From a virus, in the IMG/VR virus record IMGVR_UViG_3300009499_000053: a stretch of DNA of 64,000 bases, one strand, 5' to 3'. The notes under the pieces are model-generated. The model worked only from the letters and a program-made list of their open reading frames with translations. It had not been told where the DNA came from and did not search any database. This document shows, in pieces, positions 1-64,000 of the stretch (positions are counted from its first letter, which is position 1; the number at the start of each line of letters is the position of its first letter). A program made the translations under genes and the position numbers.

Positions 1-737
1 ACCAAAGAGCTAGCTGAGATATACTTAGAAATGTTTGAGAGAGACAGAAAGAATCGTCCAACTTGTGCAACAAAGGAAACATGGTTCAATGTTGAAGAGA
101 GAGAGGTTGACCATGCCCTAGGGTTCCAAGATGCAAATAGATTCGTTTCAAGGAATAGGAACTTATACCATGTTTAATAGGGAACAGGCAGAAAAGGTTT
201 GGGATGAAATATTCCCAATGAAGAAGGGTCAAAAGGTTATTCTTCTTAAGACTACTATGTTCGGTACTAAAAAAAGGGCTAAGTTTCCTATGACTGTAAA
301 AGCAGGAACTAGGGGGGTAGTGGTTATGCACATAATAGGTGATCCTTTTGTAGAGGTAAACTTTGGATTCAGGGACTGGACTCATTTTATAGAGGTAGAA
401 CGGGTGAAGAGGTTATGGTAAGGGCTGAGTTTAGGATTACAGGATTCTATAGTTACGCTGGTTGGAAGACGGAACTAGAAGTTCGTGTGTCAATAGAGAA
501 TCAGGATAACTTCTACCTTCGTACAGCAAGAGATACTAAACTGGCGAAGGTGGTAGAGAAAGCAATAATCAGAAAGAAGTTTCTTTCCTCAGGAAAGAGA
601 GTCTACAGAAAGACACTTAGTGAAAAACAGTGGCTTCTTCTTAAAGCATTGAAAGAGGCAGGAAGTAAGTACTGGCATCTATATGAAAAGTTCCTAAGAG
701 AAGGAATGACACAAAAGGAACTTGAGGCTCAGATATT

Positions 738-1238
738 ATGGAGGGTTCTTTAGTGTTAAAAGACAAGGAACAGATAGAGATACTGAAGAAGATCATATCC
801 ATTAAATCTAGGGGAAAGAAGGTTGTGGCTGTAAGTGGAGGATTCGATCCTATCCATGTTGGTCACATACGTCATCTCAGAGGAGCAGGTAAAGCAGGAT
901 ACTACTTATTGGTTTTCCTTCAACCTGATGAATGGCTTATTAATAAGAAGGGTTACGCCTTTATGCCATACGAGGAAAGGAAGGAGATCCTAGAAAACAT
1001 ACTCTGGGTTGATGGAGTAGTCCCTGTTATAGACAAGGACAAGACAGTTGCTAAGACACTAGCGTTTTGGAAGCCTAGTATCTTTATGAAAGGGGGAGAT
1101 AGAACCCTAGATAACATTCCTAGATCCGAGAAGAAGTCATGTAAGAGGAATGGTATCAAGTTACAGTATGATAATATGGGAGGAAAAGTTCAGTCCAGTT
1201 CATGGTTAGTGGAGAAGGTGAAGAATGGTAAAGCCTGA
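738..1238 (+). CDS. HIGH-family nucleotidyltransferase (cytidylyltransferase/FAD synthase-like)
   Basis: VSGGFDPIHVGH motif, ERKEIL and KGGD motifs. Confidence 0.85.
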   Translation: MEGSLVLKDKEQIEILKKIISIKSRGKKVVAVSGGFDPIHVGHIRHLRGAGKAGYYLLVFLQPDEWLINKKGYAFMPYEERKEILENILWVDGVVPVIDKDKTVAKTLAFWKPSIFMKGGDRTLDNIPRSEKKSCKRNGIKLQYDNMGGKVQSSSWLVEKVKNGKA

Positions 1239-2433
1239 CAGTAAGAGGTTATGGGGTTGTGACGGAGCTTGGGAATCATTCTTTGGTGGTGTTCCAATTG
1301 GAAATAGTTGGTCTGCTGAGTTCCTTGATTGTAAGGGACTTTGTTGTTCTTCCTGTCTTGATTGGAAATGTAAAGCACGATGTAGAGGTAAGTCTCTTAA
1401 GAAGTGTCCAGCTAGGAAACCTTTTACAGACTTGATCTTTGAGTATGGAGTGTTTCAAAGTGGAAACAGAAAAGACAATTAAACTCTGGAAGAGACTGTT
1501 TGGTTACTCTGTAGGAGATATAGTTAGGGTAAATTGTCCTAAATATTGGAGCTATCATCGGTACACAGGAGTTATCATTCACGTCTTTCCATATGAACAT
1601 CGTATCCGTTATGTTGTACGATTCCCAAATCCTTCTAGGAACTTTCCCTTTAAAGAAGAATCACTTGTGTATGTGGGTTCGGTGATAAAGAAGCCATGAG
1701 AAGAGCAAGAAAGTGGACTAGGATAGAAGTAATAGAGGACTGTGTCTATGTAGATGGAGTCCTCTTTGGAAGAGGGTCAGTACGAGTATGGGGAACAAAG
1801 AATCCTCGAATTAGAATAGTGAGGTATGAAAATGACTATGGACAAAGATCGTTATAAACATCTGAAGTTCCTAGATGCTGTCTTTCCGGACATGCCTTTA
1901 GAACTTATAGTTAAGGTAAAGGATAAGAGGTTCAAGGAAGGCTGGTATCTTGGTATAATCGAAGGAGTCTTCCGTTCAGATTATCCTTTTAAGATCTACA
2001 AGATACGTCACTTAGTCTTCTACGAGAGATCTTACTGGGTCTTCAGGGATCATATTGAGGTTCCTGAGAGAGGTAATAAGAAGGACTTGATTAAGGAATG
2101 TCTGATTTAGTTAGATTCATAGATGGCTGTCCCCATTGTATTAACCATGGTGCAATGAATCGGGTAAGTAAACATGGAATGTGGCGTTGTCTCATATGTC
2201 ATGTTGGATATGATGAGATAGCAAAGAGGATCCTAAAGGATAGTACTGAAGGATTTAAAAAGAAAGGAGTGAAGAGATCAAATGAATAAGACAGATAAGA
2301 AGAAGACTAAAAAGGATATTGAGAAGAAGAGAAGGAAACTTAGAGAACTCAAAGAGAAAAAGAAGAAGCTCTTGTCAGAGTATCTTGCCCTTATACACAA
2401 ACAAACAGAATATAAGACAAGGGTATACATATC

Positions 2434-2754
2434 TTGAGTACCAAGTTTCTATACCCTAGGTTTGATAACTACTACTCTGACTGGCATCAACTAACCTTTG
2501 TCCTTGCAGATACTGCGTGTTTCATTGGTATATACTCTTTCTCAGAGGACTCCAGAGGTAAAGTTCACTCTCAGGTCTTTGCACTAAATCTCTCTAAGTT
2601 TCCTGAGGAGATACTGAACTTCAACCAAGAGTGGAAATGGGATGTATTCATCACAATCTTTAAAAGCGTGTGGCTACATGAATGGTTACACCTAGTTGGT
2701 TTATCAGAGAGGGGAGTTGACATAGCTAAGGAGTTAGGGTTTCCAGTTGCCTAA
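2434..2754 (+). CDS. small HEXXH-motif protein (putative Zn metallopeptidase)
   Basis: WLHEWLH followed by SE. Confidence 0.4.
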   Translation: MSTKFLYPRFDNYYSDWHQLTFVLADTACFIGIYSFSEDSRGKVHSQVFALNLSKFPEEILNFNQEWKWDVFITIFKSVWLHEWLHLVGLSERGVDIAKELGFPVA

Positions 2755-3068
2755 GATTTCTGACAATAGAATAGTCTGTCCTGTGAATGCATGGAGATTC
2801 CTAAGTATGCTAAAGGCAAACAAAGGTTGTACCAAAGTACAATGTTGTTTTCATTGCTCTAAGGACTACTGTATAGGTGGGGCAGGATGCTCTCCTGGTC
2901 ATAACATGGGCTTTAGATCTGTTTCCTATCCCATGGAATGTAAATCTTATCCACTAACCTTTGGTGAGGCTAAGAGGGTCTTTACATTCAGTAGACTATT
3001 CGACCGAAGGGAAGTAGATCCATATTTGGGGTATATCCGTTATGCTAAAGCAGTGGAGGTGTTTATGA

Positions 3069-3362
3069 GTGCCAAAAAAGAGAAAGAGTCAAGGTAGAAG
3101 AAAGGGCGGTAAAGGCAAAGGGACAATGGTACAATGTGCCTACTGTGGTAAGAGTGTACCAAGAGACAAGGCCAAGAAGGTCTACAGAAGATCTTCATTT
3201 GTTGATCCAAGACTTGCACATGAACTACGCCAGAAAGGAACATACATTCCTAGCTCCCAACAAGTACAGTTTGCCTGTATTAACTGTGCAGTACACAGAG
3301 GTCTCTACTCACCTAGACAAGCAAACCAGAGAAGAAAGCCCTTTCAGAAGAGGAGACGTTAG
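3069..3362 (+). CDS. rps26e: ribosomal protein eS26 (S26e)
   Basis: MPKKRKSQGRRKGGKG..VQCAYCGKSVPRDKAKK..CINCAVHRG is the archaeal eS26 signature. Confidence 0.95.
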   Translation: MPKKRKSQGRRKGGKGKGTMVQCAYCGKSVPRDKAKKVYRRSSFVDPRLAHELRQKGTYIPSSQQVQFACINCAVHRGLYSPRQANQRRKPFQKRRR

Positions 3363-3625
3363 TGTCTATATTTTCAAGTGAGTGGATTAAGTGACCACAC
3401 TACAGGAACGTCACCACATAGCTAAGCACTTTGACGACTTACTGTGTGAAGAGGCAAGAGAGTTCATTGCAAGATACCATCGTCATAAGACTAGAGGAAG
3501 TCCTGATAAGTACATTAGAGGAAGGTTCTCTGACCACTACTAGGGACATCCTCCCCGTAGTCCCCACAGTGGTAGTGGGGGTAGGGGTAGTGTATGATAC
3601 CAGTTCTAGAAGTATAATAGGAACA

Positions 3626-3633
3626 TTTATAAG
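3626..3633 (+). promoter_or_regulatory. archaeal TATA box upstream of ParB-like gene
   Basis: TTTATAAG about 25-30 nt upstream of the ORF at 3658, in an intergenic gap. Confidence 0.55.
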
Positions 3634-3657
3634 GTAGTTTGACATATATAGAGGTAT

Positions 3658-4440
3658 GTGAACGATATGACCAAAACGTTAAAGGTCGACAAGGAAGTAA
3701 TAGATTCCATCGAGAAGTCTTCTAAGAAGTTTGGACAGTTATATCCTGTTCTTGTGGATATAAATGGTAAACTGATCGATGGAGAGAACAGAAAGAAAGT
3801 TTTTGAGAATCCTTCTATTAAGAAGTTAGGGAATATTAAGACTAAGAAGGATAGACTAGAAGCACGGTTAGTAGCTAATCATGCACGTAAGGGTCAACAT
3901 AAGCAGACTTGGGTTCTTACATTAGACCAGTTAGCTCTCATCCTTGAGAGAGAAGGCGTTGAGAGTATTGGGATACAGATTGCTAAGGAGACAGGTCTTC
4001 CTTACAGAACTCTTATGCGATACTTACCATCACAGTTTAAGAATCAAGCACAATCTATTAGGGCCTCTCACCCTCGGTTGCCACATGGCACCCCATTACC
4101 AGAGGAGACAGAGACATCAACATCAGCGAGTTCGCTGGTGCAGTCACCTGCCAAAACGAAAGGAGAGGTTCATGTTCATCAATCACAGGAAAAGATTCCT
4201 GCTAGTGAAATCTTAGAGGATTTCAAGCCTTTGGTTGGAAAGGCAGTACCTAAGATTGAGATTAAAAGGTTCCCTAATCAACCATGGAAGGCTATCATAC
4301 TTCCACGAGACTTCTTTGAGAAGCTTGAGAGCGCATGTTCTAAGAGTCGCGTAGACATGGAAGAGGTTGTATCTCTTGCGCTGTTAAAACTCCTTGAGGA
4401 TTTGAGGAGAAAGAATAGATGCCTAGGAAAAGATCAATAG
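3658..4440 (+). CDS. ParB/Srx N-terminal domain protein
   Basis: GQLYPVLV..LIDGENR motif followed by HTH-like IAKETGLP. Confidence 0.8.
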   Translation: MNDMTKTLKVDKEVIDSIEKSSKKFGQLYPVLVDINGKLIDGENRKKVFENPSIKKLGNIKTKKDRLEARLVANHARKGQHKQTWVLTLDQLALILEREGVESIGIQIAKETGLPYRTLMRYLPSQFKNQAQSIRASHPRLPHGTPLPEETETSTSASSLVQSPAKTKGEVHVHQSQEKIPASEILEDFKPLVGKAVPKIEIKRFPNQPWKAIILPRDFFEKLESACSKSRVDMEEVVSLALLKLLEDLRRKNRCLGKDQ

Positions 4441-5232
4441 ATAGACTACTGACAAAGGCGACTAATGACTTTTCAGACATTAGTGACATTCACAAGAAGC
4501 TACTAAAGCTAGGCTATGGGAAGAACTTTACGATCTTCATGCAAGAACTAAAGGCAAGAGTCACCTACAGGAGAATATTTGAGTGAAAGTGTGTAATATA
4601 AGTACTGAGAAAGTGTTGAGTACGCTAGCCCGACCCCCAGGGCCATTGCTACCTAGCTCATCCCGAGATACATGGGAGGGGAGAATGAAATATTGTTATT
4701 ATTTGCCGACTGGTCCGTTGACATGCAATGCTTACATCGGTTCCTCTTTCTCTAAAATATTTATGGTTATGGAGTGATTGAAATGCATTACAAAATAAAC
4801 CGCAAGAAAAGACTAGTCACCTTCAAAGTCGGAGAAGAGATAGATACCAAGTCTTTCGAGGAAACTTGGGCTTTTATTTACCTCTTAATGAGGGCGATGG
4901 CTTCTAGTCATAGAGCGTGAGTTCGTGAATATAGAAGAAGCTCGTAAACATCATAAGAGACATGGGGATATGGATGGACGTATCTGCCTACTTAATGAGT
5001 GTCCAATTCATTATCCAAAGGAATCTTTACCAAGCATTTCTTTAAAGAACTGCACGGGAAAGAATGTCTTAAGAGTCAAAAGGGTAGGAGGAGACCTTGA
5101 GATACGAGTGATGGACTTATCCGATAGAACACTCTTCCAGGAGTGGTATCAGATAAAGAAACCACACAAGAAGAATTACAGTATAATAGAGAATCTGTTC
5201 AAACAGATCGAGAATAAAATAGTTATGGAGGA

Positions 5233-6240
5233 ATGAGAATGATAGACGAAAAGAGATTCAGTAAGAGATGGACTGTAGGTACCAAAGAGTTTGGATACCT
5301 AAAGAAACCCTGGACCATATCAACGAATAACGTGAGGTCTAGTGCCTCAAAGATAGACAAAGCAGACATCAAGACTAATTTGGCCCCTAACATCAAATCG
5401 ATAGGACTTCAACAGCTTCCTGTCGTAGATGGTAAAGGAGAAGTCTTCATTGGTGGACGAAGAACCGTAGCCTGTGAGATCAATGGAAAGGAAAACCTTC
5501 TAGTTGAAGTCAGAGACATTCCAGACATAGATCAAATGACAGCCTCTTGGGGAGAGAACTATGTCAAGAGAGACATGAGAGCAGATCAGGAAGGAAGACT
5601 CTTCGAACGAATGGGTAAGAAATTTGGTCTGTCAGAGAGAGAACTAGCTAAGAAACTTGGCGTAGGAAAGGATGCTATTAACAGAAAGATAAGAGCCTAC
5701 AATGAATTTTTTGTGTCTCGTAACGAGACGGTTCCACACAACTCAACAAACGATTCAGCAAAGGCATTCAACTTTGGAAAGGCCATCGAACTGCTACCAC
5801 TACATTCTAAGCAAAAGGACAGAATGCTTAAGGAAATCAAGACTAAGGGAATGACCGTTCCCCAAGTCAGAGAAATCATCAAACACAGCAATGCAATGAT
5901 CAGTGTAGCAGACACATTTGATGAGCCTAAGAAAACAGCAATACTAACCAAGATTGAACCAAATCTTTTCAGGAAAGAGCTGAAACCTGAGAAGATAATC
6001 TATGACATCAATGAAGTAGCAGGAGCTTCCCACAAAGTATCTCCACACAAGATTCCCAAGGAACAATTTACAACTCAGAAAGAAGCAGATGATGAGTACT
6101 TTATTCCTAGAGGCGGAAGATGTCTAGGGGATACAACAGAACAATACTGGTATGGAACTGTCAATAGACAAAAGCATAGAAAGCTTGAGAAAGTAAGAAA
6201 GGAGGCAGAAAAGAATGAGCGGTCCAATGCTCAAAGATGA
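5233..6240 (+). CDS. ParB-like protein with HTH
   Basis: GLQQLPVV..GGRR..ENYVKRDM..LSERELAKKLGVGK. Confidence 0.75.
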   Translation: MRMIDEKRFSKRWTVGTKEFGYLKKPWTISTNNVRSSASKIDKADIKTNLAPNIKSIGLQQLPVVDGKGEVFIGGRRTVACEINGKENLLVEVRDIPDIDQMTASWGENYVKRDMRADQEGRLFERMGKKFGLSERELAKKLGVGKDAINRKIRAYNEFFVSRNETVPHNSTNDSAKAFNFGKAIELLPLHSKQKDRMLKEIKTKGMTVPQVREIIKHSNAMISVADTFDEPKKTAILTKIEPNLFRKELKPEKIIYDINEVAGASHKVSPHKIPKEQFTTQKEADDEYFIPRGGRCLGDTTEQYWYGTVNRQKHRKLEKVRKEAEKNERSNAQR

Positions 6241-6901
6241 TCAAATAGAAGAATTCTTAAGGATCAAATCAAGGTGCGGAACTAAGGACTACTCTGACCC
6301 TGAGGGTTATCACAAAGGAAACATAATAGTGGACAGTGGGGTAACTAACATCAAGTACCTCAAGGAATACTTCCTGTGTCCTATGTGTAAAGCAGAGTTC
6401 GAGAATAAACGTAGTCTAGGAGTACACCTTAAAGACAAGGTCGATGTAGATCATATGTGGACACCCAAGATGATCACCAAGTTTCTTGATCGATATCAAG
6501 GAGTAGCAAGGGAAGAAAAGATCTCAAGGGCAGACATCTTCTACTTTGTCGTAGAACCCAGAGAGATTGTACCAGTTCCAAGTAACGTAGAGGTTGATCT
6601 AACAAAGCCTATGATGAAGAACACTCAACCACCTACACCAGCAGAGAGGGAACAACATGACAAAGAAATGATTCTATGGAGAATAGCTATGAAAGATCTC
6701 TCTAAGAGAGAGGAGATCATTCCATCACAGATTCACAAGGACGGTTTTGACAATGCAGGAGCTAGTAGAAACTACTGGTATTGGAAACCTGAGGTCTGGA
6801 GACAAGGTCAGTGGCTAGGTATATCTACCAGAGATCTCAAGAACTGGAGATCTATGAAGCATAGAACACTTAAGCTATGGACAATCAGTACAGTGGAGTG
6901 A
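6215..6901 (+). CDS. C2H2 Zn-finger-containing hypothetical protein
   Basis: CPMC..F....L..H..H pattern. Confidence 0.5.
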   Translation: MSGPMLKDDQIEEFLRIKSRCGTKDYSDPEGYHKGNIIVDSGVTNIKYLKEYFLCPMCKAEFENKRSLGVHLKDKVDVDHMWTPKMITKFLDRYQGVAREEKISRADIFYFVVEPREIVPVPSNVEVDLTKPMMKNTQPPTPAEREQHDKEMILWRIAMKDLSKREEIIPSQIHKDGFDNAGASRNYWYWKPEVWRQGQWLGISTRDLKNWRSMKHRTLKLWTISTVE

Positions 6902-7583
6902 TAAACAATGTTAGGACGTAAGAAGAAGAAGAATAAACCACTCGTGAATAAGAAGAACCTTAAGAACTTCCTACAACATGTGACTAAATCCATTGATCAG
7001 AACTTTTCTGGTCAAGAGAGTAAACAGCTAGAACTTATCCTGAAAGGACAGTTAGATAGTTGGTTCCAGAATACCATCCAACAGGGAAACCCACTAGATG
7101 CCATCAGTGTAAAGGTTGGTGTCTGTCTAGGAATCTTAGAAACTCTACGAAAGGTAAACGAATCACAGAACAAGGAGAAGATCGGTTACATTGCCTAAGA
7201 AGAAACTAATTACGAAGAGTGTCAAAAGGTTCAGTAAACCTGAAACAGAAGCTTCTGCACCTGAACAAAAGGATCTAAATAGGGACTCAGGCATTAAAGC
7301 TGTAGGTATTGGTATGGATGGCGAAGTATATCAGATGTTTTGTCCTGCCTGTGCACATGAAATGGTTGACCTTATCTTCAAGGATCAAGGAATGGAGTTT
7401 CCTGAGAAACAATGTCCTATCTGTCTTACCATATACCAACTAGCTAGCGCTTCTCGTAAAGGAGCTAGTACTGTTAGAGAAGTTATACTTGCACCTAGAA
7501 CTAAGGAATGGCTCAAAGAGAATGGCGATAAGCACATTCGAGGAGCCTTAATTGGTTCATGGTAACAAAATAAATAAAAAGAG

Positions 7584-7970
7584 GTGAAGAAAACTATGCC
7601 AAAGAAAGCAATTGTAAAATCAAAGAAAGTATCTTTGACTCCAAAGATTGAGGCAAAGATTAAGCCAAAGGTAAAAGCAGTAAAGAAATCTAAGGCTAAA
7701 ATAGTACCATCGGTACTACTCGTAGGTCAGAAGCCTACCATGAACTATGTTCTCTACACAATCAACCAGATGAAAGATGCCAAGGTAATTGTTATTAAGG
7801 CAAGAGGTAAGTCGATTCACAAAGCAGTCGACATAACCGAGATCCTTCGTAGACGTTTCCTTACGAATCTGGTAGTAAAGGACATTGCCATAGGAACACA
7901 AGAAGTCGATGATGCAAGGACAAACCAGAAGAGAAGAATCTCCACCATAGAGATTACAATCAAAGTGTAG
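7584..7970 (+). CDS. albA: chromatin protein Alba with Lys-rich N-terminal extension
   Basis: VGQKPTMNYV..IKARGKSIHKAVDITEI..ISTIEI. Confidence 0.93.
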   Translation: MKKTMPKKAIVKSKKVSLTPKIEAKIKPKVKAVKKSKAKIVPSVLLVGQKPTMNYVLYTINQMKDAKVIVIKARGKSIHKAVDITEILRRRFLTNLVVKDIAIGTQEVDDARTNQKRRISTIEITIKV

Positions 7971-8085
7971 TCTCTGAGTGAGTCACGCAAATAGATAAGG
8001 AATATCAGAACTTTTTACAGAAGTCCTGCAAGCTCTTCTAGACTTAGTTCTTATCACCTGTCTTGCGGACAGACTCTCTCAATCA

Positions 8086-8225
8086 CCTCCTGTGGGATCG
8101 GATCCCAGGTGGGCTGTAAACTCAAAACACTCCTAAAGGTGCGATGCAAGTTGAGTTATACTCATTTGGGACTTGCGACAGACAGACACCCACTAAACCC
8201 TGTTCGACTCGGGGCAGGAGGACCA
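8086..8225 (+). tRNA. tRNA-Tyr(GTA) with ~68-nt BHB intron (8120-8187) and atypical short D-loop
   Basis: CCTCCTG/CAGGAGG acceptor (C1:G72, A73), encoded CCA, T-loop TTCGACT, BHB helix CTGT/ACAG with 3-nt bulges. Confidence 0.75.
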
Positions 8226-8528
8226 AGTAATTTAAGGTGACATAGCGATGATAGAAAATAACACCGGCCCTTCTAAGCTAGAGACTAAAGTCGATGACAA
8301 AGGTGGACCAGTTAGAGCTATTCACAATGTATGGAATAAGATCTTTCACTCAAAAGAAGAGTGTAGATATTACTGGGATGGAATGTGTATCTCCCAACTA
8401 TGGGAACGGTCCCAACTTACCCAGAAACAAGATTACCCCTCGGACTCAGATGAATGTAGTGAGATATGCTCATGGTTCGAGAAAGGAGTAACTCGTAAAG
8501 AAGTACAACATTTAAGGAGGTTAAGGAA

Positions 8529-8909
8529 ACGAAACTTAAAATATCCAAGAAAGAAATTAGTACGAAGACCACTTTAAGTACGAAGACCACTTTCCCACTA
8601 TACATAGTAATATACATAATATGTGCAATCCTAGGTTTCCTAGAGGCAGGCTTAGCAGGACTAGCAGTAGGTCTTGTTAGTGCAATCATGTGTTCACTGG
8701 TAGTTATCCTTGGAGTCATACCATTCGCAGGGATCTTTTTGTATCTCTGGATGACAGGTATGTTCAATGGTGTTCTAGCTGGACTAGGAGTCTCTGTACC
8801 GATAGCAATGACAGTAGCTTTAGTAGTCTTTGGACTTGTAGCAGGATTAGTATTTGTCTTCATGACCATCGTAGCAATAGTATTTATACTTAAGCTACTC
8901 TTCGGGTGA
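8529..8909 (+). CDS. multi-pass membrane protein; reading frame extends upstream of ATG 8688 to an ACG
   Basis: hydrophobic in-frame extension; GGAGG 8 nt before the ACG at 8529. Confidence 0.5.
   Translation, partial: TKLKISKKEISTKTTLSTKTTFPLYIVIYIICAILGFLEAGLAGLAVGLVSAIMCSLVVILGVIPFAGIFLYLWMTGMFNGVLAGLGVSVPIAMTVALVVFGLVAGLVFVFMTIVAIVFILKLLFG
8559..8593 (+). repeat. tandem direct repeat AGTACGAAGACCACTTT x2 (period 18)
   Basis: two exact 17-nt copies. Confidence 0.85.
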
Positions 8910-10197
8910 TACAATGCCAGAAAAGAAACTAAGCTTCTCTAAGCTTTCTAGGAGATGTGAAGCTCATAAACAACGAGAGAAGAGTAACAGGTGTTACTGT
9001 GCAATCACCAACAAGAACTGTAATTCCTACGTTTGTCCAAAGAGAAGGAGGTAGAAGAGAATGGCAGAAAAACATAGATGTAAAGCATGTGGAGAGATCT
9101 ACAGTCCCAAAGAAACAGTATGCCCGGAATGTGGATCACGAGAAAAATCAAGGGTAGCTTTGCCTGATCCCTACGGAGAGAATTAGACTTGGGTCAAGCA
9201 AATCAGATATACTGTCGTTGGAAAAGACTCTTACCTAGTACAGACAAAGGTAATGAACTATACCTTGTAATCGACAAGGACAAGCCTATGAGTCTAGATA
9301 CAATCAAAGAGTTCGATGAGCGATTCAAGGACGAGGATGTAATTATCACTGTAACTAAGCTCATCAGAGGAAAACGAGGAAGGAAGTAATGGTAAAAGGA
9401 AGTAAATACACATTAGGAAATGGTACCATCAGAGGATACTGTTCACGCTGTTCAAAGTACTATCCCATAGAAGAACTTGACTTTAGGGATGAAAGATACT
9501 TCTGTCCTAGACATAACTGTCAGGTAAGACTCAAGAGAAGACGTAGAGTCGAAGATACGGTGGCTAGATATTGACTAAGTGTGGCCTATGCGGAGAGAAG
9601 GTAGATGATACATACCATACTAAATGTGACTACTGCAAGGTAATCATCTGTGAGAAGTGTATGGTAAATTCCGAAGTAGGTAAAGTCTGTAAGAAGTGCG
9701 ATAAGGATACTGCTCGTCAACTTAATTGGGATGGGTGGGAATTAGGAGTATAACAAAGGAGGAGATTGAATGAAATTCTTAGAGAATCAGAAAGAGAAGG
9801 GTTCAAAACAAGGTTGTAAGAGTTGTAACCAAGAGTCTGTAATGCCAGGAGCATCAGGAATGCCAGGAATGAATCGTGAACAAATTGCACAACAAGTCAA
9901 ACAGCTTAAGGAACAAGAAAAGAATAGAGCTAAGGCAACTGATTGTCCTTTCATAAAAGAGTGCGAGTTTCTGGTAATGCCTCAGATAGGTCAAATGATC
10001 TGTCTAGATGAAGAAGTCGGTCCTAAGAGACGAAACCAAGGATATGGGATTCATATGCATGGCCATCATGTATGGGAACAATGTAGACAATACGCAGAGA
10101 GACTTAGGAAGACGAAAGGAATCCTTCCACGAAACGTAAAGAAAGCCCTTAAACAGATATCGAAAGATAAATAAGGGACTTTCCCCTTTCCTTTATT

Positions 10198-10272
10198 GGG
10201 CCTGTGGTCCAGCTTGGCACGGATACCTCACCAGCAATGAGGAGAACTTGGGTTCAAATCCCAACAGGTCCA
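10198..10272 (+). tRNA. tRNA-Ala(AGC)
   Basis: cloverleaf, G3:U70, anticodon loop CC-AGC-AA. Confidence 0.85.
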
Positions 10273-10740
10273 CCTGACAGTCTAGCAGATAGCCAAAGTG
10301 TCACAGGAAACTGTGGTAGGAAACTATTATCTACTAGACCTCATAGTCACCTGCGGATGATGGTGTAATGGAAACACATCCCTAGAGGGAAACCAGTGAA
10401 AGGGAAGTCTAGAGGGGTTCCGATTCCCCTCCCCCAATATGGTACAATATAATGGAGAAATAGAATTTGTTAAAGATAGTAGCGAAGACTTCTGATCCAT
10501 CTGTCTAGATCCATGGTGATCTAGAACTGAGCATCGGCTTAACAGGTCGACTCGGAGGATTAGGAGTTCAATGATTGGCCAAAAGAAAGAGAGCAAAAGG
10601 TCGTAAGATACATACCACCTGCGGAAAGTGTGGAATACAGATTGTATCTTGGGATGCCATCGCTTCGGTATGCATTATGTGTGCTATCTGGAAACGATGA
10701 TTCTATCCTTTTTTTTTATACTCATTTTTAGGTAGATAAC

Positions 10741-10748
10741 TTTATAAG
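10741..10748 (+). promoter_or_regulatory. TATA box at the head of the ncRNA/tRNA array
   Basis: TTTATAAG, downstream of a poly-T terminator-like tract (~10708-10718). Confidence 0.6.
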
Positions 10749-10769
10749 TCACTTTTCATATATTTATTG

Positions 10770-10909
10770 ATGCACTTGGTGTTCTAAGATGGTAAGACGA
10801 CTGTCACTCAACTACGTATTCTTGTGGTGTTTAAAGAGCAGACAGCATAAAGAGGAACAAGACACCAAAACAGGCTCCTATTAAAAGACTGTTGACGCAT
10901 CAAGTGCAT
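10770..10909 (+). ncRNA. unknown structured RNA (~140 nt)
   Basis: 13-bp terminal stem ATGCACTTGGTGT/GCATCAAGTGCAT, TATA box ~25 nt upstream, T-tract after. Confidence 0.5.
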
Positions 10910-10947
10910 TTTGATCTACCCGTTTTATCTTCTTGTTCTTCGGTAAA

Positions 10948-11069
10948 AGCCCCGTAATGTAATTGGCCAAGCAGGTTGGGCTTTGAACAAAGAAGCATCT
11001 AAGGCTCTGAGCAATTACTTTTTTGGGAGACACCCTTCAGCGAGAGTTCGATTCTCTCCGGGGCTACCA
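10948..11069 (+). tRNA. tRNA-Gln(TTG) with BHB intron
   Basis: AGCCCCG/CGGGGCT acceptor (A1:U72), CCA, intron helix CAAAGAAG/CTTTTTTG. Confidence 0.8.
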
Positions 11070-11168
11070 GCTCCCGTCATCTAGCCTGGCTAAGGATCCT
11101 AGGCTCTCAAGTCTCTCTATAGACGGAGACCCCTAGGGACATGGGTTCAAATCCCATCGGGAGCACCA
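11070..11168 (+). tRNA. tRNA-Glu(CTC) with short BHB intron
   Basis: GCTCCCG acceptor, CTAGG/CCTAG anticodon stem, CCA. Confidence 0.85.
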
Positions 11169-11323
11169 TTCACTTAGAGGAGGGAAATAGATGGATAAAG
11201 AAATTAGAGATGAATTCGATAGAATCTGGAAAGAAATAGCTAAGATAAGAAAAGAACTAAAAGACCATGAAGATCTTTTTTGGAGAGCTCATGGAGCCAA
11301 TAGAAACTGATAAGTTGGAAAGA

Positions 11324-11467
11324 GCTAGGGTGGCAGAGTCAGGTTTAATGCGCCAGACTGCTAATCAGGGCGACACTTGAACCAGGGCGATACTGGAATC
11401 GAATCTAAACCTGTACAGAAATCTGGTGGGCTTGCCCGCAGAGGTTCAAATCCTCTCCCTAGCGCCA
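11324..11467 (+). tRNA. tRNA-Ser(GCT) with intron
   Basis: long variable arm, G73, CCA, CCAGA/TCTGG stem. Confidence 0.85.
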
Positions 11468-11699
11468 ATAACAATAGTATGGAGGAAAACAAATGAATAT
11501 AGATTTAGATAAACTGATAGCTATAATAGCATCGGCAATCCTAAATGGGGTCTGTATTGCATTCCTCATCAACACAATACTAGCTGGTAGTGCCATTGGT
11601 ACTGCTATAGTGTTTGCATTTCTATTGTGGTTACTAACAAAGAGCTATGCTATCATTATGAAAAAGAAAAAGAAAAGAAGAAAGAAAAATAAATAACCT

Positions 11700-11866
11700 G
11701 TGGGGATGAAGGCTGAAGTAGTTCCGTTGATGCCTGAGAGAAACTGCACAAGTATCTCAGGAATTTGCATGCGTAATAGCAGTAAACGGGACAAGGACAG
11801 CGTAGACTTGGAATGTATGCAGATATTCCATTTACCCCCGGGAGCAATCTCGGCATTCCCATACCA
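11700..11866 (+). ncRNA. tRNA-like structured RNA ending in CCA (~167 nt)
   Basis: 9-bp acceptor-like stem, T-arm-like hairpin, ACCA end, nested internal helices. Confidence 0.5.
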
Positions 11867-11872
11867 TTAACA

Positions 11873-11948
11873 GGAATCTTAGAACAATTGGGAGTTCACT
11901 GGACTGAAGATCCAACCGTTGCAGGTTCAAGTCCTGCAGATTCCACCA
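11873..11948 (+). tRNA. tRNA-Phe(GAA)
   Basis: cloverleaf, CT-GAA-GA loop, CCA. Confidence 0.85.
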
Positions 11949-12100
11949 GCCAGGATATGCTAAGTCTGGTCAAAAGCGCTCGGCTTAAGCGTCTAAGAAG
12001 ACCTTGAGGGCGTGGCTAAGAAGCGTTAAGCTCAAGAGGCTTAGTACTGAGACACCGAGTCCTTAGTGGTTCAGGGGTTCAAATCCCCTTCCTGGTACCA
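11949..12100 (+). tRNA. tRNA-Leu(TAA) with BHB intron
   Basis: CTCGG/CCGAG stem, BHB helix CTTA/TGAG, variable arm, CCA. Confidence 0.85.
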
Positions 12101-12182
12101 GTAATAATCTCCCGAGGCTGAACCTCTCTAAAGGAGGGAATGCGGGGTGTCGTGTGGGGTCGAAACAGGGAGTATTACATCA

Positions 12183-12256
12183 GGATCCGTAGCTAAGCAA
12201 GGTAAAGCGTTGGGCCCTTAACCCAATAATCGTGGGTTCAAATCCCACCGGATCCT
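12183..12256 (+). tRNA. tRNA-Lys(CTT), C33
   Basis: TTGGG-CC-CTT-AA-CCCAA anticodon arm. Confidence 0.85.
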
Positions 12257-12259
12257 CCT

Positions 12260-12333
12260 GGATCTGTAGCTTAACCAGGTAGAGCAGAAGACCTTTAATC
12301 TTCCAACTCCGGGTTCAAATCCCGGCAGATCCT
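12260..12333 (+). tRNA. tRNA-Lys(TTT), C33
   Basis: GAAGA-CC-TTT-AA-TCTTC anticodon arm. Confidence 0.85.
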
Positions 12334-12336
12334 CTA

Positions 12337-12409
12337 ACGGGTGTAGCTTAATGGATAGAGTTCCTCGCTTCTAACGAGGGAAATGAAGGTTCAAGTCCTT
12401 CCATCCGTG
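12337..12409 (+). tRNA. tRNA-Arg(TCT)
   Basis: cloverleaf, CT-TCT-AA loop. Confidence 0.85.
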
Positions 12410-12412
12410 CCT

Positions 12413-12489
12413 GCCGGTGTAGCATCAAAGGTTAGTGCGTCTCCCCTGTAAGGAGAAAGGTAGGGGTTCAAGTCCTCTCACCGGCTCCA
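12413..12489 (+). tRNA. tRNA-Thr(TGT), C33
   Basis: TCTCC-CC-TGT-AA-GGAGA, U73, CCA. Confidence 0.85.
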
Positions 12490-12563
12490 GCCACCTTAGC
12501 ATAATTGGATAGTGCTCTGGACTGTTGATCCAGACGGTGTAGGTTCGAATCCTATGGGTGGCG
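12490..12563 (+). tRNA. tRNA-Asn(GTT)
   Basis: cloverleaf, CT-GTT-GA loop, G73. Confidence 0.9.
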
Positions 12564-12569
12564 CTTATA

Positions 12570-12642
12570 GTCCTCCTAGCTCAATGGACAGAGCATTTGC
12601 CTTCGAAGCAAAAGGGTGAAGGTTCAACTCCTTCGGAGGATG
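12570..12642 (+). tRNA. tRNA-Arg(TCG)
   Basis: TTTGC-CT-TCG-AA-GCAAA. Confidence 0.9.
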
Positions 12643-12645
12643 CCT

Positions 12646-12730
12646 TGCCCGATACCATCAGTCTGGATTAAGGGCTACAGGTCGCGCCTCTTTAATCTGT
12701 AGATCGGGAGTTCAAATCTCCCTCGGGCAT
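12646..12730 (+). pseudogene. degenerate tRNA-like element with 14-nt anticodon loop
   Basis: intact T-arm (GGGAG TTCAAAT CTCCC) and acceptor-like stem, no readable anticodon. Confidence 0.5.
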
Positions 12731-12748
12731 AACATTGACATGGAAAGA

Positions 12749-12823
12749 GGATTAGCGGTCAGTTGGAACTGATCCCTGCCTGTCACGTAGGGGAAGTGGG
12801 TCCGATTCCCACCTAGTCCGCCA
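12749..12823 (+). tRNA. tRNA-Asp(GTC)
   Basis: CCTGC-CT-GTC-AC-GTAGG, G73, CCA. Confidence 0.8.
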
Positions 12824-12824
12824 A

Positions 12825-12898
12825 GCTCGGATGACTGAATGGTAAGGTGTGGGCCTGCAAAGCCTAATTCAGGGGTTCGATTCCTCTTCCGAGCTCCA
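12825..12898 (+). tRNA. tRNA-Cys(GCA)
   Basis: CT-GCA-AA loop, U73, CCA. Confidence 0.9.
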
Positions 12899-12942
12899 GT
12901 TAACAGTATAACGCACTAAGGTGCACTAAACTATTAACTCCA

Positions 12943-13018
12943 GCGAGTGTGATGATAATGGTTAACATGCCTGGCTACCAACCAGGTAATCAGGGTTCAA
13001 GTCCCTGCACTCGCACCA
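12943..13018 (+). tRNA. tRNA-Gly(ACC)
   Basis: GCGAGTG Gly-type acceptor, CCTGG-CT-ACC-AA-CCAGG, CCA. Confidence 0.85.
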
Positions 13019-13092
13019 GGGGTATTAAGCTAGTGGTAGACGATTGGTCTCCAGAACCAATAGCACAGGTTCGATTCCGGTATACCCCACCA
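13019..13092 (+). tRNA. tRNA-Trp(CCA)
   Basis: TTGGT-CT-CCA-GA-ACCAA, CCA end. Confidence 0.85.
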
Positions 13093-13109
13093 TCATAAAC
13101 GTATCACAC

Positions 13110-13182
13110 TCCTGAGTGATGTAAGTAGCATACGTGGTCTGTGAAATCATGAGTAGGGGTTCAATTCCCCTCTTGGGAACCA
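13110..13182 (+). tRNA. tRNA-His(GTG), lacking encoded G-1/C73
   Basis: CT-GTG-AA loop, ACCA end. Confidence 0.75.
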
Positions 13183-13261
13183 GGGGCGTTGGTGTAGTCT
13201 GGTCTAGCATTCATGGTCTGGAACCATGAGATCGTCGGTTCAAATCCGGCATGCCCCACCA
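13183..13261 (+). tRNA. tRNA-Pro(TGG), C33
   Basis: CATGG-TC-TGG-AA-CCATG, CCA. Confidence 0.85.
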
Positions 13262-13486
13262 CTATAAATATTTCACAACTTAAGGTGACAAAGAAAAATG
13301 TTTAGAATCCTGATTGGAACATTTGTAATAGTAGGAACGCTTGTTGTTGGGTACATAGCCTTAAGAGTATGCTTCAAGGCTACTCCTATTCCTGGAACTC
13401 ATGAAAGAGAAGCGATTGAAACTAAGGAAAGGATAGAAGTTGAAGAAGATCCTTTCAATCCCTCCTCACGAAATCATTAAAGGAAG

Positions 13487-13987
13487 GTGACTAAGTTGAA
13501 GACCTGGTTTACAGCAGATACGCACTTTGGACATACAAAGATAATTGATTACTGCAATCGACCTTTCAAAGATATTGAGACTATGAACAAAGTCCTAATT
13601 AGGAACTGGAATGCTAGGATCAAGAAACATGACCTAGTCATACATCTAGGGGACTTTGCCTTTAAAGAAGCAGAGAAGGCTAAACGATTCCTAGATAGTC
13701 TAAATGGACACATCACCATAGTCAAAGGTAACCACGACAAGAACAACTCTATTGACTCTCGTATCATGGAAGTTACAATGGATCTAGGTGGAAAGAACTT
13801 CTACTGTGTTCACAATCCCTCACAGGTAAACTATAAGTTTCATTATGCTCTGGTTGGACACGTTCACCAGAACTGGAAGGTAGTTAAACGTAAGAATACC
13901 ATCATTGTGAATGTGGGAGTAGATGTCTGGAACTACCATCCAATAGACATAAATGAGATTTTTAAGGCTATAGTTAGATTTAAATAG
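13487..13987 (+). CDS. calcineurin-like metallophosphoesterase
   Basis: DTHFGH, HLGD, GNHD, GHVH motifs. Confidence 0.9.
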   Translation: MTKLKTWFTADTHFGHTKIIDYCNRPFKDIETMNKVLIRNWNARIKKHDLVIHLGDFAFKEAEKAKRFLDSLNGHITIVKGNHDKNNSIDSRIMEVTMDLGGKNFYCVHNPSQVNYKFHYALVGHVHQNWKVVKRKNTIIVNVGVDVWNYHPIDINEIFKAIVRFK

Positions 13988-14478
13988 CCTATCACGGGTA
14001 CATAATATAATCAGGAAGGAATGGATGAAGAAGGAGGGAAAGGTTTGAGAAGAAGAACTAGACGTTTAGTATACGAGCAATGGCACTGTACAGAGTGTGA
14101 TAAGAAACTTAGTGTTAATCGCTACAGGTCAGATGACCTAAGTCCAATCAAGGTCTGTACCGAGTGCAGAAAGAAAGGAAAGGAGGAGAAGAAGAAATGA
14201 ATTTCATAGAAGCATATGTAGAAGTTCTTTCTAAAATCTTTGATATTATTGATAAATGGTTGGATGAATGGATTGAACGAAACTATTAAGAAATGTAGAC
14301 CAAATATGCGATGTTCTAAGGAACAAAAGAACGAAACAAGAGAATCTCTCTGTGGTTGTAAATGTCTCTTTGAGTGTTTACCAGTCTATGAGAGATCAAT
14401 TATTATAAAGGGAAAGACACCACGGGCCGATTGGTACTGGATCAGAATAAAAGACTGTGAAAAGCATAAAGATAAGGT

Positions 14479-16035
14479 TTGTTGAGAATGAAGAGTCTAA
14501 GACATAATGGAATCTACATCCCAGTAGTACCTAGGTATGACCTAGCAGTTACCATAGATAACAAGAAGGTAACTCTGTCTCTCAAACAAGAACAGATGGC
14601 TATGTCTTGGGCTAAGAAGCTTGGTACTCCTTATGTAGAGGATGAGATCTTTAGGAAGAACTTCTTCAAGGACTTCTGTAATAGTCTAGGAATAGACCAC
14701 ACAGAGACTATAGACTTCTCTGAGTTTAGTCTATTGATAGATAAGGAAAGATCTGAAAGGGAGGCACTGAGTAAGACAGCAAAGAAAGCTACTGTCCTAG
14801 CAAGAAAGGTAATTAGAGAGAAACGTAGAGATGAGTACGGTACTGCAATCGTTGATGGTAATAAGGTAGATATATCCAACTACATAGCAGAACCCTCATG
14901 TATCTTCATGGGTAGGGGGAAACACCCCTTAAGAGGTAGTTGGAAGGAAGGACCGATACAAAATGAGATTACTCTGAATCTTTCTCCAAAGGCGCCCAGA
15001 CTTAAAGGATGGAAAGCACTAGTCTGGAAACCAGGCAAGATGTGGGTAGCATCATGGGCAGATAAACTATCTGGGAAACGTAAATATGTCTGGTTAGCAG
15101 ATGACTGGGGTAAGAAGCAGGAAAAGGAAAAGAGTAAGTTTGATAAAGCATTAAAACTAGAGAAGAATCTTAGGAATGTCCGAAATCTAATTCTAAATAA
15201 CTTATCTCATGAGGATAAACACATTCGAAAGGTAGCTTCTGTATGCTATCTTATCCTAAAGACCAACATACGTGTTGGGGATGAGAAGGATGAAGATGAA
15301 GCAGATACGATAGGAGCTATTACCATTCGACCTGAACATGTAACTATTAGGGGACGATTCTCAAAAGCAAGATCACATGGTTATGATCTCAGTCTCCACT
15401 TCCTAGGTAAAGACTCTGTAGAATTCACTAAGACCCTCATAACTGCAGACAGAAGATTCGTATTTAATCTGAAGGACTTTGAGAAGAAAGGTCATGCATA
15501 TTTTGAGGGAGTTACTTCTAAGGATGTCTCTAAGTTTCTACGTAAGGCCCAAGATGGGATGACAGCCAAGGTATTTAGGACATTCAGGGCTACTGAAGCA
15601 GTAAGGGATGCTCTGAAAATAGGTAGGGGACTCTTCTATAAGCCTGAGCATTTTACTGAGAAGGTAAAGAAGCTACATATTAAGTTCTGTATCCTTGAGG
15701 GCTCAAGAACATGCAATCATAAGAAAGCTCTACCTAAGAACTTTGAGGAGAGACTAGCTAAGAAAAAGGATAAAGTATCTCGTTATATAGAGAAACAGGC
15801 AGAGATGGCTAATGGTTCAAGGAAAGGAGATCGTGAGAAGCTAAAGGATCAAGTAGCAGTTGCAACATTAGAGTGTGAGTTCTTTAAACAGACCTCAGAG
15901 TGGAATCTAAATACTACTCTTAAGTCCTATATTGATCCCCGACTAATGAAGATAGCATGTGACAAGGCTGAACTTCCTTATGATAAGATCTATAGCAAAG
16001 CACTATTAAAGAAGTTTTCTTGGTGTCTTAATTGA
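14479..16035 (+). CDS. top1B: DNA topoisomerase IB (archaeal, eukaryote-like)
   Basis: GRGKHP, IRVG, FLGKD, AKVFRTF, CNH and catalytic Tyr in KSYIDPR. Confidence 0.95.
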   Translation: MLRMKSLRHNGIYIPVVPRYDLAVTIDNKKVTLSLKQEQMAMSWAKKLGTPYVEDEIFRKNFFKDFCNSLGIDHTETIDFSEFSLLIDKERSEREALSKTAKKATVLARKVIREKRRDEYGTAIVDGNKVDISNYIAEPSCIFMGRGKHPLRGSWKEGPIQNEITLNLSPKAPRLKGWKALVWKPGKMWVASWADKLSGKRKYVWLADDWGKKQEKEKSKFDKALKLEKNLRNVRNLILNNLSHEDKHIRKVASVCYLILKTNIRVGDEKDEDEADTIGAITIRPEHVTIRGRFSKARSHGYDLSLHFLGKDSVEFTKTLITADRRFVFNLKDFEKKGHAYFEGVTSKDVSKFLRKAQDGMTAKVFRTFRATEAVRDALKIGRGLFYKPEHFTEKVKKLHIKFCILEGSRTCNHKKALPKNFEERLAKKKDKVSRYIEKQAEMANGSRKGDREKLKDQVAVATLECEFFKQTSEWNLNTTLKSYIDPRLMKIACDKAELPYDKIYSKALLKKFSWCLN

Positions 16036-16766
16036 ATAAACCAAATACACAAACTGAGCTAATGATTCAGTTAACATACAAGTGCACCCTTGACTGTATC
16101 CACTGTTCCTATGGAGGCATCAGAGATTGTGGATCAAAGTATGGGCCTGATGTTTGGAGCTTTCTCTATCAATACAAACCTCAACTAATAAAGATAAGTG
16201 GTGGAGAACCCACCCTCTCAGAGAACTTTGACTATGTAGTACGTGGTTGTAAGGAGACTGGTGCTAAGGTAATAACATTCACTAATGGTCTCCAGGAACC
16301 TAGGATTCATCCAGACTTCTACTGGGTTAGTCTCTATGGTAACCGTAAGATCCATAACAGTATTACCAGAGCAGATACCTTTGAGAAGACTGTAGCATTC
16401 ATAGAAGCACACGAAGTAGAGTATCTTAATTCTCCTGTCTTCGGCAGACAACAGTTAAAGAGTCTAAGAGAGATGGGAGAGAAACTTGATATTCCATTAA
16501 GGATAACACGAATGATTGCTCATGGAAATGCTACCAATGTTCTACCTCTCTACAGACAACAGAGACTTGTAAAGAGTCTAAAGTTAGATAAGAAACCTCA
16601 CTGGGTTACATGTAGTCTAGGAATGGAACCTTCTCGTTGTTGGAAGAAGATATGTCTTAGACCTGATGGAAGTACGATAATATGTACAGCTCTAGTAAGG
16701 GGATTACCATGTCCATTCAGAAAGAAAATATCAACTCTACTCTGGAACAAACTCTTCAAGCAATAA
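16032..16766 (+). CDS. radical SAM protein
   Basis: CTLDCIHC, SGGEP, TNG; C-terminal Cys cluster. Confidence 0.9.
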   Translation: MNKPNTQTELMIQLTYKCTLDCIHCSYGGIRDCGSKYGPDVWSFLYQYKPQLIKISGGEPTLSENFDYVVRGCKETGAKVITFTNGLQEPRIHPDFYWVSLYGNRKIHNSITRADTFEKTVAFIEAHEVEYLNSPVFGRQQLKSLREMGEKLDIPLRITRMIAHGNATNVLPLYRQQRLVKSLKLDKKPHWVTCSLGMEPSRCWKKICLRPDGSTIICTALVRGLPCPFRKKISTLLWNKLFKQ

Positions 16767-18378
16767 AACTCTGGAGGGAACTCTTCGGAGTATACCAAGA
16801 GGATGATATTGTACAACTCTTTGATGGGAGCATCGGGAGGATAAGGGGTACCTCACATGGTTGGGATCCTGTGCTCTATGCTATAGCAAATCTAAAGACT
16901 GATAGATTTATGGGCTGGTATCCCGTTAGTTCCTTTAAATTCATTAGGATAAGTGATAAGAAACTTGAGGAGTTACAAAGGAAAAGACTCTCAGCGTTAT
17001 AAGATAATAAAGGGCAAGAAGGATTATGAGTGTCTTACGTGTGCAAAAGCGATTGAGAAAGGACAGAAACATCTTGTTATCACACACTTATCAAAGTATC
17101 TTATGGAGTCCTTTACAGCACTAACTAAGTATCGAATATACATCCAGATCTTTGAGGCTTTTATTTCTCTAAGATTCTGCTCAAGAAGATGTTACAACCT
17201 TTGGTACAATTATGATGCTCGGGGTTACATTGGTGAGGAAGCTAAGTCTGTCCTTAAACGTCTAAGAAAGTTAGAAATAGAGGCACGAATTAGAAGACTA
17301 AAAGGATGGAAGCAATTCAAGGTGTGGCAAGAAGTCTTTCAACCATTAGATGATAGATACAGAGTTCATTAAAATGTCTGTACGTAATAAGAACTTTAAA
17401 CTTAAGTTCAGAGGAGCCAGAAGGGTATTCTACCTAGAAGATAAAGCCTTTGAGGTGGAACCTAGGAGGAAGAACTACAAAGAATTCTGGAGAAGAGTCT
17501 TTGGAGGAAATCGTCTTCCAGTCTGTCCTGTCTGTAAGATAGATCTTATCTTAACTACTATTGACATAGCAAGACCATGTTCTGTCACTTCAGGTTATGG
17601 AACAAGGGTACAACTTCCTTCTGAGTTACAGATCGATTTAAAGTTTCAGTGTTCTAAGTGTGGAACCAAGGTAGAAGGAATTGGGGAAAAGATTACCTTT
17701 GACTCAAGTCCAAATATGAAATGGTTTTCATTAGAAGAACTAAGACTAACACATTATGACTTGAGGGCTCCACCATGAGAGACCCACGTTTCGTCTGGAG
17801 AAGGATCTTCGAAGACTTTGAAGTACATGATCGAGTAAAGATCATCAATCAAGTATGGATCTACTCAAATCAGATAGGTTATGTGGTTGAAAAGCAGTTT
17901 GTTGAAGGAAGATGGTACTATCTCCTTTGTCTACCTGAAGAAACTTTTAAGATCCTAGGACATAGTAAACATAGTGAAGCTAATACAGCAGGTTGGTTCA
18001 AGAACGTAGATCTTTGTCTTGTAGAAGAGGATGAGAAACCTGGACCCCTTTTTAAAGGACTGCGGGGAACGATGTCTCATAGATTGAGGGATAGAATAAA
18101 ATGGATAAACAAGATGAAACCATAAGTAAGAAAGAGGCAAAACGTTTGTGGTCTCATCTCTTTGGAGAAGAGGACACTGCTAAATTAGATAATCTAACGG
18201 ATAAGGAGTTTGATACTCTAGTTGAGTTCTTAGATAAGATAGACTCTCCTATAGATTGGGAAGCAGACAGAAGCTCTAAAAAGGTTCTCCTATGGAAACC
18301 AAAGACTACAGAGATCAAGTACAGAGACTATATGGCTTTGATACTCTTGTTCGCCTGTATGAGAGGGGAAGGAAATAG

Positions 18379-19179
18379 ATGGTTGAAGCCAATGAAGAAG
18401 GTTGTAAAATGGATTTAGAAGAGCAAATGCGAATAATAGCAATAGTTAAGTGTAAACTCAGTGCAAAGTCAGCTAGACTAATAAGTCTGATGATCTCAGG
18501 TAGTGACCTATATGGATTCAGTTCTTATGATAGTGATGTAGACCTTAGAGGTATCTTTATCTATAATACTAACGCTCTCCTAGGCCTAGAACATCCTAAG
18601 GAGACTATAGAGATGAAGATAGGAAACTATGACATAGTGATGCATGAGTTAGGTAAGACTATGAAACTAGCATACAAAGGAAACGCTAACATCCTAGAGC
18701 ATATCTCTACTAAACAGATCTACACTAGCCTAGAGTTTCTAGAACTACAGGACTTAATAGTTCTCAATAAAAAGGGAATATACAACTCCTTCAAAGGACT
18801 AGCCACTCACAACTATAAGAAGTTCATAATGACTGGTAGGAAGAAGACTATCAAGAAGTACCTATATGTCTTCAGGGGTCTTATGGCTGGAATCTATGCT
18901 CTTCAGGTAGGGAAACTAGAACCTGATCTGGAGAAACTTAGTAGACATTTTAAGGTACAAGAGGTAAAGGCTCTAATCAAGTTAAAGAAAGAAGGTAAGG
19001 AGAAAAACGGTCTACCTCCTAAGATGGATACTGGCTCTATAGAACTAGCAATAGAGAAACTCTTCTCTAAGATAGACAAAGCCTACGTAAAGACTTCCCT
19101 TACTGAACCTACTAAAGATGACTGGAAAGAACTGAATAACTTTCTAGTTAAGACAAGGAAGAAATACATTGATACTTAG
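18379..19179 (+). CDS. Pol-beta-superfamily nucleotidyltransferase (YcgL/phage type)
   Basis: GSDLYG..SDVDLRG, KGN, KKYLYVFR. Confidence 0.85.
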   Translation: MVEANEEGCKMDLEEQMRIIAIVKCKLSAKSARLISLMISGSDLYGFSSYDSDVDLRGIFIYNTNALLGLEHPKETIEMKIGNYDIVMHELGKTMKLAYKGNANILEHISTKQIYTSLEFLELQDLIVLNKKGIYNSFKGLATHNYKKFIMTGRKKTIKKYLYVFRGLMAGIYALQVGKLEPDLEKLSRHFKVQEVKALIKLKKEGKEKNGLPPKMDTGSIELAIEKLFSKIDKAYVKTSLTEPTKDDWKELNNFLVKTRKKYIDT

Positions 19180-19387
19180 AGGAAAATGTAATGACAGACA
19201 ATAAGACAGGTTATAAATGGCTTAGTTCAGTATCTAAGACTGATTGGAAAAAGAAGATTGCAGATGAACTTAAGAAGTTAGAAGATTAATCTGTCTAAGT
19301 GTACTGCACTTTGAAAGATTTAAATACGTGAACACGTACTAAGTTTAGAATATATGTTTTAGGAGGAAAAGGAAAATATCTAAGAAA

Positions 19388-20734
19388 ATGCTATTGCCTA
19401 TTTTATTCTTGATGCTCTTAATGATGGCACTTGTGCCCTCGTCTCTCTTTATGTCTCCTGTTTCTGCTGTAGAACCTAGCTGGGATTTAATATATGCTGT
19501 CCCTTCATATGAACAATGGGTAGCTTTATCAGCTTCACATTACCAAGATACTGCTATTAGCATATCCAGAAGATTTACACTTGAGTGCGATGTAACAGAT
19601 AACTTCGGAAGTTGGGACACTAATATTAAATTGTCATCATATGCTTTGATGCCATTTACTCCAACACATGAGTCTAGCTACAAGTTCTTCTTTACAGGAA
19701 CTTCTAAGAACACAGAAACTACAGTCACCTTTGGGTGGTACTTTAAACTAATTATGTCCTATAGATGGTTCCAATGGTATCACAAATACCAGATGTGGAG
19801 AGTAGACCAATATGGAGCAGAAGACCTGATCTTTCAATCAGAATCTACTACTAACTACGCTGTTGACATCTTCATACAAGTATCGAGGACACCCTCAAGT
19901 GCTTACTGTACCAAGATTACTACTAACCAGATTGGCAATCCAGTAATAAATACAATCTTTGACTACATTGAAAACCCTACACTCATAAGAGAATATGAAT
20001 ACGATGCTATTGCTGAACCTGTAGGAGTTGAAGGATGGTCCACTGAGGAAGAAGTCTTACCAAGCTATGATTGTCTTGTATACAAAGCAGGCGAAGGAAC
20101 AGTAGAACCCAGTTTAGGACTGTATAGAATACGAGAAGGTGGTTTCACCCCAGAGTTTTGGCCTACGCCAGCAGATGGATGGTATTTCAATCGTTGGCAA
20201 GTCAATGGAGAAGACATACCTTTCTATATTCAAAGACTGCAATTACAGATGTTCGAAGATAAGAATTGCTATGCGACATTCTATAGAAGTGGTGCTGGTG
20301 GATGCCCATTAATCTATACATACAATGGATCTGCTTACGTCTATGATGGTATGCCCGATATTCATGACCCTGGTCAACAAGACATAACAGTGGAATACAT
20401 TTTGACTGAGGAGCCTGTTAAAGAAAATGGGTTCTACAAGATAAGATTCTCAGAGTATCCTACTACAATCTCACATCTCGATCAAGTAAAACTATACGGT
20501 ATCTTACCTAATGGACAAAGGATTCTATTACCTATGACTAGTGCTATACACAATGTAGATGGGAATGTAATACAAGATCTCAGGTTCTCTGATGACATCA
20601 GGGTAGAATGTAAAGGCATTGAGCAAGACGGATTCGTCAACGAAGAGATAGATTTTCTCTTCTCAGGAATACCTGAAGAATACATAGACTTTGTCTTCGT
20701 AGTTGAAGGACATAACTTTCCTTTGAAGGTATAG
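19388..20734 (+). CDS. secreted/surface protein with signal peptide
   Basis: hydrophobic N-terminus, InlB-B-repeat-like segment (PADGWYFNRW), GGCPLIYTYNG; TTTAAATA upstream and hairpin plus T-tract downstream. Confidence 0.65.
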   Translation: MLLPILFLMLLMMALVPSSLFMSPVSAVEPSWDLIYAVPSYEQWVALSASHYQDTAISISRRFTLECDVTDNFGSWDTNIKLSSYALMPFTPTHESSYKFFFTGTSKNTETTVTFGWYFKLIMSYRWFQWYHKYQMWRVDQYGAEDLIFQSESTTNYAVDIFIQVSRTPSSAYCTKITTNQIGNPVINTIFDYIENPTLIREYEYDAIAEPVGVEGWSTEEEVLPSYDCLVYKAGEGTVEPSLGLYRIREGGFTPEFWPTPADGWYFNRWQVNGEDIPFYIQRLQLQMFEDKNCYATFYRSGAGGCPLIYTYNGSAYVYDGMPDIHDPGQQDITVEYILTEEPVKENGFYKIRFSEYPTTISHLDQVKLYGILPNGQRILLPMTSAIHNVDGNVIQDLRFSDDIRVECKGIEQDGFVNEEIDFLFSGIPEEYIDFVFVVEGHNFPLKV

Positions 20735-21417
20735 TACTTTGACTAGGGGACAAGTAAACCCCTTTTTTATTAAATAGGAAGTGATGGATTGAAAGGAAGA
20801 TTAAATAAACCTAAGTCCTGTCCTGAATGTGGTGGAGACCTTAAATGGAATGGTCTGCTAAGACTCTATACATGCACTAGTTGTGGTATAGAGATGACTG
20901 AGGATAGGAGAAGAGAGTTAAGTTTCCACAGAAGAGCAGAAAAGAAAGATCGGATCAAAGAGTATGTGGATTGGTGGCTCTCAAAGAAATGATAAATAAA
21001 GAATTCTGGAATAGATTCTTCCATCCTGAAGAATATTGTGTTTTTAGAGGTCCAGAATACTTAGGATTTGTAACCCCAAGAGTTCGACACAAGTGTATGT
21101 ATAATCCTTATAACAGATTCTGTAAAGGAGCATGTCGATATCTCAAGTTCGATGGGGATAATAATTATGAGGATTAAATGCTCTCATATCAAGAAACTAA
21201 AAGTATTAGAAGAATCTGCAGAGAAACTGGGAAAGGAACTTTCTGTAATTCGCTTTATTTCATATTTCAAACTGGCTCAGGAATACTGTAAGCACCAAGA
21301 TGCAAGGAATGCCTTGGAGAGAAGCCTAAGATATTGTATCCCATGTAAGAATACCCCATGTCGTTTCTCAAAGAAAGCACACAAAATCTTTTGGAGAGTC
21401 TTTTGGAAGGATCAGGA

Positions 21418-22386
21418 ATGAATAGAGAAATATACCTAAAGTCACAGAACAAAGATGTTATTACACTGTACATTAGACCAGATACCTCTATACAGAAGGT
21501 AATGGCCCTTCTAAAGAGAGAGGAACCGATTATCTCTAACATAAAGAGTAGGGTAACTCGTCAGGGAATACAAAACTCATTCCAGAGACTTAAGTCATTC
21601 CTAAGAGGAGCACCACCTTCTCTAAGTGGGTATATCATCTGTTGTATGCCTGGTAAACTTGTCTACATTAATGATATCAGGGTAGAACAGGATAAGTACT
21701 TCTGTGGAGGAGAGTTCTATGCTGTTCCTCTTGAAAGTGTTATGACTGCTAAACTGAATCCCATAGGTATTCTAACACTTGACTCTAAGGAGGCCACAAT
21801 AGCCTACATAGGTAACAAGATAGAAATCATTAAGAATATGACCTCTGGAATACCAGGGAAACATGGTAAGGGCGGACAGTCAGAGGCTAGATTCACTAGG
21901 AATAGACAGGAGCAGGTCAAACAATTCTACAAGAGGGTTGGGAAGGCATGTTCAGTCTTTGTAACTGCATACCCAATCACTGAACTTATAGTCGCTGGGT
22001 GTGGGATAACTAAGGAAGGATTCCTCAAGGGAAAGTATATGGACTACCGTCTAAATGACAAAGTTTCTGTGGTCCTGGATACACAATACACCGGTGAGTA
22101 TGGAGTCAGAGAAGCACTACATAAGGCACTTCCCGGTCTAAGGAAGAATGCATTTGCTCATGAGGTAAGGGCTGTAGAAGAGTTCTTTAATCTCCTAGGG
22201 AAACAGTTTCACTGTGTAGTCTATGGAGAGAACGAAGTACAGAAAGAACTTCATCTAATTAACAGGATCATTAAGATCGAGGAATACAAGAAGGAGTATC
22301 CAAAGGAAACAACTGTACTGCACTTCCAAGGAGATCACTACCTTAAGATTAAAAACTTAGGTGGAGTTGTGGGAATCAAATGCTAG
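21418..22386 (+). CDS. prf1: archaeal peptide chain release factor aRF1 (compact C-domain)
   Basis: NIKS, YFCGGEF (YxCxxxF), KHGKGGQS. Confidence 0.93.
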   Translation: MNREIYLKSQNKDVITLYIRPDTSIQKVMALLKREEPIISNIKSRVTRQGIQNSFQRLKSFLRGAPPSLSGYIICCMPGKLVYINDIRVEQDKYFCGGEFYAVPLESVMTAKLNPIGILTLDSKEATIAYIGNKIEIIKNMTSGIPGKHGKGGQSEARFTRNRQEQVKQFYKRVGKACSVFVTAYPITELIVAGCGITKEGFLKGKYMDYRLNDKVSVVLDTQYTGEYGVREALHKALPGLRKNAFAHEVRAVEEFFNLLGKQFHCVVYGENEVQKELHLINRIIKIEEYKKEYPKETTVLHFQGDHYLKIKNLGGVVGIKC

Positions 22387-22775
22387 ACTCTAAGAAACTA
22401 TGGACAAAACTCTTTAATAGAAAGGAGAACTGTGCACATCGTGGATACTTATTCTATCATGGTTGTAGTAGAAAATATGAATCTCATTGCCTTAGAAGAT
22501 GGAAAGACGATGGTTACAAATACTACTATCCCGTTTGTAAGGAAATCTGTAACTTCTTTAAGAGGAAAAGATAGAAATGGATAAGGAAGCTAAAGTCAAA
22601 CAATTCTACTGTGAACTATTTGATGATCATGAGTGGGATCAGTATGGTAAACACTTTTGGAAGGATGGACTAGAGTACGCTCGTCTAAAGTGTACCAAGT
22701 GTGGTAAGAAGAAAGTAGAGACAGTACCAGCGTTCCTTAGTACACCTTTTGTGTATCTAGTAAGGAGAGAGATAA

Positions 22776-23084
22776 TTGAAGATTGATCTTAAAATAACAT
22801 ACTACTACATAGTCAACACAGACCTCAAAATGAGTAAGGGGAAGATAGCAGCCCAAGTATCCCACGTAGCTATGAAGCTTGGGAAGGAGTATGGGACTAT
22901 TGGTAGGGCAATAGTACTGAAGGGTAATACAATGATACTTAACAAACTAATGGGTCTCCATGATGTTGTGTGTATAATAGATGCTGGACTAACAGAAGTA
23001 CCCAAGGGTTCATTAACATGTATAGGCTTCAGAAAGGGAAGTAACTATCCATCTGAATTGGCTACTAAATTAAAACTATTGTAG
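22776..23084 (+). CDS. pth2: peptidyl-tRNA hydrolase Pth2
   Basis: DLKMSKGKIAAQVSH, IIDAGLTEVPKGSLTCIG. Confidence 0.93.
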   Translation: MKIDLKITYYYIVNTDLKMSKGKIAAQVSHVAMKLGKEYGTIGRAIVLKGNTMILNKLMGLHDVVCIIDAGLTEVPKGSLTCIGFRKGSNYPSELATKLKLL

Positions 23085-23094
23085 GTGTGATTGA

Positions 23095-23355
23095 ATGTCT
23101 AATTGTCCCCTCTGTAAAATGGAGATTATGGATGGTTTCAAGATAGTAGTTGTTCCCTGTCTAAGACATCCTAAGTGTTGGATGATTGTCTGGGGAGATC
23201 ATGTAGAAGACCCAGGCCCAGAGGTCACGAAGAAACTTAGAGAAATTATGCAGATACTCTTTCCAGGAATTAAGCTTAAGGACTCTCATACGTCAGGAAG
23301 GGCTGAGATTCCTGATCATTATCATCTTCATGAAATAAGTTCGTGTGGGAAATGA
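23095..23355 (+). CDS. HIT-like protein
   Basis: N-terminal CPLC and C-terminal HYHLH. Confidence 0.5.
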   Translation: MSNCPLCKMEIMDGFKIVVVPCLRHPKCWMIVWGDHVEDPGPEVTKKLREIMQILFPGIKLKDSHTSGRAEIPDHYHLHEISSCGK

Positions 23356-23753
23356 AAGAAGACATAAAGTTCGAAGTAGGTAGTCCAGAAGAAAAGGAAC
23401 TAAGGAGTAACCTACTACACATAGTTTACCACGGAACTAATAAAGAGAATGCTGAGATGATACTAAAGGAAGGATTCAAACCCGGTACGTACTTTGCTAA
23501 GAATCTAGCAGAGGCACTGATGTACGGTGGTGGGCATGTATTCGAAGTATTGATGAAACACAAACATGATCCTTACTGGTTCGAACACTTTAGATGTTGG
23601 CAGATAAGCAACAAGAACCACTTACCAATTAGCAAGATAATAACCCTGAGGGTGTACTCAAGGAAAGACATTTTTGCTGATGAGTCAATCAGAAAGGAAG
23701 TAGGAAGGAGAGGCATTGAATACTACAATAAAGTCGGTAGATACTTGCGATAA
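23343..23753 (+). CDS. ADP-ribosyltransferase-fold protein
   Basis: VYHGT..ILKEGFK..GTYFA..A..Y pattern. Confidence 0.55.
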   Translation: MWEMKEDIKFEVGSPEEKELRSNLLHIVYHGTNKENAEMILKEGFKPGTYFAKNLAEALMYGGGHVFEVLMKHKHDPYWFEHFRCWQISNKNHLPISKIITLRVYSRKDIFADESIRKEVGRRGIEYYNKVGRYLR

Positions 23754-24385
23754 AGAAAACTTAGAGGAATTTTGGTGTAGTGTCTTTGGTCACAGGTACA
23801 GATTATCAGGTTATATTGGGGTAGCAGCAGGGAATAACTACTGGAAGAACATTACCGCTTGTGAATGGGAATGTTTAAAATGTGGTAAGTCCACTACTGT
23901 AGTAGGGAAAGTAGAAACATTCAATCCTCCTAAAGATGGAAAAGTGGTGTTTTAGAATGGTTAAGTTTAATTCAAAGACGAAAGGTAAAGAGAAGAAAGA
24001 GTTAAAGAAGCTTCAGGAAGAGTTTAATCCCTCTGCTCGTGATCCTTATCCTAACAAGGAAGACAAAGAGGAGAAAGCTGATCAATCGATAAATTCCTTG
24101 GAGGCTTTAGCTGCTGCTATGATGGCTGAGGGTAAGTCCTACGAGAAAAAGAAGAAGGACAAAGAAGATAAAGTAGGTGAATGAATAAATGGAAGTATGT
24201 TTGTGTGATAATTGTCGCAAGCAATTAAAATGGAAACCAGAGGAAAGAGGTTATTCTTTAAAAATTACCCTTTACAAACCTTGGTGTTGTGAATGTTATA
24301 GAAGTAAACATGAGGAAACTAATCTTGGTTTCTGCTCTAAGAAATGTTTAGTTGAATGGCTTTCAAAAGAGAGGAATGAATAGAC

Positions 24386-24392
24386 TTATATA
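24386..24392 (+). promoter_or_regulatory. TATA box driving the ncRNA cluster
   Basis: TTATATA ~30 nt upstream of the first RNA at 24423. Confidence 0.55.
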
Positions 24393-24422
24393 GGCTTATT
24401 ACCCATAACTAATAATATACAT

Positions 24423-24491
24423 GGAGTACTGTAGGTAACGGTTACTTCTATTGACATACTATAATAAGCCCGTTTCCGTCCGTTTGTCTCC
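24423..24491 (+). ncRNA. short Y RNA-like RNA (no tRNA domain)
   Basis: 5' and 3' strands homologous to the terminal stem of the 24627-24774 RNA. Confidence 0.55.
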
Positions 24492-24503
24492 TGTATAATC
24501 AAA

Positions 24504-24620
24504 GTCACAATGGGATCATCCTGTGCTTGCAGGAGTGGCGACATAACAAGTGTTCCCTTGAGCAAGGTAAATGTCGCAATGCTGGTGACGAAGCTCAGGT
24601 TGCTAGTATCCCCATATGAC
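24504..24620 (+). ncRNA. cloverleaf-like structured RNA
   Basis: closing stem GTCA..ATGGG/CCCAT.TGAC plus three internal hairpins. Confidence 0.5.
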
Positions 24621-24626
24621 ATCATA

Positions 24627-24774
24627 GTCACCGGAGAGGTACTGTAGAGATTGGTTACTTCACCCTTCAGAGGTAGTGGTCCAGGTTCGAGCCCTGGTGA
24701 GTCCCTCGGGACTTGTAGCATAACTGGTAGTGCACTTCTGTCACCGTCCTCGCCCGTTCGTCCTCTCCACTGAC
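24627..24774 (+). ncRNA. YrlA-like Y RNA with circularly permuted tRNA-like domain
   Basis: order is T-arm, loop-closed acceptor stem, D-arm, on a long terminal stem; 0.9 kb from TROVE gene. Confidence 0.7.
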
Positions 24775-25249
24775 ATTCTTTTAATTGGAAGGATTGAGAT
24801 GGATGAAAGAAGCACGGCAGTAATATCTGCAATTCTATTGATAATAGGCTTAATTTGTCTAGCAGTAAGTTATACAATATTTTCTATGAATCTACCTACT
24901 GGATTTTATGTTAGAGCTATATCTCAATTGACAGCCCTTGGAGGACTCTCTCTTACACCAGCTGGAATCTTCGGATTTGCTTTGATAGGCATTAGACGAT
25001 TCATAAAATGGTTGATAAATTAAGTTTAGAAGGTAATTAGAAATTGTCACATACAAAAACATATTTCAAAGAAACCGGTAAGAATAAGATTCTATTATGG
25101 ATCTTTAGAAGAGTAAAAAACCTAGCCTTTTGGATTAGATCCAGATGTGATCACCATGATTGTAATAAATGCATAAATCATGATCAATATGGATGTCTAT
25201 TGGATTGGCATGATGGAGATTGTTCATTCAAAGAGGAAGGTAATTAGAA

Positions 25250-25687
25250 ATGGGTGGTAAGGTCCGAACGTTTGAAGTAGAGGAATTAAAAGAACTTCTT
25301 TCTAAGAGCAACTTCAAGTACAGTGAGATACATGGAAAGTCAATCAAAGAAAGATTAGAACTTCTGTTAGGATTTCTAAATAACCGATTTGGGGTAAAGT
25401 TTCTCCTAGTAGGAACAACTGATTGTGGTGCATCTTCTTCTTTTAGAGGATCCCCAGCAGGAAACCCTCCAACTCTACCTAAGACAATTACCTTTAACTT
25501 CAGGGGAAAGTACTCACATACCGTTAAACATGCTGTCTATGTCTTCTGTCATGAGTATGGACACTTGTTATTAAATGAACTGGGATGGAAGGACTATGAG
25601 GAGTATTGTAATCAGTTTGCTGATATGATACTACTAGAGTTAGGAACACTTGCCCCAGATTTTCTTTATGGTGATATAGATGCCTAA
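25250..25687 (+). CDS. HEXXH metallopeptidase-like (ImmA/IrrE-like)
   Basis: FCHEYGH..EEYCNQFA. Confidence 0.6.
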   Translation: MGGKVRTFEVEELKELLSKSNFKYSEIHGKSIKERLELLLGFLNNRFGVKFLLVGTTDCGASSSFRGSPAGNPPTLPKTITFNFRGKYSHTVKHAVYVFCHEYGHLLLNELGWKDYEEYCNQFADMILLELGTLAPDFLYGDIDA

Positions 25688-26132
25688 AACGTTGAAAGAG
25701 ACAATAAGAGTCTCTCTGGATAAGGATAAGTCTAAGACAGAGAACACTGAAGGCGGAGAAGCCTTTAGGATGTCTAAGAAGACAGAACTATACGAAAGAG
25801 TAATGACTTCCTTAATGGAAGGAAAGTTCTACGATCCTGATAGTCAGGGTACAAGACAGGCAATAGCTGATCTAATTGAACAGATGGAGAAGATCGATCC
25901 AGAGTTTCCACTTAAGTTAGCCTCTTATGCTAGGAATGAGATGCACCTACGAAGTGTACCCATATTCATAGCTGTAGAAGCTGCTAAGCATGAGAATATG
26001 AAGAAGCTTCTACCAAAGTGGCTTCCAAGTATAATCCAAAGAGCAGATGAATTAACAGAGATTATAGCCCATTACATAGAAGAGAACGGTCCGATAGGAG
26101 ATAGTAAGACAGGAGTAACTAAAGATGCATGA
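25680..26132 (+). CDS. Ro60/TROVE protein, N-terminal fragment
   Basis: NTEGGEAF, FYD, DPEF..KLASYARNEMHLRSVP, IIQRADEL. Confidence 0.85.
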   Translation: MPKTLKETIRVSLDKDKSKTENTEGGEAFRMSKKTELYERVMTSLMEGKFYDPDSQGTRQAIADLIEQMEKIDPEFPLKLASYARNEMHLRSVPIFIAVEAAKHENMKKLLPKWLPSIIQRADELTEIIAHYIEENGPIGDSKTGVTKDA

Positions 26133-26436
26133 GAATAAACACTGTGAAATTGATAAGGCCATATTCGGCCAGGAATATCCTGCAATTCATGAATGGATAG
26201 ATGAGTTCTTCCCAAACTACCAAGATTGGGAACATTGGAAAGAAAGACATCACCTTACTGCTATCCGAGAGAAATATAAAGAGGGCTCTAATGAGTATCT
26301 TTCTGCACTCTTGCATATTATCTGTGACTGGATTAGTCATGTAAAAGCATTTGAACTTCCTACAGATAGAAAGGAAACTCTAGAAATGTTAACCAACTAT
26401 TGTCTAATTTCAGGGGATGATAAAAATGTTAAGTAA
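26125..26436 (+). CDS. His-rich hypothetical protein inserted within the TROVE gene
   Basis: HCE..FG..IHEWID..HWKERHH..HIICD; overlaps both TROVE fragments. Confidence 0.6.
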   Translation: MHENKHCEIDKAIFGQEYPAIHEWIDEFFPNYQDWEHWKERHHLTAIREKYKEGSNEYLSALLHIICDWISHVKAFELPTDRKETLEMLTNYCLISGDDKNVK

Positions 26437-27571
26437 CCCATTAAAGAAAGGCCTTCAAGAAGCTATTCATAAATTCAGAGAGTACCACTTTGCTAAGTAC
26501 AAGGGAAGAGGTAAAGCTGTTACAATGAAGGATGTCCTGAGGTTAGTTCACCCTAAACCTAGAAATGAAGAAGAGAGTGCACTATTCAAGAAGATCATAG
26601 AGGGTACACTTACACCTCCAAAGACATGGGAGGTATTCATAAGTACCAACGGTGCTAGTAAGAAGAACTGGGAGATCATCATGTCCAAGATGGGTATCAT
26701 GGCTCAACTTAGGAATCTTAGAAACTTTGCTAAGTATGGCTGTAACGTAGACTCAGTAATAAGGAACCTAAACAATGAAACTACAATCCTTAAGAGTAAA
26801 CAGTTTCCATTCAGATTCTTCTCAGCATATAAGGCTCTAGCCCAAGGTATGCGTGAGATTCCAGCTAAGTATCATCCTTTGACTCAACATCTGATGGATG
26901 CTGTACAAGATGCTATGGCAATCTCAGTAAAGAACTTACCAGTCATTCCAGGAATAACATTCATGACTGCTGATAACTCGTCCTCAATGGGTGGTCTTTT
27001 ATCTGAAAGAGGTTCAGTTTCCTATAGTGATGTAGCTAATCTTCTACAGGCCATAGCTTACCGGATCTCAGATCAGGCTGTAACATCTGTCTTCGGACAA
27101 GAGTTTGCTATTGTTCCTGTAAGTCAGAGATCAACTATCATAGATAACATGTTAAAGTTCAAGAACACAGATGTAGGACACTCAACAAATGCTTACCTAG
27201 CCTTTGAGTGGCTACTAAATAACAAAATCAAGGTTGATAGGATCCTTCTATTCTCAGACATGCAATGCTATCGTGACTCAGGATATTCTACAGACACTGT
27301 GGCTTCTCTTCTTAGAGAGTACAGAGCCAGTATTAGTCCTGGATGTAGGTTCTATTCCTTCGATCTAACAGGGTATGGAACACTAAAGACACCAGAGAAA
27401 GAGACCTACCTGGTAGCAGGATGGTCAGAGAAGGTTCTTAACTTCATAGAACTGAATGAGACCAAAGGAGTCTCAGCAGTAAAAAAGGTGGAGGCGTATG
27501 AGCCCTTCAAAAAGAAAACACAAAGAAAGAAGACCACTTCCAAATCCAAAACTACCCAGAAAGTTAGGTAA
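26417..27571 (+). CDS. Ro60/TROVE protein, C-terminal fragment with VWA domain
   Basis: LKKGL..F.EY.FAKY, DVLRLVHPKP, TWE, AQLRNLRN, FPFRFFSAY, MIDAS DNSSSM, FSDMQ. Confidence 0.9.
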   Translation: MIKMLSNPLKKGLQEAIHKFREYHFAKYKGRGKAVTMKDVLRLVHPKPRNEEESALFKKIIEGTLTPPKTWEVFISTNGASKKNWEIIMSKMGIMAQLRNLRNFAKYGCNVDSVIRNLNNETTILKSKQFPFRFFSAYKALAQGMREIPAKYHPLTQHLMDAVQDAMAISVKNLPVIPGITFMTADNSSSMGGLLSERGSVSYSDVANLLQAIAYRISDQAVTSVFGQEFAIVPVSQRSTIIDNMLKFKNTDVGHSTNAYLAFEWLLNNKIKVDRILLFSDMQCYRDSGYSTDTVASLLREYRASISPGCRFYSFDLTGYGTLKTPEKETYLVAGWSEKVLNFIELNETKGVSAVKKVEAYEPFKKKTQRKKTTSKSKTTQKVR

Positions 27572-28050
27572 ACTCCTAGTATATGGAGTAACTGAGGATA
27601 ACATCCTAGCCTTTCAACTAGGAGCACACGGTATCTACCTGGTTAGAACTGTCCAGATAGAGACCTCTGAAGAGAAGAGACTAAACCCAATGATGGCTGT
27701 TATTCGTTACAACGCAGACAAGGATATCTACTGTTTCTTAAAGAACACAGATATTTTGTCCTTTAGGATATTCAAACATGCCATCTTCAAGACTAAAGCA
27801 AGAACCAAGGCATTCTTCTACTCAGTAGCTAACAATATTCTAGGTCTAGCCAAGGGTAAAGTTCTTAGGATCAAGTCTAAACATCAGAAACTTAGAAAGG
27901 AACTCTATGACATTGCAGTCAAGGTAAACGAAGAAGGAAAATTCGAATGTAGCTTTGACTATGATAAGTATGATCTACTCCTTGAGTTGAAGAAATTCAA
28001 CACTAAAGACAAGACTTGGTTCGTGGTAACAACAATAGGATTGGACGATA

Positions 28051-29289
28051 TTGTCTCAACAGGTAAATCTTCATGAGATACCTCCGAGACGAAGACTGGT
28101 CGAAATACATCAAAAACTAGTAAGAGTTCGGTCCCTTCGGACACTTCGTTCTAGGGTATGTGAGTACCTTCAGTGCGGAGGATCAGAAGTTAAGGAGTTT
28201 CACTACAAGATAAATGGTCATGATTGGAAAGGGATCATCTATCTTAAGAGGAACAACCTAATGGGATCAATTTTCTCTCTTTTTGATAACAAAGTCTTCA
28301 TCATCAGAGGTTTTCCTAAGATAAGATACACTTCTAACTCCCGAGTGAGGGATAGGGTCTGTGTCGCAGAGGAGAAAGTAGATGGTACCAACATTGGTAT
28401 CTGGGCTTTCCCCGATGGTTCTATTATGGGAAAAACTAGGATGGTTGAGAGATGGGACAAAGGTTCTAAGAGGGCAAAGGAGTATGGTAGTTGGAAGAGG
28501 AAGTTTGCACATGTTCCTTGTCATAGTAGAATCTATAAACTAGCCAGAGAGGGGTTCCTAGTATACGTGGAACTATACGGTTATCATAACTCTGGAGAGT
28601 TTGTTAAATACACTACTCCAATGGCTTACAAGGTTATAGGGATAGTAAACTTAGAAACGTATCACTTCTTACCTAGGCCAAGAGTAGAACAGTTATGTTC
28701 AGCATACAACCTTGAAGTTGTTCCAGTCTACTACAAAGGTACACTTACAGCTAAAGAGGTACGAAAGATGGAAGTAGACCTGGAACAGGAAATGGCACTA
28801 GATGGAATGGAAGGTCTGGTTGCTAAGTACTGGGATGAGAAAGACAAAGATTCCTACTTCTGTAAGATTAAGTGTGACAGGATTAAAGAGGTCTGTTGGA
28901 AGATTAGCCGTTCTCTTATACCAGCTGCTATGATACGGAAGTGTATTAAGAAAGCACTGGATGAAAACTTAGGAGAAACACGAATAGAGATTATCTATCC
29001 TGTAGTCGTAGAGGAACTAACAGAAGACTTTGATGAGGCTATCCTAGAGACTTCACAGGGAAAGATTAAGGGTCTAATCCGTTACATGACAACTCCCTCA
29101 GATGTGGTTCTTAAGGCTAGGGTCGTAGAGGTAATGAAGAAGATGAAAGCCCTAGACGTAGATATAGAGAATCCTAAGAAGAAAGGAGAGGTTCTCTCAG
29201 GACTACATGATAAACTAGGGGATATTGGTGGAGGAACATTGTTCAAACTCTACAACGAAGTCCTATTGGAGATGAAAGGAAAATGGTAG
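28051..29289 (+). CDS. ATP-dependent RNA ligase
   Basis: RGFPK, motif I EKVDGTN, ELYG, motif IV EGLV, motif V KIK. Confidence 0.85.
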   Translation: MSQQVNLHEIPPRRRLVEIHQKLVRVRSLRTLRSRVCEYLQCGGSEVKEFHYKINGHDWKGIIYLKRNNLMGSIFSLFDNKVFIIRGFPKIRYTSNSRVRDRVCVAEEKVDGTNIGIWAFPDGSIMGKTRMVERWDKGSKRAKEYGSWKRKFAHVPCHSRIYKLAREGFLVYVELYGYHNSGEFVKYTTPMAYKVIGIVNLETYHFLPRPRVEQLCSAYNLEVVPVYYKGTLTAKEVRKMEVDLEQEMALDGMEGLVAKYWDEKDKDSYFCKIKCDRIKEVCWKISRSLIPAAMIRKCIKKALDENLGETRIEIIYPVVVEELTEDFDEAILETSQGKIKGLIRYMTTPSDVVLKARVVEVMKKMKALDVDIENPKKKGEVLSGLHDKLGDIGGGTLFKLYNEVLLEMKGKW

Positions 29290-29334
29290 GGAAAGGCTTA
29301 AAGATGACAACTCCCTCATATACTCTGAGAAGCA

Positions 29335-29931
29335 ATGACAATCAGAGAGAAAAGCAAAGTCGTTTCATTAAGGGGTCCAGCTGGTTATCATAAGGTAACT
29401 GAGAAAGACGAAAGTGGTCATGCAGTTACAATAGACACTGATCATCACTTAGTCCACGTAGGAAGATATTTCATCGTAGATGACATTGATATTGAGGTTG
29501 ACATTGCTGCTCCTAAAATATGGTACTTTGAAACCCCAGATGATGACACGCGTATCCATATATACTTCCAGGGGAGTGTATCCAATGCAGGGACATTTGA
29601 ACTCTTTGAAGGCGGATCAGTCTCTGTTCTAGGAAGCGCAGTATCACCAACTAATCTAGATCGTAATTCTACCAGAGAATCAAAAATGAACTTCTATAGA
29701 GATTCAACTGTCGGAGATCTTGGTACATTTCGTATGGGAGTCTTCCTAGGCGGAGCTTCTCCAACCCCAGTACCAATAGGTGGGTCCGCAGATCGTAGGA
29801 CTGAAATGATTCTTAAGAAAGCAGAGAAGTACATTGTTAGATTCTCTCCAGTAAACAACGATACTGTTGTAAATATCTCCTTCAAATGGTATGAAGCAGA
29901 ATATCCGTCTGATGACATTATAGATCCTTAG
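29335..29931 (+). CDS. beta-rich protein, possibly a virion structural protein
   Basis: acidic, beta-strand-rich, C-terminal WYE; composition unlike the Lys-rich neighbours. Confidence 0.35.
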   Translation: MTIREKSKVVSLRGPAGYHKVTEKDESGHAVTIDTDHHLVHVGRYFIVDDIDIEVDIAAPKIWYFETPDDDTRIHIYFQGSVSNAGTFELFEGGSVSVLGSAVSPTNLDRNSTRESKMNFYRDSTVGDLGTFRMGVFLGGASPTPVPIGGSADRRTEMILKKAEKYIVRFSPVNNDTVVNISFKWYEAEYPSDDIIDP

Positions 29932-30787
29932 TTTTATCTTAAATAGGTAGGGAGGGTAGGAATTGTTAGACATCTTTCACAAAGATTGTGATAAGAGAAA
30001 CAAGAAAGAACAGAGATATATTGATCTTCACATACCAAAACGTTTTGAAGAGAAACTATACTTCCTAATAGGATACAGTTTTAAGAACTTTGAACTCCGT
30101 ATAGACCTAGACTTTTGGTTCTTATGGTACAAGGATCATGAACTAATGATTTTCCGGTGATAATGATGGATCATCAGAGTCCCTTCTACAGATGTCCCTA
30201 CTGTAAAGGAAGGGTTATTGAAAGTAACCATGATGGAATTCATATGTTCTGTAAAGAGTGTGGAAGAGAATGGGATCCTTACAAGGTCAAGAGAGAGTAA
30301 GAATGCCAAAACACTGTTTTTTCTGTGGTTGTCCTATTGTTGAACGCTATGGTAAAGGTCTCTATTTCCTTCGTTGTACAGAATGTGGTAGAACATGGGA
30401 CGAGAGAAGAGAGAAGTAGTTAAAAAAGAATGGTGTAATATCCTAACAGAGGTTCCTGAGTGCGAAGGAAAGTGTTGTCAGTTCTGTGAACAATTCCTTA
30501 TGGGAATATGCATCTATTGCTGTACAAGGAGTGCTCCAAAGAAATGTCTAGAACTCGTAGACGAACGGACTTTCTTCTGGACTAGGGTATTCCGCTGAGT
30601 AAGGGGTTACACACATGATAGAACCATGTGAGAATGATCTTTTCTGGAAGAAACTCTTCGAGGGTAACTGGTACTTAGTTAAAGTCTCTACTCGGAACAT
30701 TAACATCTTAGGATTAAGACACATATTCTACAGAATAGAAAGATGGTGTAATGACACAACAGATAAAGAGAAGATAATAACTCATAA

Positions 30788-31183
30788 GTGGGAAGATGGA
30801 AAATGCATAACAAAGGTACGCTTACGATCGTTATAGTGGGTTCAGAACAGAAGAAGTGGTCTTACCATAAAGAGTCTATCTGTAGAGCTCTGATAAAAGA
30901 ATTCATGGAAGAACACCCAGATGAACTCTACATCTCAGGAGAATGCCATAGGGGAGGAGTAGATCAATGGGTAAAAGAGATAGCACATAACCTTAATAAG
31001 CGGTATAAAGGATATCCTCCTAAGGAACGAAAGTGGTACTACTACAAGAAACGTAACATCAAGATGGCTGAGATTGGGGATGTAGTAATCGACTTAGAAC
31101 CATTCGGTTTTACTTCTGGAGGAACCTGGACAGCAAATTATGCTAAGTCGATAGGGAAGAAGGCAGTCACGGTTGAGATATAA
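30788..31183 (+). CDS. SLOG/YspA-like protein
   Basis: IVIVGS, ISGEC..GVD, KRN..MA, SGGTWT. Confidence 0.7.
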   Translation: MGRWKMHNKGTLTIVIVGSEQKKWSYHKESICRALIKEFMEEHPDELYISGECHRGGVDQWVKEIAHNLNKRYKGYPPKERKWYYYKKRNIKMAEIGDVVIDLEPFGFTSGGTWTANYAKSIGKKAVTVEI

Positions 31184-31537
31184 TGAACGATAAAGAGAAG
31201 ACAAAGAAACTCTGGAAGAAGTTGTTTCAAAATAAAGAAGAATACACTCTTGGTATATGGCCTTTCACTAAATCAAAACTCAAGAAACAAAAGGAATGGG
31301 AGAAGAAATAGTAATGGGAAAGTGGAGAGAAGAGACTAAGATTCTATCCTGTGGTTGTAAGATAGGTAAAACAGGGAAAGGTCCTTGGTTCCTTGACTAC
31401 TACTGTAAAACACATGTAGAGGAAGTTAGGACTAATGGTAGATTCGATCTTGAGAAGGCTTTTAAGTATTTGGAGAAACTGAATAAGATGCTGAAGAAGA
31501 ATCCTCCTCCAGACGTTTTTAAGGAAGGAAAGGAAGA

Positions 31538-32254
31538 ATGAACGGAACAATTGCAACTTTCCTTATTATCATGGCTTTCATAGCTCTATTTGCAGGAACT
31601 GCTTACTGGATAGGAACAAATCAACTTCCTCGTGATGTAAAACAATATGAGCAACTCATAACACAAATGGATACACAGGAAAGCAAACAGGCCTGGATTA
31701 AAGAGTTTCCAGAGACATATGGACTTGATTGGCAAGGGTGTTTAGACTGGTTATCCTATCACATGATATATGGTCTCTCTAACAGAACTAAGGTTCTATG
31801 GGAAGTAAAGGTAGATAATGAAGGAAGACCCCAAGATCCTATTGAGATAATGAAATCTACCTGGATTACAAACCTTACAATAAGAACTGATATGGGTTAT
31901 GGAGAGTACTATTTAATCTCCAAGTTTCCATGTGTTCTAGGTCTATGTGGTGAACACACCATAGTCTATACCCAGTTACTCCTAGTTAATGGTTACTCAC
32001 CAAGAATGATGATAGGACACCATGATGAAGGAGACCATGCTTGGGTAGAGATAGATGGATTAACTACTATAACTATAGATCCTACAGATGCAGTAGCATG
32101 GAGACAAAATAATCCTACTTCTTTCTGGGATTATTGTCCTAATATTTCTAGAACTACAAATAAACTCTGGGGAGATAGGGTATGGACACGAGTCCATAGG
32201 ATAAGTAAAAGAGGAACAACAGAAGTAACGGAGGAATATAATAATGAAGTTTAA
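31538..32254 (+). CDS. membrane-anchored transglutaminase-like protein
   Basis: N-terminal TM; triad GLCGE / DHAWVE / IDPT. Confidence 0.75.
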   Translation: MNGTIATFLIIMAFIALFAGTAYWIGTNQLPRDVKQYEQLITQMDTQESKQAWIKEFPETYGLDWQGCLDWLSYHMIYGLSNRTKVLWEVKVDNEGRPQDPIEIMKSTWITNLTIRTDMGYGEYYLISKFPCVLGLCGEHTIVYTQLLLVNGYSPRMMIGHHDEGDHAWVEIDGLTTITIDPTDAVAWRQNNPTSFWDYCPNISRTTNKLWGDRVWTRVHRISKRGTTEVTEEYNNEV

Positions 32255-34026
32255 GGGTAGTGACATAGTCAAGACTCCAGATGGTAAATCCTGGTTCTAT
32301 GATGAGAAGCACCATCAATGGATAGAGGTAACAGAGTCTAAGAAGATGAGAAAGAGTACCTTTGTCTCAATCTAAGAAAGAGGAATAATTAATGGAAAAT
32401 ACACCTTTCCTAGCTAGTCAGAAACACAGAGAAGGTGAGATACAGGAATCTCATGATGAGATAAGGGACTACTATGACTTTAAGTTCTGTCCCTGGTGTG
32501 GAGTAGATCTCATAGAAGAACTTCAATCGCGAGGTAAAGAAGATGAACAAAAAGAAATGCCCGAGTTGTAAGGGTAGAGGCGGATGGTTCATACCTTCAC
32601 ATAGACCATTCTTTCTTACATGGTTTACCTGTGGAATGTGTGGAGGAAGTGGTAGAATAGATGACAATGAATCCAAGTCAGAGAACTGAAGAATATATCA
32701 TACTCTTTGATACGAGGTTGAAAGGAATAAACATTCTTATAGATCAGAAATGTTATGAACGAGTAAGTAAAAAGAAGGATATACTTCCTATGATTATAGA
32801 GATTATCAAGAACAAGAATGCTAATAACTTACAGGTCTTTGTCCTAGGAAAAGAACTTAATGTCGAGTGGGAATAATGGATCCAAAACTAGTGTGGGAGA
32901 GGGTCTTTAAATCAGATGAGGAGATATACTCAGAGATGATTATAAAGAAACTTCAGAAAGAAGCAGATCAAAAGGCAAAACGTCATAAACTACGAACTAA
33001 TGCCCTTCATTTCATTAGAATCCATGAGTATGAGATAGTTTCCAGAAAGAAAAGAATGGAAGTTCATAAGTGTAAGCTCTGCTCTAAGTTACAGACAAGG
33101 AAAGAAAATGGTGCAGGAAGCTGGAGCGGAGAAATAACTGGTTTTATGTTTCTTGTGGCTGTTCTTTTAACCATATTCTCTCTAGGAATGTTAAGTAGTG
33201 GTAGTTCCCTTGGACTTATCCCAGGTACCTTAGGAATAATATCAGCATATATAACACTGAAACGAGCTATGGAATAATTTGGTAGTGAGAAAATGACAGA
33301 CCTATTAAGACACTCAGAGGGGATATGGAGAAGTATCTATGTCTTCGCTCTGATAAAAGAGCATTATCGTATTATTGAATGGTTCAAGAAGGAGATGAAG
33401 AAGCTTAAGATAGAAGGATATTCATGGTGTCACTATGGAGAAGTAAGAGGTCCAGTACCTGTTCTTTGTGAGAAGGAACATATTACCTTTAGAGTAGACT
33501 TCCCAGGAACTACATCCTATAATTCCTTTAGAGCAGATCTAGAGAAAACAGAATGGAAATGGGAAGATCATGGTTATGACGAGCCTCTCTGGGTTAAAAG
33601 GGCTTATGAACTAGGAACTAAGCTCTATGAGATGGTAATGGAAACAACTAAAGGACCAGATGTAAATATGAACAATAACTTTATGAGAATACTTCTACAT
33701 GGTTTCTTTAATGATGCACACATGAACTCTAAAGAGGAGACAGAGTTCTACTTATTCCTGTTTCAGTCTTACTTAACAGCTAGGTATGGACTAAGGCCAG
33801 GAGGAGTTAACGATAGTATCCCATAAGAAAGAGGTGGAAAGGATTGGTTAGGAAAGTGGAAGGAAGTATAGAACTAAGCAACAAGCTCATGGAAGTAATT
33901 GTTGCTGATCTGAAGAAACTCTATGGTTCCTACTGGAACTTTGAGATAGGGTTTATGGAAGGTTCAGATCCTAAGAAGAACTTCAGTTTGAAGGTTAAAG
34001 TATACAAAAGGTAAGGAGGAATTGGA

Positions 34027-35613
34027 ATGGAAGTAAGAGAGAAGATTAAAGCACAAGTCAAAGAAATCAGAAGGTCTTTGTTCGGTATAGATGAGATCAT
34101 TAAGATATACTGTCTGAGTAAAGCTGCAGATCTGACAGTGCTCATGCTAGGGGAACATGCTATTGCTAAGTCCTCTTTGGCTAGAGATTGGAGCACTACT
34201 ACAAGTCTTGACTTTCGTATAGTCACTAGCTCAGAAGTAGATGAGGCAATGATAGCCTACATAGACCCTGCTATCTTTAGAGAGAAGAATATAGTTCAAA
34301 TGAAAAGAGGAGAATTGATGCTGAGAGATCACATACTCGTAGATGAATTCTTTATGTGGTCTAATAAGTACAGGGCCAAGTTACACCAATTGCTTGAAGA
34401 GAAGACATATGCTGGTCTAGATATAAAAACTAAGACATATACCTTTGCTAGTAACCCAATTACGGAACACTATGCAGGACAACAGGATGAACGGAACCTG
34501 GCTACAGAGGATCGTATTGACTTACTGTTACCAATGTACCAACCTACTGTAACTCCCACCCAGAAGATGATGATGAAGTTCAATAAAAGAGGGAGACATG
34601 AGATAGAACTAGAACCCGTAGTTACATGGGATAATTACCTTGAAGCAAGAGATGACATTATGAAGGTAGAGATACCTCCTGACTTAGTGGTATGGCTTAC
34701 CCTCTTTGCAGAGTCTTTGAGTGCATGTAAGTACTCAGCTTCTAAGTTTGATGTATCTAGGGCTAGGATGCATACACTATGTGCAGAATGTAATCAACGT
34801 AAGCATCTCTGTGCTAAAGTAGCATTATCTAAACCAAGATTCCTAAGGGCAACTATCCTTCTAAGTAAGGCACTTGCATGGTATGATGAAAGGGAGACAA
34901 TCTCAGAAGAGGATGTCTTTGCTTCTGTGAAGTATACACTACCACACAGAATGATATTCCTACAAGAGGAAAGAACCATCTTCGAGGCAGAAAGAGCTCT
35001 TCCAGAGATCCTACAAGAGTTCATAGATGACTTTAACAACTGGGAAAGCAGAAAGATCTTTAGTCACCTTGAAGCATTGATTCTAAAAGCAATAAATGAT
35101 AAGAGTCCATACTTTGACCTAGAATCAGCTAATAATCTCCAGAGTGAGGTAGCAGAACACTTAGCCATAAATAACTATGTAAAAGAGGCCGTAATGAGGG
35201 TTCAACAGGAAGTGAAGAAACGTTACAGAGTAATCCTGAATGCTGGAAAGATCACAAATGTTGATGATATAAAGGAACTACTCAATAAATCTGGCTTAAA
35301 CCTCTATGATAAAGGAGAGATCCTAGAAGAGTACATGTCGAAGAATGAACTCTTAACCTTCTATCATGAGCTAGACAGAAGAGATACGAAGGCTCTAGAA
35401 CGAGTAGCTATTGCAGTAAGAGCACTACATCAGACAGAAACTCCTAATGTAAAGATAAAGTCCAAGATCAGATTAGTGAAAGCCTTTAAGAGAGAAATAA
35501 CCTATGCCTCAGACCTGATACTAATCAAGGAAGAAAGAGGAAGGATTAGGATAACAGCTTCTACACCTGATCTAAAGAAGAAGTTCGAGAAGTTACTGGA
35601 GGAAACTAAATGA
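34027..35613 (+). CDS. MoxR-type AAA+ ATPase (variant Walker A)
   Basis: LGEHAIAKSS, ILVDE, ASN, DR, LPHR. Confidence 0.8.
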   Translation: MEVREKIKAQVKEIRRSLFGIDEIIKIYCLSKAADLTVLMLGEHAIAKSSLARDWSTTTSLDFRIVTSSEVDEAMIAYIDPAIFREKNIVQMKRGELMLRDHILVDEFFMWSNKYRAKLHQLLEEKTYAGLDIKTKTYTFASNPITEHYAGQQDERNLATEDRIDLLLPMYQPTVTPTQKMMMKFNKRGRHEIELEPVVTWDNYLEARDDIMKVEIPPDLVVWLTLFAESLSACKYSASKFDVSRARMHTLCAECNQRKHLCAKVALSKPRFLRATILLSKALAWYDERETISEEDVFASVKYTLPHRMIFLQEERTIFEAERALPEILQEFIDDFNNWESRKIFSHLEALILKAINDKSPYFDLESANNLQSEVAEHLAINNYVKEAVMRVQQEVKKRYRVILNAGKITNVDDIKELLNKSGLNLYDKGEILEEYMSKNELLTFYHELDRRDTKALERVAIAVRALHQTETPNVKIKSKIRLVKAFKREITYASDLILIKEERGRIRITASTPDLKKKFEKLLEETK

Positions 35614-36401
35614 GTTATCTACCTAAAGAGGGAAAGAGAGCAGATTCCTTCCCTGACTATAGTAAGTACTTCTACGACTTCCTAAAGATACCTGAGACAG
35701 AGATCTTTAAGCAGTCTAAACAGGAAAGGGTAAAGCAAATTCTAATCATTATAGCAGGAACTATGGGAATAGGTAAGACTACACTCATAGAGAACATCAT
35801 CAATAACCTCCGGAAACACTATGGAATAGAGAAGACGAATACAGTTTATTCCCAAGTTTCCGCTAAGGTTCTAATGGAGTATGGATTCAAAGGAAATCCC
35901 ATGAGAGGATGGGATGCTGAGAAACCTATTCAGATATTAGTCTTTGATGATGCTACCTCTGCAAGACTAACTAAGAATGATCAAAGACAGTTCTGTAAGA
36001 TGAGACATCAGATGATGGATGATACAAAACTGACTGAGGGAGTAATATTCTCAATCCTGGTTACTCATGATTGGTATCGACTAGATCCTAACTTCCGTAG
36101 AAATGCCATTGTAACAGCCTTTCTCTCAGTATCTCCTCTAGATCAATACTCAAGAAGAGAGTATGGTAGAATCTTAGGAGAAGAAGGAGTACACTTTCTT
36201 TCAGAGAGATTATCTAAGTCTCTACGGTTTGATAAGGATAAGGGAACTGGTCTGGTAGTTCTACCTTTTGTACCTCCAGGAGAAAGGTCTAAGAAAGTAG
36301 GCTGTATTAAATGGAAGAACATACAGGATGTGAACTACATAGTTATTAAAGAACTTCCCTCGGGAAGATTAGTATGGAAGGAAAAGGTGAAACAGAAATG
36401 A
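35610..36401 (+). CDS. P-loop NTPase
   Basis: GTMGIGKTT, ILVFDD. Confidence 0.8.
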   Translation: MSYLPKEGKRADSFPDYSKYFYDFLKIPETEIFKQSKQERVKQILIIIAGTMGIGKTTLIENIINNLRKHYGIEKTNTVYSQVSAKVLMEYGFKGNPMRGWDAEKPIQILVFDDATSARLTKNDQRQFCKMRHQMMDDTKLTEGVIFSILVTHDWYRLDPNFRRNAIVTAFLSVSPLDQYSRREYGRILGEEGVHFLSERLSKSLRFDKDKGTGLVVLPFVPPGERSKKVGCIKWKNIQDVNYIVIKELPSGRLVWKEKVKQK

Positions 36402-36947
36402 ATGAAAAAGTAAACATGATAGAGGATGAGGAAGAAGAAATCTTAGAAAAGACAGGCCCAGATAAGAAACATAACGAGAGAGTCTTCAACTACAAGATTG
36501 CCTCTGAAGAAACTAGAGAGATAGAGGTAAGAGGAATTGCTTTCCTAGTTAAGTTCTACAAGACTACTACAGGAACTGCAGGGATCAGGGTTCAACTAGA
36601 AGACAATGGTCCAATATTCCAGAAGTTCTTAGAGTACTGTAAAGAGAACAAAGGTCAACGGATAGAGAAGGAAACACAAGCTAACCTAATGGCCTTCACT
36701 ACATTTGGTAAACTAGATCAGGGACTAGAGTTCTTTCCAGTAATGGGATTCTATATCTTCCCATTTGGAGATAAGACTACAGAACCACATCTAGTATTCA
36801 ATGAAGAGAAGGATGCTCCTGAACCTATGGAACGCTTAGAGGCATTCATGGACTACTACAAGAAGAAACTTGGTATAAAGGTAAGACCCAAGAAGAGCTC
36901 ATTCGATAGTCTTAGAAAGCTTGTCCTAACAGAAATAGGTGACTAGT

Positions 36948-37139
36948 ATGCCAACTCATGGAAGTATAAGTAAAGCAGGAAAGGTTCGTAATCAGACTCC
37001 CAAGATTGAGAAGACCCCTAGAAAGAAGAAGAGCCCTAAAGTAAACAACAGGAAGAAACACTACAAACGGTTCATACTAAACCAAGAAGTAGGACAGAGT
37101 GAAATAGGAAGAAGAAAACGTGGAAGACGCAGGGTATAA
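36948..37139 (+). CDS. rps30e: ribosomal protein eS30 (S30e)
   Basis: MPTHGSISKAGKVRNQTPKI..YKRF. Confidence 0.95.
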   Translation: MPTHGSISKAGKVRNQTPKIEKTPRKKKSPKVNNRKKHYKRFILNQEVGQSEIGRRKRGRRRV

Positions 37140-37336
37140 TTCAGGTCTTTGCCCTAACCTTAAAGAATGTGGAGAATGGAGAGGAGAATGGTATTGGGGA
37201 TTCTGTCATCAAGACTTTGCCTGGTCACGATGCCCTCTGTTTATAAAGACAATCAACCCAAGTTCTAGATATCTAGGTATGGAAACCTTCCTTAAGTATA
37301 CTCAGTTAGAAGTAATGAGAAAGGCGTTGAAAGAGA

Positions 37337-38209
37337 ATGTCAAAACCTATACAGGGAAACGTAGAAGTAATCACTAAGAAGAACTGGAAGAGGATTAAGC
37401 AGGAAGTAGAGGACTCTGTTCTCCGAGCCTGGAGAAATAGTAAACTTATTGTCCCTAGAATGGCCCTAGACTTCCGAGTACACTTCCAAGAAGTATATGC
37501 ATCATCAACTGGTAGAATCTGGGCTTTTACCCCTTTCTGGAGAGGAAGAGTCTTTACCGATGTTATCATGATGCATGAGTTTCTCCATTGGGCTATATAT
37601 CCTATAGATCTATGGAAGGGACTCTCTGACATGTTCAAGGCACGAAGAATGTTAGCAGAGGATCTTAAGTGGAAACCTACAAACAAGGAAACTGACCTCT
37701 ATGGAGAGGTAGAGGACTGGTCAGGTTTTGAATATGACATTACAGAATTCAGCTTTGTCCAGAATATCTTAGGAGACTATCTAATCAATCTTCATATACA
37801 TGATAACCATCCTATTCTCTTTGCTGATCTATGGAAGTTCCTTTACCATGATGGAACCTTCTATGAGCAACAGAAACAACTAAAGAGAGACTCTACCTTT
37901 ATTCTCTACCTATCAGCATACCCTGATCTTCTAAGTGACATAAAGGAAGAAGTTACCCTGATAGATCCAAAGTCAGAGAAGGACAAGGATAAGATCATAG
38001 ACATTATAGTAGAAGTACGACATGGTAGAATGAGTAAGGTCTACGCCATTAAGGAACTGACTAAGATCTTTCATCCGTACATAGTACAGGATCAGAAGGA
38101 TTCTAAGGGTAACAAGGGAGCAGAACCAAAGTGTCCTAAGTGTGGTCACGATGAGTTTGAGGTAGTAGGGTACGAGGATCCAAAGACAGGGAAGTGGGTA
38201 GATGTCTAA
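37337..38209 (+). CDS. HEXXH metallopeptidase-like protein (MoxR-associated), ends with a lone CxxC
   Basis: MHEFLHW, NILGDYLIN; terminal CPKC. Confidence 0.65.
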   Translation: MSKPIQGNVEVITKKNWKRIKQEVEDSVLRAWRNSKLIVPRMALDFRVHFQEVYASSTGRIWAFTPFWRGRVFTDVIMMHEFLHWAIYPIDLWKGLSDMFKARRMLAEDLKWKPTNKETDLYGEVEDWSGFEYDITEFSFVQNILGDYLINLHIHDNHPILFADLWKFLYHDGTFYEQQKQLKRDSTFILYLSAYPDLLSDIKEEVTLIDPKSEKDKDKIIDIIVEVRHGRMSKVYAIKELTKIFHPYIVQDQKDSKGNKGAEPKCPKCGHDEFEVVGYEDPKTGKWVDV

Positions 38210-39383
38210 AGGATACTTTAACCCTTCAATGAGACATGATCTACATTTCCATGATAATTGGGGAGATCATGAGTGTCCAGCTAATAAATGTGAGTACATT
38301 GTCTTTGATGACTTTGGATACAGAATCGTCTATTGTAAGAACTGTGGTCAAGCAGATAGAAGGAAGCTATAGAGGATGAACAGATGCCTAAGAGAATAGC
38401 ATGCCCTAATTGCAAAGGACATCTTAAGAGAGGGAGCCTAGCTCTAGATGAGAGAGCCTGGGAATGTGAGAATTGTCATACGATCTTTACAGATAAATAC
38501 CCAGTAGAAGAAAAGAAGGGAAAGTTTAACCCCAGTAAAAGATAAGTGTAATAGAACAGTATGAGTGACTCTCAGAATGAGTAAATTAGCACCTATAATA
38601 TGTCCAAGATGTCTTAGTAAGGAACTAAGGATAGCAAAGGCTACGTTTGTCACTAAACCTTATCTGATTCACTACTGTCTATGTGGATGGGTAGAAACTA
38701 GAAAATACCGTAAAGGATTAGTACCTATGATCCTTAAAGATTCATTTAACCCGAGTATGAGATAGAATGTATAAACCTCCTCAGATATTTCAACCTAAAC
38801 CTGCCCCTGTTTATCAATTCTTGGAGCTAAAGTGTCCTCATTGTGGGTATGAGATCTACCGACCCTACCGTGAATTAACAGACTTACCATCAGAAATACT
38901 ATGTATAAAGTGTGGAAAGCACTACTCTGTATCCAGTCAATGGAATCCTTCGAGGAGATACTTATGAGTAAACATGTTCATTGTCCAAAATGTAATGCCC
39001 AAGGTTACTTAAAGGCACATAAAAAAGAATGGAGTATATTCATTTGCCGAAGATGCAGATGTCTCTTCTCAGTGTCACAGAGCGATTTAGAACAGATACA
39101 TGAGACATCTGACACAGAAGTGGTACTCCCCTTTAATCCTAGTTCGAGGTAGTAATAATGAGAAGACCCCGGTTTGAGGAAGTCTGTATCCATCCTTTCT
39201 ATCTTAAGAAGAAGAAACTATGTATCCACCCAGATGACAGAATCTTCTTCTTTGAACATCCGGCCTTCTTCGATAAATCTTTCTTTAGTTCTGATAAAGT
39301 ATTCAAACCCTTTCAGTTAGGAATGATTTATGGATATGAGGTCTTTGTTCAGGATGATATGCAGATTATGCTCCTAAGTATGA

Positions 39384-40397
39384 ATGGAGGAAAGAGTGTT
39401 GAAGATTAAGATAAAATGTACTAAATGTAATTGGGAAGCAGTAGTAGAGGTATCACGCTCCCCCTTAGGTTCTCTAAAACCAGGTAAAGCTATCAAGGGT
39501 ACAGGGAAAGGACTGAAAGTTAAGTGGACAAAGGAACAACTGGATAAGGTTATGGATGCTGCTGGAGGACTAGGTGCCTCTAGAGATGAGCTAGGTCAGG
39601 TAGGTATCCGTGTCCCCATTCCTCAGTGGGTAGACGCCCTGGAACGTAGAAGACTTAGACAGTTTGTAAGGAAGCATCTAAAGGTCTCTAAAGATTTAAG
39701 AAACGCTCAGGGAGAAAGAAGTCAAGTATCTACTGCTCCTTGGCAAATGGGAGATTCTTTCAAAGATGTAGATCTAGCCTCTAGTGAAATTGCAGCCTAT
39801 GGAGTTCCCGATCTTCGTCTTATTCCTGGAGTAACCCTACAGAAGAGGGTCTTTGAGACTACTAAGGGAGGAGACCGAGAGATACTTAGGGGAATAAAGT
39901 TCTTTAACATCATAGATGTCTCAGGAAGTATGTTCGGCGGATCAAGTCAAAGTCAAGGAAATATCGATAAGGTTCACAAAGCACTTATGATGGCCGAAGA
40001 GACATCAAAGATCTGTAAGAAGTTAGGTTATGACTACAACTTGTCTATCTTCTCTGGTATAGCTACTAGGATTCCCAAGAGAAAGATCAAAAGATTCTTT
40101 AAATCTGAGACTGAAAGAGCAACCTATCCTGGATGGAATGGAGGAACTACACTATCATCTGCTCTCGGACTATACGATCTAAAGGAACTCAAGGATGGAA
40201 ACTTGGTCATAATGTCTGACATGGATATATCTGACTCTGAGGAATCTAAGAAGAAGTTGAAAGAGATAGGAAATGTAACCTCATCCTTCAAGGTAGTAAT
40301 TATAGAGTATCGTTCTCAACTAAGGAAAGAAAGATTAATAAGAACAAGGGAACTATTTCCAGATAAGAAAGTACAAATACTCCGAATAGCAATCTAA
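39384..40397 (+). CDS. VWA-domain protein, begins with a lone CxxC
   Basis: MIDAS DVSGSM, GGT, MSD. Confidence 0.8.
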   Translation: MEERVLKIKIKCTKCNWEAVVEVSRSPLGSLKPGKAIKGTGKGLKVKWTKEQLDKVMDAAGGLGASRDELGQVGIRVPIPQWVDALERRRLRQFVRKHLKVSKDLRNAQGERSQVSTAPWQMGDSFKDVDLASSEIAAYGVPDLRLIPGVTLQKRVFETTKGGDREILRGIKFFNIIDVSGSMFGGSSQSQGNIDKVHKALMMAEETSKICKKLGYDYNLSIFSGIATRIPKRKIKRFFKSETERATYPGWNGGTTLSSALGLYDLKELKDGNLVIMSDMDISDSEESKKKLKEIGNVTSSFKVVIIEYRSQLRKERLIRTRELFPDKKVQILRIAI

Positions 40398-43092
40398 ACA
40401 GGAGGATCTATTATTGCCGAATAAAAAAGAAACAAAAGATTTCGAGATGAAGTCAGAATACTGGGAAGTAACAATAGACAAGGCAGACCATTCTGAGATT
40501 AAGTACATCATCGTCTTCAAGGATAAGGTGATCCCAGTGGGAGAACTAAGAAAGCTTGAAGAGGCTATAAGGAAGGTTCTCGAAGCATGTGGCCGTATAG
40601 AGACTTTGCATCCTTCAAAACGCCAATAAATCTTGACAAATGCAAGGTCTGTGGTACCTATGTCTGTCTTGTACCAGTGACCTATGGCAATGCATTGTTT
40701 GGATACGTCTGTGGCCTCTGTGCAGGGATCCTATTCACGAAAGGGAACCTTAGAATAGGTTTCAACCCAAGCTCTAGAAACCCCTGGAGGATAGTGAAAG
40801 TAAAATGACAAAAGTAATACTTGAAGAAGATTCCTGGATTAGATGGATAGACAAAAAAGGCAATGGTACAATAAGAGTAGGTCAAGTTAAGAGACGAATA
40901 AAGGATAAGCCCTTTGATAGTCAGAATATAACAGTGGCTACTCCTAACTATGGAGAAACACAGTTAGATGTTAGTACAATCATAGAGGTCTTCCCTAAAA
41001 TAACAATAAGATTTAATCCTTCGGAGCGATAGAGATGAAACTACAAGGAATGTTCAAATGCCCTCAATGCGGAGGAGAGTTTGATGCATGCAGACCCAGT
41101 GGTCCTGGTAGAATCTGGGCTCATTGTGTAAGTTGTTCTCTAGTAGTTATTATAGAAGACTACAAACTCTGGCTAAGACGAGCACAGAGAAGAAAACAAC
41201 AAAAAACGGGAGTTCATGGTAGTAAATCGTATTCAGGAACGTTAGTCTACCCAGGTTTTGATACAGGGAAAACAAAGGAAATAGAGAAAAAGGAAAAGGA
41301 TGAATACAATCCAACGGAGAGATAATTAGATGCCTTATATAAAAGAAGAGGATCGTGTACCGATTAGTAGATATCTAAATGATCTGATAGCAATACTCAG
41401 AATCAAGACAGATAAGGGAAAACAAAGCAATGGTCAGGTAGTTTATGCTATCTATAGGATTATCAAGGAAGTCTATGGAGAAGGACGTTTTGAAGTAAAG
41501 AGTAATGCTTTGAAAGTCTTGGATGCTGCAGGTAAGGAATACTACAGACGAATCATGGTTCCGTACGAAAAAGAGAAGATCAAGGAAAATGGAGACGTCT
41601 AGTTTGGGTCTCAATTACTTTAAGTGTAAAATCTGTGGATTCTCTTTTCTAGAACTGTACAATCTTGAACACCATATGCTAACTTATCATAGGAAAGAAC
41701 ATACCCTAAAGAGGAAACAAGGTAACTTTGGTTGTTATTGGAGATGTTCCGAGTGTGGAATGGCATTCAAGAATGTGAAAACAGCTCTCAATCATTCAGG
41801 AGAAATGAATCATAATCCGACAGAGAGAATCGAACTGGATGGCTTTAATCCTTCGAGGAGATAATATGTGGGAATGTCCTTTCTGTGGTTCTGAGGCAGA
41901 GAGAGTCTTTCCTAGAGACTATACTTCGCGTTTAATCTATTGTCCAGTTTGTAAGGTTCATACTTCTCCAAACTAAAGATGGCAGAGAAAGAATTCAATC
42001 CAACAAAAAGAGGGGAAAATTAAATGAGTGATGAAGGAAAGAAAAAGATCAAGATAGACAGGTATAATCCAAGCTCTAGGAAGAACGAAATAATAGAGAT
42101 AGAGCAGGTACAAATAGGAACAGTAAAGTACAAAGACATTGGAGATAACTTTGAATGCCTTGTAGGGATAGAGACAGAAGATTCGGATGCTGGTTTGTAC
42201 AGAGGAAAGAGTGTAACTATGAACTCACCCAGGAGAATATCTAGGATTAGGTGGGATGTATCTAAACACCACAGCCTAGGAGATAGAGTAGATCTTAGTC
42301 CCAGAGATATTCAAGTCCTAGATGCAATCCTTCAATACCTAAAGAAAATGGGTTACCATGTGGGATAAGAAAGATGGGCAAAGTGAAAGACATACTAAAG
42401 AAACTTAGAGGAAAACAAGGGACTATTTCAGATCTAGAGATTCCACCGGATCATGTTAGATGTTCAAGGTGTAAAAAGACAGTTCCTAAGGGAAAGGCTA
42501 CTGTTGACCTAGAGGCCTCGACAAGACGTACAGAGGTATGGGTCTGTGATGGATGTTTCTTTGGACATGCAATCTAAGGAATACCCCTCTAATCTTCGGG
42601 GAAGACTCTCGGAACAGACCAGATGTGAAGTCTGTAAAGACTTTCTCAATGATTCTTGGTGTCTAACAAGCGTATGTCAGATTTGTTGTGAGAAGGGACG
42701 TTGTAGGAGAAAAGAACATTGTTGTGTCTATCCAGATATCCTAGTTCGTCTACAGTATCAGAAAAAAGAAAGTGTGATCTATAATCCATCTAAGAGGATA
42801 AAGATTTGACCCTTAAAAAGAGAGAATGTTATTACTGTAAGACAGATGTTACTGAGGGTGAACGTCTGAGGATCAGTTTAATGGCAGGAAAGGCTAAGTA
42901 TGTTGGTACTAGCTTACAAAGTAGTGGACAGCTTGAAAAGATTTATGTCTGTTCTGACTGTTCTAGAGATTACTTTGAACTCATAGTTATGGGACACAGT
43001 AATACGCACAATCACTTAAAGTTAATACTCCAAAGAATGATTCCTACTAAGAGAATAAAGAAAAGAGAATGGAACCCTACGGAGAGATAATC

Positions 43093-43503
43093 ATGAAAGC
43101 CTATGTTGATGGATCCTCTACTGGTCTCTACGGATATGAGATAACTACTCCAAGAAAGGAGAGGAGTCTTGTCAGAGACCATCCAATGACAAATAACCAA
43201 GCAGAATGGTTAGCTCTAGTTCATCTACTTATGAACCTAGAGCCCAGAACAAAGTTAACTATCTTCTCTGATTCTCAGATAGTTGTTAATCAGTTAATAG
43301 GGGCATGGGAGACTAGGGACAAGGAGATGCGACACCTTAAGGGAGTTGCTAGGGAACTAATAGAGATAAAGGAACTAAACGTTAAGATGATCTGGATTCC
43401 AAGGAAACAGAATGTCTTTGGTTGGTATCTAGATAAGATCATGAAACATCGTAGGAAGAAGAGAAGGAAGCGTAGAGAGAGGATAAGGAGAGGATATAAT
43501 TGA
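43093..43503 (+). CDS. rnhA: ribonuclease HI
   Basis: YVDGS, TNNQAEW.AL, SDSQIVVNQ, WIPR.QN. Confidence 0.88.
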   Translation: MKAYVDGSSTGLYGYEITTPRKERSLVRDHPMTNNQAEWLALVHLLMNLEPRTKLTIFSDSQIVVNQLIGAWETRDKEMRHLKGVARELIEIKELNVKMIWIPRKQNVFGWYLDKIMKHRRKKRRKRRERIRRGYN

Positions 43504-44711
43504 AAGAACTAAAAGAACTTCTAAAATCAGATAATCTAGTAATTATGGCTTGTCAGGAGTACCCAGGCTTTCCTGATGAAGTACACTTCTGGGGAGGAAT
43601 GGGTGTAGTTGCTCAGTCTATCTCTGAGAGACTAGTCAAGAGAGGCTATGAGGTCCTAGTCATTCCTCGAAGAGTAAAGGAGTATGGAGCCGAAGGTGTC
43701 TTCTATGACCAGAAGAATGAAGTTAATGTTCTAAGTTTACCTACTCAAGCATTCCAAGCAGGAAGTGAGAATGGTGATCTCTATCAGATCTATCCTACTC
43801 GTGCAGGAAGGTCTATCCTAGATCACACCTTCACAACATGGAGGTACTTAGAGAAAATAGGGATGAAGGATCCTATCTTCCACTGCCATGATTGGTTAGA
43901 AGTAGGTACACTCAGGATGTCCAAGAAGAGTGGCTTCCGAAACATCTTAACAGTTCATATGTCTGCCATTAGAACAGAAGATAGGGTGGAAGCAGATAAA
44001 CGTCTAGAACTAGAACGACTGGCAGGAGGTTATGCTGATAAGATCCATTATGTCTCCTTAGCTCAGATGAACTCTTGTAGGTTGTATCACTGGAATCATG
44101 ATAAGAGACACTATGTCATAAAGAATGGTGTAGACATCAATAAGTTTACCCCACCTAAGGAACAACCTATAGGAGACTATGTCTTCTTTGTAGGGAGACT
44201 TACTCCTGTGAAGAATGTTACTGCCCTAGTAAATGGATGGAGACTCTTCAATAATAAATACCCAGGAGTAGAACTAAAGATCCTAGGAGCATCAGGTATC
44301 TCTAACATAGACGTTATGCAGGCTATTGAGAAGTTAGAACCTAATCGGAGAAACAAGGTAGAACTTAGGATTGAGATGGTCTCAGAGGAAGAAAGACTAA
44401 GGTACTACCGGAACTCTACTGTGTGTTGCTTCCCAAGTTCCCAAGAAGCATTTGGTATTGTAGCTGTAGAAGCACAATCCTGTGGAAAGCCTGTAGTAGT
44501 TGGAGATGTAGGTGGCTTTAAGGAGAATGTCCTAGAGGGAGTTACTGGTGTTCATGTCCAGGGTCACATTCCTGAGGAAATAGCTAGAGGTTTAGAACTA
44601 GCCTTCCTTAACAGAAAAGCATGGGGAAAGAACGCTAGGAAATTGGTCAAAGGTTTCTTTTCATGGGATAACCTGATAGATAACTATGTAGAGGAGTTGT
44701 ATGAAGAATGA
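43500..44711 (+). CDS. glycosyltransferase family 4
   Basis: WGGMG, HCHDW, NGVD, FVGRL..KN, EAFGIVAVEAQSCG. Confidence 0.92.
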   Translation: MKELKELLKSDNLVIMACQEYPGFPDEVHFWGGMGVVAQSISERLVKRGYEVLVIPRRVKEYGAEGVFYDQKNEVNVLSLPTQAFQAGSENGDLYQIYPTRAGRSILDHTFTTWRYLEKIGMKDPIFHCHDWLEVGTLRMSKKSGFRNILTVHMSAIRTEDRVEADKRLELERLAGGYADKIHYVSLAQMNSCRLYHWNHDKRHYVIKNGVDINKFTPPKEQPIGDYVFFVGRLTPVKNVTALVNGWRLFNNKYPGVELKILGASGISNIDVMQAIEKLEPNRRNKVELRIEMVSEEERLRYYRNSTVCCFPSSQEAFGIVAVEAQSCGKPVVVGDVGGFKENVLEGVTGVHVQGHIPEEIARGLELAFLNRKAWGKNARKLVKGFFSWDNLIDNYVEELYEE

Positions 44712-47349
44712 GATTCAAAAGGAAAAAGACCAAGACTTATATCAAGATAGAGTTTGATAAAAAGACTCAGGAGATTAGGATAGAAGTAGAACCAGAGACT
44801 GTAAGACCTACTGAGATAATCCAGACTCTTATGCTAGCAATAAACGTTATAAGCCAGACTCTACAAAAGGAGTTAAAGGCGAAGAAAGAAAAGAAGAAAC
44901 CAAAGAAGTTGGGATATATTGGATGACTGGACATCACGGACATTCAGTTAATGAGACTAAGGCAAGATCCTTACTTAAGGCAATATCAGGAAGGGTAATT
45001 GAGATTGCTGTAGGAACCCTAGTCTTTGGAACAATAATCTCTATATTCTTTCCAAGTATTCCTAGTCCCTTTATAGCAGGGCTTGGTTTTAATCTATTAG
45101 AGGAAACAGTCTGTTTTATAGTAACCTATGGTACTGAAAGAGTATGGAATAAAGTATCCTGGGGAAGGAAGGTGTTAGATAAAATTGTCATACATGGATC
45201 CAGAGAAGAAGAAGATAGCACAGAAAGCTAAGTGGAGACACTACTATATCTGTAGAATATGCAAGAAGAAGTACAGAGGACGGAAACGATGTTCTAGATG
45301 TGGGTCTAGTAATAGAAGGGAAATACATCATGATGCCAGAAAGAAAGGAAGAAACTGATACGGGGATAGTTAATCTCCTCTGTGAGGAATGCGGAAGGAT
45401 TACCCCTCATATCTTAGAGGAGAGAGGTAGAACTAAGAAGGTTGCAATCTGTGTCCTCTGTGAAGAAGAAGTTGGAATCTTAGGAACAGAGACAGAAGAA
45501 TGAAAGATCAATATGGTAGACTACTTCAGTGTCCTCAGTGTCGTGGATATATGATTATAGGAGTCCATGTACCTTTTGCTTCTAGCAGACATCGATGCAC
45601 AGATTGTGGTTATAAGGGTAGGGAAGAGTCCTTTAGGGCTGTTCCAGCTAAGGCTGTAATTGAATACTTTAATCCATCGGAGAGATAGTAATGAAAAATA
45701 GAACCCTTTCATCTAAGAAGAAGACACTTGACTTTGATAAGATAGAGATAATCATCAGAAGTCTAACCCTAGACGAGTTGACTATAGTCCTTGGAAAGAT
45801 AAAGAACGGTCCTCTTCATGGAGCAAAGCAGGCACTTGAATATGGAATAGTATCTCCTCCCAGTATCAAGAATAATCCTGGAAGATTAAACGCTGAGATT
45901 GCACTTGTTGTTGCAACAGAGATTCTAACACTATCAGGACTATATGAGAAACCCCCCTATAACCCCTCCGAGAGATAAGTATGGGCTTCATTTCATCATC
46001 AACAGTAGAGTTTAAAAAGGCAAAGTACCCAAAGCTCACGATGGAAACTATCTGTGCTAACTGTGGAACAATGGGTTGGAAGACTATGATGAGGAAAACG
46101 GGTAGACTATGGGTCTGTAATAGCTGTTGGAAACTATTCAAAGAAGAGATAATGAACCAAAAGACCGACAATGTAACAGTTAGGAAAAGAAGGTTTAATC
46201 CATCGGAGAGGTACTGATGGAAACCACATGTTCCTTTTGTGGAAGGAAATCTAAGATTACTACGATAATCAGTAGTTTCTTTATTTGTGAGAGATGTCAT
46301 CTAGAGTATGAAAAGACAAAAGCTGGAATGACTACAATGGAAAAGTATAAAGATAAACGATTTAACCCATCGGAGAGATAAAAATGGAATGTCCAACCTG
46401 TAATAAGGAGAGTCAACCTCTCTGTCCATTCTATGATGGATGTAAATATAGACATTCACAGCTCCAAGCAGAGAGGGTTTGCTGGAAGACACCACACTAC
46501 TGTGACATCTATAGAAAGAAGAACAGAAGAGCACCCCCGACAGAACGAGAGGAGGAGTTTAATCCTTCAGAGAGGGATAATGATGTTGATATGTAGTGAG
46601 TGTCTTATGGACTATAAGCTCTCCAAACCAATGTTCCTTACCTCAAGGAGTAAAAGTCTTTGTGAAGATTGTAATCGGATCAGAACTTGTTTTAATATTC
46701 CTGCAAGTGTATACTCTTACAAGGATCTAAGGGACGTTAAGATACTAGAGAGAAAGAGAAAGAAATCATTCAACCCTTCGGAGAGGTAAGAATTGGGTGG
46801 ACGAGTTAGTTGGGAAGATGCGTATACACCTTGTAAGAAAGCGATAGTACCTTTATATGGGGAGAAGAAGAAAGTAAAGTATAGTTATTGTAATGACTGT
46901 CAGTTTTCTTTTGAGAGGAAGAGTCGGAGGAAAGATTGTCCCAAGTGTGGATCCTATAACATTTCTTTTATGGGAGGGAGTTTTGTCCCAGTAAAGGGGA
47001 TGTATTGGAATCCTTCAGAGAGATGAGGAGGAATGAGGAATTAATGCCTTGCAAACGGTTACCAAATGAGACACTTAAAGAATATAGGAAAAGAAGAGCT
47101 ATAGAATACAAAAAGAGAATACAGGGATACTTCAGCTCAATTGATGAAGCCTTTGGTGACGCTATGGGAGACAATAAGAAATCCTTCAAAAAAGCCTTTG
47201 AATCCAGTACAGGTGTTAAGGTCAACGAGAAGACAAGAGTTAAAGTTAATCAGATAACAGATACAGAAGATGGTTGTAAACGTTATGATGGAAACAGAAA
47301 AGAATCATCTAAAAAGGTCAATGAAATAACAGATAAAGAGGAATGAGAA

Positions 47350-48846
47350 ATGGAAAACATATGGAAAGTAGATATGAATCGTCTAATAAAACTAGTAGCA
47401 GAGAGAATGTATAGTGATCCAATTAAAGCAGGAATAAGAGAACTAATCACAAATAGTCTAGACGCTCGGGTAGGACAGGTAACGATCCGGATAGACTATG
47501 ATGATATTCAGAAGACATTACATTATTCAGACTCAGGAATAGGAATAGATCCTAAGACCTTTAAGGATATCTATGGCAAGATAGCATCAGGCCATAAGAG
47601 ACGTAAGAACTCCAGAGGCTTCTTTGGTATAGGGAGAATGTCCCTAATTGCTGCATCTAAGAAAGGAATGATAGTATCCTACAAGGATAATAGAGTCTAT
47701 ACCTGGTTCTTTAACAAGAAGGGATGGAATGGACCTGAGGTACAGGATGATGAGGATAAGATAGGCCATGGAGTCTACATCTATTTCAATGGTATAGAGA
47801 TAGAGGATCTAGGAGAGATGGAGCTATGGATCCAGAAGACTTTTTCTGTTCCCCTAGCGAGAAAGGAATGTACCATCCAGTTCCAGATGGGGAGTATTTC
47901 TAGTCTAATTGATGATCAGTGGACTGTGTACCCTGAGATTAAGACTAAGAATGGTCCAATTCTGTTCTATGCTAAGGAACAGACAGATGGAACTCTTCAT
48001 GTATGTCAGAAGGGAATCTTAGTAAAGGAAGAGAGTTATACCGGTCTAACTGTGTTCGCAGACCAGAGCTTCTTAGAGATTAAGACAGATAGGGAAGGTT
48101 TTATTAATAATGCTAAGTATCGTCAGTTCAACTCTATTGTGAAGAAGGAACTGGCTAAGATAAGACCACAGAAGAGCTTCAAGAAGATGGAAGTGCATTT
48201 CATTCGTAGACTTATGAAGGAGTTTAAGAAGTATTGGCTTGTCCAGGCAAAGAAGACTGATCCTGTTCTGGAGAAAGTAATACTAGAGTTTCCTAAGACA
48301 GGGAAAGAGTTAGTTACAGATAAACCAGAGACTAAGGAGACTATTCCACTTATTGATCAGCCAGGGTTTGAAGAGGTCAAGAAAGAACTAGAACTATGGG
48401 ACAATGTACCAAGTGAAGGACTAGATGGACCTTTCCCACCACCAGAAGGACAAGAACACAAGGAAGGAACAAAGAGCACCGAGGTTATCAAGGCTGAAGA
48501 TGTAGAAGGGGATAGAGCAGGTTACAGTACAGCTGCAGAAGCAGAAGACAATAAAATAATCAAGGAGAAGACGGTAGTAATAAAAGGAGCTAAACCCGTT
48601 GATCTTGGAGAGGATTATCCAATGGTCTTCTTTGAGACTGATCCATTCATACTTGTCTTCAATACCTCACATCCAGTCTTTAAACAACTGGTAGAGAAGG
48701 GGAAACTTAGCTCTGCTCAGTTAGCTGTTCTATTTGAGAGGATGTTTGAGTGTGCATACACTGATCGTTTCCCAGTAGAATCACCCGAAGAGTTGAAGAA
48801 AAGATGGAAGGAAGTCGATCTGAAACTCAAGGAAATATTCAAGTAG
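47350..48846 (+). CDS. GHKL (Hsp90/MORC-like) ATPase
   Basis: RELITNSLDA, DSGIGI, GFFGIG. Confidence 0.85.
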   Translation: MENIWKVDMNRLIKLVAERMYSDPIKAGIRELITNSLDARVGQVTIRIDYDDIQKTLHYSDSGIGIDPKTFKDIYGKIASGHKRRKNSRGFFGIGRMSLIAASKKGMIVSYKDNRVYTWFFNKKGWNGPEVQDDEDKIGHGVYIYFNGIEIEDLGEMELWIQKTFSVPLARKECTIQFQMGSISSLIDDQWTVYPEIKTKNGPILFYAKEQTDGTLHVCQKGILVKEESYTGLTVFADQSFLEIKTDREGFINNAKYRQFNSIVKKELAKIRPQKSFKKMEVHFIRRLMKEFKKYWLVQAKKTDPVLEKVILEFPKTGKELVTDKPETKETIPLIDQPGFEEVKKELELWDNVPSEGLDGPFPPPEGQEHKEGTKSTEVIKAEDVEGDRAGYSTAAEAEDNKIIKEKTVVIKGAKPVDLGEDYPMVFFETDPFILVFNTSHPVFKQLVEKGKLSSAQLAVLFERMFECAYTDRFPVESPEELKKRWKEVDLKLKEIFK

Positions 48847-49662
48847 ACTTCAACCCCTCAGAGAGAAAGGACAGACGAAAGAGGGTACTTAAGGCCCTTA
48901 AGGTTCTGGAGAGTACAGAGTATCTAACTGAGGAAGAATGGGATAAACTTAGTAGATTAAGGGAAAAGTCACGAAGGAGAGACTTTGTAAGATGGATGAA
49001 AAACCGAGGACTAAAGTAGGAAGAAGGACTTTACAGAAGAAGTACTGGGAATCAGATATCCACTGTACCATGAATCATAAGGAAGTGAAGATCTTCTCTA
49101 CTGAATTCTGGCCTACATTATTTGGGTCTTCAGATTTAGATCTAATAGGAGCAAAGGGAACGTGGACTAATATTCCAGGATTTACTCTCTATTTCCAACC
49201 TAGTACAGAAGTAGTAATTGATTCGATAGTAGTATCCCTAAAGAGGAATGGTAGAACTTGGTTCATAGTTAAGAAGAAAATCATACCTGAGATTAAGATG
49301 CAATCTCAAGATACATTTAGACTAACAATACAAATGGATGAGTCATGGAATGGTAAGTAAGAAGAGAAAGGTAATATTAACCTTCAATCCTTCATCTAGA
49401 AACCCAGTTACATTAGATGAGGATGGGTTGGACTTCATTGAAAGTACAATCCGAAACGCAGGAATAAAGTTTGCTGATGAACAGGATAAGCAGACCATGA
49501 TTATCCTTATGGGGATAATTAGGAAGAAACTTAAACATGAATCTGACTTTGCTCAGAAACTTAGAGAGTTTCTAGAGATAGATAAGTTGATACAGGAGAA
49601 TAAGGTTGAATGGTGTGTTAAGCAATGACAGAACCAGCCTTTAGACATGGGAAGTATGAAGA

Positions 49663-50274
49663 TTGACTAAAAGATCTAGTGTTTCTACTGAACTTGTTAC
49701 CTACAGATGTCCTTCTTGTAAGACCTTTAATAAGCCGTATTTCCATAACAGAAAGGGAATTGCCTTTACTCTATGTTCAGAGTGTAAGGCTCAGTATAAG
49801 ACAAGTACTAAGGCATCTGCTAGCTTCCGTAAGTTCTCCTCAAGACATGGAAGAAAGCCTAACCGAAGTCCTATCCACTACTCCTCATCTGAACGTTCAG
49901 GAAAGAAGTTCCTAGAGAAGTTAGGGTTAGTAGAGGGATTTGACTTCTTCCATAACCCACGAGTAGAGACGGTAAGTGTAAATGGAAGGAAGATGTACTA
50001 CTGGTTAGACTTCGTAGTTCCTGCAGTTAAACTTGTGATAGAGATCTCTCCTGAGATGTGGCACAGGTTAGATGGTGTTCCTGAGAAGGATGAGAGGAAA
50101 CGTAAGTTCATAGAGGATCTCGGTTGGACTCTTATTGATCTGAAGACTGCTGATGTCAGACGTCTAAATAGAACAAGACCTAACTCTTCTAAGAGAACCA
50201 AGGTGTGTAGGGAACTTGATAAGATACTTAAATTAAAAGAACAAGGGAAAAGAGGTGAAACTAAGTGTTGTTGA
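49663..50274 (+). CDS. Zn-ribbon plus DUF559/Vsr-like endonuclease
   Basis: CPSC..CSEC; SSE..LDF..LVIEI....WH..KDERKR...GW. Confidence 0.7.
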   Translation: MTKRSSVSTELVTYRCPSCKTFNKPYFHNRKGIAFTLCSECKAQYKTSTKASASFRKFSSRHGRKPNRSPIHYSSSERSGKKFLEKLGLVEGFDFFHNPRVETVSVNGRKMYYWLDFVVPAVKLVIEISPEMWHRLDGVPEKDERKRKFIEDLGWTLIDLKTADVRRLNRTRPNSSKRTKVCRELDKILKLKEQGKRGETKCC

Positions 50275-50476
50275 CTATCATTATTGTAGCCTTTATCATA
50301 AGTCTATTAGTTACTTACCGAAACTACAGAAAGGTTAGGGCCAGAGCAGAACCCTATAATCCATTCAAAGAAACTAGAATGAAAGTTAAAGTAGGCTGTA
50401 CTAAGTGTAACTACACAAAGACTAGAGCCTTTAAACACTCTGAGTACATCTTCCAAGAGATTGGTAAGTGTCCTAA

Positions 50477-51013
50477 GTGTGGAAAGACTACAATAATAAA
50501 GGGAATATACCATCAGAAAAAGAAATCAAGAAAGGAAATAAAGTGGGAAAAATGGCTAGCGCAGTGGCAGTAAAGAAAAAGGAAAGAATAGGATTTGACT
50601 TTGATAATACACTGACTAGGCTGCCATTTCCTTTTAGTTTCCTAAATAGGGTATTCAACTGTGCTCAGACACCTAGGTTTATCTATGAAGTCTACTTTAA
50701 TGTAATGATTAGATTGCCTATATTCCTGAATCATAAGAAACTCAAGGTTATTAAACTGTTCTCAGATCAGTATGACATGTTTATTATTACTGGAAGATGG
50801 AATGGTGAAGTACCGATAACTTACCTTCTAGATAAGTATGGGTACTTTGTAGCATTTAAGGGAATCTATGCACCCCATCCACCTCCTAGGGTATCTATTC
50901 AATCATTCAAATGGTATAACTGTAGAAGACTGGATCTTGATTGGTACTTTGAGGATAACTACTATACTATCTATTACCTATGGAAGAGGGGCATAAAGGT
51001 AGTGAGGGTTTAG
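50477..51013 (+). CDS. HAD-family phosphatase (5'-nucleotidase-like)
   Basis: FDFDNT, ITGR, K, FEDN. Confidence 0.75.
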   Translation: MWKDYNNKGNIPSEKEIKKGNKVGKMASAVAVKKKERIGFDFDNTLTRLPFPFSFLNRVFNCAQTPRFIYEVYFNVMIRLPIFLNHKKLKVIKLFSDQYDMFIITGRWNGEVPITYLLDKYGYFVAFKGIYAPHPPPRVSIQSFKWYNCRRLDLDWYFEDNYYTIYYLWKRGIKVVRV

Positions 51014-51877
51014 AATGAAATGTGTAGATAAGAAAGGTCATGAATATGGCTTCGTAGGTTACATGGTAGTCTGTGAAGAGATTCAGGGAAAGACAGAGAA
51101 AGGACGAAGAACGCCACAACCAGGAACCGCAGGGCCTGTTATTCTTAAACTACCTGAACACTTCTCTGCAAAGATAGAAGTCTGGCAATGTCTTAAGTGT
51201 GGTCACATTAAATTAGCTCCTGCTGTCTTTACGAGGTTATAGAGATGAAGTACCATAGAATTGCGAAGCAGTGTCCATTCTGTCCCACTATTAAATCAGC
51301 TTATACCTTTAAGACATTTCATGGATTACGTAAGCACATCCTCCAATGGCATCTTCAAACAAAGAAAAGAAGGAGTTGGTATATTTGGTCAAGAGGACGG
51401 GGAAGATTCCCGAACAAAGAGAAACCTGCTTTCATCAGAGTCTATAAAGTGAAGTACTCTGAATATCGTGATATTCCTGTAAATGGGATGGCTCACGTAG
51501 AAGCAATAGTTCAAGATCACTGTAAAGAATTTAATCCATCTATGAGGGGGATAAAAGTATGGCCGATGAATTAGATCAGAACTGGTATCCAGAGTATGTC
51601 TACATTAATGAGGAAGTAAACCGTCTCTATGATAAGGAGAGAGAAAGGATTACTCAGAAGATCACTAATCGTAAGACAAAAAGGACTCTAAGGAAGAACC
51701 TTCAACTTATTAGGATCTTTCTTCCAGAGAAGGATTTTAAGTTCCTAGAGAAGCACAAGGCCTTTAGGAAGTTACATAATCTTGGGGGAATCCCCGTAGT
51801 CAAGATCAAGGAAGATAAGATCAGGATAGATACTGAGGTAGTTAATCCTAGGAAACGAAAGAGGAAGACGGTTATTT

Positions 51878-52252
51878 ATGTCAGGGAAGACAAATAAGAG
51901 ACCCTTCGCATCTTTCAAGATAACCTTTCGAAACCCTAACTCTATGCACATGTTCCATGATGATGAGGGGATAACAAAGAACATGATCATTGATGTAGTA
52001 AGGAATGCTACAGAGTATAGGAAGGATCCTAGGAAACTTAGAAAGAGAATACGACTCTTCCATATTACTAAACACTTAACAGAAAGGGTCAGAATAACAG
52101 TTGTCTTTCAGATGTTTCCGAATAGAATTCATATCCTAAATGCCTGGTTAGGTTCCTTTCACCATAAGAATCTGTATGAGAAGATAGGAATAAAGGGCGA
52201 AGAAATAAAAGAGATGTGGAAAGAGAAAACAGGAGAGAAAGGCAATGACTAA
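51878..52252 (+). CDS. BrnT/RelE-like ribonuclease-fold protein
   Basis: H..GIT...I..V..N...ITVVF....IHILNAW. Confidence 0.4.
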   Translation: MSGKTNKRPFASFKITFRNPNSMHMFHDDEGITKNMIIDVVRNATEYRKDPRKLRKRIRLFHITKHLTERVRITVVFQMFPNRIHILNAWLGSFHHKNLYEKIGIKGEEIKEMWKEKTGEKGND

Positions 52253-53461
52253 AGATAGGCCCAGTTGGTACGCCTCAAGATGGAGAAGCTCCTATAATTG
52301 GGATACCAATAAATCAACAGTTCTGCATGAGAAACCAATTCGTTGTCCTTACTGTGGATATTATATGGGATTCCATATAACAACAGGATATGGATCACAT
52401 TCCTCTGACAATTACTGGATTTGTCATCAATGTCGAATGAGTTTACCAAATCAACTAGACTTCAGACCTGAGTTTCTTGAAGGGGCTAGGAAGAACTACC
52501 GTAAACATCTGAAGAATGAAATGGAGAATACGAAAGGAAAGTTTGATAGACTGAAAAACCTTTATAACCAATATGGAGTATACTTTACTAAAGAGGAGAA
52601 ACGTGACAGGCTGATAGAGACGATTGAGGAACAGGGGAATAAGAATGCAATACAAGAATAAGGATAAAACGAATCCTACTTCAAAGGACTTCGGGGCATC
52701 TATGCATACCCCTACCAAAGTTCTAAAGGAAGCCAAGCAAGCTAACAGAGGAAAGAGAGTAATGAGGAAGGTCTTTGACGCAAGGAGATACCCTGATAGG
52801 GAGTCAATAGACTTAGGTGTCTGTTGGATGTGTTGGATGGATCTTACAGAGGAACCATTAGAGAAGTGGAGAAGAGAACCCTACAGCTTTGTTATCCCTC
52901 ATGATCAAGTTTGTCCCTTATGTGGATACATGCACTGGAAGGGAAGGATATGGTATCCATTTAGGTTCATTAGAGGTTATATTGGTAATCCATCAAGTAG
53001 ACATGGAATTAGGGGAAGGAAGTAAGATGATGAAGAAGTGTAGTTTATGTAAGAAGGAGATCTGGTGTTGGACAGAGATCGATGGTAAAGCAGTGTGTAA
53101 TGACTGCAGAGAAAATAATGTCTGCACAGGGAAGAAAGGGAAACCTAAGCCTATAGTGAAAGTCCATAAACCCAGAAAGAAACCTTGGCTTAGGATAATC
53201 ATTCGTAGATCTTGGAGTAAACCTTGGATAAAGTTTGTACTCAGGAAGAAGAAGGGAGATGAGAGATGATGAGTAACAAGGTAAGACAGAGAACAAGTAA
53301 CCGTGTAATGCAATGCCCCAGATGTGGTTCCAAGGATCTTGAAGAGGTAGTTTGTTGTGGGGGTAAGACAAACTACAAATGTAAGAAGTGTAAGCTTCTC
53401 TCAAGATCTAAAGATGTAAAGAGAGGAGAATTGCCCTCCCAAAATAAGGAGAAAAAAGATA

Positions 53462-53998
53462 ATGAGAAAGAAACTTAAGTTCTATCTAGTAGGTCCAATT
53501 CAGTGGACTGAAGACTTTATGAACTGGAGAATAGATCTCAGAGAGTACCTAGAAGATCAAGGACATGAAGGACTTCTTCCCTGGGGAGAGATCTATCACG
53601 GTAAGATGGGAAGATTAGTCTTCACTAAATGGGCAAAGAGTATGTCTAGGGATGATTATCTAGGGAGAGTTAGAAAGTACTTTAGAAAGTACGTTATCAA
53701 GTGGGACATCAGGGCTGTGGAGGCATGTGATGGTATCATATTCTGGTTACCTAAGGATATACCAACTGTAGGATCCCATGGGGAATGTACTTTAATCTAC
53801 TACCTAGTTCATCACAAAAAGCTTGCTAAGTGGAGAGCAAGTCATAAGAAGATCTTTGTGGTAACTACAATTCCTGCTAAGGATCTTTCTTACTGGCTAA
53901 TTGGTTGTTCTGATAGAATATTCTTCAATTGGAACGAATTTAAGGCCTATTTCGGTAAGCGTTTTAACAATAAAAAGAAGAAGGTGAATAACAAATGA
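53462..53998 (+). CDS. nucleoside 2-deoxyribosyltransferase-like protein
   Basis: YLVGPI..WR..D..AVEACD..GSHGE. Confidence 0.65.
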   Translation: MRKKLKFYLVGPIQWTEDFMNWRIDLREYLEDQGHEGLLPWGEIYHGKMGRLVFTKWAKSMSRDDYLGRVRKYFRKYVIKWDIRAVEACDGIIFWLPKDIPTVGSHGECTLIYYLVHHKKLAKWRASHKKIFVVTTIPAKDLSYWLIGCSDRIFFNWNEFKAYFGKRFNNKKKKVNNK

Positions 53999-54337
53999 CT
54001 AAAAGATGGAAGTATAGGAAAGTAACTCCTGAGAACAGAAAGAACATGAAGGACCTAAGGGAAAAAGGATGGTCCTATGTAAAGATAGGAAAATTGTTTA
54101 ATATAGATCCTCACTCTGTCCGTTATTGGATAGATGAAGAATATAGACAACGATGTATTAAGCGAGCTAAGAGTAGAAAGAGGAAACCCCTTACTGATGA
54201 GCAGAAAACAAAGAGGAAAGTCTACATTAGGAAATACATCAAGAAGAGATATAACGAGGATCCTGAGTTTAGAGAGAGATTTCTAGGCCATACTAAGAAA
54301 TGGCAGAGAAAGAACAAGGCAATGAATAAAGTGGGAA

Positions 54338-54937
54338 GTGAGAAGAATGCCTAAAGAATGGGAATACATGGATGAACATGCAAAGAAGAAAACTAGAACA
54401 CCCTTAGATGACAAGATAGATGGGAGATTGATGAAGAAGAGAATCTTAATATTAAATGGTGAACTGGAAGAGGAAAGAGTTGATAGAATCTGTAGAAAAC
54501 TGATCCTCCTAGGAACAGAGAAGAGTAAGGCTCCTATCAGGATAATCCTTAACTCTGTTGGTGGAGAGGTCTTTCTAGGACTTCTAACCTACAATACCAT
54601 AATGGATCTTAGAAGCAAAGGAATCCCTATAGAGATAGAGACTCGTGGACTAGCTGCAAGTATGGGTTGTATTATTCTTCAATCTGGAAGTAGAAGAATA
54701 GCAAGAAAGTATACCCGTTTCCTTATACATGAGATTACCTCTATCACCTTTGGAAAGTCCTCTGAGATTAAAGAGCAGGCCCAAGAGATTATAAAGCTGA
54801 ATAACATGCTTCGAGACATCATAGCAAACCATACAGGTAAGACTCCTAAACAGATTAGGAAACTTTGGTTTAAAAAGGATGTTTGGATGTCTGCAGAGGA
54901 AGCATTGAAGTTTGGTCTGTTAGATGAGATAGTCTAG
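54338..54937 (+). CDS. clpP: ClpP-like serine protease
   Basis: NSVGG, AASMG, FLIHE, DVWMSAEEALKFGLLD. Confidence 0.88.
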   Translation: MRRMPKEWEYMDEHAKKKTRTPLDDKIDGRLMKKRILILNGELEEERVDRICRKLILLGTEKSKAPIRIILNSVGGEVFLGLLTYNTIMDLRSKGIPIEIETRGLAASMGCIILQSGSRRIARKYTRFLIHEITSITFGKSSEIKEQAQEIIKLNNMLRDIIANHTGKTPKQIRKLWFKKDVWMSAEEALKFGLLDEIV

Positions 54938-54974
54938 CAATTCTCATACAAGAACAAATCGGAGATAAAATAAT

Positions 54975-56708
54975 ATGACATTAAAATTAAGTGAAAACGC
55001 TAAATATATTCTAAGTCAGAGGTATCTCTTAAAGGATGAGAATAGGGAACTCATTGAAACACCTATACAGATGTTCAGACGGGTTGCTAAGGCAGTAGCA
55101 GCATCAGAGTTTAAGTACGGAAAGACCAAGAAGGATGTAAAGAAGTATGAACGAGACTTCCTACGGATGATGACTAGTCTGGAGTTTCTACCCAACTCTC
55201 CTACGTTGATGAATGCAGGTACAGATCTAGGTCAGTTGAGTGCTTGTTTTGTTCTTCCTGTAAGTGATAGTATTGATGAGATCTTTCTAGCAGTAATGTA
55301 TACTGCAAGGATTCACAAGACTGGAGGGGGAACTGGGTTCTCATTCTCACGATTAAGACCAAAGGATGACATTGTTAAATCTACAGGTGGAGTAGCCTCA
55401 GGTCCCCTATCCTTTATGACATGTTTTGATACTGCTACAGAGGTAATTAAACAGGGTGGAAAGAGAAGAGGAGCTAATATGGGTGTCCTCAGAGTAGATC
55501 ATCCTGATATCCTAGACTTCTTAGTGGAGAAGGAGCAAGAGGGGAAACTTAGGAATTTTAATCTCTCAGTTGCCTTAACTGATAAGTTCCTAAATGCTGT
55601 AGAGAAGGAGGCAGACTTCAGTCTTATTAATCCAAGAACTAAGAAGGTAACCAATACTATTAGAGCTAGGACTATCTGGAACCTTCTAATCACTATGAGT
55701 TGGAAGAATGGAGAACCAGGAGTCATCTTCTTAGATCAGATGAATAGGGCAAATCCTACACCAAAGGTAGGAGAGATAGAGGCTACAAACCCATGTGGTG
55801 AACAACCATTACTACCCTATGAATCCTGTAACCTGGGTTCTATTAACCTCTCTAAGTTCATCAAGAAGAATGGACAGATAGACTGGGAGAAACTTAAGAG
55901 AACGGTCAGACTAGCAGTTCGTTTCCTAGATAATGTAATAGATGCTAACAAGTATCCACTACAGGAGATAGCGAACCAGACCCTAGCTAATAGAAAGATA
56001 GGTCTGGGAGTGATGGGCTTTGCTGATCTTCTTCTAAGACTAGGAATAAGGTATGATACCAAGAAGGCAGTAGACCTTGGAAGAAAGATAATTAAGTTCA
56101 TTAAAGAAGAGGGATTTAAGATGTCACAGGAGCTAGGAAAGGAGAAGTCAAGCTTTCCGAATAAGAGAAGGTCTATCTTTAAGGATATACCCTACCTAAG
56201 GAATGCCACAATTACAACCATTGCACCTACAGGAACAATCTCTCTAATAGCTAACTGCTCCTCTGGGATAGAACCAATCTTTGCAGTGGTACAGAGAAGG
56301 AACGTAAAAGAGAGTCTAGGAAAGGATCTAATAGAAATCAATCCTGCCATTAAGATCTCCCTTGAGTTGAAGGGACTATGGTCTGATGTCATGGAGGAAA
56401 CTTTGAGGAAGACAGAATGCGCTAAGTGTCTCTTGATTCCTAAAGCAATGAGGGACGCCATAGTTACCTCTGCTGAGATCTCTCCTAAGTGGCATGTAAG
56501 GATGCAAGCAGCCTTTCAGGACTATACGGACAATGCTGTTTCCAAGACAATAAACCTACCCAATAAGTCTACTGTGGATGACATTGAGAGGGTCTACCTA
56601 TTAGCTTATAAGTTGGGATGCAAAGGTATTACTATATACAGGGATGGAAGCAGAATATTCCAGTTATTAACTAAGGGAGGAAGGGTATCATGCCCCAAAT
56701 GTGGTTAA
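54975..56708 (+). CDS. nrdJ: class II (B12-dependent) ribonucleotide reductase
   Basis: PNSPTLMNAG, LSACF, TNPCGEQPL, TIAPTGTIS, C-terminal CPKC. Confidence 0.95.
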   Translation: MTLKLSENAKYILSQRYLLKDENRELIETPIQMFRRVAKAVAASEFKYGKTKKDVKKYERDFLRMMTSLEFLPNSPTLMNAGTDLGQLSACFVLPVSDSIDEIFLAVMYTARIHKTGGGTGFSFSRLRPKDDIVKSTGGVASGPLSFMTCFDTATEVIKQGGKRRGANMGVLRVDHPDILDFLVEKEQEGKLRNFNLSVALTDKFLNAVEKEADFSLINPRTKKVTNTIRARTIWNLLITMSWKNGEPGVIFLDQMNRANPTPKVGEIEATNPCGEQPLLPYESCNLGSINLSKFIKKNGQIDWEKLKRTVRLAVRFLDNVIDANKYPLQEIANQTLANRKIGLGVMGFADLLLRLGIRYDTKKAVDLGRKIIKFIKEEGFKMSQELGKEKSSFPNKRRSIFKDIPYLRNATITTIAPTGTISLIANCSSGIEPIFAVVQRRNVKESLGKDLIEINPAIKISLELKGLWSDVMEETLRKTECAKCLLIPKAMRDAIVTSAEISPKWHVRMQAAFQDYTDNAVSKTINLPNKSTVDDIERVYLLAYKLGCKGITIYRDGSRIFQLLTKGGRVSCPKCG

Positions 56709-56967
56709 AGTGTCCATACTGTGGTCAACCCTTCAAAAACGATTTCAGAATGAAGGAACATTGTTGGCAAAGACATTGGTGGACAGGATACGTAGAGAGA
56801 TACGTGACAATGGCGTTTAATCCATCCTGTAGATATGGGTACTGGGATTAAAATGAAGTGTCTTATATGTGGTGGTAATATGGTAAGGATGCCTGTCCAG
56901 AAAGACTGTGGTCAAGGACACTGCAGTATAGAATGGAAAAACGTTTGCAATAATTGTGGAGAAATGA

Positions 56968-57858
56968 GTGATTAAAATGAGTAAACAAGGAATAGGAAAA
57001 AGAACAAGCATTAGAAGTTATCCAGGAGTAACCCTAGACTTAATGGAGAGAAAACTAAAAGTGATTGATATTCCTTTGCAACCAGGTCAAACCTACAGCG
57101 AAGTCATCTTTATGGGTGATTTTCATGTAGGAAGTGATGGTTTCTCAGAGCATCAATTAAAAGCATACCTAGACTGGATCAAGGATAACCCGAGTGTTAG
57201 AGTCATTCTAATGGGAGATTTGGTTGAGGTTGGTGATCTATCTGGTCATCTACCTGCACAGAAAGAAGCATTTAAGGATCAAATCATTAGACTGGTACAA
57301 CTACTAGAACCAATTAAGGAACAGATTATCTGTATCCTAGAGGGTAACCATGAGGAGAGATATGCACGAGAAGTAAAGAATGCTATTGAGTTTTCACATT
57401 ACCTAGCTCTTGAGTTAGGTATCTCTAGGAAGATACTGAAACCTGGACCTCAGAAAGGACAGATAATGGTTCTAAAGGTAGGTGAACAATACTATCCTAT
57501 CTACTGTATACATGGGAATACCTCATCCATCTATAATAAGGGTACACAACTCAAGAGGATGGCCTTTACAACTAAGCTTCCCTTAATTATACATGCACAT
57601 ACACACCAGATCTATCATGATCACTACATCTATCGTATGCCTAACAGGATAGCAGGGGACTTCTATGAGTCAGTATTTGAACAGCACTGGGTAGTCTCAG
57701 GTTGTTTTGTTAAGTACCTAGGTTATGCAGAACAGAAGTCATATCCAATGTCTAAGATCGGAGCTCCTATAGTTCGCTTCTTTGGGGATTCGCAGGGACT
57801 AATGGTCATAACAGATGCTATGTTCTTCTATGGGATAGGAAAGAACCCCTCTTATTAA
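56968..57858 (+). CDS. metallophosphoesterase
   Basis: GDFHVG, MGDLVE, GNHE, HG, AHTH. Confidence 0.85.
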   Translation: MIKMSKQGIGKRTSIRSYPGVTLDLMERKLKVIDIPLQPGQTYSEVIFMGDFHVGSDGFSEHQLKAYLDWIKDNPSVRVILMGDLVEVGDLSGHLPAQKEAFKDQIIRLVQLLEPIKEQIICILEGNHEERYAREVKNAIEFSHYLALELGISRKILKPGPQKGQIMVLKVGEQYYPIYCIHGNTSSIYNKGTQLKRMAFTTKLPLIIHAHTHQIYHDHYIYRMPNRIAGDFYESVFEQHWVVSGCFVKYLGYAEQKSYPMSKIGAPIVRFFGDSQGLMVITDAMFFYGIGKNPSY

Positions 57859-59168
57859 GATCTTCTTCTATAGGATGGAGGAAGGATGGGAAGGAAGTTA
57901 AAGTACGAGAAGATTCTATTTCCTAAAGATAGACCTAAGTGTCCACGTTGTGGTGGTTTACATGTTATCTCTAGAGGAGTGGAATGGGGATGTGGTAACT
58001 GTGGTAGGAGATGGGCAAAGCGTTTAAACTGGGGAAAGAACTATGAGAAAAAAGAGATGGACGGAAAAGCAGTTAAAGGAGAAGATTGAAGAGATAAAGG
58101 GTCAGGTCAACTACCAGAAAAGGACTATTAAGAGATCAGAAGATGAGATTAGAGACCTAGAGATCCTTCAAAGATACTTTAGGGAGATGCTGGCTAAGAA
58201 GTATGATAATCCCTCGTCAGTTAAGTTCGGAGGTCCCCAGAAATGAAAGGTCATAAGAACTTTAAGGTTCTAAGGACATGGAAAGGAACAAGTTATAGGT
58301 TGTTTGAGTTGGTTAAATGCCCTGAGTGTGGGATTAACTTCGTAAGGGATATTAATCATGAAAGGTACTGTATCATAAAGATTCCCTCAGTTTGCCCAGG
58401 TTGTAGATATCCTTGGACCTATTACCAGAAACTTAGGGAAGAATTAGAGAATAAGGGTATACCGAAGGTAGCTCCACCATTTAATCCTACGGCGAGGGTA
58501 CAGTAATGTGTCAGAACCCCTGGAAAGAGTGTAAGAAACCAGGATGCGTTGTCCTAATCCTTTATAAGAAGTCGAGTAAAGAGATATGTAAGAGGTGCTG
58601 GAATGAAATCGCTGTTTCCGATCGGGAGTGGGGTAACTCTAAAAGACGCACTAAAGAATAGGTATCCCGGTCTAGAGTTTGATATAGAGGATGACATTAC
58701 ACGGGGAAGGAAGATGATTAGGATTTCACTAGAGGATACTGAGACGTACAGAATCGATGTAGTGTTTAGTCAGACTTTGTTAGCAGCAGGACGTCCAGAA
58801 CTAATGTCAATGCACATAGATAGTGCAGTAAAACGTCTTAGGGAGTATGTAAGACAGGAAAAGTGGGGAGAGAACAATCCATCATCAAGGTGGTACTGTT
58901 GAGTATTGAGTTAATAGCTATTTTGGCTGCAGTGATTATTTCCCTTGTTAATCTGTTGCTTGGTCTTCTAAGGACTTATTATGCTAAGTACACAAAGAGG
59001 ACCTACCAAGGTTCAGTAAATTACTGGTCCTCCTGGCAGAAAAGGAAGTTTGATGTAGCAGCCGAGGTTCTCAAGGAGATGGGAATAGAGTCTCCTGAGG
59101 ATATGAGGAAGTTAATGAAGAAGATTACGAAAGAGAAAAAGAGGAATCTAAAAGAGAAAACAAAGTAG

Positions 59169-60545
59169 GTGGAAATAATGGAAGAAAAAAGTGAAGTAAC
59201 GTGTGAAGATGGCCCAGCCTGTTCAGGATCTGTAGAGAGAACAGGTAAAGCAACATCAACAGTTAAGAGTGAGATAACAGAACAAACAAGGAGAGAAGTG
59301 AAGACTTTTGCAGCGCAGATTCTTAAGGTCCTAAAATCCTATGTCACCCAACAGGATAAAGACTATGAGGAATGGCTAGGAGTGAAAGCTGAGGATAGAG
59401 TAACAGTGTCTGTAGAGTATCCACTTTACCAACAATCGCAGGCCTGTTATGCTGTCAATACACTAATAGATAAGACTGCTAAGGTACATAAACGGACAAG
59501 TTACTGTGGAGGAGAGAGAAGTGCAGCAGACTATCAGGATGTAGAGATTAAAAGGGAAGTATACCAGAGTCTCTTGGTAAGTGGGAAGATATTCTTTACA
59601 TGGAAGAAAATGAAGTGTATCGCAAGTGTGTTCTTCTCAGGTAACTACTCTGAGGCTAGCTTTGTCCATGCCAAGAAACATGCTAAGACCAGTAAGAAGT
59701 TCCAAGCTGAGTTAAGAGAGTTCATGTGCAAACATAACTATTTCAAGGGTGAGAAGTTAGAGTTTATGCCCTACTCCAGAATAAAGTTCCTAAGTTTCCC
59801 AGATCTAGACTGGAATTCTCTTATCCTAAAGAAAGAACTCAAGGATGAGATAGCCCTTAACCTTATCTTTCCGCTACATAACCAGAAACTATGTGATAAG
59901 TTCAATGTACCCTGGAGAAGGGGAGTACTTCTAGCAGGGGTTCCAGGAACAGGAAAGACTCAGTTAGGGAGAGTACTCTGTAACAAGTTAGATGGTATAA
60001 CAGTAATCTGGGCAACCTGTAAGTCAGTGCAAGATGTGAGCAGAGTAAGGAACCTCTTTGAGATAGCAAGAAACTTTGCTCCTACACTGATAGTAATGGA
60101 GGATCTAGACTTCTATGGCCAAGATAGGGAGTTTACAACTAACCCGATTGTGGGTGAACTTCTAAACCAACTAGATGGGAATGCACCTAATGTAGGAGTG
60201 TTTGTCCTAGCAACCACTAATAGACCTTACCTACTTGATAAGGCACTAGCTGACAGACCAAGTAGATTTGATATAAAGCTAGTATTTGGTCTTCCTGATG
60301 TAAATGAGAGAAGGGCCATGATAAATCTCTTTGGAAAGAAGAAGAACATAAAGCCCTCTGTTGACTATATTGCTCGGATGTCAGATAAGTTGACTGGAGC
60401 ACATATCAAGGAAGTCATTAACTATGCTCAGTTGGTATCCCTGAATGATGGAAGGGAGGAAATACAGACAAAGGACATAGATTTAGCCCTGAGAAAGGTT
60501 AAGACTAAACTAGAGGCACAAAGAAAAAATAATTTGGTGAGGTAA
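59169..60545 (+). CDS. classical AAA+ ATPase (proteasome/FtsH/Cdc48 clade-like)
   Basis: GVPGTGKT, MEDLD, LLNQLDG, TTNRP..LD.AL..RPSRFD. Confidence 0.9.
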   Translation: MEIMEEKSEVTCEDGPACSGSVERTGKATSTVKSEITEQTRREVKTFAAQILKVLKSYVTQQDKDYEEWLGVKAEDRVTVSVEYPLYQQSQACYAVNTLIDKTAKVHKRTSYCGGERSAADYQDVEIKREVYQSLLVSGKIFFTWKKMKCIASVFFSGNYSEASFVHAKKHAKTSKKFQAELREFMCKHNYFKGEKLEFMPYSRIKFLSFPDLDWNSLILKKELKDEIALNLIFPLHNQKLCDKFNVPWRRGVLLAGVPGTGKTQLGRVLCNKLDGITVIWATCKSVQDVSRVRNLFEIARNFAPTLIVMEDLDFYGQDREFTTNPIVGELLNQLDGNAPNVGVFVLATTNRPYLLDKALADRPSRFDIKLVFGLPDVNERRAMINLFGKKKNIKPSVDYIARMSDKLTGAHIKEVINYAQLVSLNDGREEIQTKDIDLALRKVKTKLEAQRKNNLVR

Positions 60546-61221
60546 TATGGGAGGTCAATTTTGTCCAAAGTGTAATGAGGGTCTTCTACTAAGGACTTCT
60601 AGAGGAACTAAGAGATGCAAGGTCTGTGGACATACCAAACATGATAGCTTCAATAAACACTCAAGGGGATTGCCCCTAGGGAAGAAGAGGGAGAAGAAGG
60701 ACACAAAGGAAATACCGGTAATCCATAGTAAGAAGTATGAGAAAGAACTGAGTCGTTCTATTCCTAAGGGTGATGGTTTCTTTAGTGAAGACTATCAGAC
60801 TAAGAAGTTTGTTCGTGATGGTCAGATTAGAAAGGCTAGGAAACTACAGGGAATCCAGGAGATGCTTAAGAAGATGAGAGCGAATAAGTACAATTCTCTT
60901 GAATCTATACAGATAGATGGAGAACTATGGGATATTAAGACAGGAAAACTCGTTAGAGAGAAAGGAAAGACAGTTAAGGAACCAAGCAAGAAAGAGCTTG
61001 AAACCGATAGAATTATCGAGGACATGGTCTTTAAAGAATCTGGGTAAGGAATAGGAAGAAGAAATGAGAAACCCTGTTTTGGTTCTGTTAATAACTCTGG
61101 AACATAAGTTCATTCCTTCAAAGATAACAGGATCATCCCTATACAAATACTTCTTTATTAATACAGTCTATCCATATCCATTTGAACGATGGTGCGTATA
61201 CTGTAGAAGAACAAGTTACTG

Positions 61222-61617
61222 TTGGTGGAAGGAGAAGGAAGAATGGAAGGAGGAGAGAGAATGTGTAAGTATGGGACCTATAAAAAAGTCCTAGTAACAA
61301 TGCAACCCCACGTATCAAGGACACAACCTTATGATTACTCTCAACCTTGGGAAGTACTCTGGAAGTTGTTAAAGTTTAGGTGCTTTACCTTCAATAAAGT
61401 TACTCTTTCCCAGTTATTTCAGAGGTATAAGGAATGGTTAAGGTGGACTTCGATTGATAGTTGTGTTGCTGATATCGTTCAAGTCTTTGAGGATAACAAG
61501 GTGTATATGAGAGCCTCATGCTGTGGTCATGGTAGAGGTAGAGGAGACGGTTATATTGACTTTAAGGATTACTCAACAATCATTATTCCTATTGAACTTA
61601 CAACGAATGAGGGATAG
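61222..61617 (+). CDS. TYW3-like fold protein (ID..SCCGH family), copy 1
   Basis: IDSCVADIV..RASCCGHG. Confidence 0.45.
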   Translation: MVEGEGRMEGGERMCKYGTYKKVLVTMQPHVSRTQPYDYSQPWEVLWKLLKFRCFTFNKVTLSQLFQRYKEWLRWTSIDSCVADIVQVFEDNKVYMRASCCGHGRGRGDGYIDFKDYSTIIIPIELTTNEG

Positions 61618-61619
61618 AA

Positions 61620-62081
61620 GTGTGTAAATGGGGAACCTATGAAGAAGTAGAGTGTGTTATTGCAGCACACCTTAGTTATACTGGAAAGGAACGTAAGAAG
61701 CTAGTGAAGATCGATAAGTGTATAGCTCCTATTGTCCGTGCCCTATCTGAGGCAGGAATTAAGATGGTATACTCCTGTTGTGGACATGGTAAATCAGGTC
61801 GTATTGATTTAGCAGATGGTAGATTCTTAATAGTCAGGAACAATAAGTCAGACTGGCCATATGAACGTTGCAGTGGCTGTGGAAGAGAACAACGACTAGC
61901 CTGGGCTGTAACTGATGAACTCTGGGCTAAGGTAATAGAATGTCCAGATGTACAGAAAGTTCTTTGCTTAGAGTGCTTCTTAAGTGTAGCTGATGAAAAG
62001 AGCATAGAAGTTAATAACGAGGATTTTACCTTCCTTCAATGGATAGGAATTAATCTTAAGGGAGAAGGATTTAGAAAATGA
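61620..62081 (+). CDS. TYW3-like fold protein, copy 2, with Zn-binding C-terminus
   Basis: IDKCIAPIV..YSCCGHG; shares the MCK[YW]GTY start with copy 1. Confidence 0.45.
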   Translation: MCKWGTYEEVECVIAAHLSYTGKERKKLVKIDKCIAPIVRALSEAGIKMVYSCCGHGKSGRIDLADGRFLIVRNNKSDWPYERCSGCGREQRLAWAVTDELWAKVIECPDVQKVLCLECFLSVADEKSIEVNNEDFTFLQWIGINLKGEGFRK

Positions 62082-62536
62082 GTAAATGTCCAATAAAAAG
62101 GAAGACAGATAACTTAGCAGTAAAAAGAAAGTTAGAGAACTTTACTGGAGATCTTCTGACACCAGAGGAGAAACAGTTCAGATTAAAAAGATTACAGAAA
62201 GAAATCGAGAGTAAACGAATCGATGAGGAAATGGTTCCTTATGTTAAACGAATCAACGCACTCTCCTCTTTTGTAACTACACAATGTTGTTTTGGTCATA
62301 AAGGAAATGACCATAATCAAAGAGCTTACATAGACTTTAGGAGTTCTTTAAAGCCCGGGGAGGTAATAGAACAGATCCTCAAGCCAATGTTATTGAAGCA
62401 TAATGTTCTACAAGTACAACTCTTTGGTCTCTGGAACGATCGTTTACGTTACTGTATTAGATTGGAAAGTAAGTTCTGGAAAGAAGAAATGGAAACACTA
62501 ATCAATATTCTAGAAGGAATTGAATATGGTAAGTAG
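62078..62536 (+). CDS. TYW3/Taw3-like tRNA methyltransferase-fold protein
   Basis: IDEEM..VKRIN....VTTQCCFGH. Confidence 0.55.
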   Translation: MSKCPIKRKTDNLAVKRKLENFTGDLLTPEEKQFRLKRLQKEIESKRIDEEMVPYVKRINALSSFVTTQCCFGHKGNDHNQRAYIDFRSSLKPGEVIEQILKPMLLKHNVLQVQLFGLWNDRLRYCIRLESKFWKEEMETLINILEGIEYGK

Positions 62537-62912
62537 GAAACTTAGAGTATATCTTGGGGGAAGCAAAGGTACATGGAGAAGGAAGTTTGCTAAGGAGAAT
62601 CAGGACTGTGAATGTTATGATCCCTTCAAGCATTCTAAACAGACTGCACTAGTTTCCTTTACCCAAAAAGATCTACAGGCAGTGAAAGAGACAGATGTCC
62701 TCTTCATCTATATTAACTACAAAATCTACACAGGAAGTTGTATAGAGGCAGGGTTTGCCTTTGCTCGGGGAATACCTATAATCTTGGTATTTGAACTAAA
62801 GGGTTATATTGACCCATTGCTACTAGGTATATCACGGAAGGTCTTTACAGATCTGGACTCAGCAATAGACTGGTTTAAGAAGTCGACTTATGTTAAGAAG
62901 GTGAGGAAATGA
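62520..62912 (+). CDS. nucleoside 2-deoxyribosyltransferase-like protein
   Basis: VYLGG..WR..YDP..DLQAV..D..GSCIEAGFA. Confidence 0.75.
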   Translation: MNMVSRKLRVYLGGSKGTWRRKFAKENQDCECYDPFKHSKQTALVSFTQKDLQAVKETDVLFIYINYKIYTGSCIEAGFAFARGIPIILVFELKGYIDPLLLGISRKVFTDLDSAIDWFKKSTYVKKVRK

Positions 62913-63549
62913 GTAACTGCACAGGCTGTCACAATTCTTTTGGGGATCATCCTAATCCACATAGTAGAGAGTGTACAATTTGTATACGGAATCCTAGGTA
63001 TCCTACTATGAAGATGCCTGATAAGGCTACTATAGATGGAGTAGAGGTAACAGTGCCCCAGGATCTGTACATTACTGAGGATAGAAAGAAGTTGGATGAG
63101 AAACGAATGTTAAAGAAACTGGCTGAGGTGGCAAATACTATAAACCGAAGAAGGGAACATGAAAAGATCATTCCTCTTAAAAGACCTAAGCGTTTACGTC
63201 CAGCATATTCACCTTGGGAGGCATATTGGGACTATGTCTACTGCCAGTGAGAAACACACGAAAGTTGAGTCTCCATCTGGAGGTACAATAGATCCAACTA
63301 TGTTCGGGCGAAGGATCAGGGAACTACCAACGAAAGAGGATAATCCTAGTTCTCGTTACTTTGGACATTTGGTTTTCCCCTTTGGATTTAAGAAAGGTGC
63401 CCTAGAGCTTGAGGACCAGAACCTAGTATGGAATGGAGCAATCATTGTAAACTGGAATATTGATATTCCTTTTGAAGATGAGAAGAAAGATAGTAATCCT
63501 TCTTCTAGAACCTTTGGAAAGTTAGCAGATGTGAGGGAATTGATAGGAA

Positions 63550-63915
63550 ATGACTACCAAGAAACGATCAGTATCTGAGTGGATAGAGTACTGTAAGAAG
63601 AATGCTAATGAGCATGGATTCACGATAGTTTGGGAAAGACAAGAAGGACCAATGAATCCTATAGAGAAGTTAATGAAGATTGTCTCAGAGTGTTCAGAGG
63701 CTTTAGAGGCCTATACTGCACAGAGTAAACCTAATGATGGAAAGAATAAGATACACTGTGATAACTGGAAGGAACACTTTGAAGCAGAGATAGCTGACAT
63801 TGTTATTCGTACATTACACTTAGTGGGAGACCTAGATATTGATCTAGAAAGTATCTTAGAGAAGAAGATGAAGTATAATAAAAAGAGATCACACTTACAT
63901 GGGAAGTTAACTTAG
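63550..63915 (+). CDS. MazG-like NTP pyrophosphohydrolase
   Basis: IVSECSEALEA..EIADIVIR..KMKYN. Confidence 0.85.
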   Translation: MTTKKRSVSEWIEYCKKNANEHGFTIVWERQEGPMNPIEKLMKIVSECSEALEAYTAQSKPNDGKNKIHCDNWKEHFEAEIADIVIRTLHLVGDLDIDLESILEKKMKYNKKRSHLHGKLT

Positions 63916-64000
63916 TGAGACTACCATCTGCACCCTGTTGGGCATGTAAGCTAACCTACAGTTCAAGGGGACAACGTATTACTGTCTTTACCAAGGACTC

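Follow-up and report, generated by a model that had tools for sequence, protein, structure and literature searches.

Why do so many small proteins encoded in the left half of a 64,000-nucleotide stretch of viral DNA (IMG/VR record IMGVR_UViG_3300009499_000053; "the window" denotes this whole stretch) carry the same short peptide, [LFV]Wxx[LIV]F? The source is a large uncultured tailed virus, probably with an archaeal host. The 17 tryptophan-type and two tyrosine-type hexapeptides listed in a preliminary description of this DNA were all found in frame, in the ORFs to which they had been ascribed (17/17 and 2/2). In left-half plus-strand ORFs [LFV]W..[LIV]F has 15 matches, whereas 1000 within-protein shuffles averaged 0.39 and never exceeded 4, and the middle of the motif is polar in all 15 (0.107 expected from such shuffles). 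The right half presents two matches (0.28 expected), both with a non-polar middle. The W and F contents of the left (2.0% and 4.4%) and right (1.8% and 4.3%) halves are nearly equal, so the excess over shuffled ORFs is not explained by composition, the alternative named in the preliminary description.

An identical 157-kb ENA contig reveals that the block of tags extends upstream past window position 1, with 36 tags between -18.7 and +33.3 kb (1.1 expected) and 38 carriers among the 166 ORFs between -26.9 and +33.3 kb. Roughly one in four small proteins of this block, which spans about 60 kb, is a carrier, with a single copy on each polypeptide. The peptide behaves like an address label: dozens of small proteins that are otherwise unrelated, and a few enzymes, bear the same short helix at one terminus.

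The tags of the window all lie on the plus strand. Four sit on KOW/SH3-like bodies: VWDEIF (197..214; residue 23 of ORF 131-421, matched by a barrel-only HMM), LWKRLF (1484..1501; residue 16 of ORF 1439-1699, which has a folded model), LWRELF (16769..16786; near the N-terminus of ORF 16682/16709-17002) and VWRRIF (17793..17810; residue 7 of ORF 17775-18125). Several Cys-rich or Zn-binding families are also represented. In one Cys-rich family the variant AWESFF (1267..1284) lies near the N-terminus, at residue 15 of ORF 1225-1482, and the other two members are tagged C-terminally, as with FWTRVF (30575..30592), one residue from the C-terminus of ORF 30395-30598. Cys-rich bodies also carry VWNKIF (8329..8346; residue 28 of ORF 8248-8577) and, with weak kinship to it, FWNRFF (21004..21021; residue 12 of ORF 20971-21177) and LWTKLF (22398..22415; residue 7 of ORF 22380-22574). 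VWQEVF (17322..17339) lies 10 residues from the C-terminus of ORF 16953-17372, a Zn-knuckle protein that loses its C-terminal tag to a nonsense SNP (17204 G>A) in the copies from ENA and JGI, while Zn ribbons bear FWRRVF (17485..17502; residue 46 of ORF 17350-17778) and, in two related proteins, the Tyr variant FYCELF (22604..22621; residue 10 of ORF 22577-22786) and FWCSVF (23770..23787; residue 19 of ORF 23716-23955). LWNKLF (16740..16757) lies two residues from the C-terminus of the radical-SAM-like ORF 16032-16766.

The remaining carriers comprise an acidic, helical-looking protein (LWSHLF, 18146..18163; residue 16 of ORF 18101-18418), ORF 30615-30836 (FWKKLF, 30642..30659; residue 10), the 42-aa ORF 31183-31311, which is hardly more than its tag (LWKKLF, 31210..31227; residue 10), ORF 32867-33277, with a coiled-coil-like region and two C-terminal hydrophobic segments (VWERVF, 32891..32908; residue 9), and a weak member with a C-terminal Tyr variant (TYRRIF, 4563..4580; ORF 4419-4586). 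As had been claimed, each of the six consecutive ORFs between 16032 and 18418 is tagged, and the KOW/SH3-like, Zn-binding and helical bodies proposed earlier were recovered as KOW/SH3-like, Zn/Cys-rich and helical. The carriers are not one homologous family: a tag-masked all-against-all search joined almost none of them, and their bodies include KOW/SH3-like barrels, several Cys-rich/Zn-ribbon families, an apparent membrane protein and, among enzymes, a radical-SAM protein and a MoxR ATPase.

The tag has the core h-W-x-K/R-h-F, with a hydrophobic residue eight positions upstream and usually G or P directly after it, and is the C-terminal turn, or hydrophobic face, of an amphipathic α-helix of about 13 residues. 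The amphipathic helix of the preliminary description was supported by a hydrophobic moment of 0.51 for tag 12-mers, compared to 0.30 for random ones, and by a helix at residues 4-21 of the predicted model of ORF 1439-1699. Its terminal placement likewise held, for 32/36 tags: 27/36 start within the first 30 residues (12.3 expected under uniform placement) and five lie at most 12 residues from the C-terminus, as do 14/80 tags across eight genomes. Overall, about 70% of carriers have the tag within 30 residues of the N-terminus and about 17% at the C-terminus.

Selection acts on the tag peptide and not on the DNA. Outside long ORFs lie only two of the plus-strand matches and two minus-strand matches, and in four orthologue pairs (34-66% identity) the h, W, h and F positions are kept in all, while the polar positions vary, charge included. 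A promoter, binding or recombination site, or another DNA- or RNA-level signal that translates to this peptide by chance, could draw on the surplus of third-base C at the two aliphatic codons of the tag (20 and 24 of 36, compared to 9.3 and 6.5 expected). This NTC excess, however, is a genome-wide context bias affecting any L, V or I codon that precedes a codon starting with T (CTC makes up 42% before F and 13% overall). Furthermore, the motif is frame-locked, codon choice for its F, K and R residues is ordinary (19 TTT and 17 TTC for F), and the codons at its polar positions are diverse. We consider a nucleic acid signal refuted on these grounds.

To what extent the tag moves independently of the protein that bears it can be read from the radical-SAM family. 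ORF 16032-16766 is a predicted member of the radical SAM superfamily by its CX3CX2C cluster motif at residue 18 and the Radical_SAM domain, for which the window protein falls short of the Pfam cut-off (E 0.006) while its orthologues score 29.4-37.6 bits and 15 homologues carry precomputed PF04055 assignments; no NCBIfam subfamily matched at its cut-off, the weak best matches being SPASM/twitch-type maturases. Relatives lacking the helix, for which the preliminary description had advised searching, do exist: among 17 members (the window's own and 16 homologues), seven end in the tag, nine stop directly after a conserved CPF, and the remaining one has an N-terminal fusion to a tag+KOW module and an untagged C-terminus. 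Both tagged enzymes with known context lie in tag-rich DNA (2/2), whereas the two tagless contexts contain 0 tags each. Judged from these sequences, the tag is portable, gained or lost on this enzyme in step with genome-wide tag use.

Ten close relatives of the virus contain 35 tags (3.0 expected), compared to four (3.05 expected) in eleven distant phages that also encode MoxR/vWA; on these counts, the tag is specific to one virus clade. The block starts directly after a MoxR and metallopeptidase-vWA gene pair, and the MoxR ATPase of seven close relatives terminates in an invariant tag-like tail, W-K-F-I-M, absent from four distant ones.

To the established enrichment, peptide-level selection, terminal position, unrelated bodies, enzyme gain and loss with tag use, and clade specificity, our favored explanation adds exposure of the helix and its reading in trans and by a protein, which we infer. 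This virus clade fuses a portable helix of about 13 residues to either terminus of small proteins and a few enzymes, and the four conserved hydrophobic side chains of the helix would insert into a hydrophobic groove on a single common receptor, which could be a protein or an assembly of the virus or of its host. Zn-ribbons, Cys-rich knots, KOW barrels, the radical-SAM enzyme and MoxR might thereby be gathered at the same place. We assign a probability of about 0.5 to such docking on one shared receptor. The "docking motif for a common partner" of the preliminary description is only partly supported because, although an amphipathic terminal helix on diverse bodies was found, no partner was.

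It is also conceivable, but quite improbable, that no shared reader exists and that the tag is an inherited structural helix of a few fast-evolving paralogue families (KOW-like and Cys-rich), packed on its own body and spread by duplication and 5'-end retention. One diverged family of KOW-like paralogues accounts for some 13-20 carriers, about a quarter to a third of the total; each member has the N-terminal helix, strict or degenerate, and about 19 database homologues retain it. The AF2 model of ORF 1439-1699 (pLDDT 80) predicts helix 4-21 followed by five strands forming an SH3-like barrel with a G-D-x-V-x-V first strand, and the helix-barrel linker is also confident, compatible with packing of the helix on its own barrel. 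VIA matches of this model to M. jannaschii Spt5 KOW (Z 8.3, rmsd 2.8, 60 residues) and to Tudor domains (Z 8.1-8.2) indicate KOW likeness at the level of fold only, as Z values of about 8 are the upper edge of those reached by unrelated models; there was no Pfam KOW match. Several orthologues in the relative L122 are degenerate (W to L or M; F to L, M, C or E) yet stay amphipathic, so the W/F signature is not indispensable. In the KOW-like subset, tag and family feature are indistinguishable, and there the helix might be integral to the structure of its protein. Against this as a general account, the same four-residue face recurs on unrelated folds at either terminus, and the tag is added past the conserved end of the radical-SAM enzyme only in tag-using genomes. 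Moreover, the structural matches begin at residues 19-23, which puts the helix outside the barrel fold and absent from the barrel's structural neighbors, and tagless barrels exist (the 370-aa homologue P0026 has five in tandem). We consider it very improbable that the neighboring radical-SAM enzyme, with its extra C-terminal cysteines, recognizes or cross-links the W/K/F helix of the carriers as a RiPP-like substrate or leader. Its gene comes first among the six consecutive tagged ORFs, a tag+KOW module is fused to one homologue, and maturases are its best family matches, but every such score is far under its cut-off, the enzyme is itself tagged like a client, and homologues at 50-54% identity occur in DNA with 0 tags, so that enzyme and tagged substrates do not co-occur exclusively.

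Two further proposals concern targeting to the membrane and to the virion. The partner of the tag could be a membrane, and an in-plane amphipathic anchor of the MinD type, a weak tether to the cytoplasmic membrane with lipid as the "common partner", is a serious rival that we nevertheless hold to be unlikely. In the membrane-targeting sequence (MTS) at the C-terminus of E. coli MinD, hydrophobic residues occupy positions i, i+1, i+4 and i+5 with K/R between and G after, the spacing, basic residues and glycine also seen in the tag, and W is favored at membrane interfaces, which suits the tag W. The hydrophobic moment and mean net charge of the tags (+1.9, background +0.65) fit as well, and the MinD MTS offers the precedent of a transplantable terminal amphipathic helix, although one copy is too weak to bind alone (PMC8155659), whereas each carrier has a single tag. 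Charge, moreover, does not appear to be conserved, with values from -3 to +7 and 6/38 tags at zero or below, and K/R is exchanged for E/S/A between orthologues. In the tag, unlike the MTS, W is nearly invariant, and dozens of monomer-sized proteins have one copy each. The hydrophobic face comprises only four residues, and one carrier has apparent transmembrane segments, which would make a membrane anchor redundant there and capsid packaging unlikely. Counting against docking on a protein, such a four-residue face beside K/R also suits a lipid-binding helix.

Targeting to the virion, a particular form of docking that we regard as distinctly unlikely, would have the tag attach carriers to a scaffold, the inside of the procapsid or an assembly chaperone, leading to their packaging and delivery along with the DNA. 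Precedents for such packaging peptides are encapsulin cargo-loading peptides and the capsid targeting sequence of T4; the latter is the closest known case of one short terminal peptide shared by small, unrelated proteins of a phage. The T4 internal proteins (IPI-III, Alt) and, in T4-like phages, the polymorphic IP loci resemble the carriers in having one terminal peptide on unrelated small proteins with hypervariable bodies in a tailed virus; the T4 peptide is read by a common viral partner, as we propose for the tag. The T4 sequence, however, is strictly N-terminal, is removed by the prohead protease, which cuts at (L/I)xE, and marks a handful of proteins, whereas here a different peptide, with C-terminal placement in 17%, marks about 40-60 carriers per genome, far above any known packaged set, in a probably archaeal virus, and a virion location is putative. 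Beyond G/P, no conserved cleavage motif follows the tag: positions +6/+7 are mostly G and P, without the conserved E of (L/I)xE, although a protease of another specificity might act here. The genes of the carriers also belong to a block of small genes that look early, outside the structural module, and one carrier is membrane-protein-like. The tag-like tail of MoxR speaks for capsid targeting, as does the start of the block after the MoxR and metallopeptidase-vWA pair, for which a role in assembling the virion and in peptidolytic processing has been proposed in jumbo phages (PMC7824862).

For docking on a shared receptor, further parallels can be drawn. Bacterial microcompartment encapsulation peptides and encapsulin cargo-loading peptides are likewise short amphipathic helices at either terminus of unrelated cargo, joined by a short linker, and dock their hydrophobic face on a shell protein; here no shell or compartment is known but the capsid, and the carriers are far more numerous and mostly tiny binding domains, not enzymes. 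PIP-box and other clamp-binding peptides are also terminal, with basic flanks and a few hydrophobic or aromatic residues docking into a hub groove, as is proposed for the tag. The tags do not follow the PIP box (Qxx[LIVM]xx[FYW][FYW]): at position -2 from W, the 80 tags have mostly K (32), R (9), E (9), N (7), D (5) and I (4), with Q outside these six commonest residues, and the last two positions are [LIV] then F instead of two aromatics, with W in the aliphatic slot.

The same virus uses a second peptide, [FWY]NP[ST]xR (tag B), mostly at the extreme C-terminus of 31 ORFs between 13.3 and 63.6 kb of the window. Like the tag described above (tag A), it occurs once per protein on small Zn-ribbon or Cys-rich bodies and is distributed block-wise, but its peptide, non-helical look, terminus and genomic block differ, which suggests a different reader. 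We tentatively raise, as an unlikely extension, a two-letter addressing code in which tags A and B, with a dedicated receptor each, would in the course of infection allocate some 100 small binding modules, along with several enzymes, to two different destinations or machines. If true, this would be a virus-encoded sorting system based on short linear motifs in a virus of archaea, possibly with Asgard or TACK hosts. As readers, the first candidates are the two MoxR-type ATPase modules on either side of the tag A block. One tag A Zn-ribbon is weakly similar to tag B Zn-ribbons (E 0.004-0.008).

All hexapeptides listed in the preliminary description, which had proposed that the pattern [LFV]Wxx[LIV]F marks small ORFs in the left half of the window, were found in frame in the ORFs named, and each of the six neighbouring ORFs that span 16032-18418 carries the motif. 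The suggested comparison with shuffled ORFs, performed on a greedy plus-strand gene set, revealed 15 matches in ORFs left of 33.3 kb, against a mean of 0.39 (never more than 4) in 1000 within-protein residue shuffles. Both middle residues are polar in all 15 left-half matches (0.107 expected); the right half presents two matches (0.28 expected), with non-polar middles in both. W and F contents are equal between the two halves of the window, and the composition artefact that the preliminary description had foreseen as an alternative was therefore rejected.

The motif, hereafter tag A or simply the tag (core h-W-x-K/R-h-F), is a peptide and not a DNA signal. In a six-frame search nearly all matches fell in the frame of long plus-strand ORFs, and Phe within the tag is encoded by 19 TTT and 17 TTC codons, with many different codons at the polar positions. 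The two aliphatic positions of the tag seem rich in NTC codons, but this is not specific to the tag, because a context bias towards C-ending codons runs throughout the genome, in the window as in the upstream loci: codons for Leu, Val or Ile prefer a C ending when the next codon starts with T, and CTC accounts for 42% of Leu codons before Phe, compared to 13% overall. This bias may represent avoidance of T runs, which are archaeal terminators. A DNA-level motif was thus rejected on the grounds of frame-locking, ordinary synonymous usage and genome-wide codon-context bias.

Alignments of 36 tag copies from the focal element, and later of 80 copies from eight genomes, define the core as [LVF]-[W>F]-polar-[K/R>E]-[LIV]-F. 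In 71% of copies, position -8 holds a hydrophobic residue. S or T is frequent at -7, E or K at -4 and above all K at -2 and -1, and the core is followed by G at +6 and P at +7. The hydrophobic moment of the tag is 0.51, compared to 0.30 for random 12-mers. Judged from these alignments, the tag looks like one discrete helix of ~13 residues, with four hydrophobic side chains on a single face, helix-breaking G/P at its C-terminal end and an N-terminal end that is possibly capped by the S/T at -7. Of 36 carriers, as we term the proteins bearing the tag, 27 have its start among their first 30 residues (12.3 expected) and five have it at most 12 residues from the C-terminus; across the eight genomes, 55 of the 80 tags are N-terminal, 14 C-terminal and 11 located otherwise. 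Every carrier presents a single tag, save one overlapping exception in the relative L122.

A walk along an identical ENA contig revealed that the tag block extends upstream of window position 1, with strict carriers representing 38 of the 166 ORFs between -26.9 kb and +33.3 kb, in a single uninterrupted block of a circularly permuted genome. The block starts directly downstream of a gene pair (L126:4140-6576, corresponding to ~21-23 kb upstream of window position 1) encoding a MoxR ATPase (phrog_1297, E 3e-85) and a metallopeptidase-vWA protein (vWA-peptidase) with HExxH and DxSGS motifs and DUF2201_N and DUF2201 domains, and its right-hand limit lies close to another MoxR-like ATPase, at 34.0 kb. 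A second motif, NP[ST]xR (tag B), was identified in 31 ORFs between 13298 and 63578 of the window, and constitutes exactly the last residues of 13 of them. A tag A Zn-ribbon from locus L041 (2601-2849) is weakly similar (E 0.004-0.008) to tag B Zn-ribbons at 38384, 38901, 45981, 46217 and 58243. The tag A block also contains an untagged protein of unknown family (508 aa; L041:8064-9590), with orthologues at 27-38% identity (L122:3522-4934, L137 and L142) that lie inside the tag block of several relatives; it has no Pfam, PHROG or PDB sequence match. Searches of the block's conserved untagged proteins (508, 448, 129, 122 and 136 aa) against PDB sequences, PHROGs and Pfam yielded a SWIM finger as the sole informative match. 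At 17204, the only position at which the window differs from the ENA and JGI copies over the 21 kb compared, a G>A change in those copies replaces a Trp codon by a stop within ORF 16953-17372, removing the C-terminal 55 residues together with the tag; this is a nonsense polymorphism in the population.

The tag is appended to unrelated bodies. A tag-masked all-against-all phmmer comparison (E <= 0.01) linked almost no carriers, and a single homologous family, the other alternative raised in the preliminary description, was rejected for the carrier set as a whole and holds for its KOW-like subset. Pfam returned nothing above cut-off for 20 carriers. These KOW/SH3-like carriers, modelled from a 16-paralogue alignment (pLDDT 80), are predicted to fold as a helix at residues 4-21, with the tag at 16-21, followed by five strands. 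Exhaustive structural alignment matched this model to SH3-like barrels, with borderline Z values (8.3 for M. jannaschii Spt5 KOW, 8.1-8.2 for Tudor domains and 7.1-7.2 for NusG KOW) that provide fold-level support only; the matched range begins at residue 19-23, placing the predicted helix outside the shared barrel fold. A word-based homologue search with one such protein, ORF 1439-1699, returned only itself, and its homologues required an exhaustive profile search. Within the element, a barrel-only HMM detected no truly tag-free KOW-like member, as four apparently tagless matches bear degenerate versions of the helix, and the helix is a family constant in this subset. Homologues that lack the helix exist for the radical-SAM enzyme discussed below, and another example is P0026, a 370-aa protein of the same KOW-like family composed of five tandem barrels, each beginning M-K-F-K-V-G-D, without the tag helix.

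The remaining bodies include several Cys-rich families, one of which (signature C-x-G-x-C-C-x-x-C) bears the tag near the N-terminus in ORF 1225 and at the very C-terminus in its other two members. They also comprise Zn ribbons (a low-confidence fold prediction, pLDDT 65, taken as a hint only), a radical-SAM enzyme, a MoxR ATPase with a variant tag, the acidic and apparently helical ORF 18101, and ORF 32867, which has two hydrophobic segments at its C-terminus. Half of the 80 carriers contain at least four cysteines, and about a quarter present a KOW-like first strand.

The radical-SAM enzyme (ORF 16032-16766, CX3CX2C motif) provides a natural experiment on the gain and loss of the tag. Sequences were read for 16 of its 18 homologues (50-72% identity). 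Seven family members, including that of the window, extend ~14 residues beyond a conserved C-P-F and end in [LV]-W-[NES]-[KE]-[LM]-F, whereas nine terminate directly after C-P-F. One further member (P0046) lacks the C-terminal tag and carries a complete tag+KOW module fused at its N-terminus; this module resembles window ORF 16682-17002, and the fusion hints that the radical-SAM and adjacent tag+KOW gene products work together. Where their context is readable, tagged enzymes lie in tag-rich DNA, namely the focal virus and L133, a syntenic contig (46% GC) with 5 tags against 0.19 expected, while the DNA surrounding tagless enzymes contains zero tags (L130/L131, 52% GC; L132, 31% GC). The enzyme thus bears the tag solely in genomes that employ it on other proteins too. 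The presence of tagless members in tag-free DNA indicates that the fold and function of the enzyme are independent of the tag, and argues against an enzyme devoted to modifying the tag. The radical-SAM gene overlaps, at its 3' end, the 5' end of the next gene in a different frame (window 16709-16786), and the two tags encoded there lie 29 nt apart in near-repeat DNA (C-T-C-T-G-G-A ... A-A-C-T-C-T-T-C).

Use of the tag is genome-wide within one virus clade. Relatives were anchored on the vWA-peptidase, which is more strongly conserved than any other protein of the neighbourhood (67-83% identity in many metagenomic relatives). In ten loci at 67-76% identity, 35 tags were counted where 3.0 would be expected, and the only three of these loci devoid of tags are contigs of 1.9-3.6 kb; eleven loci at 27-32% identity contain 4 against 3.05 expected. 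A KOW profile retrieved further tag-dense relatives (L122, 9 tags against 0.79 expected; L127, 3 in 1.9 kb; L128, 6 in 4.4 kb). Furthermore, the MoxR ATPases of seven close relatives share an invariant terminal tail, K-[LI]-W-K-F-I-M, that is absent from four distant MoxR proteins. Four proteins of the focal virus were compared with their L133 orthologues (34-66% identity): all four hydrophobic positions are kept and the polar positions vary, charge included. The net charge of the helix averages +1.9, with extremes of -3 and +7. Several orthologues in L122, which is more distant, are still amphipathic with W or F replaced, the W/F signature being strongly favoured and not absolutely required. 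An exact-pattern scan of IMG/VR with K-L-W-[KR]-K-L-F-G detected no multi-tag relatives; its sole yield was an unrelated family of ~60-aa proteins, present in single copy on small marine viral contigs (L005-L037, 4-14 kb), whose proteins start with a very similar helix, M-I-K-Y-L-K-K-L-W-K-K-L-F-G.

Taken together, these data define a portable amphipathic helix at protein termini, with purifying selection acting at the peptide level on its four-residue face. We favour, with a probability of about 0.5, a mechanism close to the docking originally suggested, in which the hydrophobic face would be exposed and would insert into a hydrophobic groove of one shared, putative receptor, which would gather numerous small binding modules together with some enzymes. 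A co-fold of the vWA-peptidase (50-row alignment) with residues 1-30 of ORF 1439-1699 scored 0.00, which gives no verdict and speaks neither for nor against docking. Foremost among the rivals is a membrane anchor like the membrane targeting sequence (MTS) of MinD, whose hydrophobic spacing, basic residues and following Gly are the same as those of the tag. The MTS is a weak, transplantable terminal helix (PMC8155659). The varying charge of the tag, its single copy per protein and a carrier that looks membrane-embedded already speak against an anchor, which we consider less probable than docking.

Virion targeting as in T4, the closest phage precedent, would suit the MoxR/vWA-peptidase pair adjoining the block, since such pairs have been proposed elsewhere in virion assembly and processing (PMC7824862), but it is improbable given how many carriers there are, that some copies are C-terminal, that no cleavage motif is present and that one carrier resembles a membrane protein. 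Also improbable is an inherited, purely structural helix, which suits the KOW subset but fits neither the radical-SAM enzyme nor the C-terminal copies nor the tag-free barrels.

Reading of a short terminal peptide on unrelated proteins by a hub is a known principle, exemplified by the T4 capsid targeting sequence (CTS), encapsulin and microcompartment targeting peptides, the MinD MTS and PIP boxes. The tag lacks the testable defining features of the T4 CTS and of the PIP box, and shares only generic features with the MTS. Literature searches returned no description of the tag peptide or of tag systems in archaeal viruses, and only chance matches to the hexapeptides. The observation itself is unusually well supported. 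Should the tag prove to be an address label, it would give a shared handle to about a quarter of the block's small orphan genes, and one reader protein, or a membrane, would organise dozens of otherwise uninterpretable mini-proteins, in a field, archaeal virology, with very few functional leads to our knowledge. In the radical-SAM family, the gain and loss of a short linear motif on an enzyme parallels how widely the genome uses that motif, a clean natural case of a kind that is, as far as we know, rare outside eukaryotes. The tag marks a whole clade of at least ten distinct metagenomic relatives and could double as a portable targeting peptide; a lipid anchor or family-specific structural helix would instead amount to a useful annotation and nothing more.

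The element is probably a large, uncultured tailed virus with an archaeal host. Its genes are small, densely packed and all on the plus strand (~40% GC), and encode a topoisomerase IB (eukaryote/archaea-type), an eRF1-like protein, Ro60/TROVE, RNA ligase, RlaP, ribonucleotide reductase and several AAA+ ATPases; to these, precomputed hits for identical DNA contribute Alba, ribosomal protein S26e, archease and PTH2. The nearest genomic relatives of the topoisomerase are archaeal MAGs (40-48% identity) of Bathyarchaeia, Hadarchaeota, Aenigmatarchaeota, Heimdallarchaeota and Nitrososphaerales, and two IMG/VR relatives at 30% identity (L001 and L002) contain no tags. A 157,032-bp ENA metagenome contig and JGI contigs reproduce the window sequence except for one SNP, and megablast of 20 kb found no match among phage records. 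The best tblastn match of Ro60 (33% identity) is to a haloarchaeal virus. The 'Nidhogg' viruses of an Asgard virus preprint encode Ro60 and RNA ligase (10.1101/2021.07.29.454249), a likeness that we treat as a lead toward the host and not as a result. Fifteen tRNA genes also lie clustered in the window (10.2-13.3 kb), and within this cluster is a 99-nt tRNA-like gene (11070-11168) whose anticodon was left undetermined by ARAGORN and which may contain an intron.

What the first reader, a model, noticed from the sequence alone, without database searches (positions are those of the whole stretch)
24627..24774. YrlA-like Y RNA: circularly permuted tRNA mimic beside an archaeal-element Ro60
Seen: T-arm CCAGG-TTCGAGC-CCTGG (24681-24697) comes first. 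Next is an acceptor stem TGAGTCC/GGACTTG closed by a CTCG loop (24698-24715), then TA and a D-arm GCAT-AACTGGTA-GTGC (24718-24733). The anticodon stem (CAGAGGT/ACTTCTG) has no loop and continues into a long terminal stem (GGAGAGG/CCTCTCC) with pyrimidine-rich internal loops. Established: bacterial YrlA Y RNAs have this T-acceptor-D permutation on a Ro-binding stem and lie near Ro60/Rsr genes. TROVE starts 0.9 kb downstream. I know of no characterised Y RNA from archaea or their viruses.
Basis: partly seen in the sequence, partly recalled or inferred. Interest (0 to 1): 0.88.

Follow-up and report, generated by a model that had tools for sequence, protein, structure and literature searches.

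The report
Y RNA with tRNA-shaped domain
A large archaeal-type element carries, just upstream of a two-piece Ro60 gene, a conserved small RNA built like the tRNA-mimicking Y RNAs (YrlA) of bacteria and phages; this extends a known RNA-surveillance particle to such elements but is not a new kind of system.

Summary
Window 24625-24777 (+) lies in a 415-nt gene-free gap. It contains a T arm, a 7-bp acceptor hairpin and a D arm, in that order, on a long stem formed by the RNA's two ends. Homologous RNAs upstream of the same split Ro60 gene in five other metagenomic contigs keep every helix through compensatory changes.

A covariance model built from four of them finds full-length matches beside Ro60 genes in many phage, bacterial and metagenome loci. 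All are on the Ro60 strand, and unrelated viral DNA gives almost nothing. Several of those matches are also sub-threshold, full-length Rfam YrlA hits (up to 53.6 bits). The tRNA Levitt pair 15:48 covaries across the family.

The RNA is therefore a divergent YrlA-type Y RNA, a new member of a known kind.

- The proposed loop-less "anticodon stem" is not conserved.
- Part of the supposed pyrimidine-rich internal loops is a covarying helix (24647-54/24744-51).

The published Ro60-binding motif is present only in altered form, and the Rfam score (21 bits) is far below threshold. Binding to Ro60 is inferred from linkage only. Archaeal affinity is supported; a viral nature is not shown. This scan has noted similar archaeal-virus Y RNAs on other DNA.

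The parts
24386..24392 (+). TATA-like box about 26 nt before the first small RNA; candidate archaeal promoter for the whole RNA cluster
   Evidence: Read from the sequence. Comparable boxes lie 22-27 nt before the first RNA in L165 and L001. This is inference; no promoter test exists.
24413..24499 (+). Short Y RNA (YrlB-like): same terminal stem, junction motif, P3 helix and UUACUUC, with no tRNA domain
   Evidence: Model R1 match, 39.5 bits, E 3e-7. The shared 5' motif occurs only twice in the window, against 0 expected.
24504..24620 (+). Third conserved structured segment between the two Y RNAs; class unknown
   Evidence: Conserved with L001 3990-4110; 31 predicted pairs, 4 with double changes, from two sequences only.
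24625..24777 (+). YrlA-type Y RNA (the finding), whole molecule as matched by model R1
   Evidence: R1 166.4 bits. Rfam YrlA 21.2 bits on 24675-24736. Homologues in L001, L165, L167, L003, L164 and L166.
24627..24642 (+). 5' strands of terminal stems P1 (24627-30) and P2 (24633-39, plus 24641-42). They pair with 24760-61, 24762-68 and 24771-74
   Evidence: Predicted independently by RNAalifold on four homologues. 13 of 13 pairs show double changes across 27 RNAs.
24643..24647 (+). Junction motif YGUAG, positional counterpart of the published Ro60-binding GNCGAAN0-1G motif
   Evidence: Family table: relatives carry GNCGUAG, the window clade a variant. The published motif is from PMC4201824.
24647..24654 (+). 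P3 5' strand, pairing with 24744-24751; this long-range helix closes the tRNA-like domain
   Evidence: 6/8 pairs in the window, 7/8 in four relatives, with compensatory changes at several positions.
24655..24676 (+).
   Evidence: UUACUUC or AUACUUC is present in all 26 RNAs of the family alignment that include this region. A local hairpin forms in most members. No covariation supports it within the clade.
24681..24697 (+). T arm with the tRNA T-loop consensus
   Evidence: 5 pairs, 100% of cells paired, 4 with double changes.
24698..24715 (+). Acceptor-like 7-bp stem closed by a 4-nt loop
   Evidence: compensatory changes in L001, L167 and L003.
24716..24733 (+). U8-A9 linker and D arm (4 bp; loop with A14, A15, G18, G19, A21)
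   Evidence: four different stem versions occur within the clade.
24744..24774 (+). 3' strands of P3, P2 and P1, with the conserved pyrimidine-rich junction 24752-24759
24778..24786 (+). T-rich run after the RNA; candidate archaeal terminator
   Evidence: Read from the sequence. T-rich runs follow the last RNA of the cluster in L003, L164, L165 and L167. Inference.
25680..26132 (+). Ro60 N-terminal fragment (TROVE); equals residues 1-142 of a full-length homologue
   Evidence: Pfam TROVE; BLASTP against P0015; the split is conserved in relatives.
26125..26436 (+). 103-aa ORF nested between the two Ro60 fragments
   Evidence: weak DUF6915 match. Absent in L002, L003, L164, L165 and L167, where the fragments abut.
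26417..27571 (+). Ro60 C-terminal fragment (rest of TROVE plus the vWA domain); equals residues 149-516 of a full-length homologue
   Evidence: Pfam TROVE and vWA_Ro60; BLASTP.
28051..29289 (+). ATP-dependent RNA ligase downstream of Ro60
   Evidence: Pfam RNA_ligase; the same order is seen in L003.

Best explanation
Window 24625-24777 encodes a divergent YrlA-type Y RNA. It is about 150 nt long. Its 5' and 3' ends pair into a long interrupted stem (P1, P2, P3). The far end of that stem carries a circularly permuted tRNA mimic: a small hairpin, a 4-nt variable region, a T arm, a closed 7-bp acceptor stem and a D arm.

It is probably transcribed from one TATA-type promoter together with a short Y RNA (24413-24499) and a third structured segment. 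The transcript would then be cut into separate RNAs.

By analogy with bacterial and phage Ro60/Y RNA particles, the stem would bind the element's own Ro60. The likely contact is its conserved junction (YGUAG, UUACUUC and the pyrimidine-rich 3' strand). Here Ro60 is made as two polypeptides.

The tRNA-shaped end would then present a tRNA-like surface to tRNA-binding enzymes or an effector nuclease. This would be part of an RNA quality-control and repair module that also includes an RNA ligase, RlaP, aRF1 and Pth2.

Shown: the RNA is real, conserved, tRNA-like and linked to Ro60. Inferred: transcription, processing, Ro60 binding and the repair role.
For: 1. All stated elements are present in a 415-nt ORF-free gap.

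2. Homologous RNAs lie upstream of the same split Ro60 in L001, L165, L167, L003, L164 and L166.

3. RNAalifold, run on an unguided MAFFT alignment of four of them, predicts P1, P2, P3 and the T, acceptor and D arms. 12 of 41 pairs show compensatory changes.

4. Model R1 gives 27 matches at E<1e-7 in 212 kb of Ro60 loci, all on the Ro60 strand. It gives 2 weak matches in 823 kb of control viral contigs.

5. On those 27 RNAs, 96.4% of cells are paired and 33 of 34 pairs have double changes. With the partners slid by 1-3 columns, pairing falls to 41-46%.

6. The Levitt pair 15:48 is unpaired in the model, yet it covaries: 12 A:U and 8 G:C among 22 RNAs, and 0 of 10000 permutations reach that count. 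Chen et al. stress the same feature for YrlA (PMC4201824).

7. Rfam YrlA is the best relevant match in the window and in L165. R1-positive relatives score 31-54 bits on YrlA, and two match it full length at E 2e-9 and 6e-7.

8. The locus layout matches YrlA loci:
- The RNA is on the same strand as Ro60 and within 1 kb of it.
- A shorter companion RNA lies beside it.
- An RNA ligase lies downstream.
Against: - The Rfam YrlA score is 21.2 bits against a gathering score of 69, and covers only model positions 24-84.
- The published GNCGAAN0-1G Ro60-binding motif is not literally present.
- The single-sequence fold has z = -0.53.
- The alignment behind the strongest covariation figures was fitted to the model.
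- Only four full-length and two partial close homologues exist.
- There are no expression or binding data.
- Ro60 is split, so whether it assembles into a ring that binds RNA is untested.
Confidence: 0.72

Rival explanations
1. It is a conserved tRNA-mimic RNA of this family, but its partner is not Ro60. It might instead be a substrate, guide or decoy for the neighbouring RNA ligase, RlaP nucleotidyltransferase, aRF1 or Pth2, or for host tRNA enzymes or nucleases.
For: - Ro60 binding is inferred only from linkage.
- The canonical Ro60-binding motif is altered.
- The cluster sits in a wider translation and RNA-repair block.
Against: - Across very different loci, Ro60 is the neighbour found in every case. 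However, all of those loci were collected by searching for Ro60, so this is weaker than it looks.
- The ligase, aRF1 and RlaP are missing from L166, the one distant R1-positive locus whose genes were listed. Gene content of the other distant loci was not examined.
- In bacteria and phage phiLo, RNAs of this kind do bind Ro60 (PMC4201824; PMC12135203).
Confidence: 0.13
2. It is a true circularly permuted tRNA gene. The extended stem would be excised at a bulge-helix-bulge site and the ends ligated. The acceptor loop would then be opened by RNase P and RNase Z to give a working tRNA.
For: - The acceptor stem is exactly 7 bp.
- Two homologues (L003, L167) encode ACCA directly after the 3' acceptor strand.
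- The element's own tRNA genes often encode CCA, and some have introns.
- An RNA ligase is encoded nearby.
- Permuted pre-tRNAs of this shape exist (discussed in 10.1101/312249).
Against: - The two ends cannot be joined into a conserved 7-nt anticodon loop. The bases beyond the D arm and before the T arm differ among homologues.
- The flanking stem is not a disposable leader and trailer. It carries family-invariant motifs and covarying helices.
- The same stem is shared by short RNAs that have no tRNA part.
- I saw no bulge-helix-bulge arrangement, though I checked only by eye.
- ARAGORN calls no tRNA here.
Confidence: 0.05
3. It is a decaying relic of two adjacent tRNA genes (the T arm of the first and the D arm of the second), with no function of its own. 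Chen et al. warn about this false positive.
For: - R1 also hits real tRNA pairs in the window's tRNA array, but only over the T-to-D part of the model (for example 12232-12286, model positions 57-110).
- The 5' flank scores weakly as a tRNA in L001 (28.6 bits).
- Descent from a dimeric tRNA is the proposed origin of YrlA.
Against: - All helices are kept by compensatory changes in contigs whose Ro60 is only 61-73% identical.
- The acceptor strands pair with each other across a 4-nt loop.
- Matches are full length and include the non-tRNA stem.
- The position relative to Ro60 is fixed.
Confidence: 0.04

Closest known systems
YrlA (Y RNA-like A; Rfam RF02553) of Salmonella Typhimurium, Mycobacterium smegmatis and mycobacteriophages
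   Same: - Encoded on the Ro60 strand, close to the gene.
- The order T arm, closed acceptor stem, D arm, on a stem formed by the two ends.
- A small hairpin upstream of the T arm.
- tRNA tertiary-pair positions, including the covarying 15:48 pair.
- A shorter companion RNA alongside.
- A 7-bp acceptor stem, as in the M. smegmatis RNA, which RNase P cleaves.
   Different: - Scores far below the Rfam threshold.
- The junction motif is YGUAG rather than CGAA(N)G.
- An extra covarying helix and an invariant UUACUUC. The phage and bacterial relatives found here share both, but I did not check them against the published YrlA alignments.
- The host element is archaeal-type.
- Its Ro60 is encoded in two pieces.
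- The neighbouring ligase is ATP-dependent rather than RtcB.
YrlB (Salmonella, M. smegmatis) and Yrl1/Yrl2 of Thermus phage phiLo
   Same: These are short Ro60-bound RNAs made next to YrlA or upstream of a phage Ro60. The window's 24413-24499 RNA plays the same positional role and shares the stem module of the larger RNA.
   Different: No sequence match was tested. The phiLo RNAs were picked by a CGAA motif, which the window RNAs lack.
Circularly permuted tRNA genes (Cyanidioschyzon merolae; Thermofilum pendens)
   Same: The 3' half precedes the 5' half, the acceptor stem starts as a closed loop, and the ends of the transcript pair.
   Different: Here the paired ends form a conserved, motif-bearing scaffold shared with RNAs that have no tRNA part. 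No anticodon loop can be rebuilt consistently across homologues.
Ro60 of Asgard 'Nidhogg' viruses (bioRxiv 10.1101/2021.07.29.454249)
   Same: An archaeal virus genome with a TROVE plus vWA Ro60 and an RNA ligase.
   Different: That paper names no Y RNA. I did not test whether this element is related to those viruses. The nearest named cellular homologues of its topoisomerase IB are Bathyarchaeia.

Membership tests
YrlA-type Y RNA (Chen et al. 2014; Rfam RF02553) | Encoded within 4 kb of a Ro60 orthologue, on the same strand | tested here: met
   The RNA ends at 24777 and the Ro60 N fragment starts at 25680, both on the + strand. The same holds in all homologous loci.
YrlA-type Y RNA (Chen et al. 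2014; Rfam RF02553) | Conserved T and D stem-loops with an acceptor-like stem-loop between them | tested here: met
   The three arms are 94-100% paired across 27 RNAs, and 13 of 14 pairs show double changes.
YrlA-type Y RNA (Chen et al. 2014; Rfam RF02553) | tRNA tertiary-interaction positions, with compensatory G15:C48 / A15:U48 | tested here: met
   The window has U8, A14, A15, G18, G19, U48, the T-loop consensus and a G53:C61-type closing pair. Family-wide 15:48 is 12 A:U plus 8 G:C of 22, with 0 of 10000 permutations reaching that. The window clade itself is uniformly A:U.
YrlA-type Y RNA (Chen et al. 2014; Rfam RF02553) | tRNA-like domain carried on a stem formed by the 5' and 3' ends | tested here: met
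   P1, P2 and P3 were predicted without guidance and covary.
YrlA-type Y RNA (Chen et al. 2014; Rfam RF02553) | GNCGAAN0-1G motif near the 5' end (proposed Ro60 contact) | tested here: inconclusive
   The motif is not literally present. At the equivalent junction, phage and bacterial relatives have GNCGUAG. The window clade has a further variant in which the first two bases covary with their 3' partners.
YrlA-type Y RNA (Chen et al. 2014; Rfam RF02553) | Reaches the Rfam gathering score (69 bits) | tested here: not met
   21.2 bits, E 0.08 in an 801-nt search, model positions 24-84 only. No Ro60 locus examined reached the threshold either; the best was 53.6 bits. The threshold is therefore narrow.
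YrlA-type Y RNA (Chen et al. 2014; Rfam RF02553) | Bound by Ro60 and modified by tRNA enzymes in vivo | not testable with these tools
   Needs immunoprecipitation or EMSA, and modification mapping.
Circularly permuted tRNA gene | The ends rebuild an anticodon stem and a 7-nt loop through a bulge-helix-bulge splice site | tested here: not met
The bases next to the junction are not conserved as a loop. The flanks form covarying helices shared with non-tRNA RNAs. The bulge-helix-bulge check was by eye only.
Metazoan-type Y RNA (Rfam Y_RNA) | Match to the family model or its conserved bulged helix | tested here: not met
   No Y_RNA match at E up to 10 in 24300-25100.

The most novel reading that the evidence does not exclude
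The 7-bp acceptor hairpin is opened in vivo by RNase P and 3' trimming, as in M. smegmatis YrlA, and ends in CCA. Two relatives already encode ACCA at that spot. This would give a two-piece tRNA mimic carried on a scaffold stem. Such an RNA could be aminoacylated, or could enter the ribosome, aRF1 or Pth2 pathway. The element's Ro60 particle would then act directly in translation rescue or takeover, not only in RNA decay.
Probability: 0.07. Interest if true: 0.85.

Novelty: new member of a known kind. Interest (0 to 1): 0.45.

Why it matters
Y RNAs with a tRNA-shaped domain are documented in bacteria and phages. I found none described for archaea or their mobile elements in the searchable literature.

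This locus gives a well-supported candidate with six related copies. It comes with a companion short RNA, a naturally two-piece Ro60 and a linked RNA ligase. That makes binding and assembly experiments straightforward.

The family-wide alignment also points to the conserved junction and the invariant UUACUUC as the likely protein-contact site. This could refine searches for Y RNAs, which the current Rfam model mostly misses.

Tried and rejected
- **Rfam, whole window at gathering threshold:** only tRNAs.
- **ARAGORN:** no tRNA at the site.
- **Phage database by blastn:** no match.
- **IMG/VR:** a search with the Ro60 C fragment found no close relatives. With the clade alignment it found only distant Ro60 loci.
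- **Motif scans of IMG/VR:** a 15-base motif scan returned about 119 single chance hits. I reused these as control DNA. A stricter motif found nothing.
- **Whole genome:** none is held for the window or for L001.
- **Contigs of P0004-P0007 and P0126:** too short to reach the RNA.
- **Rfam at gathering threshold on 26 other Ro60 loci:** no YrlA, so failing that threshold says little.
- **Normal-order tRNA reading of the 5' part:** rejected. It scores 15.5 bits in the window and 28.6 bits in L001. Its acceptor pairing is poor, and the 'D stem' it needs is contradicted by relatives.
- **Minus-strand 163-aa ORF 24386-24877:** no family match and not called in the relatives.
- **PHROGs on ten ORFs:** nothing, so a viral nature is not shown.
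- **Accession search in papers:** nothing.

Full report
**What is in the sequence**

The stretch 24384-24798 has no credible + strand ORF. The flanking ORFs end at 24383 and start at 24799.
- T arm, 24681-97.
- 7-bp acceptor hairpin with a 4-nt loop, 24698-715.
- Two linker bases, then a 4-bp D arm, 24718-33.
- A 7-nt pairing, 24668-74 with 24734-40.
- A 7-bp terminal stem, 24633-39 with 24762-68.

The tRNA landmark bases are all present: U8, A14, A15, G18, G19, A21, U48, the T-loop consensus and the closing G:C of the T stem.

ARAGORN and Rfam at gathering threshold call nothing here. A permissive Rfam search of 24300-25100 gives YrlA as the top relevant hit. It scores 21.2 bits against a threshold of 69, with E 0.08, and covers only the T/acceptor/D part of the model. 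The single-sequence fold is not unusually stable (z -0.53).

**Surroundings**

Downstream, on the same strand, lies a Ro60 gene in two pieces:
- 25680-26132 carries the N-terminal part of TROVE.
- 26417-27571 carries the rest of TROVE plus the vWA domain.
- A 103-aa ORF sits between them, in a third reading frame.

The two pieces align to residues 1-142 and 149-516 of a full-length 521-aa homologue, so together they make a complete Ro60. An ATP-dependent RNA ligase follows at 28051-29289.

Upstream are RlaP, an aRF1-like protein and a Pth2 fragment. Further upstream is an array of at least 16 tRNA genes. Two have short anticodon-loop introns and many encode CCA.

The element also encodes a eukaryotic-type topoisomerase IB. 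Its nearest named cellular homologues are Bathyarchaeia, at 44-47% identity. Ten ORFs gave no PHROG match. I therefore call it an archaeal-type element and leave open whether it is a virus.

**Relatives**

Searching with each Ro60 fragment found a small clade in which the gene is always split. Contigs that reach upstream carry a homologous RNA at the same place:
- L001 4110-4259.
- L165 964-1114.
- L167 15-170.
- L003 1-110 and L164 1-75, both cut by the contig end.
- L166 6023-6174, a more distant split-Ro60 locus.

The arms change in a compensatory way. There are three versions of the T stem and four of the D stem. The acceptor stem exchanges several pairs.

RNAalifold on an unguided MAFFT alignment of the four full-length copies predicts P1, P2, the three arms and a further helix. 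That helix, P3, pairs 24647-54 with 24744-51. 12 of 41 pairs have double changes.

The pairing 24668-74/24734-40 is intact in the window and L165 and nearly so in L003. It drops to 4/7 in L001 and 3/7 in L167, and no position shows a double change.

The same bases can instead form a local hairpin with the invariant UUACUUC (24655-61/24670-76). Most members of the wider family have a hairpin at that place. It corresponds to the 'V' stem-loop that Chen et al. describe upstream of the T arm.

P3 does covary, and it is the stem that closes the tRNA-like domain. The local pairing in the window itself remains unresolved.

**Wider family**

I built a covariance model, R1, from the four copies and left the disputed region unpaired.

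R1 finds 27 matches at E<1e-7 in 212 kb of Ro60 loci. These loci come from IMG/VR phage contigs, metagenomes and one Bacteroidota genome. All matches are on the Ro60 strand, most are full length, and some are tandem. L170 has three in a row.

As a control I searched 823 kb of unrelated viral contigs. These had been fetched because they contain a chance copy of the 5' motif. R1 gave two weak hits there, at 26.8 and 24.4 bits.

On the 27 RNAs, 96.4% of cells pair and 33 of 34 pairs have double changes. Slid controls pair at 41-46%. That alignment is model-fitted, which inflates pairing.

The Levitt pair 15:48 is not part of the model, and it covaries cleanly: 12 A:U and 8 G:C among 22 RNAs, with 0 of 10000 permutations reaching that count. 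Relatedness is not controlled for, and the window clade is all A:U.

Several R1-positive RNAs are also Rfam YrlA matches: L158 at 53.6 bits and L169 at 44.9 bits, both full length, and others at 31-37 bits. This links the window RNA to YrlA through intermediates. None reaches the Rfam threshold, so that threshold is narrow.

**Conserved non-tRNA features**

All 26 family members whose sequence includes this region carry UUACUUC (or AUACUUC) immediately after the P3 5' strand.

At the P2/P3 junction the relatives read GNCGUAG. That is one base away from the published Ro60-contact motif GNCGAAN0-1G (PMC4201824). In the window clade the first two positions have changed together with their pairing partners, and the C has become U. 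I read this junction as the probable Ro60 site. That is inference.

**The cluster**

R1 also matches 24413-24499, at 39.5 bits. This RNA has the same stem module and no tRNA part, like YrlB. Between the two RNAs, 24504-24620 is conserved and foldable in L001 as well.

A TATA-like box at 24386-92 lies about 26 nt before the first RNA, and a T-rich run follows 24777. This suggests one precursor, as reported for M. smegmatis YrlA and YrlB. In relatives, internal RNAs are preceded by a conserved 9-nt junction.

**Mechanism**

The most likely mechanism, by analogy with bacterial and phage particles (PMC4201824; 10.1101/312249; PMC12135203), has two parts:
- The stem binds the two-piece Ro60.
- The tRNA-shaped end engages tRNA-recognising factors or an effector.

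This would act within an element-encoded RNA repair and quality-control block.

[quoted passage not shown] L003 and L167 even encode ACCA after the 3' acceptor strand. I treat this only as the bold reading.

**Rivals**

- A true permuted tRNA gene is unlikely. No anticodon loop can be rebuilt consistently, and the flanks form a conserved scaffold shared with RNAs that have no tRNA part.
- A dead tRNA dimer is contradicted by the covariation and by the full-length matches.
- A partner other than Ro60 cannot be excluded without binding data.

**Novelty**

This is a new member of a known kind. I found no archaeal or archaeal-element Y RNA in the literature I could search. The Asgard Nidhogg virus paper mentions Ro60 and a ligase but no RNA. 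Earlier notes of this scan report comparable RNAs beside Ro60 in other putative archaeal viruses, one with the same UUACUUC motif. I did not re-test those.

Noticed in passing
window 24413-24499: Short Y RNA with the same stem module as the finding but no tRNA domain. It is preceded by a TATA-like box at 24386-92.
   Followed up: partly
window 24504-24620; L001 3990-4110: A third conserved structured segment between the two Y RNAs. It matches no Rfam family or model R1, and I saw it only in the window and L001.
   Followed up: partly
window 25680-27571; L001, L002, L003, L164, L165, L166, L167: Ro60 is encoded as two ORFs, split at the same loop (about residue 143-148), in every member of this clade. 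The halves abut or overlap in most relatives. The window has one nested ORF between them and L001 has three.
   Followed up: partly
L003 about 34-45; L167 about 90-100: The acceptor-hairpin loops of two homologues encode ACCA immediately after the 7-nt 3' acceptor strand. The window, L001 and L165 share a 4-nt loop without it.
   Followed up: no
L164 79-237; L167 174-297; L002 5398-5530; L001 about 4262-4370: Relatives carry a further class of RNA on the same scaffold. It has one or two T-arm-like hairpins but no D arm. The window has no counterpart.
   Followed up: no
L002 5300-5400; L164 70-90; L167 165-185; window 24618-24630: A conserved 9-nt junction precedes every internal RNA of the clusters but not the first one. 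It may be a processing signal.
   Followed up: no
L170 3209-3606: An IMG/VR phage contig has three tandem YrlA-like RNAs directly upstream of its Ro60. All are missed by Rfam at its threshold.
   Followed up: partly
window 10198-13261: An array of at least 16 tRNA genes. Two have short anticodon-loop introns (21 and 57 nt by ARAGORN), and many encode CCA.
   Followed up: partly
window 22776-23084: A 102-aa ORF matches only the first ~30 positions of the Pth2 profile, so this gene may be truncated or split too.
   Followed up: no
L166 1-12636: A distant split-Ro60 locus with its own pair of Y RNAs. It also carries two tRNAs, a reverse transcriptase, an RnlB-antitoxin-like gene and an SRAP gene. 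Its called Ro60 N-fragment ORF overlaps the RNA and probably starts further downstream.
   Followed up: no
window 24386-24877 (- strand): A 163-aa minus-strand ORF spans the whole RNA cluster. It has no family match and is not called in relatives, so it is probably spurious.
   Followed up: partly

Follow-up and report, generated by a model that had tools for sequence, protein, structure and literature searches.

The window examined here, a 64,000-nucleotide stretch recorded as IMGVR_UViG_3300009499_000053, derives from a large, uncultured virus, probably one of archaea; its Topo IB groups the virus with archaea. Between 34.0 and 40.6 kb on the + strand lies a module whose first gene (34027..35613) encodes a 528-aa AAA+ ATPase. 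This protein can be assigned provisionally to the MoxR class from a lid-domain match above the cut-off (Pfam AAA_lid_2, 28.8 bits) and sub-threshold P-loop matches to the bpMoxR and MCM families. The next gene (35610..36401) encodes a second P-loop/AAA-like protein of 263 aa with weak Pfam matches to AAA and RNA_helicase. It is limited to the tag-rich clade: relatives L001 and L003 have a counterpart of the same length at the same position (unaligned), and none was found in the module of L004 or L006. A third protein (36374..36946; 190 aa, about 160 aa in relatives) has 21 invariant positions across ten lineages (alignment A4), and gave no match in PDB, Pfam, or Atlas searches.

The two following conserved genes encode a metallopeptidase-like protein and a vWA protein. 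The former (37337..38209, 290 aa) has a C-terminal zinc ribbon and an HExxH motif, H80-E81-x-x-H84, that is invariant in 11 lineages. Its predicted fold (AF2 pLDDT 83) has M48, M56, YgjP/SprT, and DUF2201_N proteins as Atlas neighbours; there is no Pfam match, including to DUF2201, and PDB folds gave weak matches only, among them the jannalysin zymogen and selecase chains. The vWA protein (39384..40397, 337 aa) carries an N-terminal zinc ribbon and invariant MIDAS residues (D178-x-S-G-S182, T255, and D279). In Foldseek, it matched best to NorD from the NorQD complex, and next to integrin I domains. Every long related locus has a MoxR gene upstream of vWA. The peptidase and vWA domains are fused in relatives P0041 and P0039, and the peptidase-vWA family is very small (9 clusters in a set of 1.84 billion representatives). 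In the lineage of the window, the two halves are separate and small tagged genes are inserted between them.

What are these tagged genes? Their products share the six-residue peptide [FYW]-N-P-[ST]-x-R or a close variant, and all the carriers described below are encoded on the + strand. Within the module, an 85-aa Cys-rich mini-protein (37120..37377) has an internal INPSSR that is kept in its L001 orthologue at 62% identity. Beyond the HExxH gene there follow a mini-protein with FNPSMR at residue 6, near its N-terminus (38202..38372), a zinc-ribbon mini-protein ending in FNPSKR-stop (38384..38545), a mini-protein ending in FNPSMR-stop (38565..38765), and a zinc-ribbon mini-protein ending in WNPSRRYL-stop (38767..38967), whose L001 orthologue retains WNPSRR. 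Another zinc-ribbon mini-protein, ending in FNPSSR-stop (38964..39152), belongs to a family encoded upstream of the vWA gene. When ten members with 25-47% identity are aligned (A3), the invariant residues are three of the four zinc-binding cysteines (the fourth being conserved in at least 90%), the proline in the first CPxC knuckle, and the tag residues P, S, and R. An untagged 83-aa ORF (39158-39409) separates this gene from the vWA gene.

Directly after the vWA gene lies a conserved gene for a protein of 65-71 aa (40414..40629), an orthologue of which occurs in 23 of the 24 sources listed, the exception being L031. In distant lineages its tail reads ...ACGR-xxx-NPS[KR]R-stop. All listed orthologues have the tail exactly at the C-terminus except that of the window, which ends in HPSKRQ-stop with one extra residue. 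The clade of the window has lost the Asn (HPSKRQ, RPSKR, DPSKR), and this protein is therefore not a strict tag carrier there.

Downstream, a zinc-ribbon mini-protein (40587..40808) has FNPSSR plus nine residues, with FNPSSR retained in L008; a cysteine-free mini-protein (40805..41032) ends in FNPSER-stop, as retained in L001 at 38% identity; a zinc-ribbon protein (41035..41325) ends in YNPTER-stop and has orthologues with FNPSRR and FNPSKR; and a C2H2 zinc-finger protein (41523..41864; Pfam zf-C2H2, 29 bits, above the cut-off) combines HNPTER with FNPSRR-stop. A putative 14-codon ORF (41979..42023) encodes scarcely more than the tag FNPTKR, and precedes the gene for a 114-aa protein with YNPSSR near its N-terminus (42024..42368); the matching stretch of L003 (13613-13936) has FNPSSR at 13640. 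Two overlapping Cys-rich mini-genes end in YNPSKRIKI-stop (42546-42809) and WNPTER-stop (42806-43090). In seven consecutive mini-genes (45500..47026; starts at 45500, 45691, 45981, 46217, 46384, 46580, and 46793), [FYW]NPSER is terminal or at most six residues from the end.

Further carriers are a 71-aa helical protein (48804..49019) with FNPSER at residue 16, the N-terminal tag being kept in L001 and L003; a 96-aa protein with N-terminal FNPSSR (49338..49628); a protein that is C2H2-like by eye (CxxC...HxxxxxH; 51245..51574), with FNPSMR plus eight residues and INPSMR in its L003 orthologue; a 133-aa zinc-ribbon protein with GNPSSR plus seven residues (52624..53025); and a mini-protein that is also C2H2-like by eye (CxxC...HxxxH; 56690..56851), with FNPSCR plus five residues. 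Near-C-terminal tags are found at 58243-58506 (FNPTARVQ-stop) and 58603-58902 (NNPSSRWYC-stop). A 139-aa protein with two non-aromatic copies, DNPSSR and SNPSSR (63159..63578), is a weak member. Two carriers lie far upstream: a 60-aa protein (13298..13480) with a hydrophobic N-terminal stretch, a putative membrane helix, that ends in FNPSSRNH-stop, and an 82-aa Lys/Glu-rich protein (23936..24184) with FNPSAR at residue 30.

Selection on the tag peptide

The coding strand has 35 occurrences of NP[ST]xR across its three + frames, and the - strand has one. F, Y, or W stands at -1 in 27 copies, and all 27 [FYW]NP[ST] strings of the + strand run on into x-R. In a set of 157 greedily called + strand ORFs, 32 copies were seen, against a mean of 0.21 and a maximum of 3 in 2000 within-protein shuffles; the aromatic form was seen 24 times, against 0.02. 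The first-pass annotation had counted about 33 copies, mostly after F, Y, or W, and had proposed comparisons with shuffled ORFs and non-coding frames; its tag coordinates are all confirmed, and the shuffles and the single copy on the - strand bear it out. It had also described the full motif as absent from the large enzymes; one of these, the Metallophos enzyme (56968-57858), contains a non-aromatic DNPSVR, probably a chance occurrence.

Carriers are small (27 of 30 are at most 120 aa) and clustered: 27 of 65 ORFs are tagged in the 37-64 kb region versus 3 of 91 in the region from 1 to 37 kb. The tag is exactly C-terminal in 12 window copies and at most three residues from the stop in 19; of 113 copies family-wide, 73% are no more than 12 residues from the C-terminus. 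Five or six carriers are tagged near the N-terminus. Zinc ribbons, C2H2 proteins, and cysteine-free proteins all carry the tag, at one end or the other; a CxxC...CxxC zinc ribbon is found in 14 of 31, and a C2H2 finger is confirmed in at least one, two others being C2H2-like by eye. The earlier description of the carriers as unrelated stands insofar as no pair has significant similarity once the tag is masked, but the 14 zinc ribbons could be fast-diverged paralogues. The tag is portable across proteins of different folds.

Does selection act on the peptide or on the DNA? Codons of the tag (Pro: CCA 14, CCT 13, CCC 5, CCG 3; Ser: TCN 21, AGY 9; Arg: AGR 31, CGN 4) follow the usage of the genome, and N, P, S/T, and R thus have no set DNA consensus, in line with the original proposal of conservation at the protein level rather than a DNA repeat. 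Position x behaves differently. Glutamate at x is encoded by GAG in 12 of 12 cases (p = 1.5e-4), and Ser by TCG in 7 of 30, compared with 4% genome-wide; both reflect an overlapping Shine-Dalgarno site of the next gene, outside the peptide motif. GAG or AGG for E or R at x is found in 27 of 39 copies at gene junctions versus 5 of 30 internal copies (Fisher 2e-5), TCG in 12 of 39 and 0 of 30, respectively, and 11 of 12 GAG copies have a candidate start codon in the interval from 1 nt upstream to 10 nt downstream of the Arg codon. In the run of seven mini-genes, all seven have a candidate start (ORF of at least 40 aa; ATG in six, TTG in one) from 1 nt before to 6 nt after the Arg codon. Since these starts adjoin the Arg codon, a GGAGAG Shine-Dalgarno overlay fits the run. 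The FNPSER consensus is thus in part the imprint of a ribosome-binding site, and the tag proper is [FYW]-N-P-[ST]-x-R.

The concentration of these codons and starts at junctions, and the fact that zinc ribbons make up about half of the carriers, might suggest that the motif arises incidentally from a nucleotide signal (for ribosome binding, translational coupling, or recombination at gene junctions) or the tail of one diverged zinc-ribbon family that serves its own protein. This is extremely unlikely, and for the tag core it is largely refuted. N, P, S/T, and R take all synonymous codons, including both Ser families; F, Y, and W are alike in chemistry and not in codons; the motif persists in internal and N-terminal copies that have no downstream start; the strands differ by 35 to 1; and C2H2 and cysteine-free proteins are among the carriers. 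Because core codons, strand, and carriers vary in this way, the DNA overlay accounts only for position x and one wobble base. Orthologues at 30-46% identity retain N-P-[ST]-x-R while the residue at -1, x, and the linker length vary, and the tag is retained in relatives spanning 32-45% GC. Selection acts on the tag peptide, not on the DNA.

Ser and Thr swap freely within the tag and no other residue is tolerated there, which would also suit a modification site, either glycosylated by the GT4 enzyme at 43500 or phosphorylated. The pattern [ST]-x-[RK] is similar to the site of a basophilic kinase. The GT4 gene, which has a 'conflict-system' Pfam match, is placed centrally in the tag cluster and recurs in tag-rich L001 and L003. 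We nonetheless regard modification as most improbable: no kinase was found in the window, the 21-kb loci of tag-poor relatives have no visible GT4 yet keep tags at the vWA gene, and a modified site would still require a reader.

Candidate readers of the tag

A short linear docking or addressing motif is the most economical reading, because the peptide is selected, the folds of its carriers differ, and orthologues at 30-46% identity keep it. Which protein might read it? Across 16 tag-poor loci there are 33 tags, 25 of them at most 700 nt from the vWA gene, a zone that makes up 11% of the sequence (binomial 1.5e-17; the loci are related viruses with conserved synteny and so are not independent events). 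The sole tag copy is the ORF directly after the vWA gene in eight of the 16, and directly before it in one more. L115, a lineage with a fused module, has 16 copies of NP[ST]x[RK] on the coding strand versus 2 on the other. The oldest tag carriers thus lie inside a conserved operon, and the synteny therefore points to the MoxR / HExxH-peptidase / vWA module as the best candidate reader, although the mini-genes flanking the vWA gene could be neighbours for other reasons, the protein encoded directly after vWA is no strict carrier in the clade of the window, and most tag copies in the window are 1-24 kb from the module.

We therefore favour, tentatively and well short of confidence, a portable docking peptide for this machine that has multiplied in the lineage of the window. 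On a flexible terminal linker, the tag would direct about 30 small proteins, zinc fingers for the most part, to a single reader, the virus's own MoxR-ATPase / HExxH-peptidase / vWA-MIDAS machine. The ancestral state, found in every related lineage, would be the operon with one to three tagged mini-proteins encoded beside the vWA gene, from which the tag would have spread into dozens of other small genes. The variable body of a carrier would bind its own target or itself be the client, while the constant tag docks onto the peptidase-vWA unit, its terminal Arg carboxylate possibly contacting a metal, either the MIDAS Mg or the HExxH Zn; ATP-driven remodelling by the MoxR hexamer would follow, or transfer of the client by the hexamer to the peptidase. 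Cleavage after Arg would leave internally tagged proteins with ...NPSxR-COOH, like the stop-ended carriers. Binding to the module, the identity of the reading protein, and any cleavage are what we infer. Given the five or six N-terminally tagged carriers, a free C-terminal carboxylate is not essential unless cleavage occurs, and the tag has no conserved acidic residue, whereas MIDAS ligands normally bring an acidic side chain. MoxR/vWA pairs do remodel clients by MIDAS-carboxylate contacts (PMC9976466), and jumbo phages encode a MoxR and peptidase-vWA pair (PMC7824862).

A serious rival, although in itself rather unlikely, is that the tag docks the mini-proteins on an archaeal host hub (replication, transcription, translation, division, or proteolysis) through mimicry of a host motif or use of a host peptide-binding pocket, adjacency to the module being incidental. 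Most window copies are indeed outside the module, Topo IB places the virus with archaea, and small viral zinc-finger proteins are typical host-takeover factors. A second tag, [LFV]Wxx[LIV]F, is found on other small ORFs of the same genome; the two are mutually exclusive, suggesting a general strategy in which several hubs are addressed. Against this, when 5 + 301 archaeal genomes (one phylum and five other single genomes, some from other phyla) were scanned with degenerate DNA patterns for genes with a terminal tag, counts stayed at chance level, the sole outlier being a CRISPR array. We know of no archaeal hub motif (PIP box, HbYX, MIM) like the tag, and docking on a host hub would not account for the retention of the oldest carriers inside the module operon.

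Alternatively, the tag might be an address for packaging or ejection: the capsid would take up the carriers and deliver them along with the DNA, the module serving as assembly chaperone and processing protease. A terminal tag on a flexible linker would suit this, the module peptidase could cut off targeting peptides, and MoxR-vWA pairs are implicated in ATV virion or tail assembly and predicted to act similarly in jumbo phages (PMC7824862). However, the module and the tagged genes have replication, RNA-repair, and accessory genes around them, and while signals of the T4 type are N-terminal and are cleaved off, 32% of copies here are at the very C-terminus with nothing behind them to cut. Packaging is thus quite improbable.

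It is very unlikely that the tag is a degron for short-lived early proteins. The first-pass annotation had pictured a recruiting motif read by ClpP (54338) or an AAA ATPase (59169), among other hubs; the recruiting motif fits a selected peptide on varied folds, but the synteny points to the module instead, whose MoxR the annotation had named just among several proteins for co-prediction with the peptide, and ClpP, AAA, capsid proteins, and PCNA found no support as readers. A C-terminal bias is shared with ssrA-type degrons, the tag-rich region has genes for ClpP and for a classic AAA ATPase, and MoxR with HExxH could act as a split FtsH, since AAA plus HExxH is FtsH logic. Yet tag-poor relatives also have ClpP and their few tags adjoin the vWA gene, not ClpP; the ClpP and AAA genes are not neighbours; known ClpX/ClpA tags end in non-polar residues and not Arg; to our knowledge, MoxR ATPases do not act as unfoldases; and conserved operon neighbours are likelier to be subunits or adaptors than substrates.

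Comparison with known systems

The module resembles NorQ/NorD, CbbQ/CbbO, and RavA/ViaA, in which a MoxR-class ATPase adjoins a vWA protein whose MIDAS is intact. The vWA domain of NorQD acts as a plug in the hexamer pore, and carboxylates on the client are needed (PMC9976466). The known pairs have one dedicated client (cNOR or Rubisco), whereas the putative ligand here, if our favoured docking reading is true, is a short terminal peptide common to dozens of proteins; in addition, the operon includes tagged zinc-ribbon mini-proteins and a peptidase-like half with HExxH. Its three activities recur in a second comparison, with the DUF2201-type MoxR and metallopeptidase-vWA pairs of jumbo phages and the ATV MoxR/vWA pair, and P0041 and P0039 show the same N-peptidase / C-vWA order as the jumbo-phage fusion, for whose pair a role in virion assembly and processing is predicted (PMC7824862). 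In contrast to these, the family of the window has no Pfam DUF2201 match, is tiny, and is split by tagged mini-genes, and a peptide tag is unreported for the phage systems.

Peptides that bring unrelated factors to a vWA hub are found in DNA repair. The Ku-binding motifs (KBMs) of APLF, XLF, PAXX, WRN, and CYREN dock on the vWA domains of Ku70/80 and, by resemblance only, share with the tag a short terminal peptide, a basic linker, and a position at either the N- or the C-end. They differ in being eukaryotic, in sequence, in having only a handful of clients, and in lacking an ATPase or peptidase partner. A chemical rationale for an exactly C-terminal tag beside MIDAS Mg or HExxH Zn may be drawn by analogy from C3b, whose C-terminal carboxylate is a ligand on the factor B MIDAS, and from the minigluzincin zymogens proabylysin and projannalysin, whose C-terminal tails fill the active-site cleft; internal or N-terminal copies, by contrast, would need cleavage or another binding mode. 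Finally, variable protein bodies with one constant hub-recruiting end, an address label on many proteins for one machine, are seen in poxvirus ankyrin/PRANC (F-box-like) proteins, the T4 capsid-targeting sequence, and encapsulin cargo-loading peptides. PRANC domains are folded and about 50 aa long, the T4 sequence is N-terminal, cleaved, and present on few proteins, and the encapsulin peptide binds an HK97-fold shell; from all of them, the tag of the window differs in sequence, host domain, and candidate reader.

A shared peptide on small, dissimilar proteins

Large viruses are rich in tiny orphan genes that are hard to annotate. In the window, a shared peptide, [FYW]-N-P-[ST]-x-R (hereafter the tag), links about thirty of them. 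Six-frame translation finds the core NP[ST]xR in 35 copies on the plus strand and one on the minus strand, so the objection that it might be equally frequent in non-coding frames fails; every position listed in the first-pass annotation is correct. That annotation had also asked for a test of enrichment over a composition-matched null, and enrichment is borne out. Among 157 greedily chosen plus-strand ORFs (94% coding), 32 copies are present, whereas within-protein shuffles averaged 0.21 and never exceeded 3. For the form with an aromatic residue before the Asn (position -1), 24 copies compare with 0.02 by shuffling in the same ORFs. All 27 [FYW]NP[ST] strings are followed by x-R, and near-misses are rare.

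The proteins carrying the tag are short (27 of 30 have at most 120 aa) and are clustered within 37-64 kb. The tag forms the exact C-terminus in 12 cases and lies no more than 3 residues from the stop in 19; 5 or 6 copies are near an N-terminus, and two proteins have two copies each. A 14-codon ORF at 41979-42023 (M-A-E-K-E-F-N-P-T-K-R-G-E-N) is nearly all tag, overlaps the gene that follows at its start, and is perhaps a remnant, perhaps a tag peptide on its own. Distant from the main cluster, directly after a tRNA array, the carrier at 13298-13480 ends in FNPSSRNH and is the only one with a putative N-terminal membrane helix.

Are the carriers related to each other? When the tag is masked, no pair among 31 carriers is significantly similar, and the best E-values (~1e-3) come from CxxC knuckles. 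At least two CxxC pairs are present in 14 carriers, while several are cysteine-free; there is one bona fide C2H2 finger carrier and two others look C2H2-like by eye. Pfam and PHROGs return weak, mixed zinc-ribbon matches, none of which covers the tail. The earlier description of the carriers as unrelated thus holds for the set overall in the masked comparison but is less secure for the zinc-ribbon subset, whose members may be fast-diverged paralogues. Three features of a short linear motif are present: the carriers lack significant similarity outside the tag, the peptide is in excess over composition, and it is kept while its flanks diverge. In the literature searched, the motif string matched only an unrelated gene, NPTXR.

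Peptide and DNA layers of the tag

Is the motif conserved as a peptide or as DNA? The first-pass annotation had named a fixed nucleotide consensus as the observation that would count against a peptide. For the core, N-P-[ST] and R, the codons are too varied for this. All four Pro codons are used, in the same proportions as in the genome; Ser is encoded by TCN (21 copies) and AGY (9 copies), Arg by both AGR and CGN, and the F, Y and W found at -1 are alike in chemistry, not in codons. A purely nucleotide-level origin of the motif core is excluded.

The consensus does exist at the x codon and the Ser wobble base, and only at gene junctions. In the window, Glu at x is always encoded by GAG (12/12, p = 1.5e-4), and TCG is used for 7 of 30 tag Ser residues compared with 4% across the genome. 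An ORF of at least 40 aa could start close to 11 of the 12 copies with GAG at x, at a candidate codon from 1 nt before to 10 nt after the Arg codon; for eight of these copies it is an ATG at +4 to +7. Given these candidate starts just around or after the Arg codon, TCG-GAG-AGR spells a GGAGAG Shine-Dalgarno site. Across the related loci described below, Glu or Arg at x (GAG/AGG) is found in 27 of 39 copies at gene junctions and in 5 of 30 internal copies (Fisher 2e-5), and TCG in 12 of 39 junction copies versus 0 of 30 internal ones. A GGAG-type core 5-10 nt before a start, the hallmark of a Shine-Dalgarno or coupling site, is confined to the x codon and the Ser wobble base, while the N-P-[ST] and R positions have no fixed DNA sequence. 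Because x and TCG are biased at junctions and free internally, the true tag is [FYW]-N-P-[ST]-x-R with x free, and a ribosome-binding site superimposed on it yields 'FNPSER'. A functional peptide can carry such an overlay, which skews its apparent consensus.

Other explanations of the peptide were considered and rejected. Binding to a metal-ion (MIDAS) site through the Glu at x was set aside, since x is free and E is accounted for by the DNA overlay. A 2A-like or termination-related peptide does not fit the conservation of internal and N-terminal copies. An N-glycosylation sequon was discarded because N-P-S is its non-acceptor form.

Conservation and linkage to a putative MoxR-peptidase-vWA operon

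The gene at 39384-40397 encodes a vWA protein of 337 aa with 32 metagenome relatives (44-73% identity), and about 30 loci fetched around these homologues were compared. Every one is tagged on the coding strand, and the opposite strand has at most one copy. The density is 5-12 copies per 10 kb in the close clade, although its GC content is only 33%, and 1-5 copies per locus in the distant clade. In orthologues of 30-46% identity N-P-[ST]-x-R is exact, but position -1 may be F, W, Y, E or I, x is variable, and indels occur in the linkers; N-terminal copies are likewise conserved among orthologues. Ten zinc-ribbon mini-proteins whose genes precede the vWA gene were aligned (25-47% identity), and invariance is limited to three zinc-binding Cys, the Pro of the first CPxC, and the P, S and R of the tag. 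The family-wide total is 113 non-redundant copies. F accounts for 48% of residues at -1 and F/W/Y/I/L for 68%; Ser outnumbers Thr by 101 to 12. The exact C-terminus is used by 36 of 113 (32%) and 73% are at most 12 residues from it, with linkers of variable length that are modestly rich in K, R and E, a pattern that would be compatible with a flexible terminal segment.

Tagged mini-proteins are encoded within the operon of the vWA gene in every lineage. In the relatives, the vWA gene is preceded by one zinc-ribbon gene or two whose products have [FK]NPSx[RK], and followed by the gene of a conserved protein of 65 aa that ends in ...ACGR-xxx-NPS[KR]R-stop. Among 16 loci poor in the tag, 25 of the 33 copies are found at most 700 nt from the vWA gene, in 11% of the sequence (binomial 1.5e-17); the loci are related and not independent, and the statistic is a measure of deeply conserved synteny. 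In one locus with a fused module (L115, 32% GC), NP[ST]x[RK] is found 16 times on the coding strand versus 2 on the other. Most economically, the tag would be a portable docking peptide that was at first at home in the MoxR/peptidase/vWA operon and later spread to dozens of small genes in this lineage. The conserved synteny also nominates the MoxR-peptidase-vWA module as a candidate reader of the tag.

Which proteins make up this module? The MIDAS of the vWA protein is complete, with invariant D178, S180, S182, T255 and D279 (DxSGS...T...D), and the best Foldseek match is NorD of NorQ/NorD, with integrin I domains and the MDN1 MIDAS also found. The protein encoded from 37337 (290 aa) has an invariant H80-E81-x-x-H84, and its AF2 model (pLDDT 83) points to an N-terminal HExxH gluzincin-like domain. 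Its fold neighbours in the Atlas are M48, M56, YgjP/SprT and DUF2201_N (TM 0.33-0.62); PDB structure matches are weak, and its profile has no significant match among PDB sequences. The Pfam families for DUF2201, PF13203 and PF09967, do not match the module proteins even at E up to 5, so the architecture is analogous or very distant, not a demonstrated member of the DUF2201 type. The gene at 34027 scores above the cut-off for AAA_lid_2 in Pfam, and below it for bpMoxR (19.3 versus 27 bits) and MCM; this putative MoxR-class gene is upstream of the vWA gene in all long loci. For p190 (36374) and the 65-aa protein (40414), Pfam, PHROGs, a PDB profile search and the Atlas gave nothing informative.

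Peptidase and vWA domains are not on one polypeptide in the window: they are encoded by two genes, with five tagged mini-genes and an untagged 83-aa ORF in between. An exhaustive profile search of 1.84 billion representatives found only nine clusters of the HExxH family, two of which, P0041 and P0039, are natural HExxH-vWA fusions (hhalign probability 100%), the latter with an intein within the MIDAS motif, and the two window genes are therefore halves of one unit. Jumbo phages have MoxR-associated peptidase-vWA proteins with the same architecture as these fusions (PMC7824862).

Several relatives contain further elements. In a divergent relative (L115:5834-12961), the MoxR gene has an intein, and so does the gene for the peptidase-vWA fusion; in the fusion, the intein is inside the DxSG motif of the MIDAS. 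Insertion at essential sites is typical of inteins. The HExxH protein at L006:7793-9616 (P0036) has 607 aa and matches the family profile in two separate stretches, which suggests that it has an insert, either an intein or a homing endonuclease. A gene for ribosomal protein uL16 (PF00252) follows the module at L115:13096-13695, after one 33-codon ORF, and is found ~2 kb (five small genes) downstream on the P0041 contig. Eukaryotic Midasin, which combines AAA and MIDAS, acts on pre-60S ribosomes, and this makes the neighbour curious.

The virus and possible readers of the tag

All window genes are on one strand of a 157-kb contig. An array of 15 tRNAs (10198-13261, coding strand) includes a tRNA-like gene of 99 nt at 11070-11168, possibly intron-bearing, to which no anticodon was assigned. 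A full eukaryotic-type Topo IB, with N-terminal, core and C-terminal Pfam domains, is encoded at 14479-16035, and an RNA-repair/translation cluster at 18379-29289 includes RlaP (18379), an eRF1-like protein (21358), Ro60/TROVE-vWA (26417) and RNA ligase (28051). The vWA of the Ro60/TROVE protein is a second MIDAS-type domain in this genome. A GT4 glycosyltransferase, GHKL ATPase, ClpP, RNR and classic AAA ATPase are also encoded. The cellular sequences nearest to the Topo IB are nearly all archaeal, at about 38-48% identity, with 40-48% for the closest archaeal MAGs; the best-scoring matches are from Bathyarchaeia, Hadarchaeota, Aenigmatarchaeota, Methanomethylicia, Heimdallarchaeota and Nitrososphaerota, and a few lower-ranked ones are titled bacterial MAGs. 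GenBank phages contain no relatives of the Topo IB, HExxH protein or MoxR, and in IMG/VR there is neither a vWA-protein relative nor an exact FNPSER-stop junction. By these searches the window comes from a large virus that is not catalogued and probably infects archaea.

A second shared peptide, [LFVIAM]Wxx[LIVF]F (or, more narrowly, [LFV]Wxx[LIV]F), has 22 copies on the plus strand versus 5 on the minus strand, at 197-34690 and mostly in 0-33 kb. K/R often stands in front of it. In most cases it is found 10-35 residues into a small ORF, counted from the N-terminus, and no ORF combines it with the NPSxR tag. The virus seems to have two orthogonal sets of tags.

How might the MoxR-peptidase-vWA module read the tag? 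MoxR-type AAA+ chaperones are widespread and poorly understood. MoxR/vWA pairs remodel clients, and the vWA domain engages them via carboxylates (PMC9976466). That the tag is often the exact C-terminus suggests that its terminal carboxylate may be bound by the Mg of the MIDAS or the Zn of the HExxH site; were internally tagged proteins cut after the tag Arg, they would acquire that C-terminal end too. Against a carboxylate-dependent reader in the module, N-terminal copies exist and the tag has no conserved acidic residue; against the module in general, most window copies are outside the operon and the 65-aa protein does not have the tag Asn in the window's clade. A co-fold of the vWA protein, HExxH protein, Zn and a tagged zinc ribbon, run without controls, scored 0.00 with the partner poorly folded, which favours neither view.

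Docking of the carriers on a host hub is a serious alternative to the viral module. Mimicry of a host tag is not favoured by a degenerate DNA pattern scan of 5 + 301 archaeal genomes, a sample outside which the host may lie: [FYW]NP[ST]xR-stop was found at about control counts. The single outlier, one archaeal genome with 285 matches, reflects a CRISPR array of ~100 or more repeats (G043:C1:1006631-1013699), whose repeat, containing TAGAATCCTTCATGGAGTTGA, fits the back-translated tag, a caution for pattern scans.

A packaging address, degron or modification site is possible, with less support. The T4 capsid-targeting sequence is an N-terminal leader on virion internal proteins that is cut by the prohead protease, whereas the tag is mostly C-terminal. 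A degron for the co-encoded ClpP (54338) and AAA (59169), as the first-pass annotation had suggested, has lost ground: ssrA/ClpX-type degrons have a non-polar extreme C-terminus while the tag ends in Arg, Pfam identifies no ClpX/ClpA-type unfoldase among the 20 largest window proteins, and in relatives it is the vWA gene, rather than ClpP, around which the tags gather.

A shared address label places some thirty orphan genes in one testable system, and the conserved gene order points to a concrete candidate for its reader. Should docking on the MoxR-peptidase-vWA unit be real, the tag would be the first client-recognition code for that AAA+ class, would show a virus programming such a machine via exchangeable adaptors, and would offer a six-residue handle for pull-downs of the carriers' targets. 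A bolder proposal, which we consider unlikely, is that the operon is a virus-encoded, adaptor-programmed hub for remodelling or proteolysis, to which dozens of interchangeable zinc-finger mini-proteins, each specific for a different host or viral target, would deliver these targets via their NPSxR tails, while the second orthogonal tag would serve another hub. Such a hub would resemble the F-box/PRANC families of receptors that bring substrates to cullin E3 ligases, with an AAA+ machine in place of ubiquitin and in an archaeal virus.
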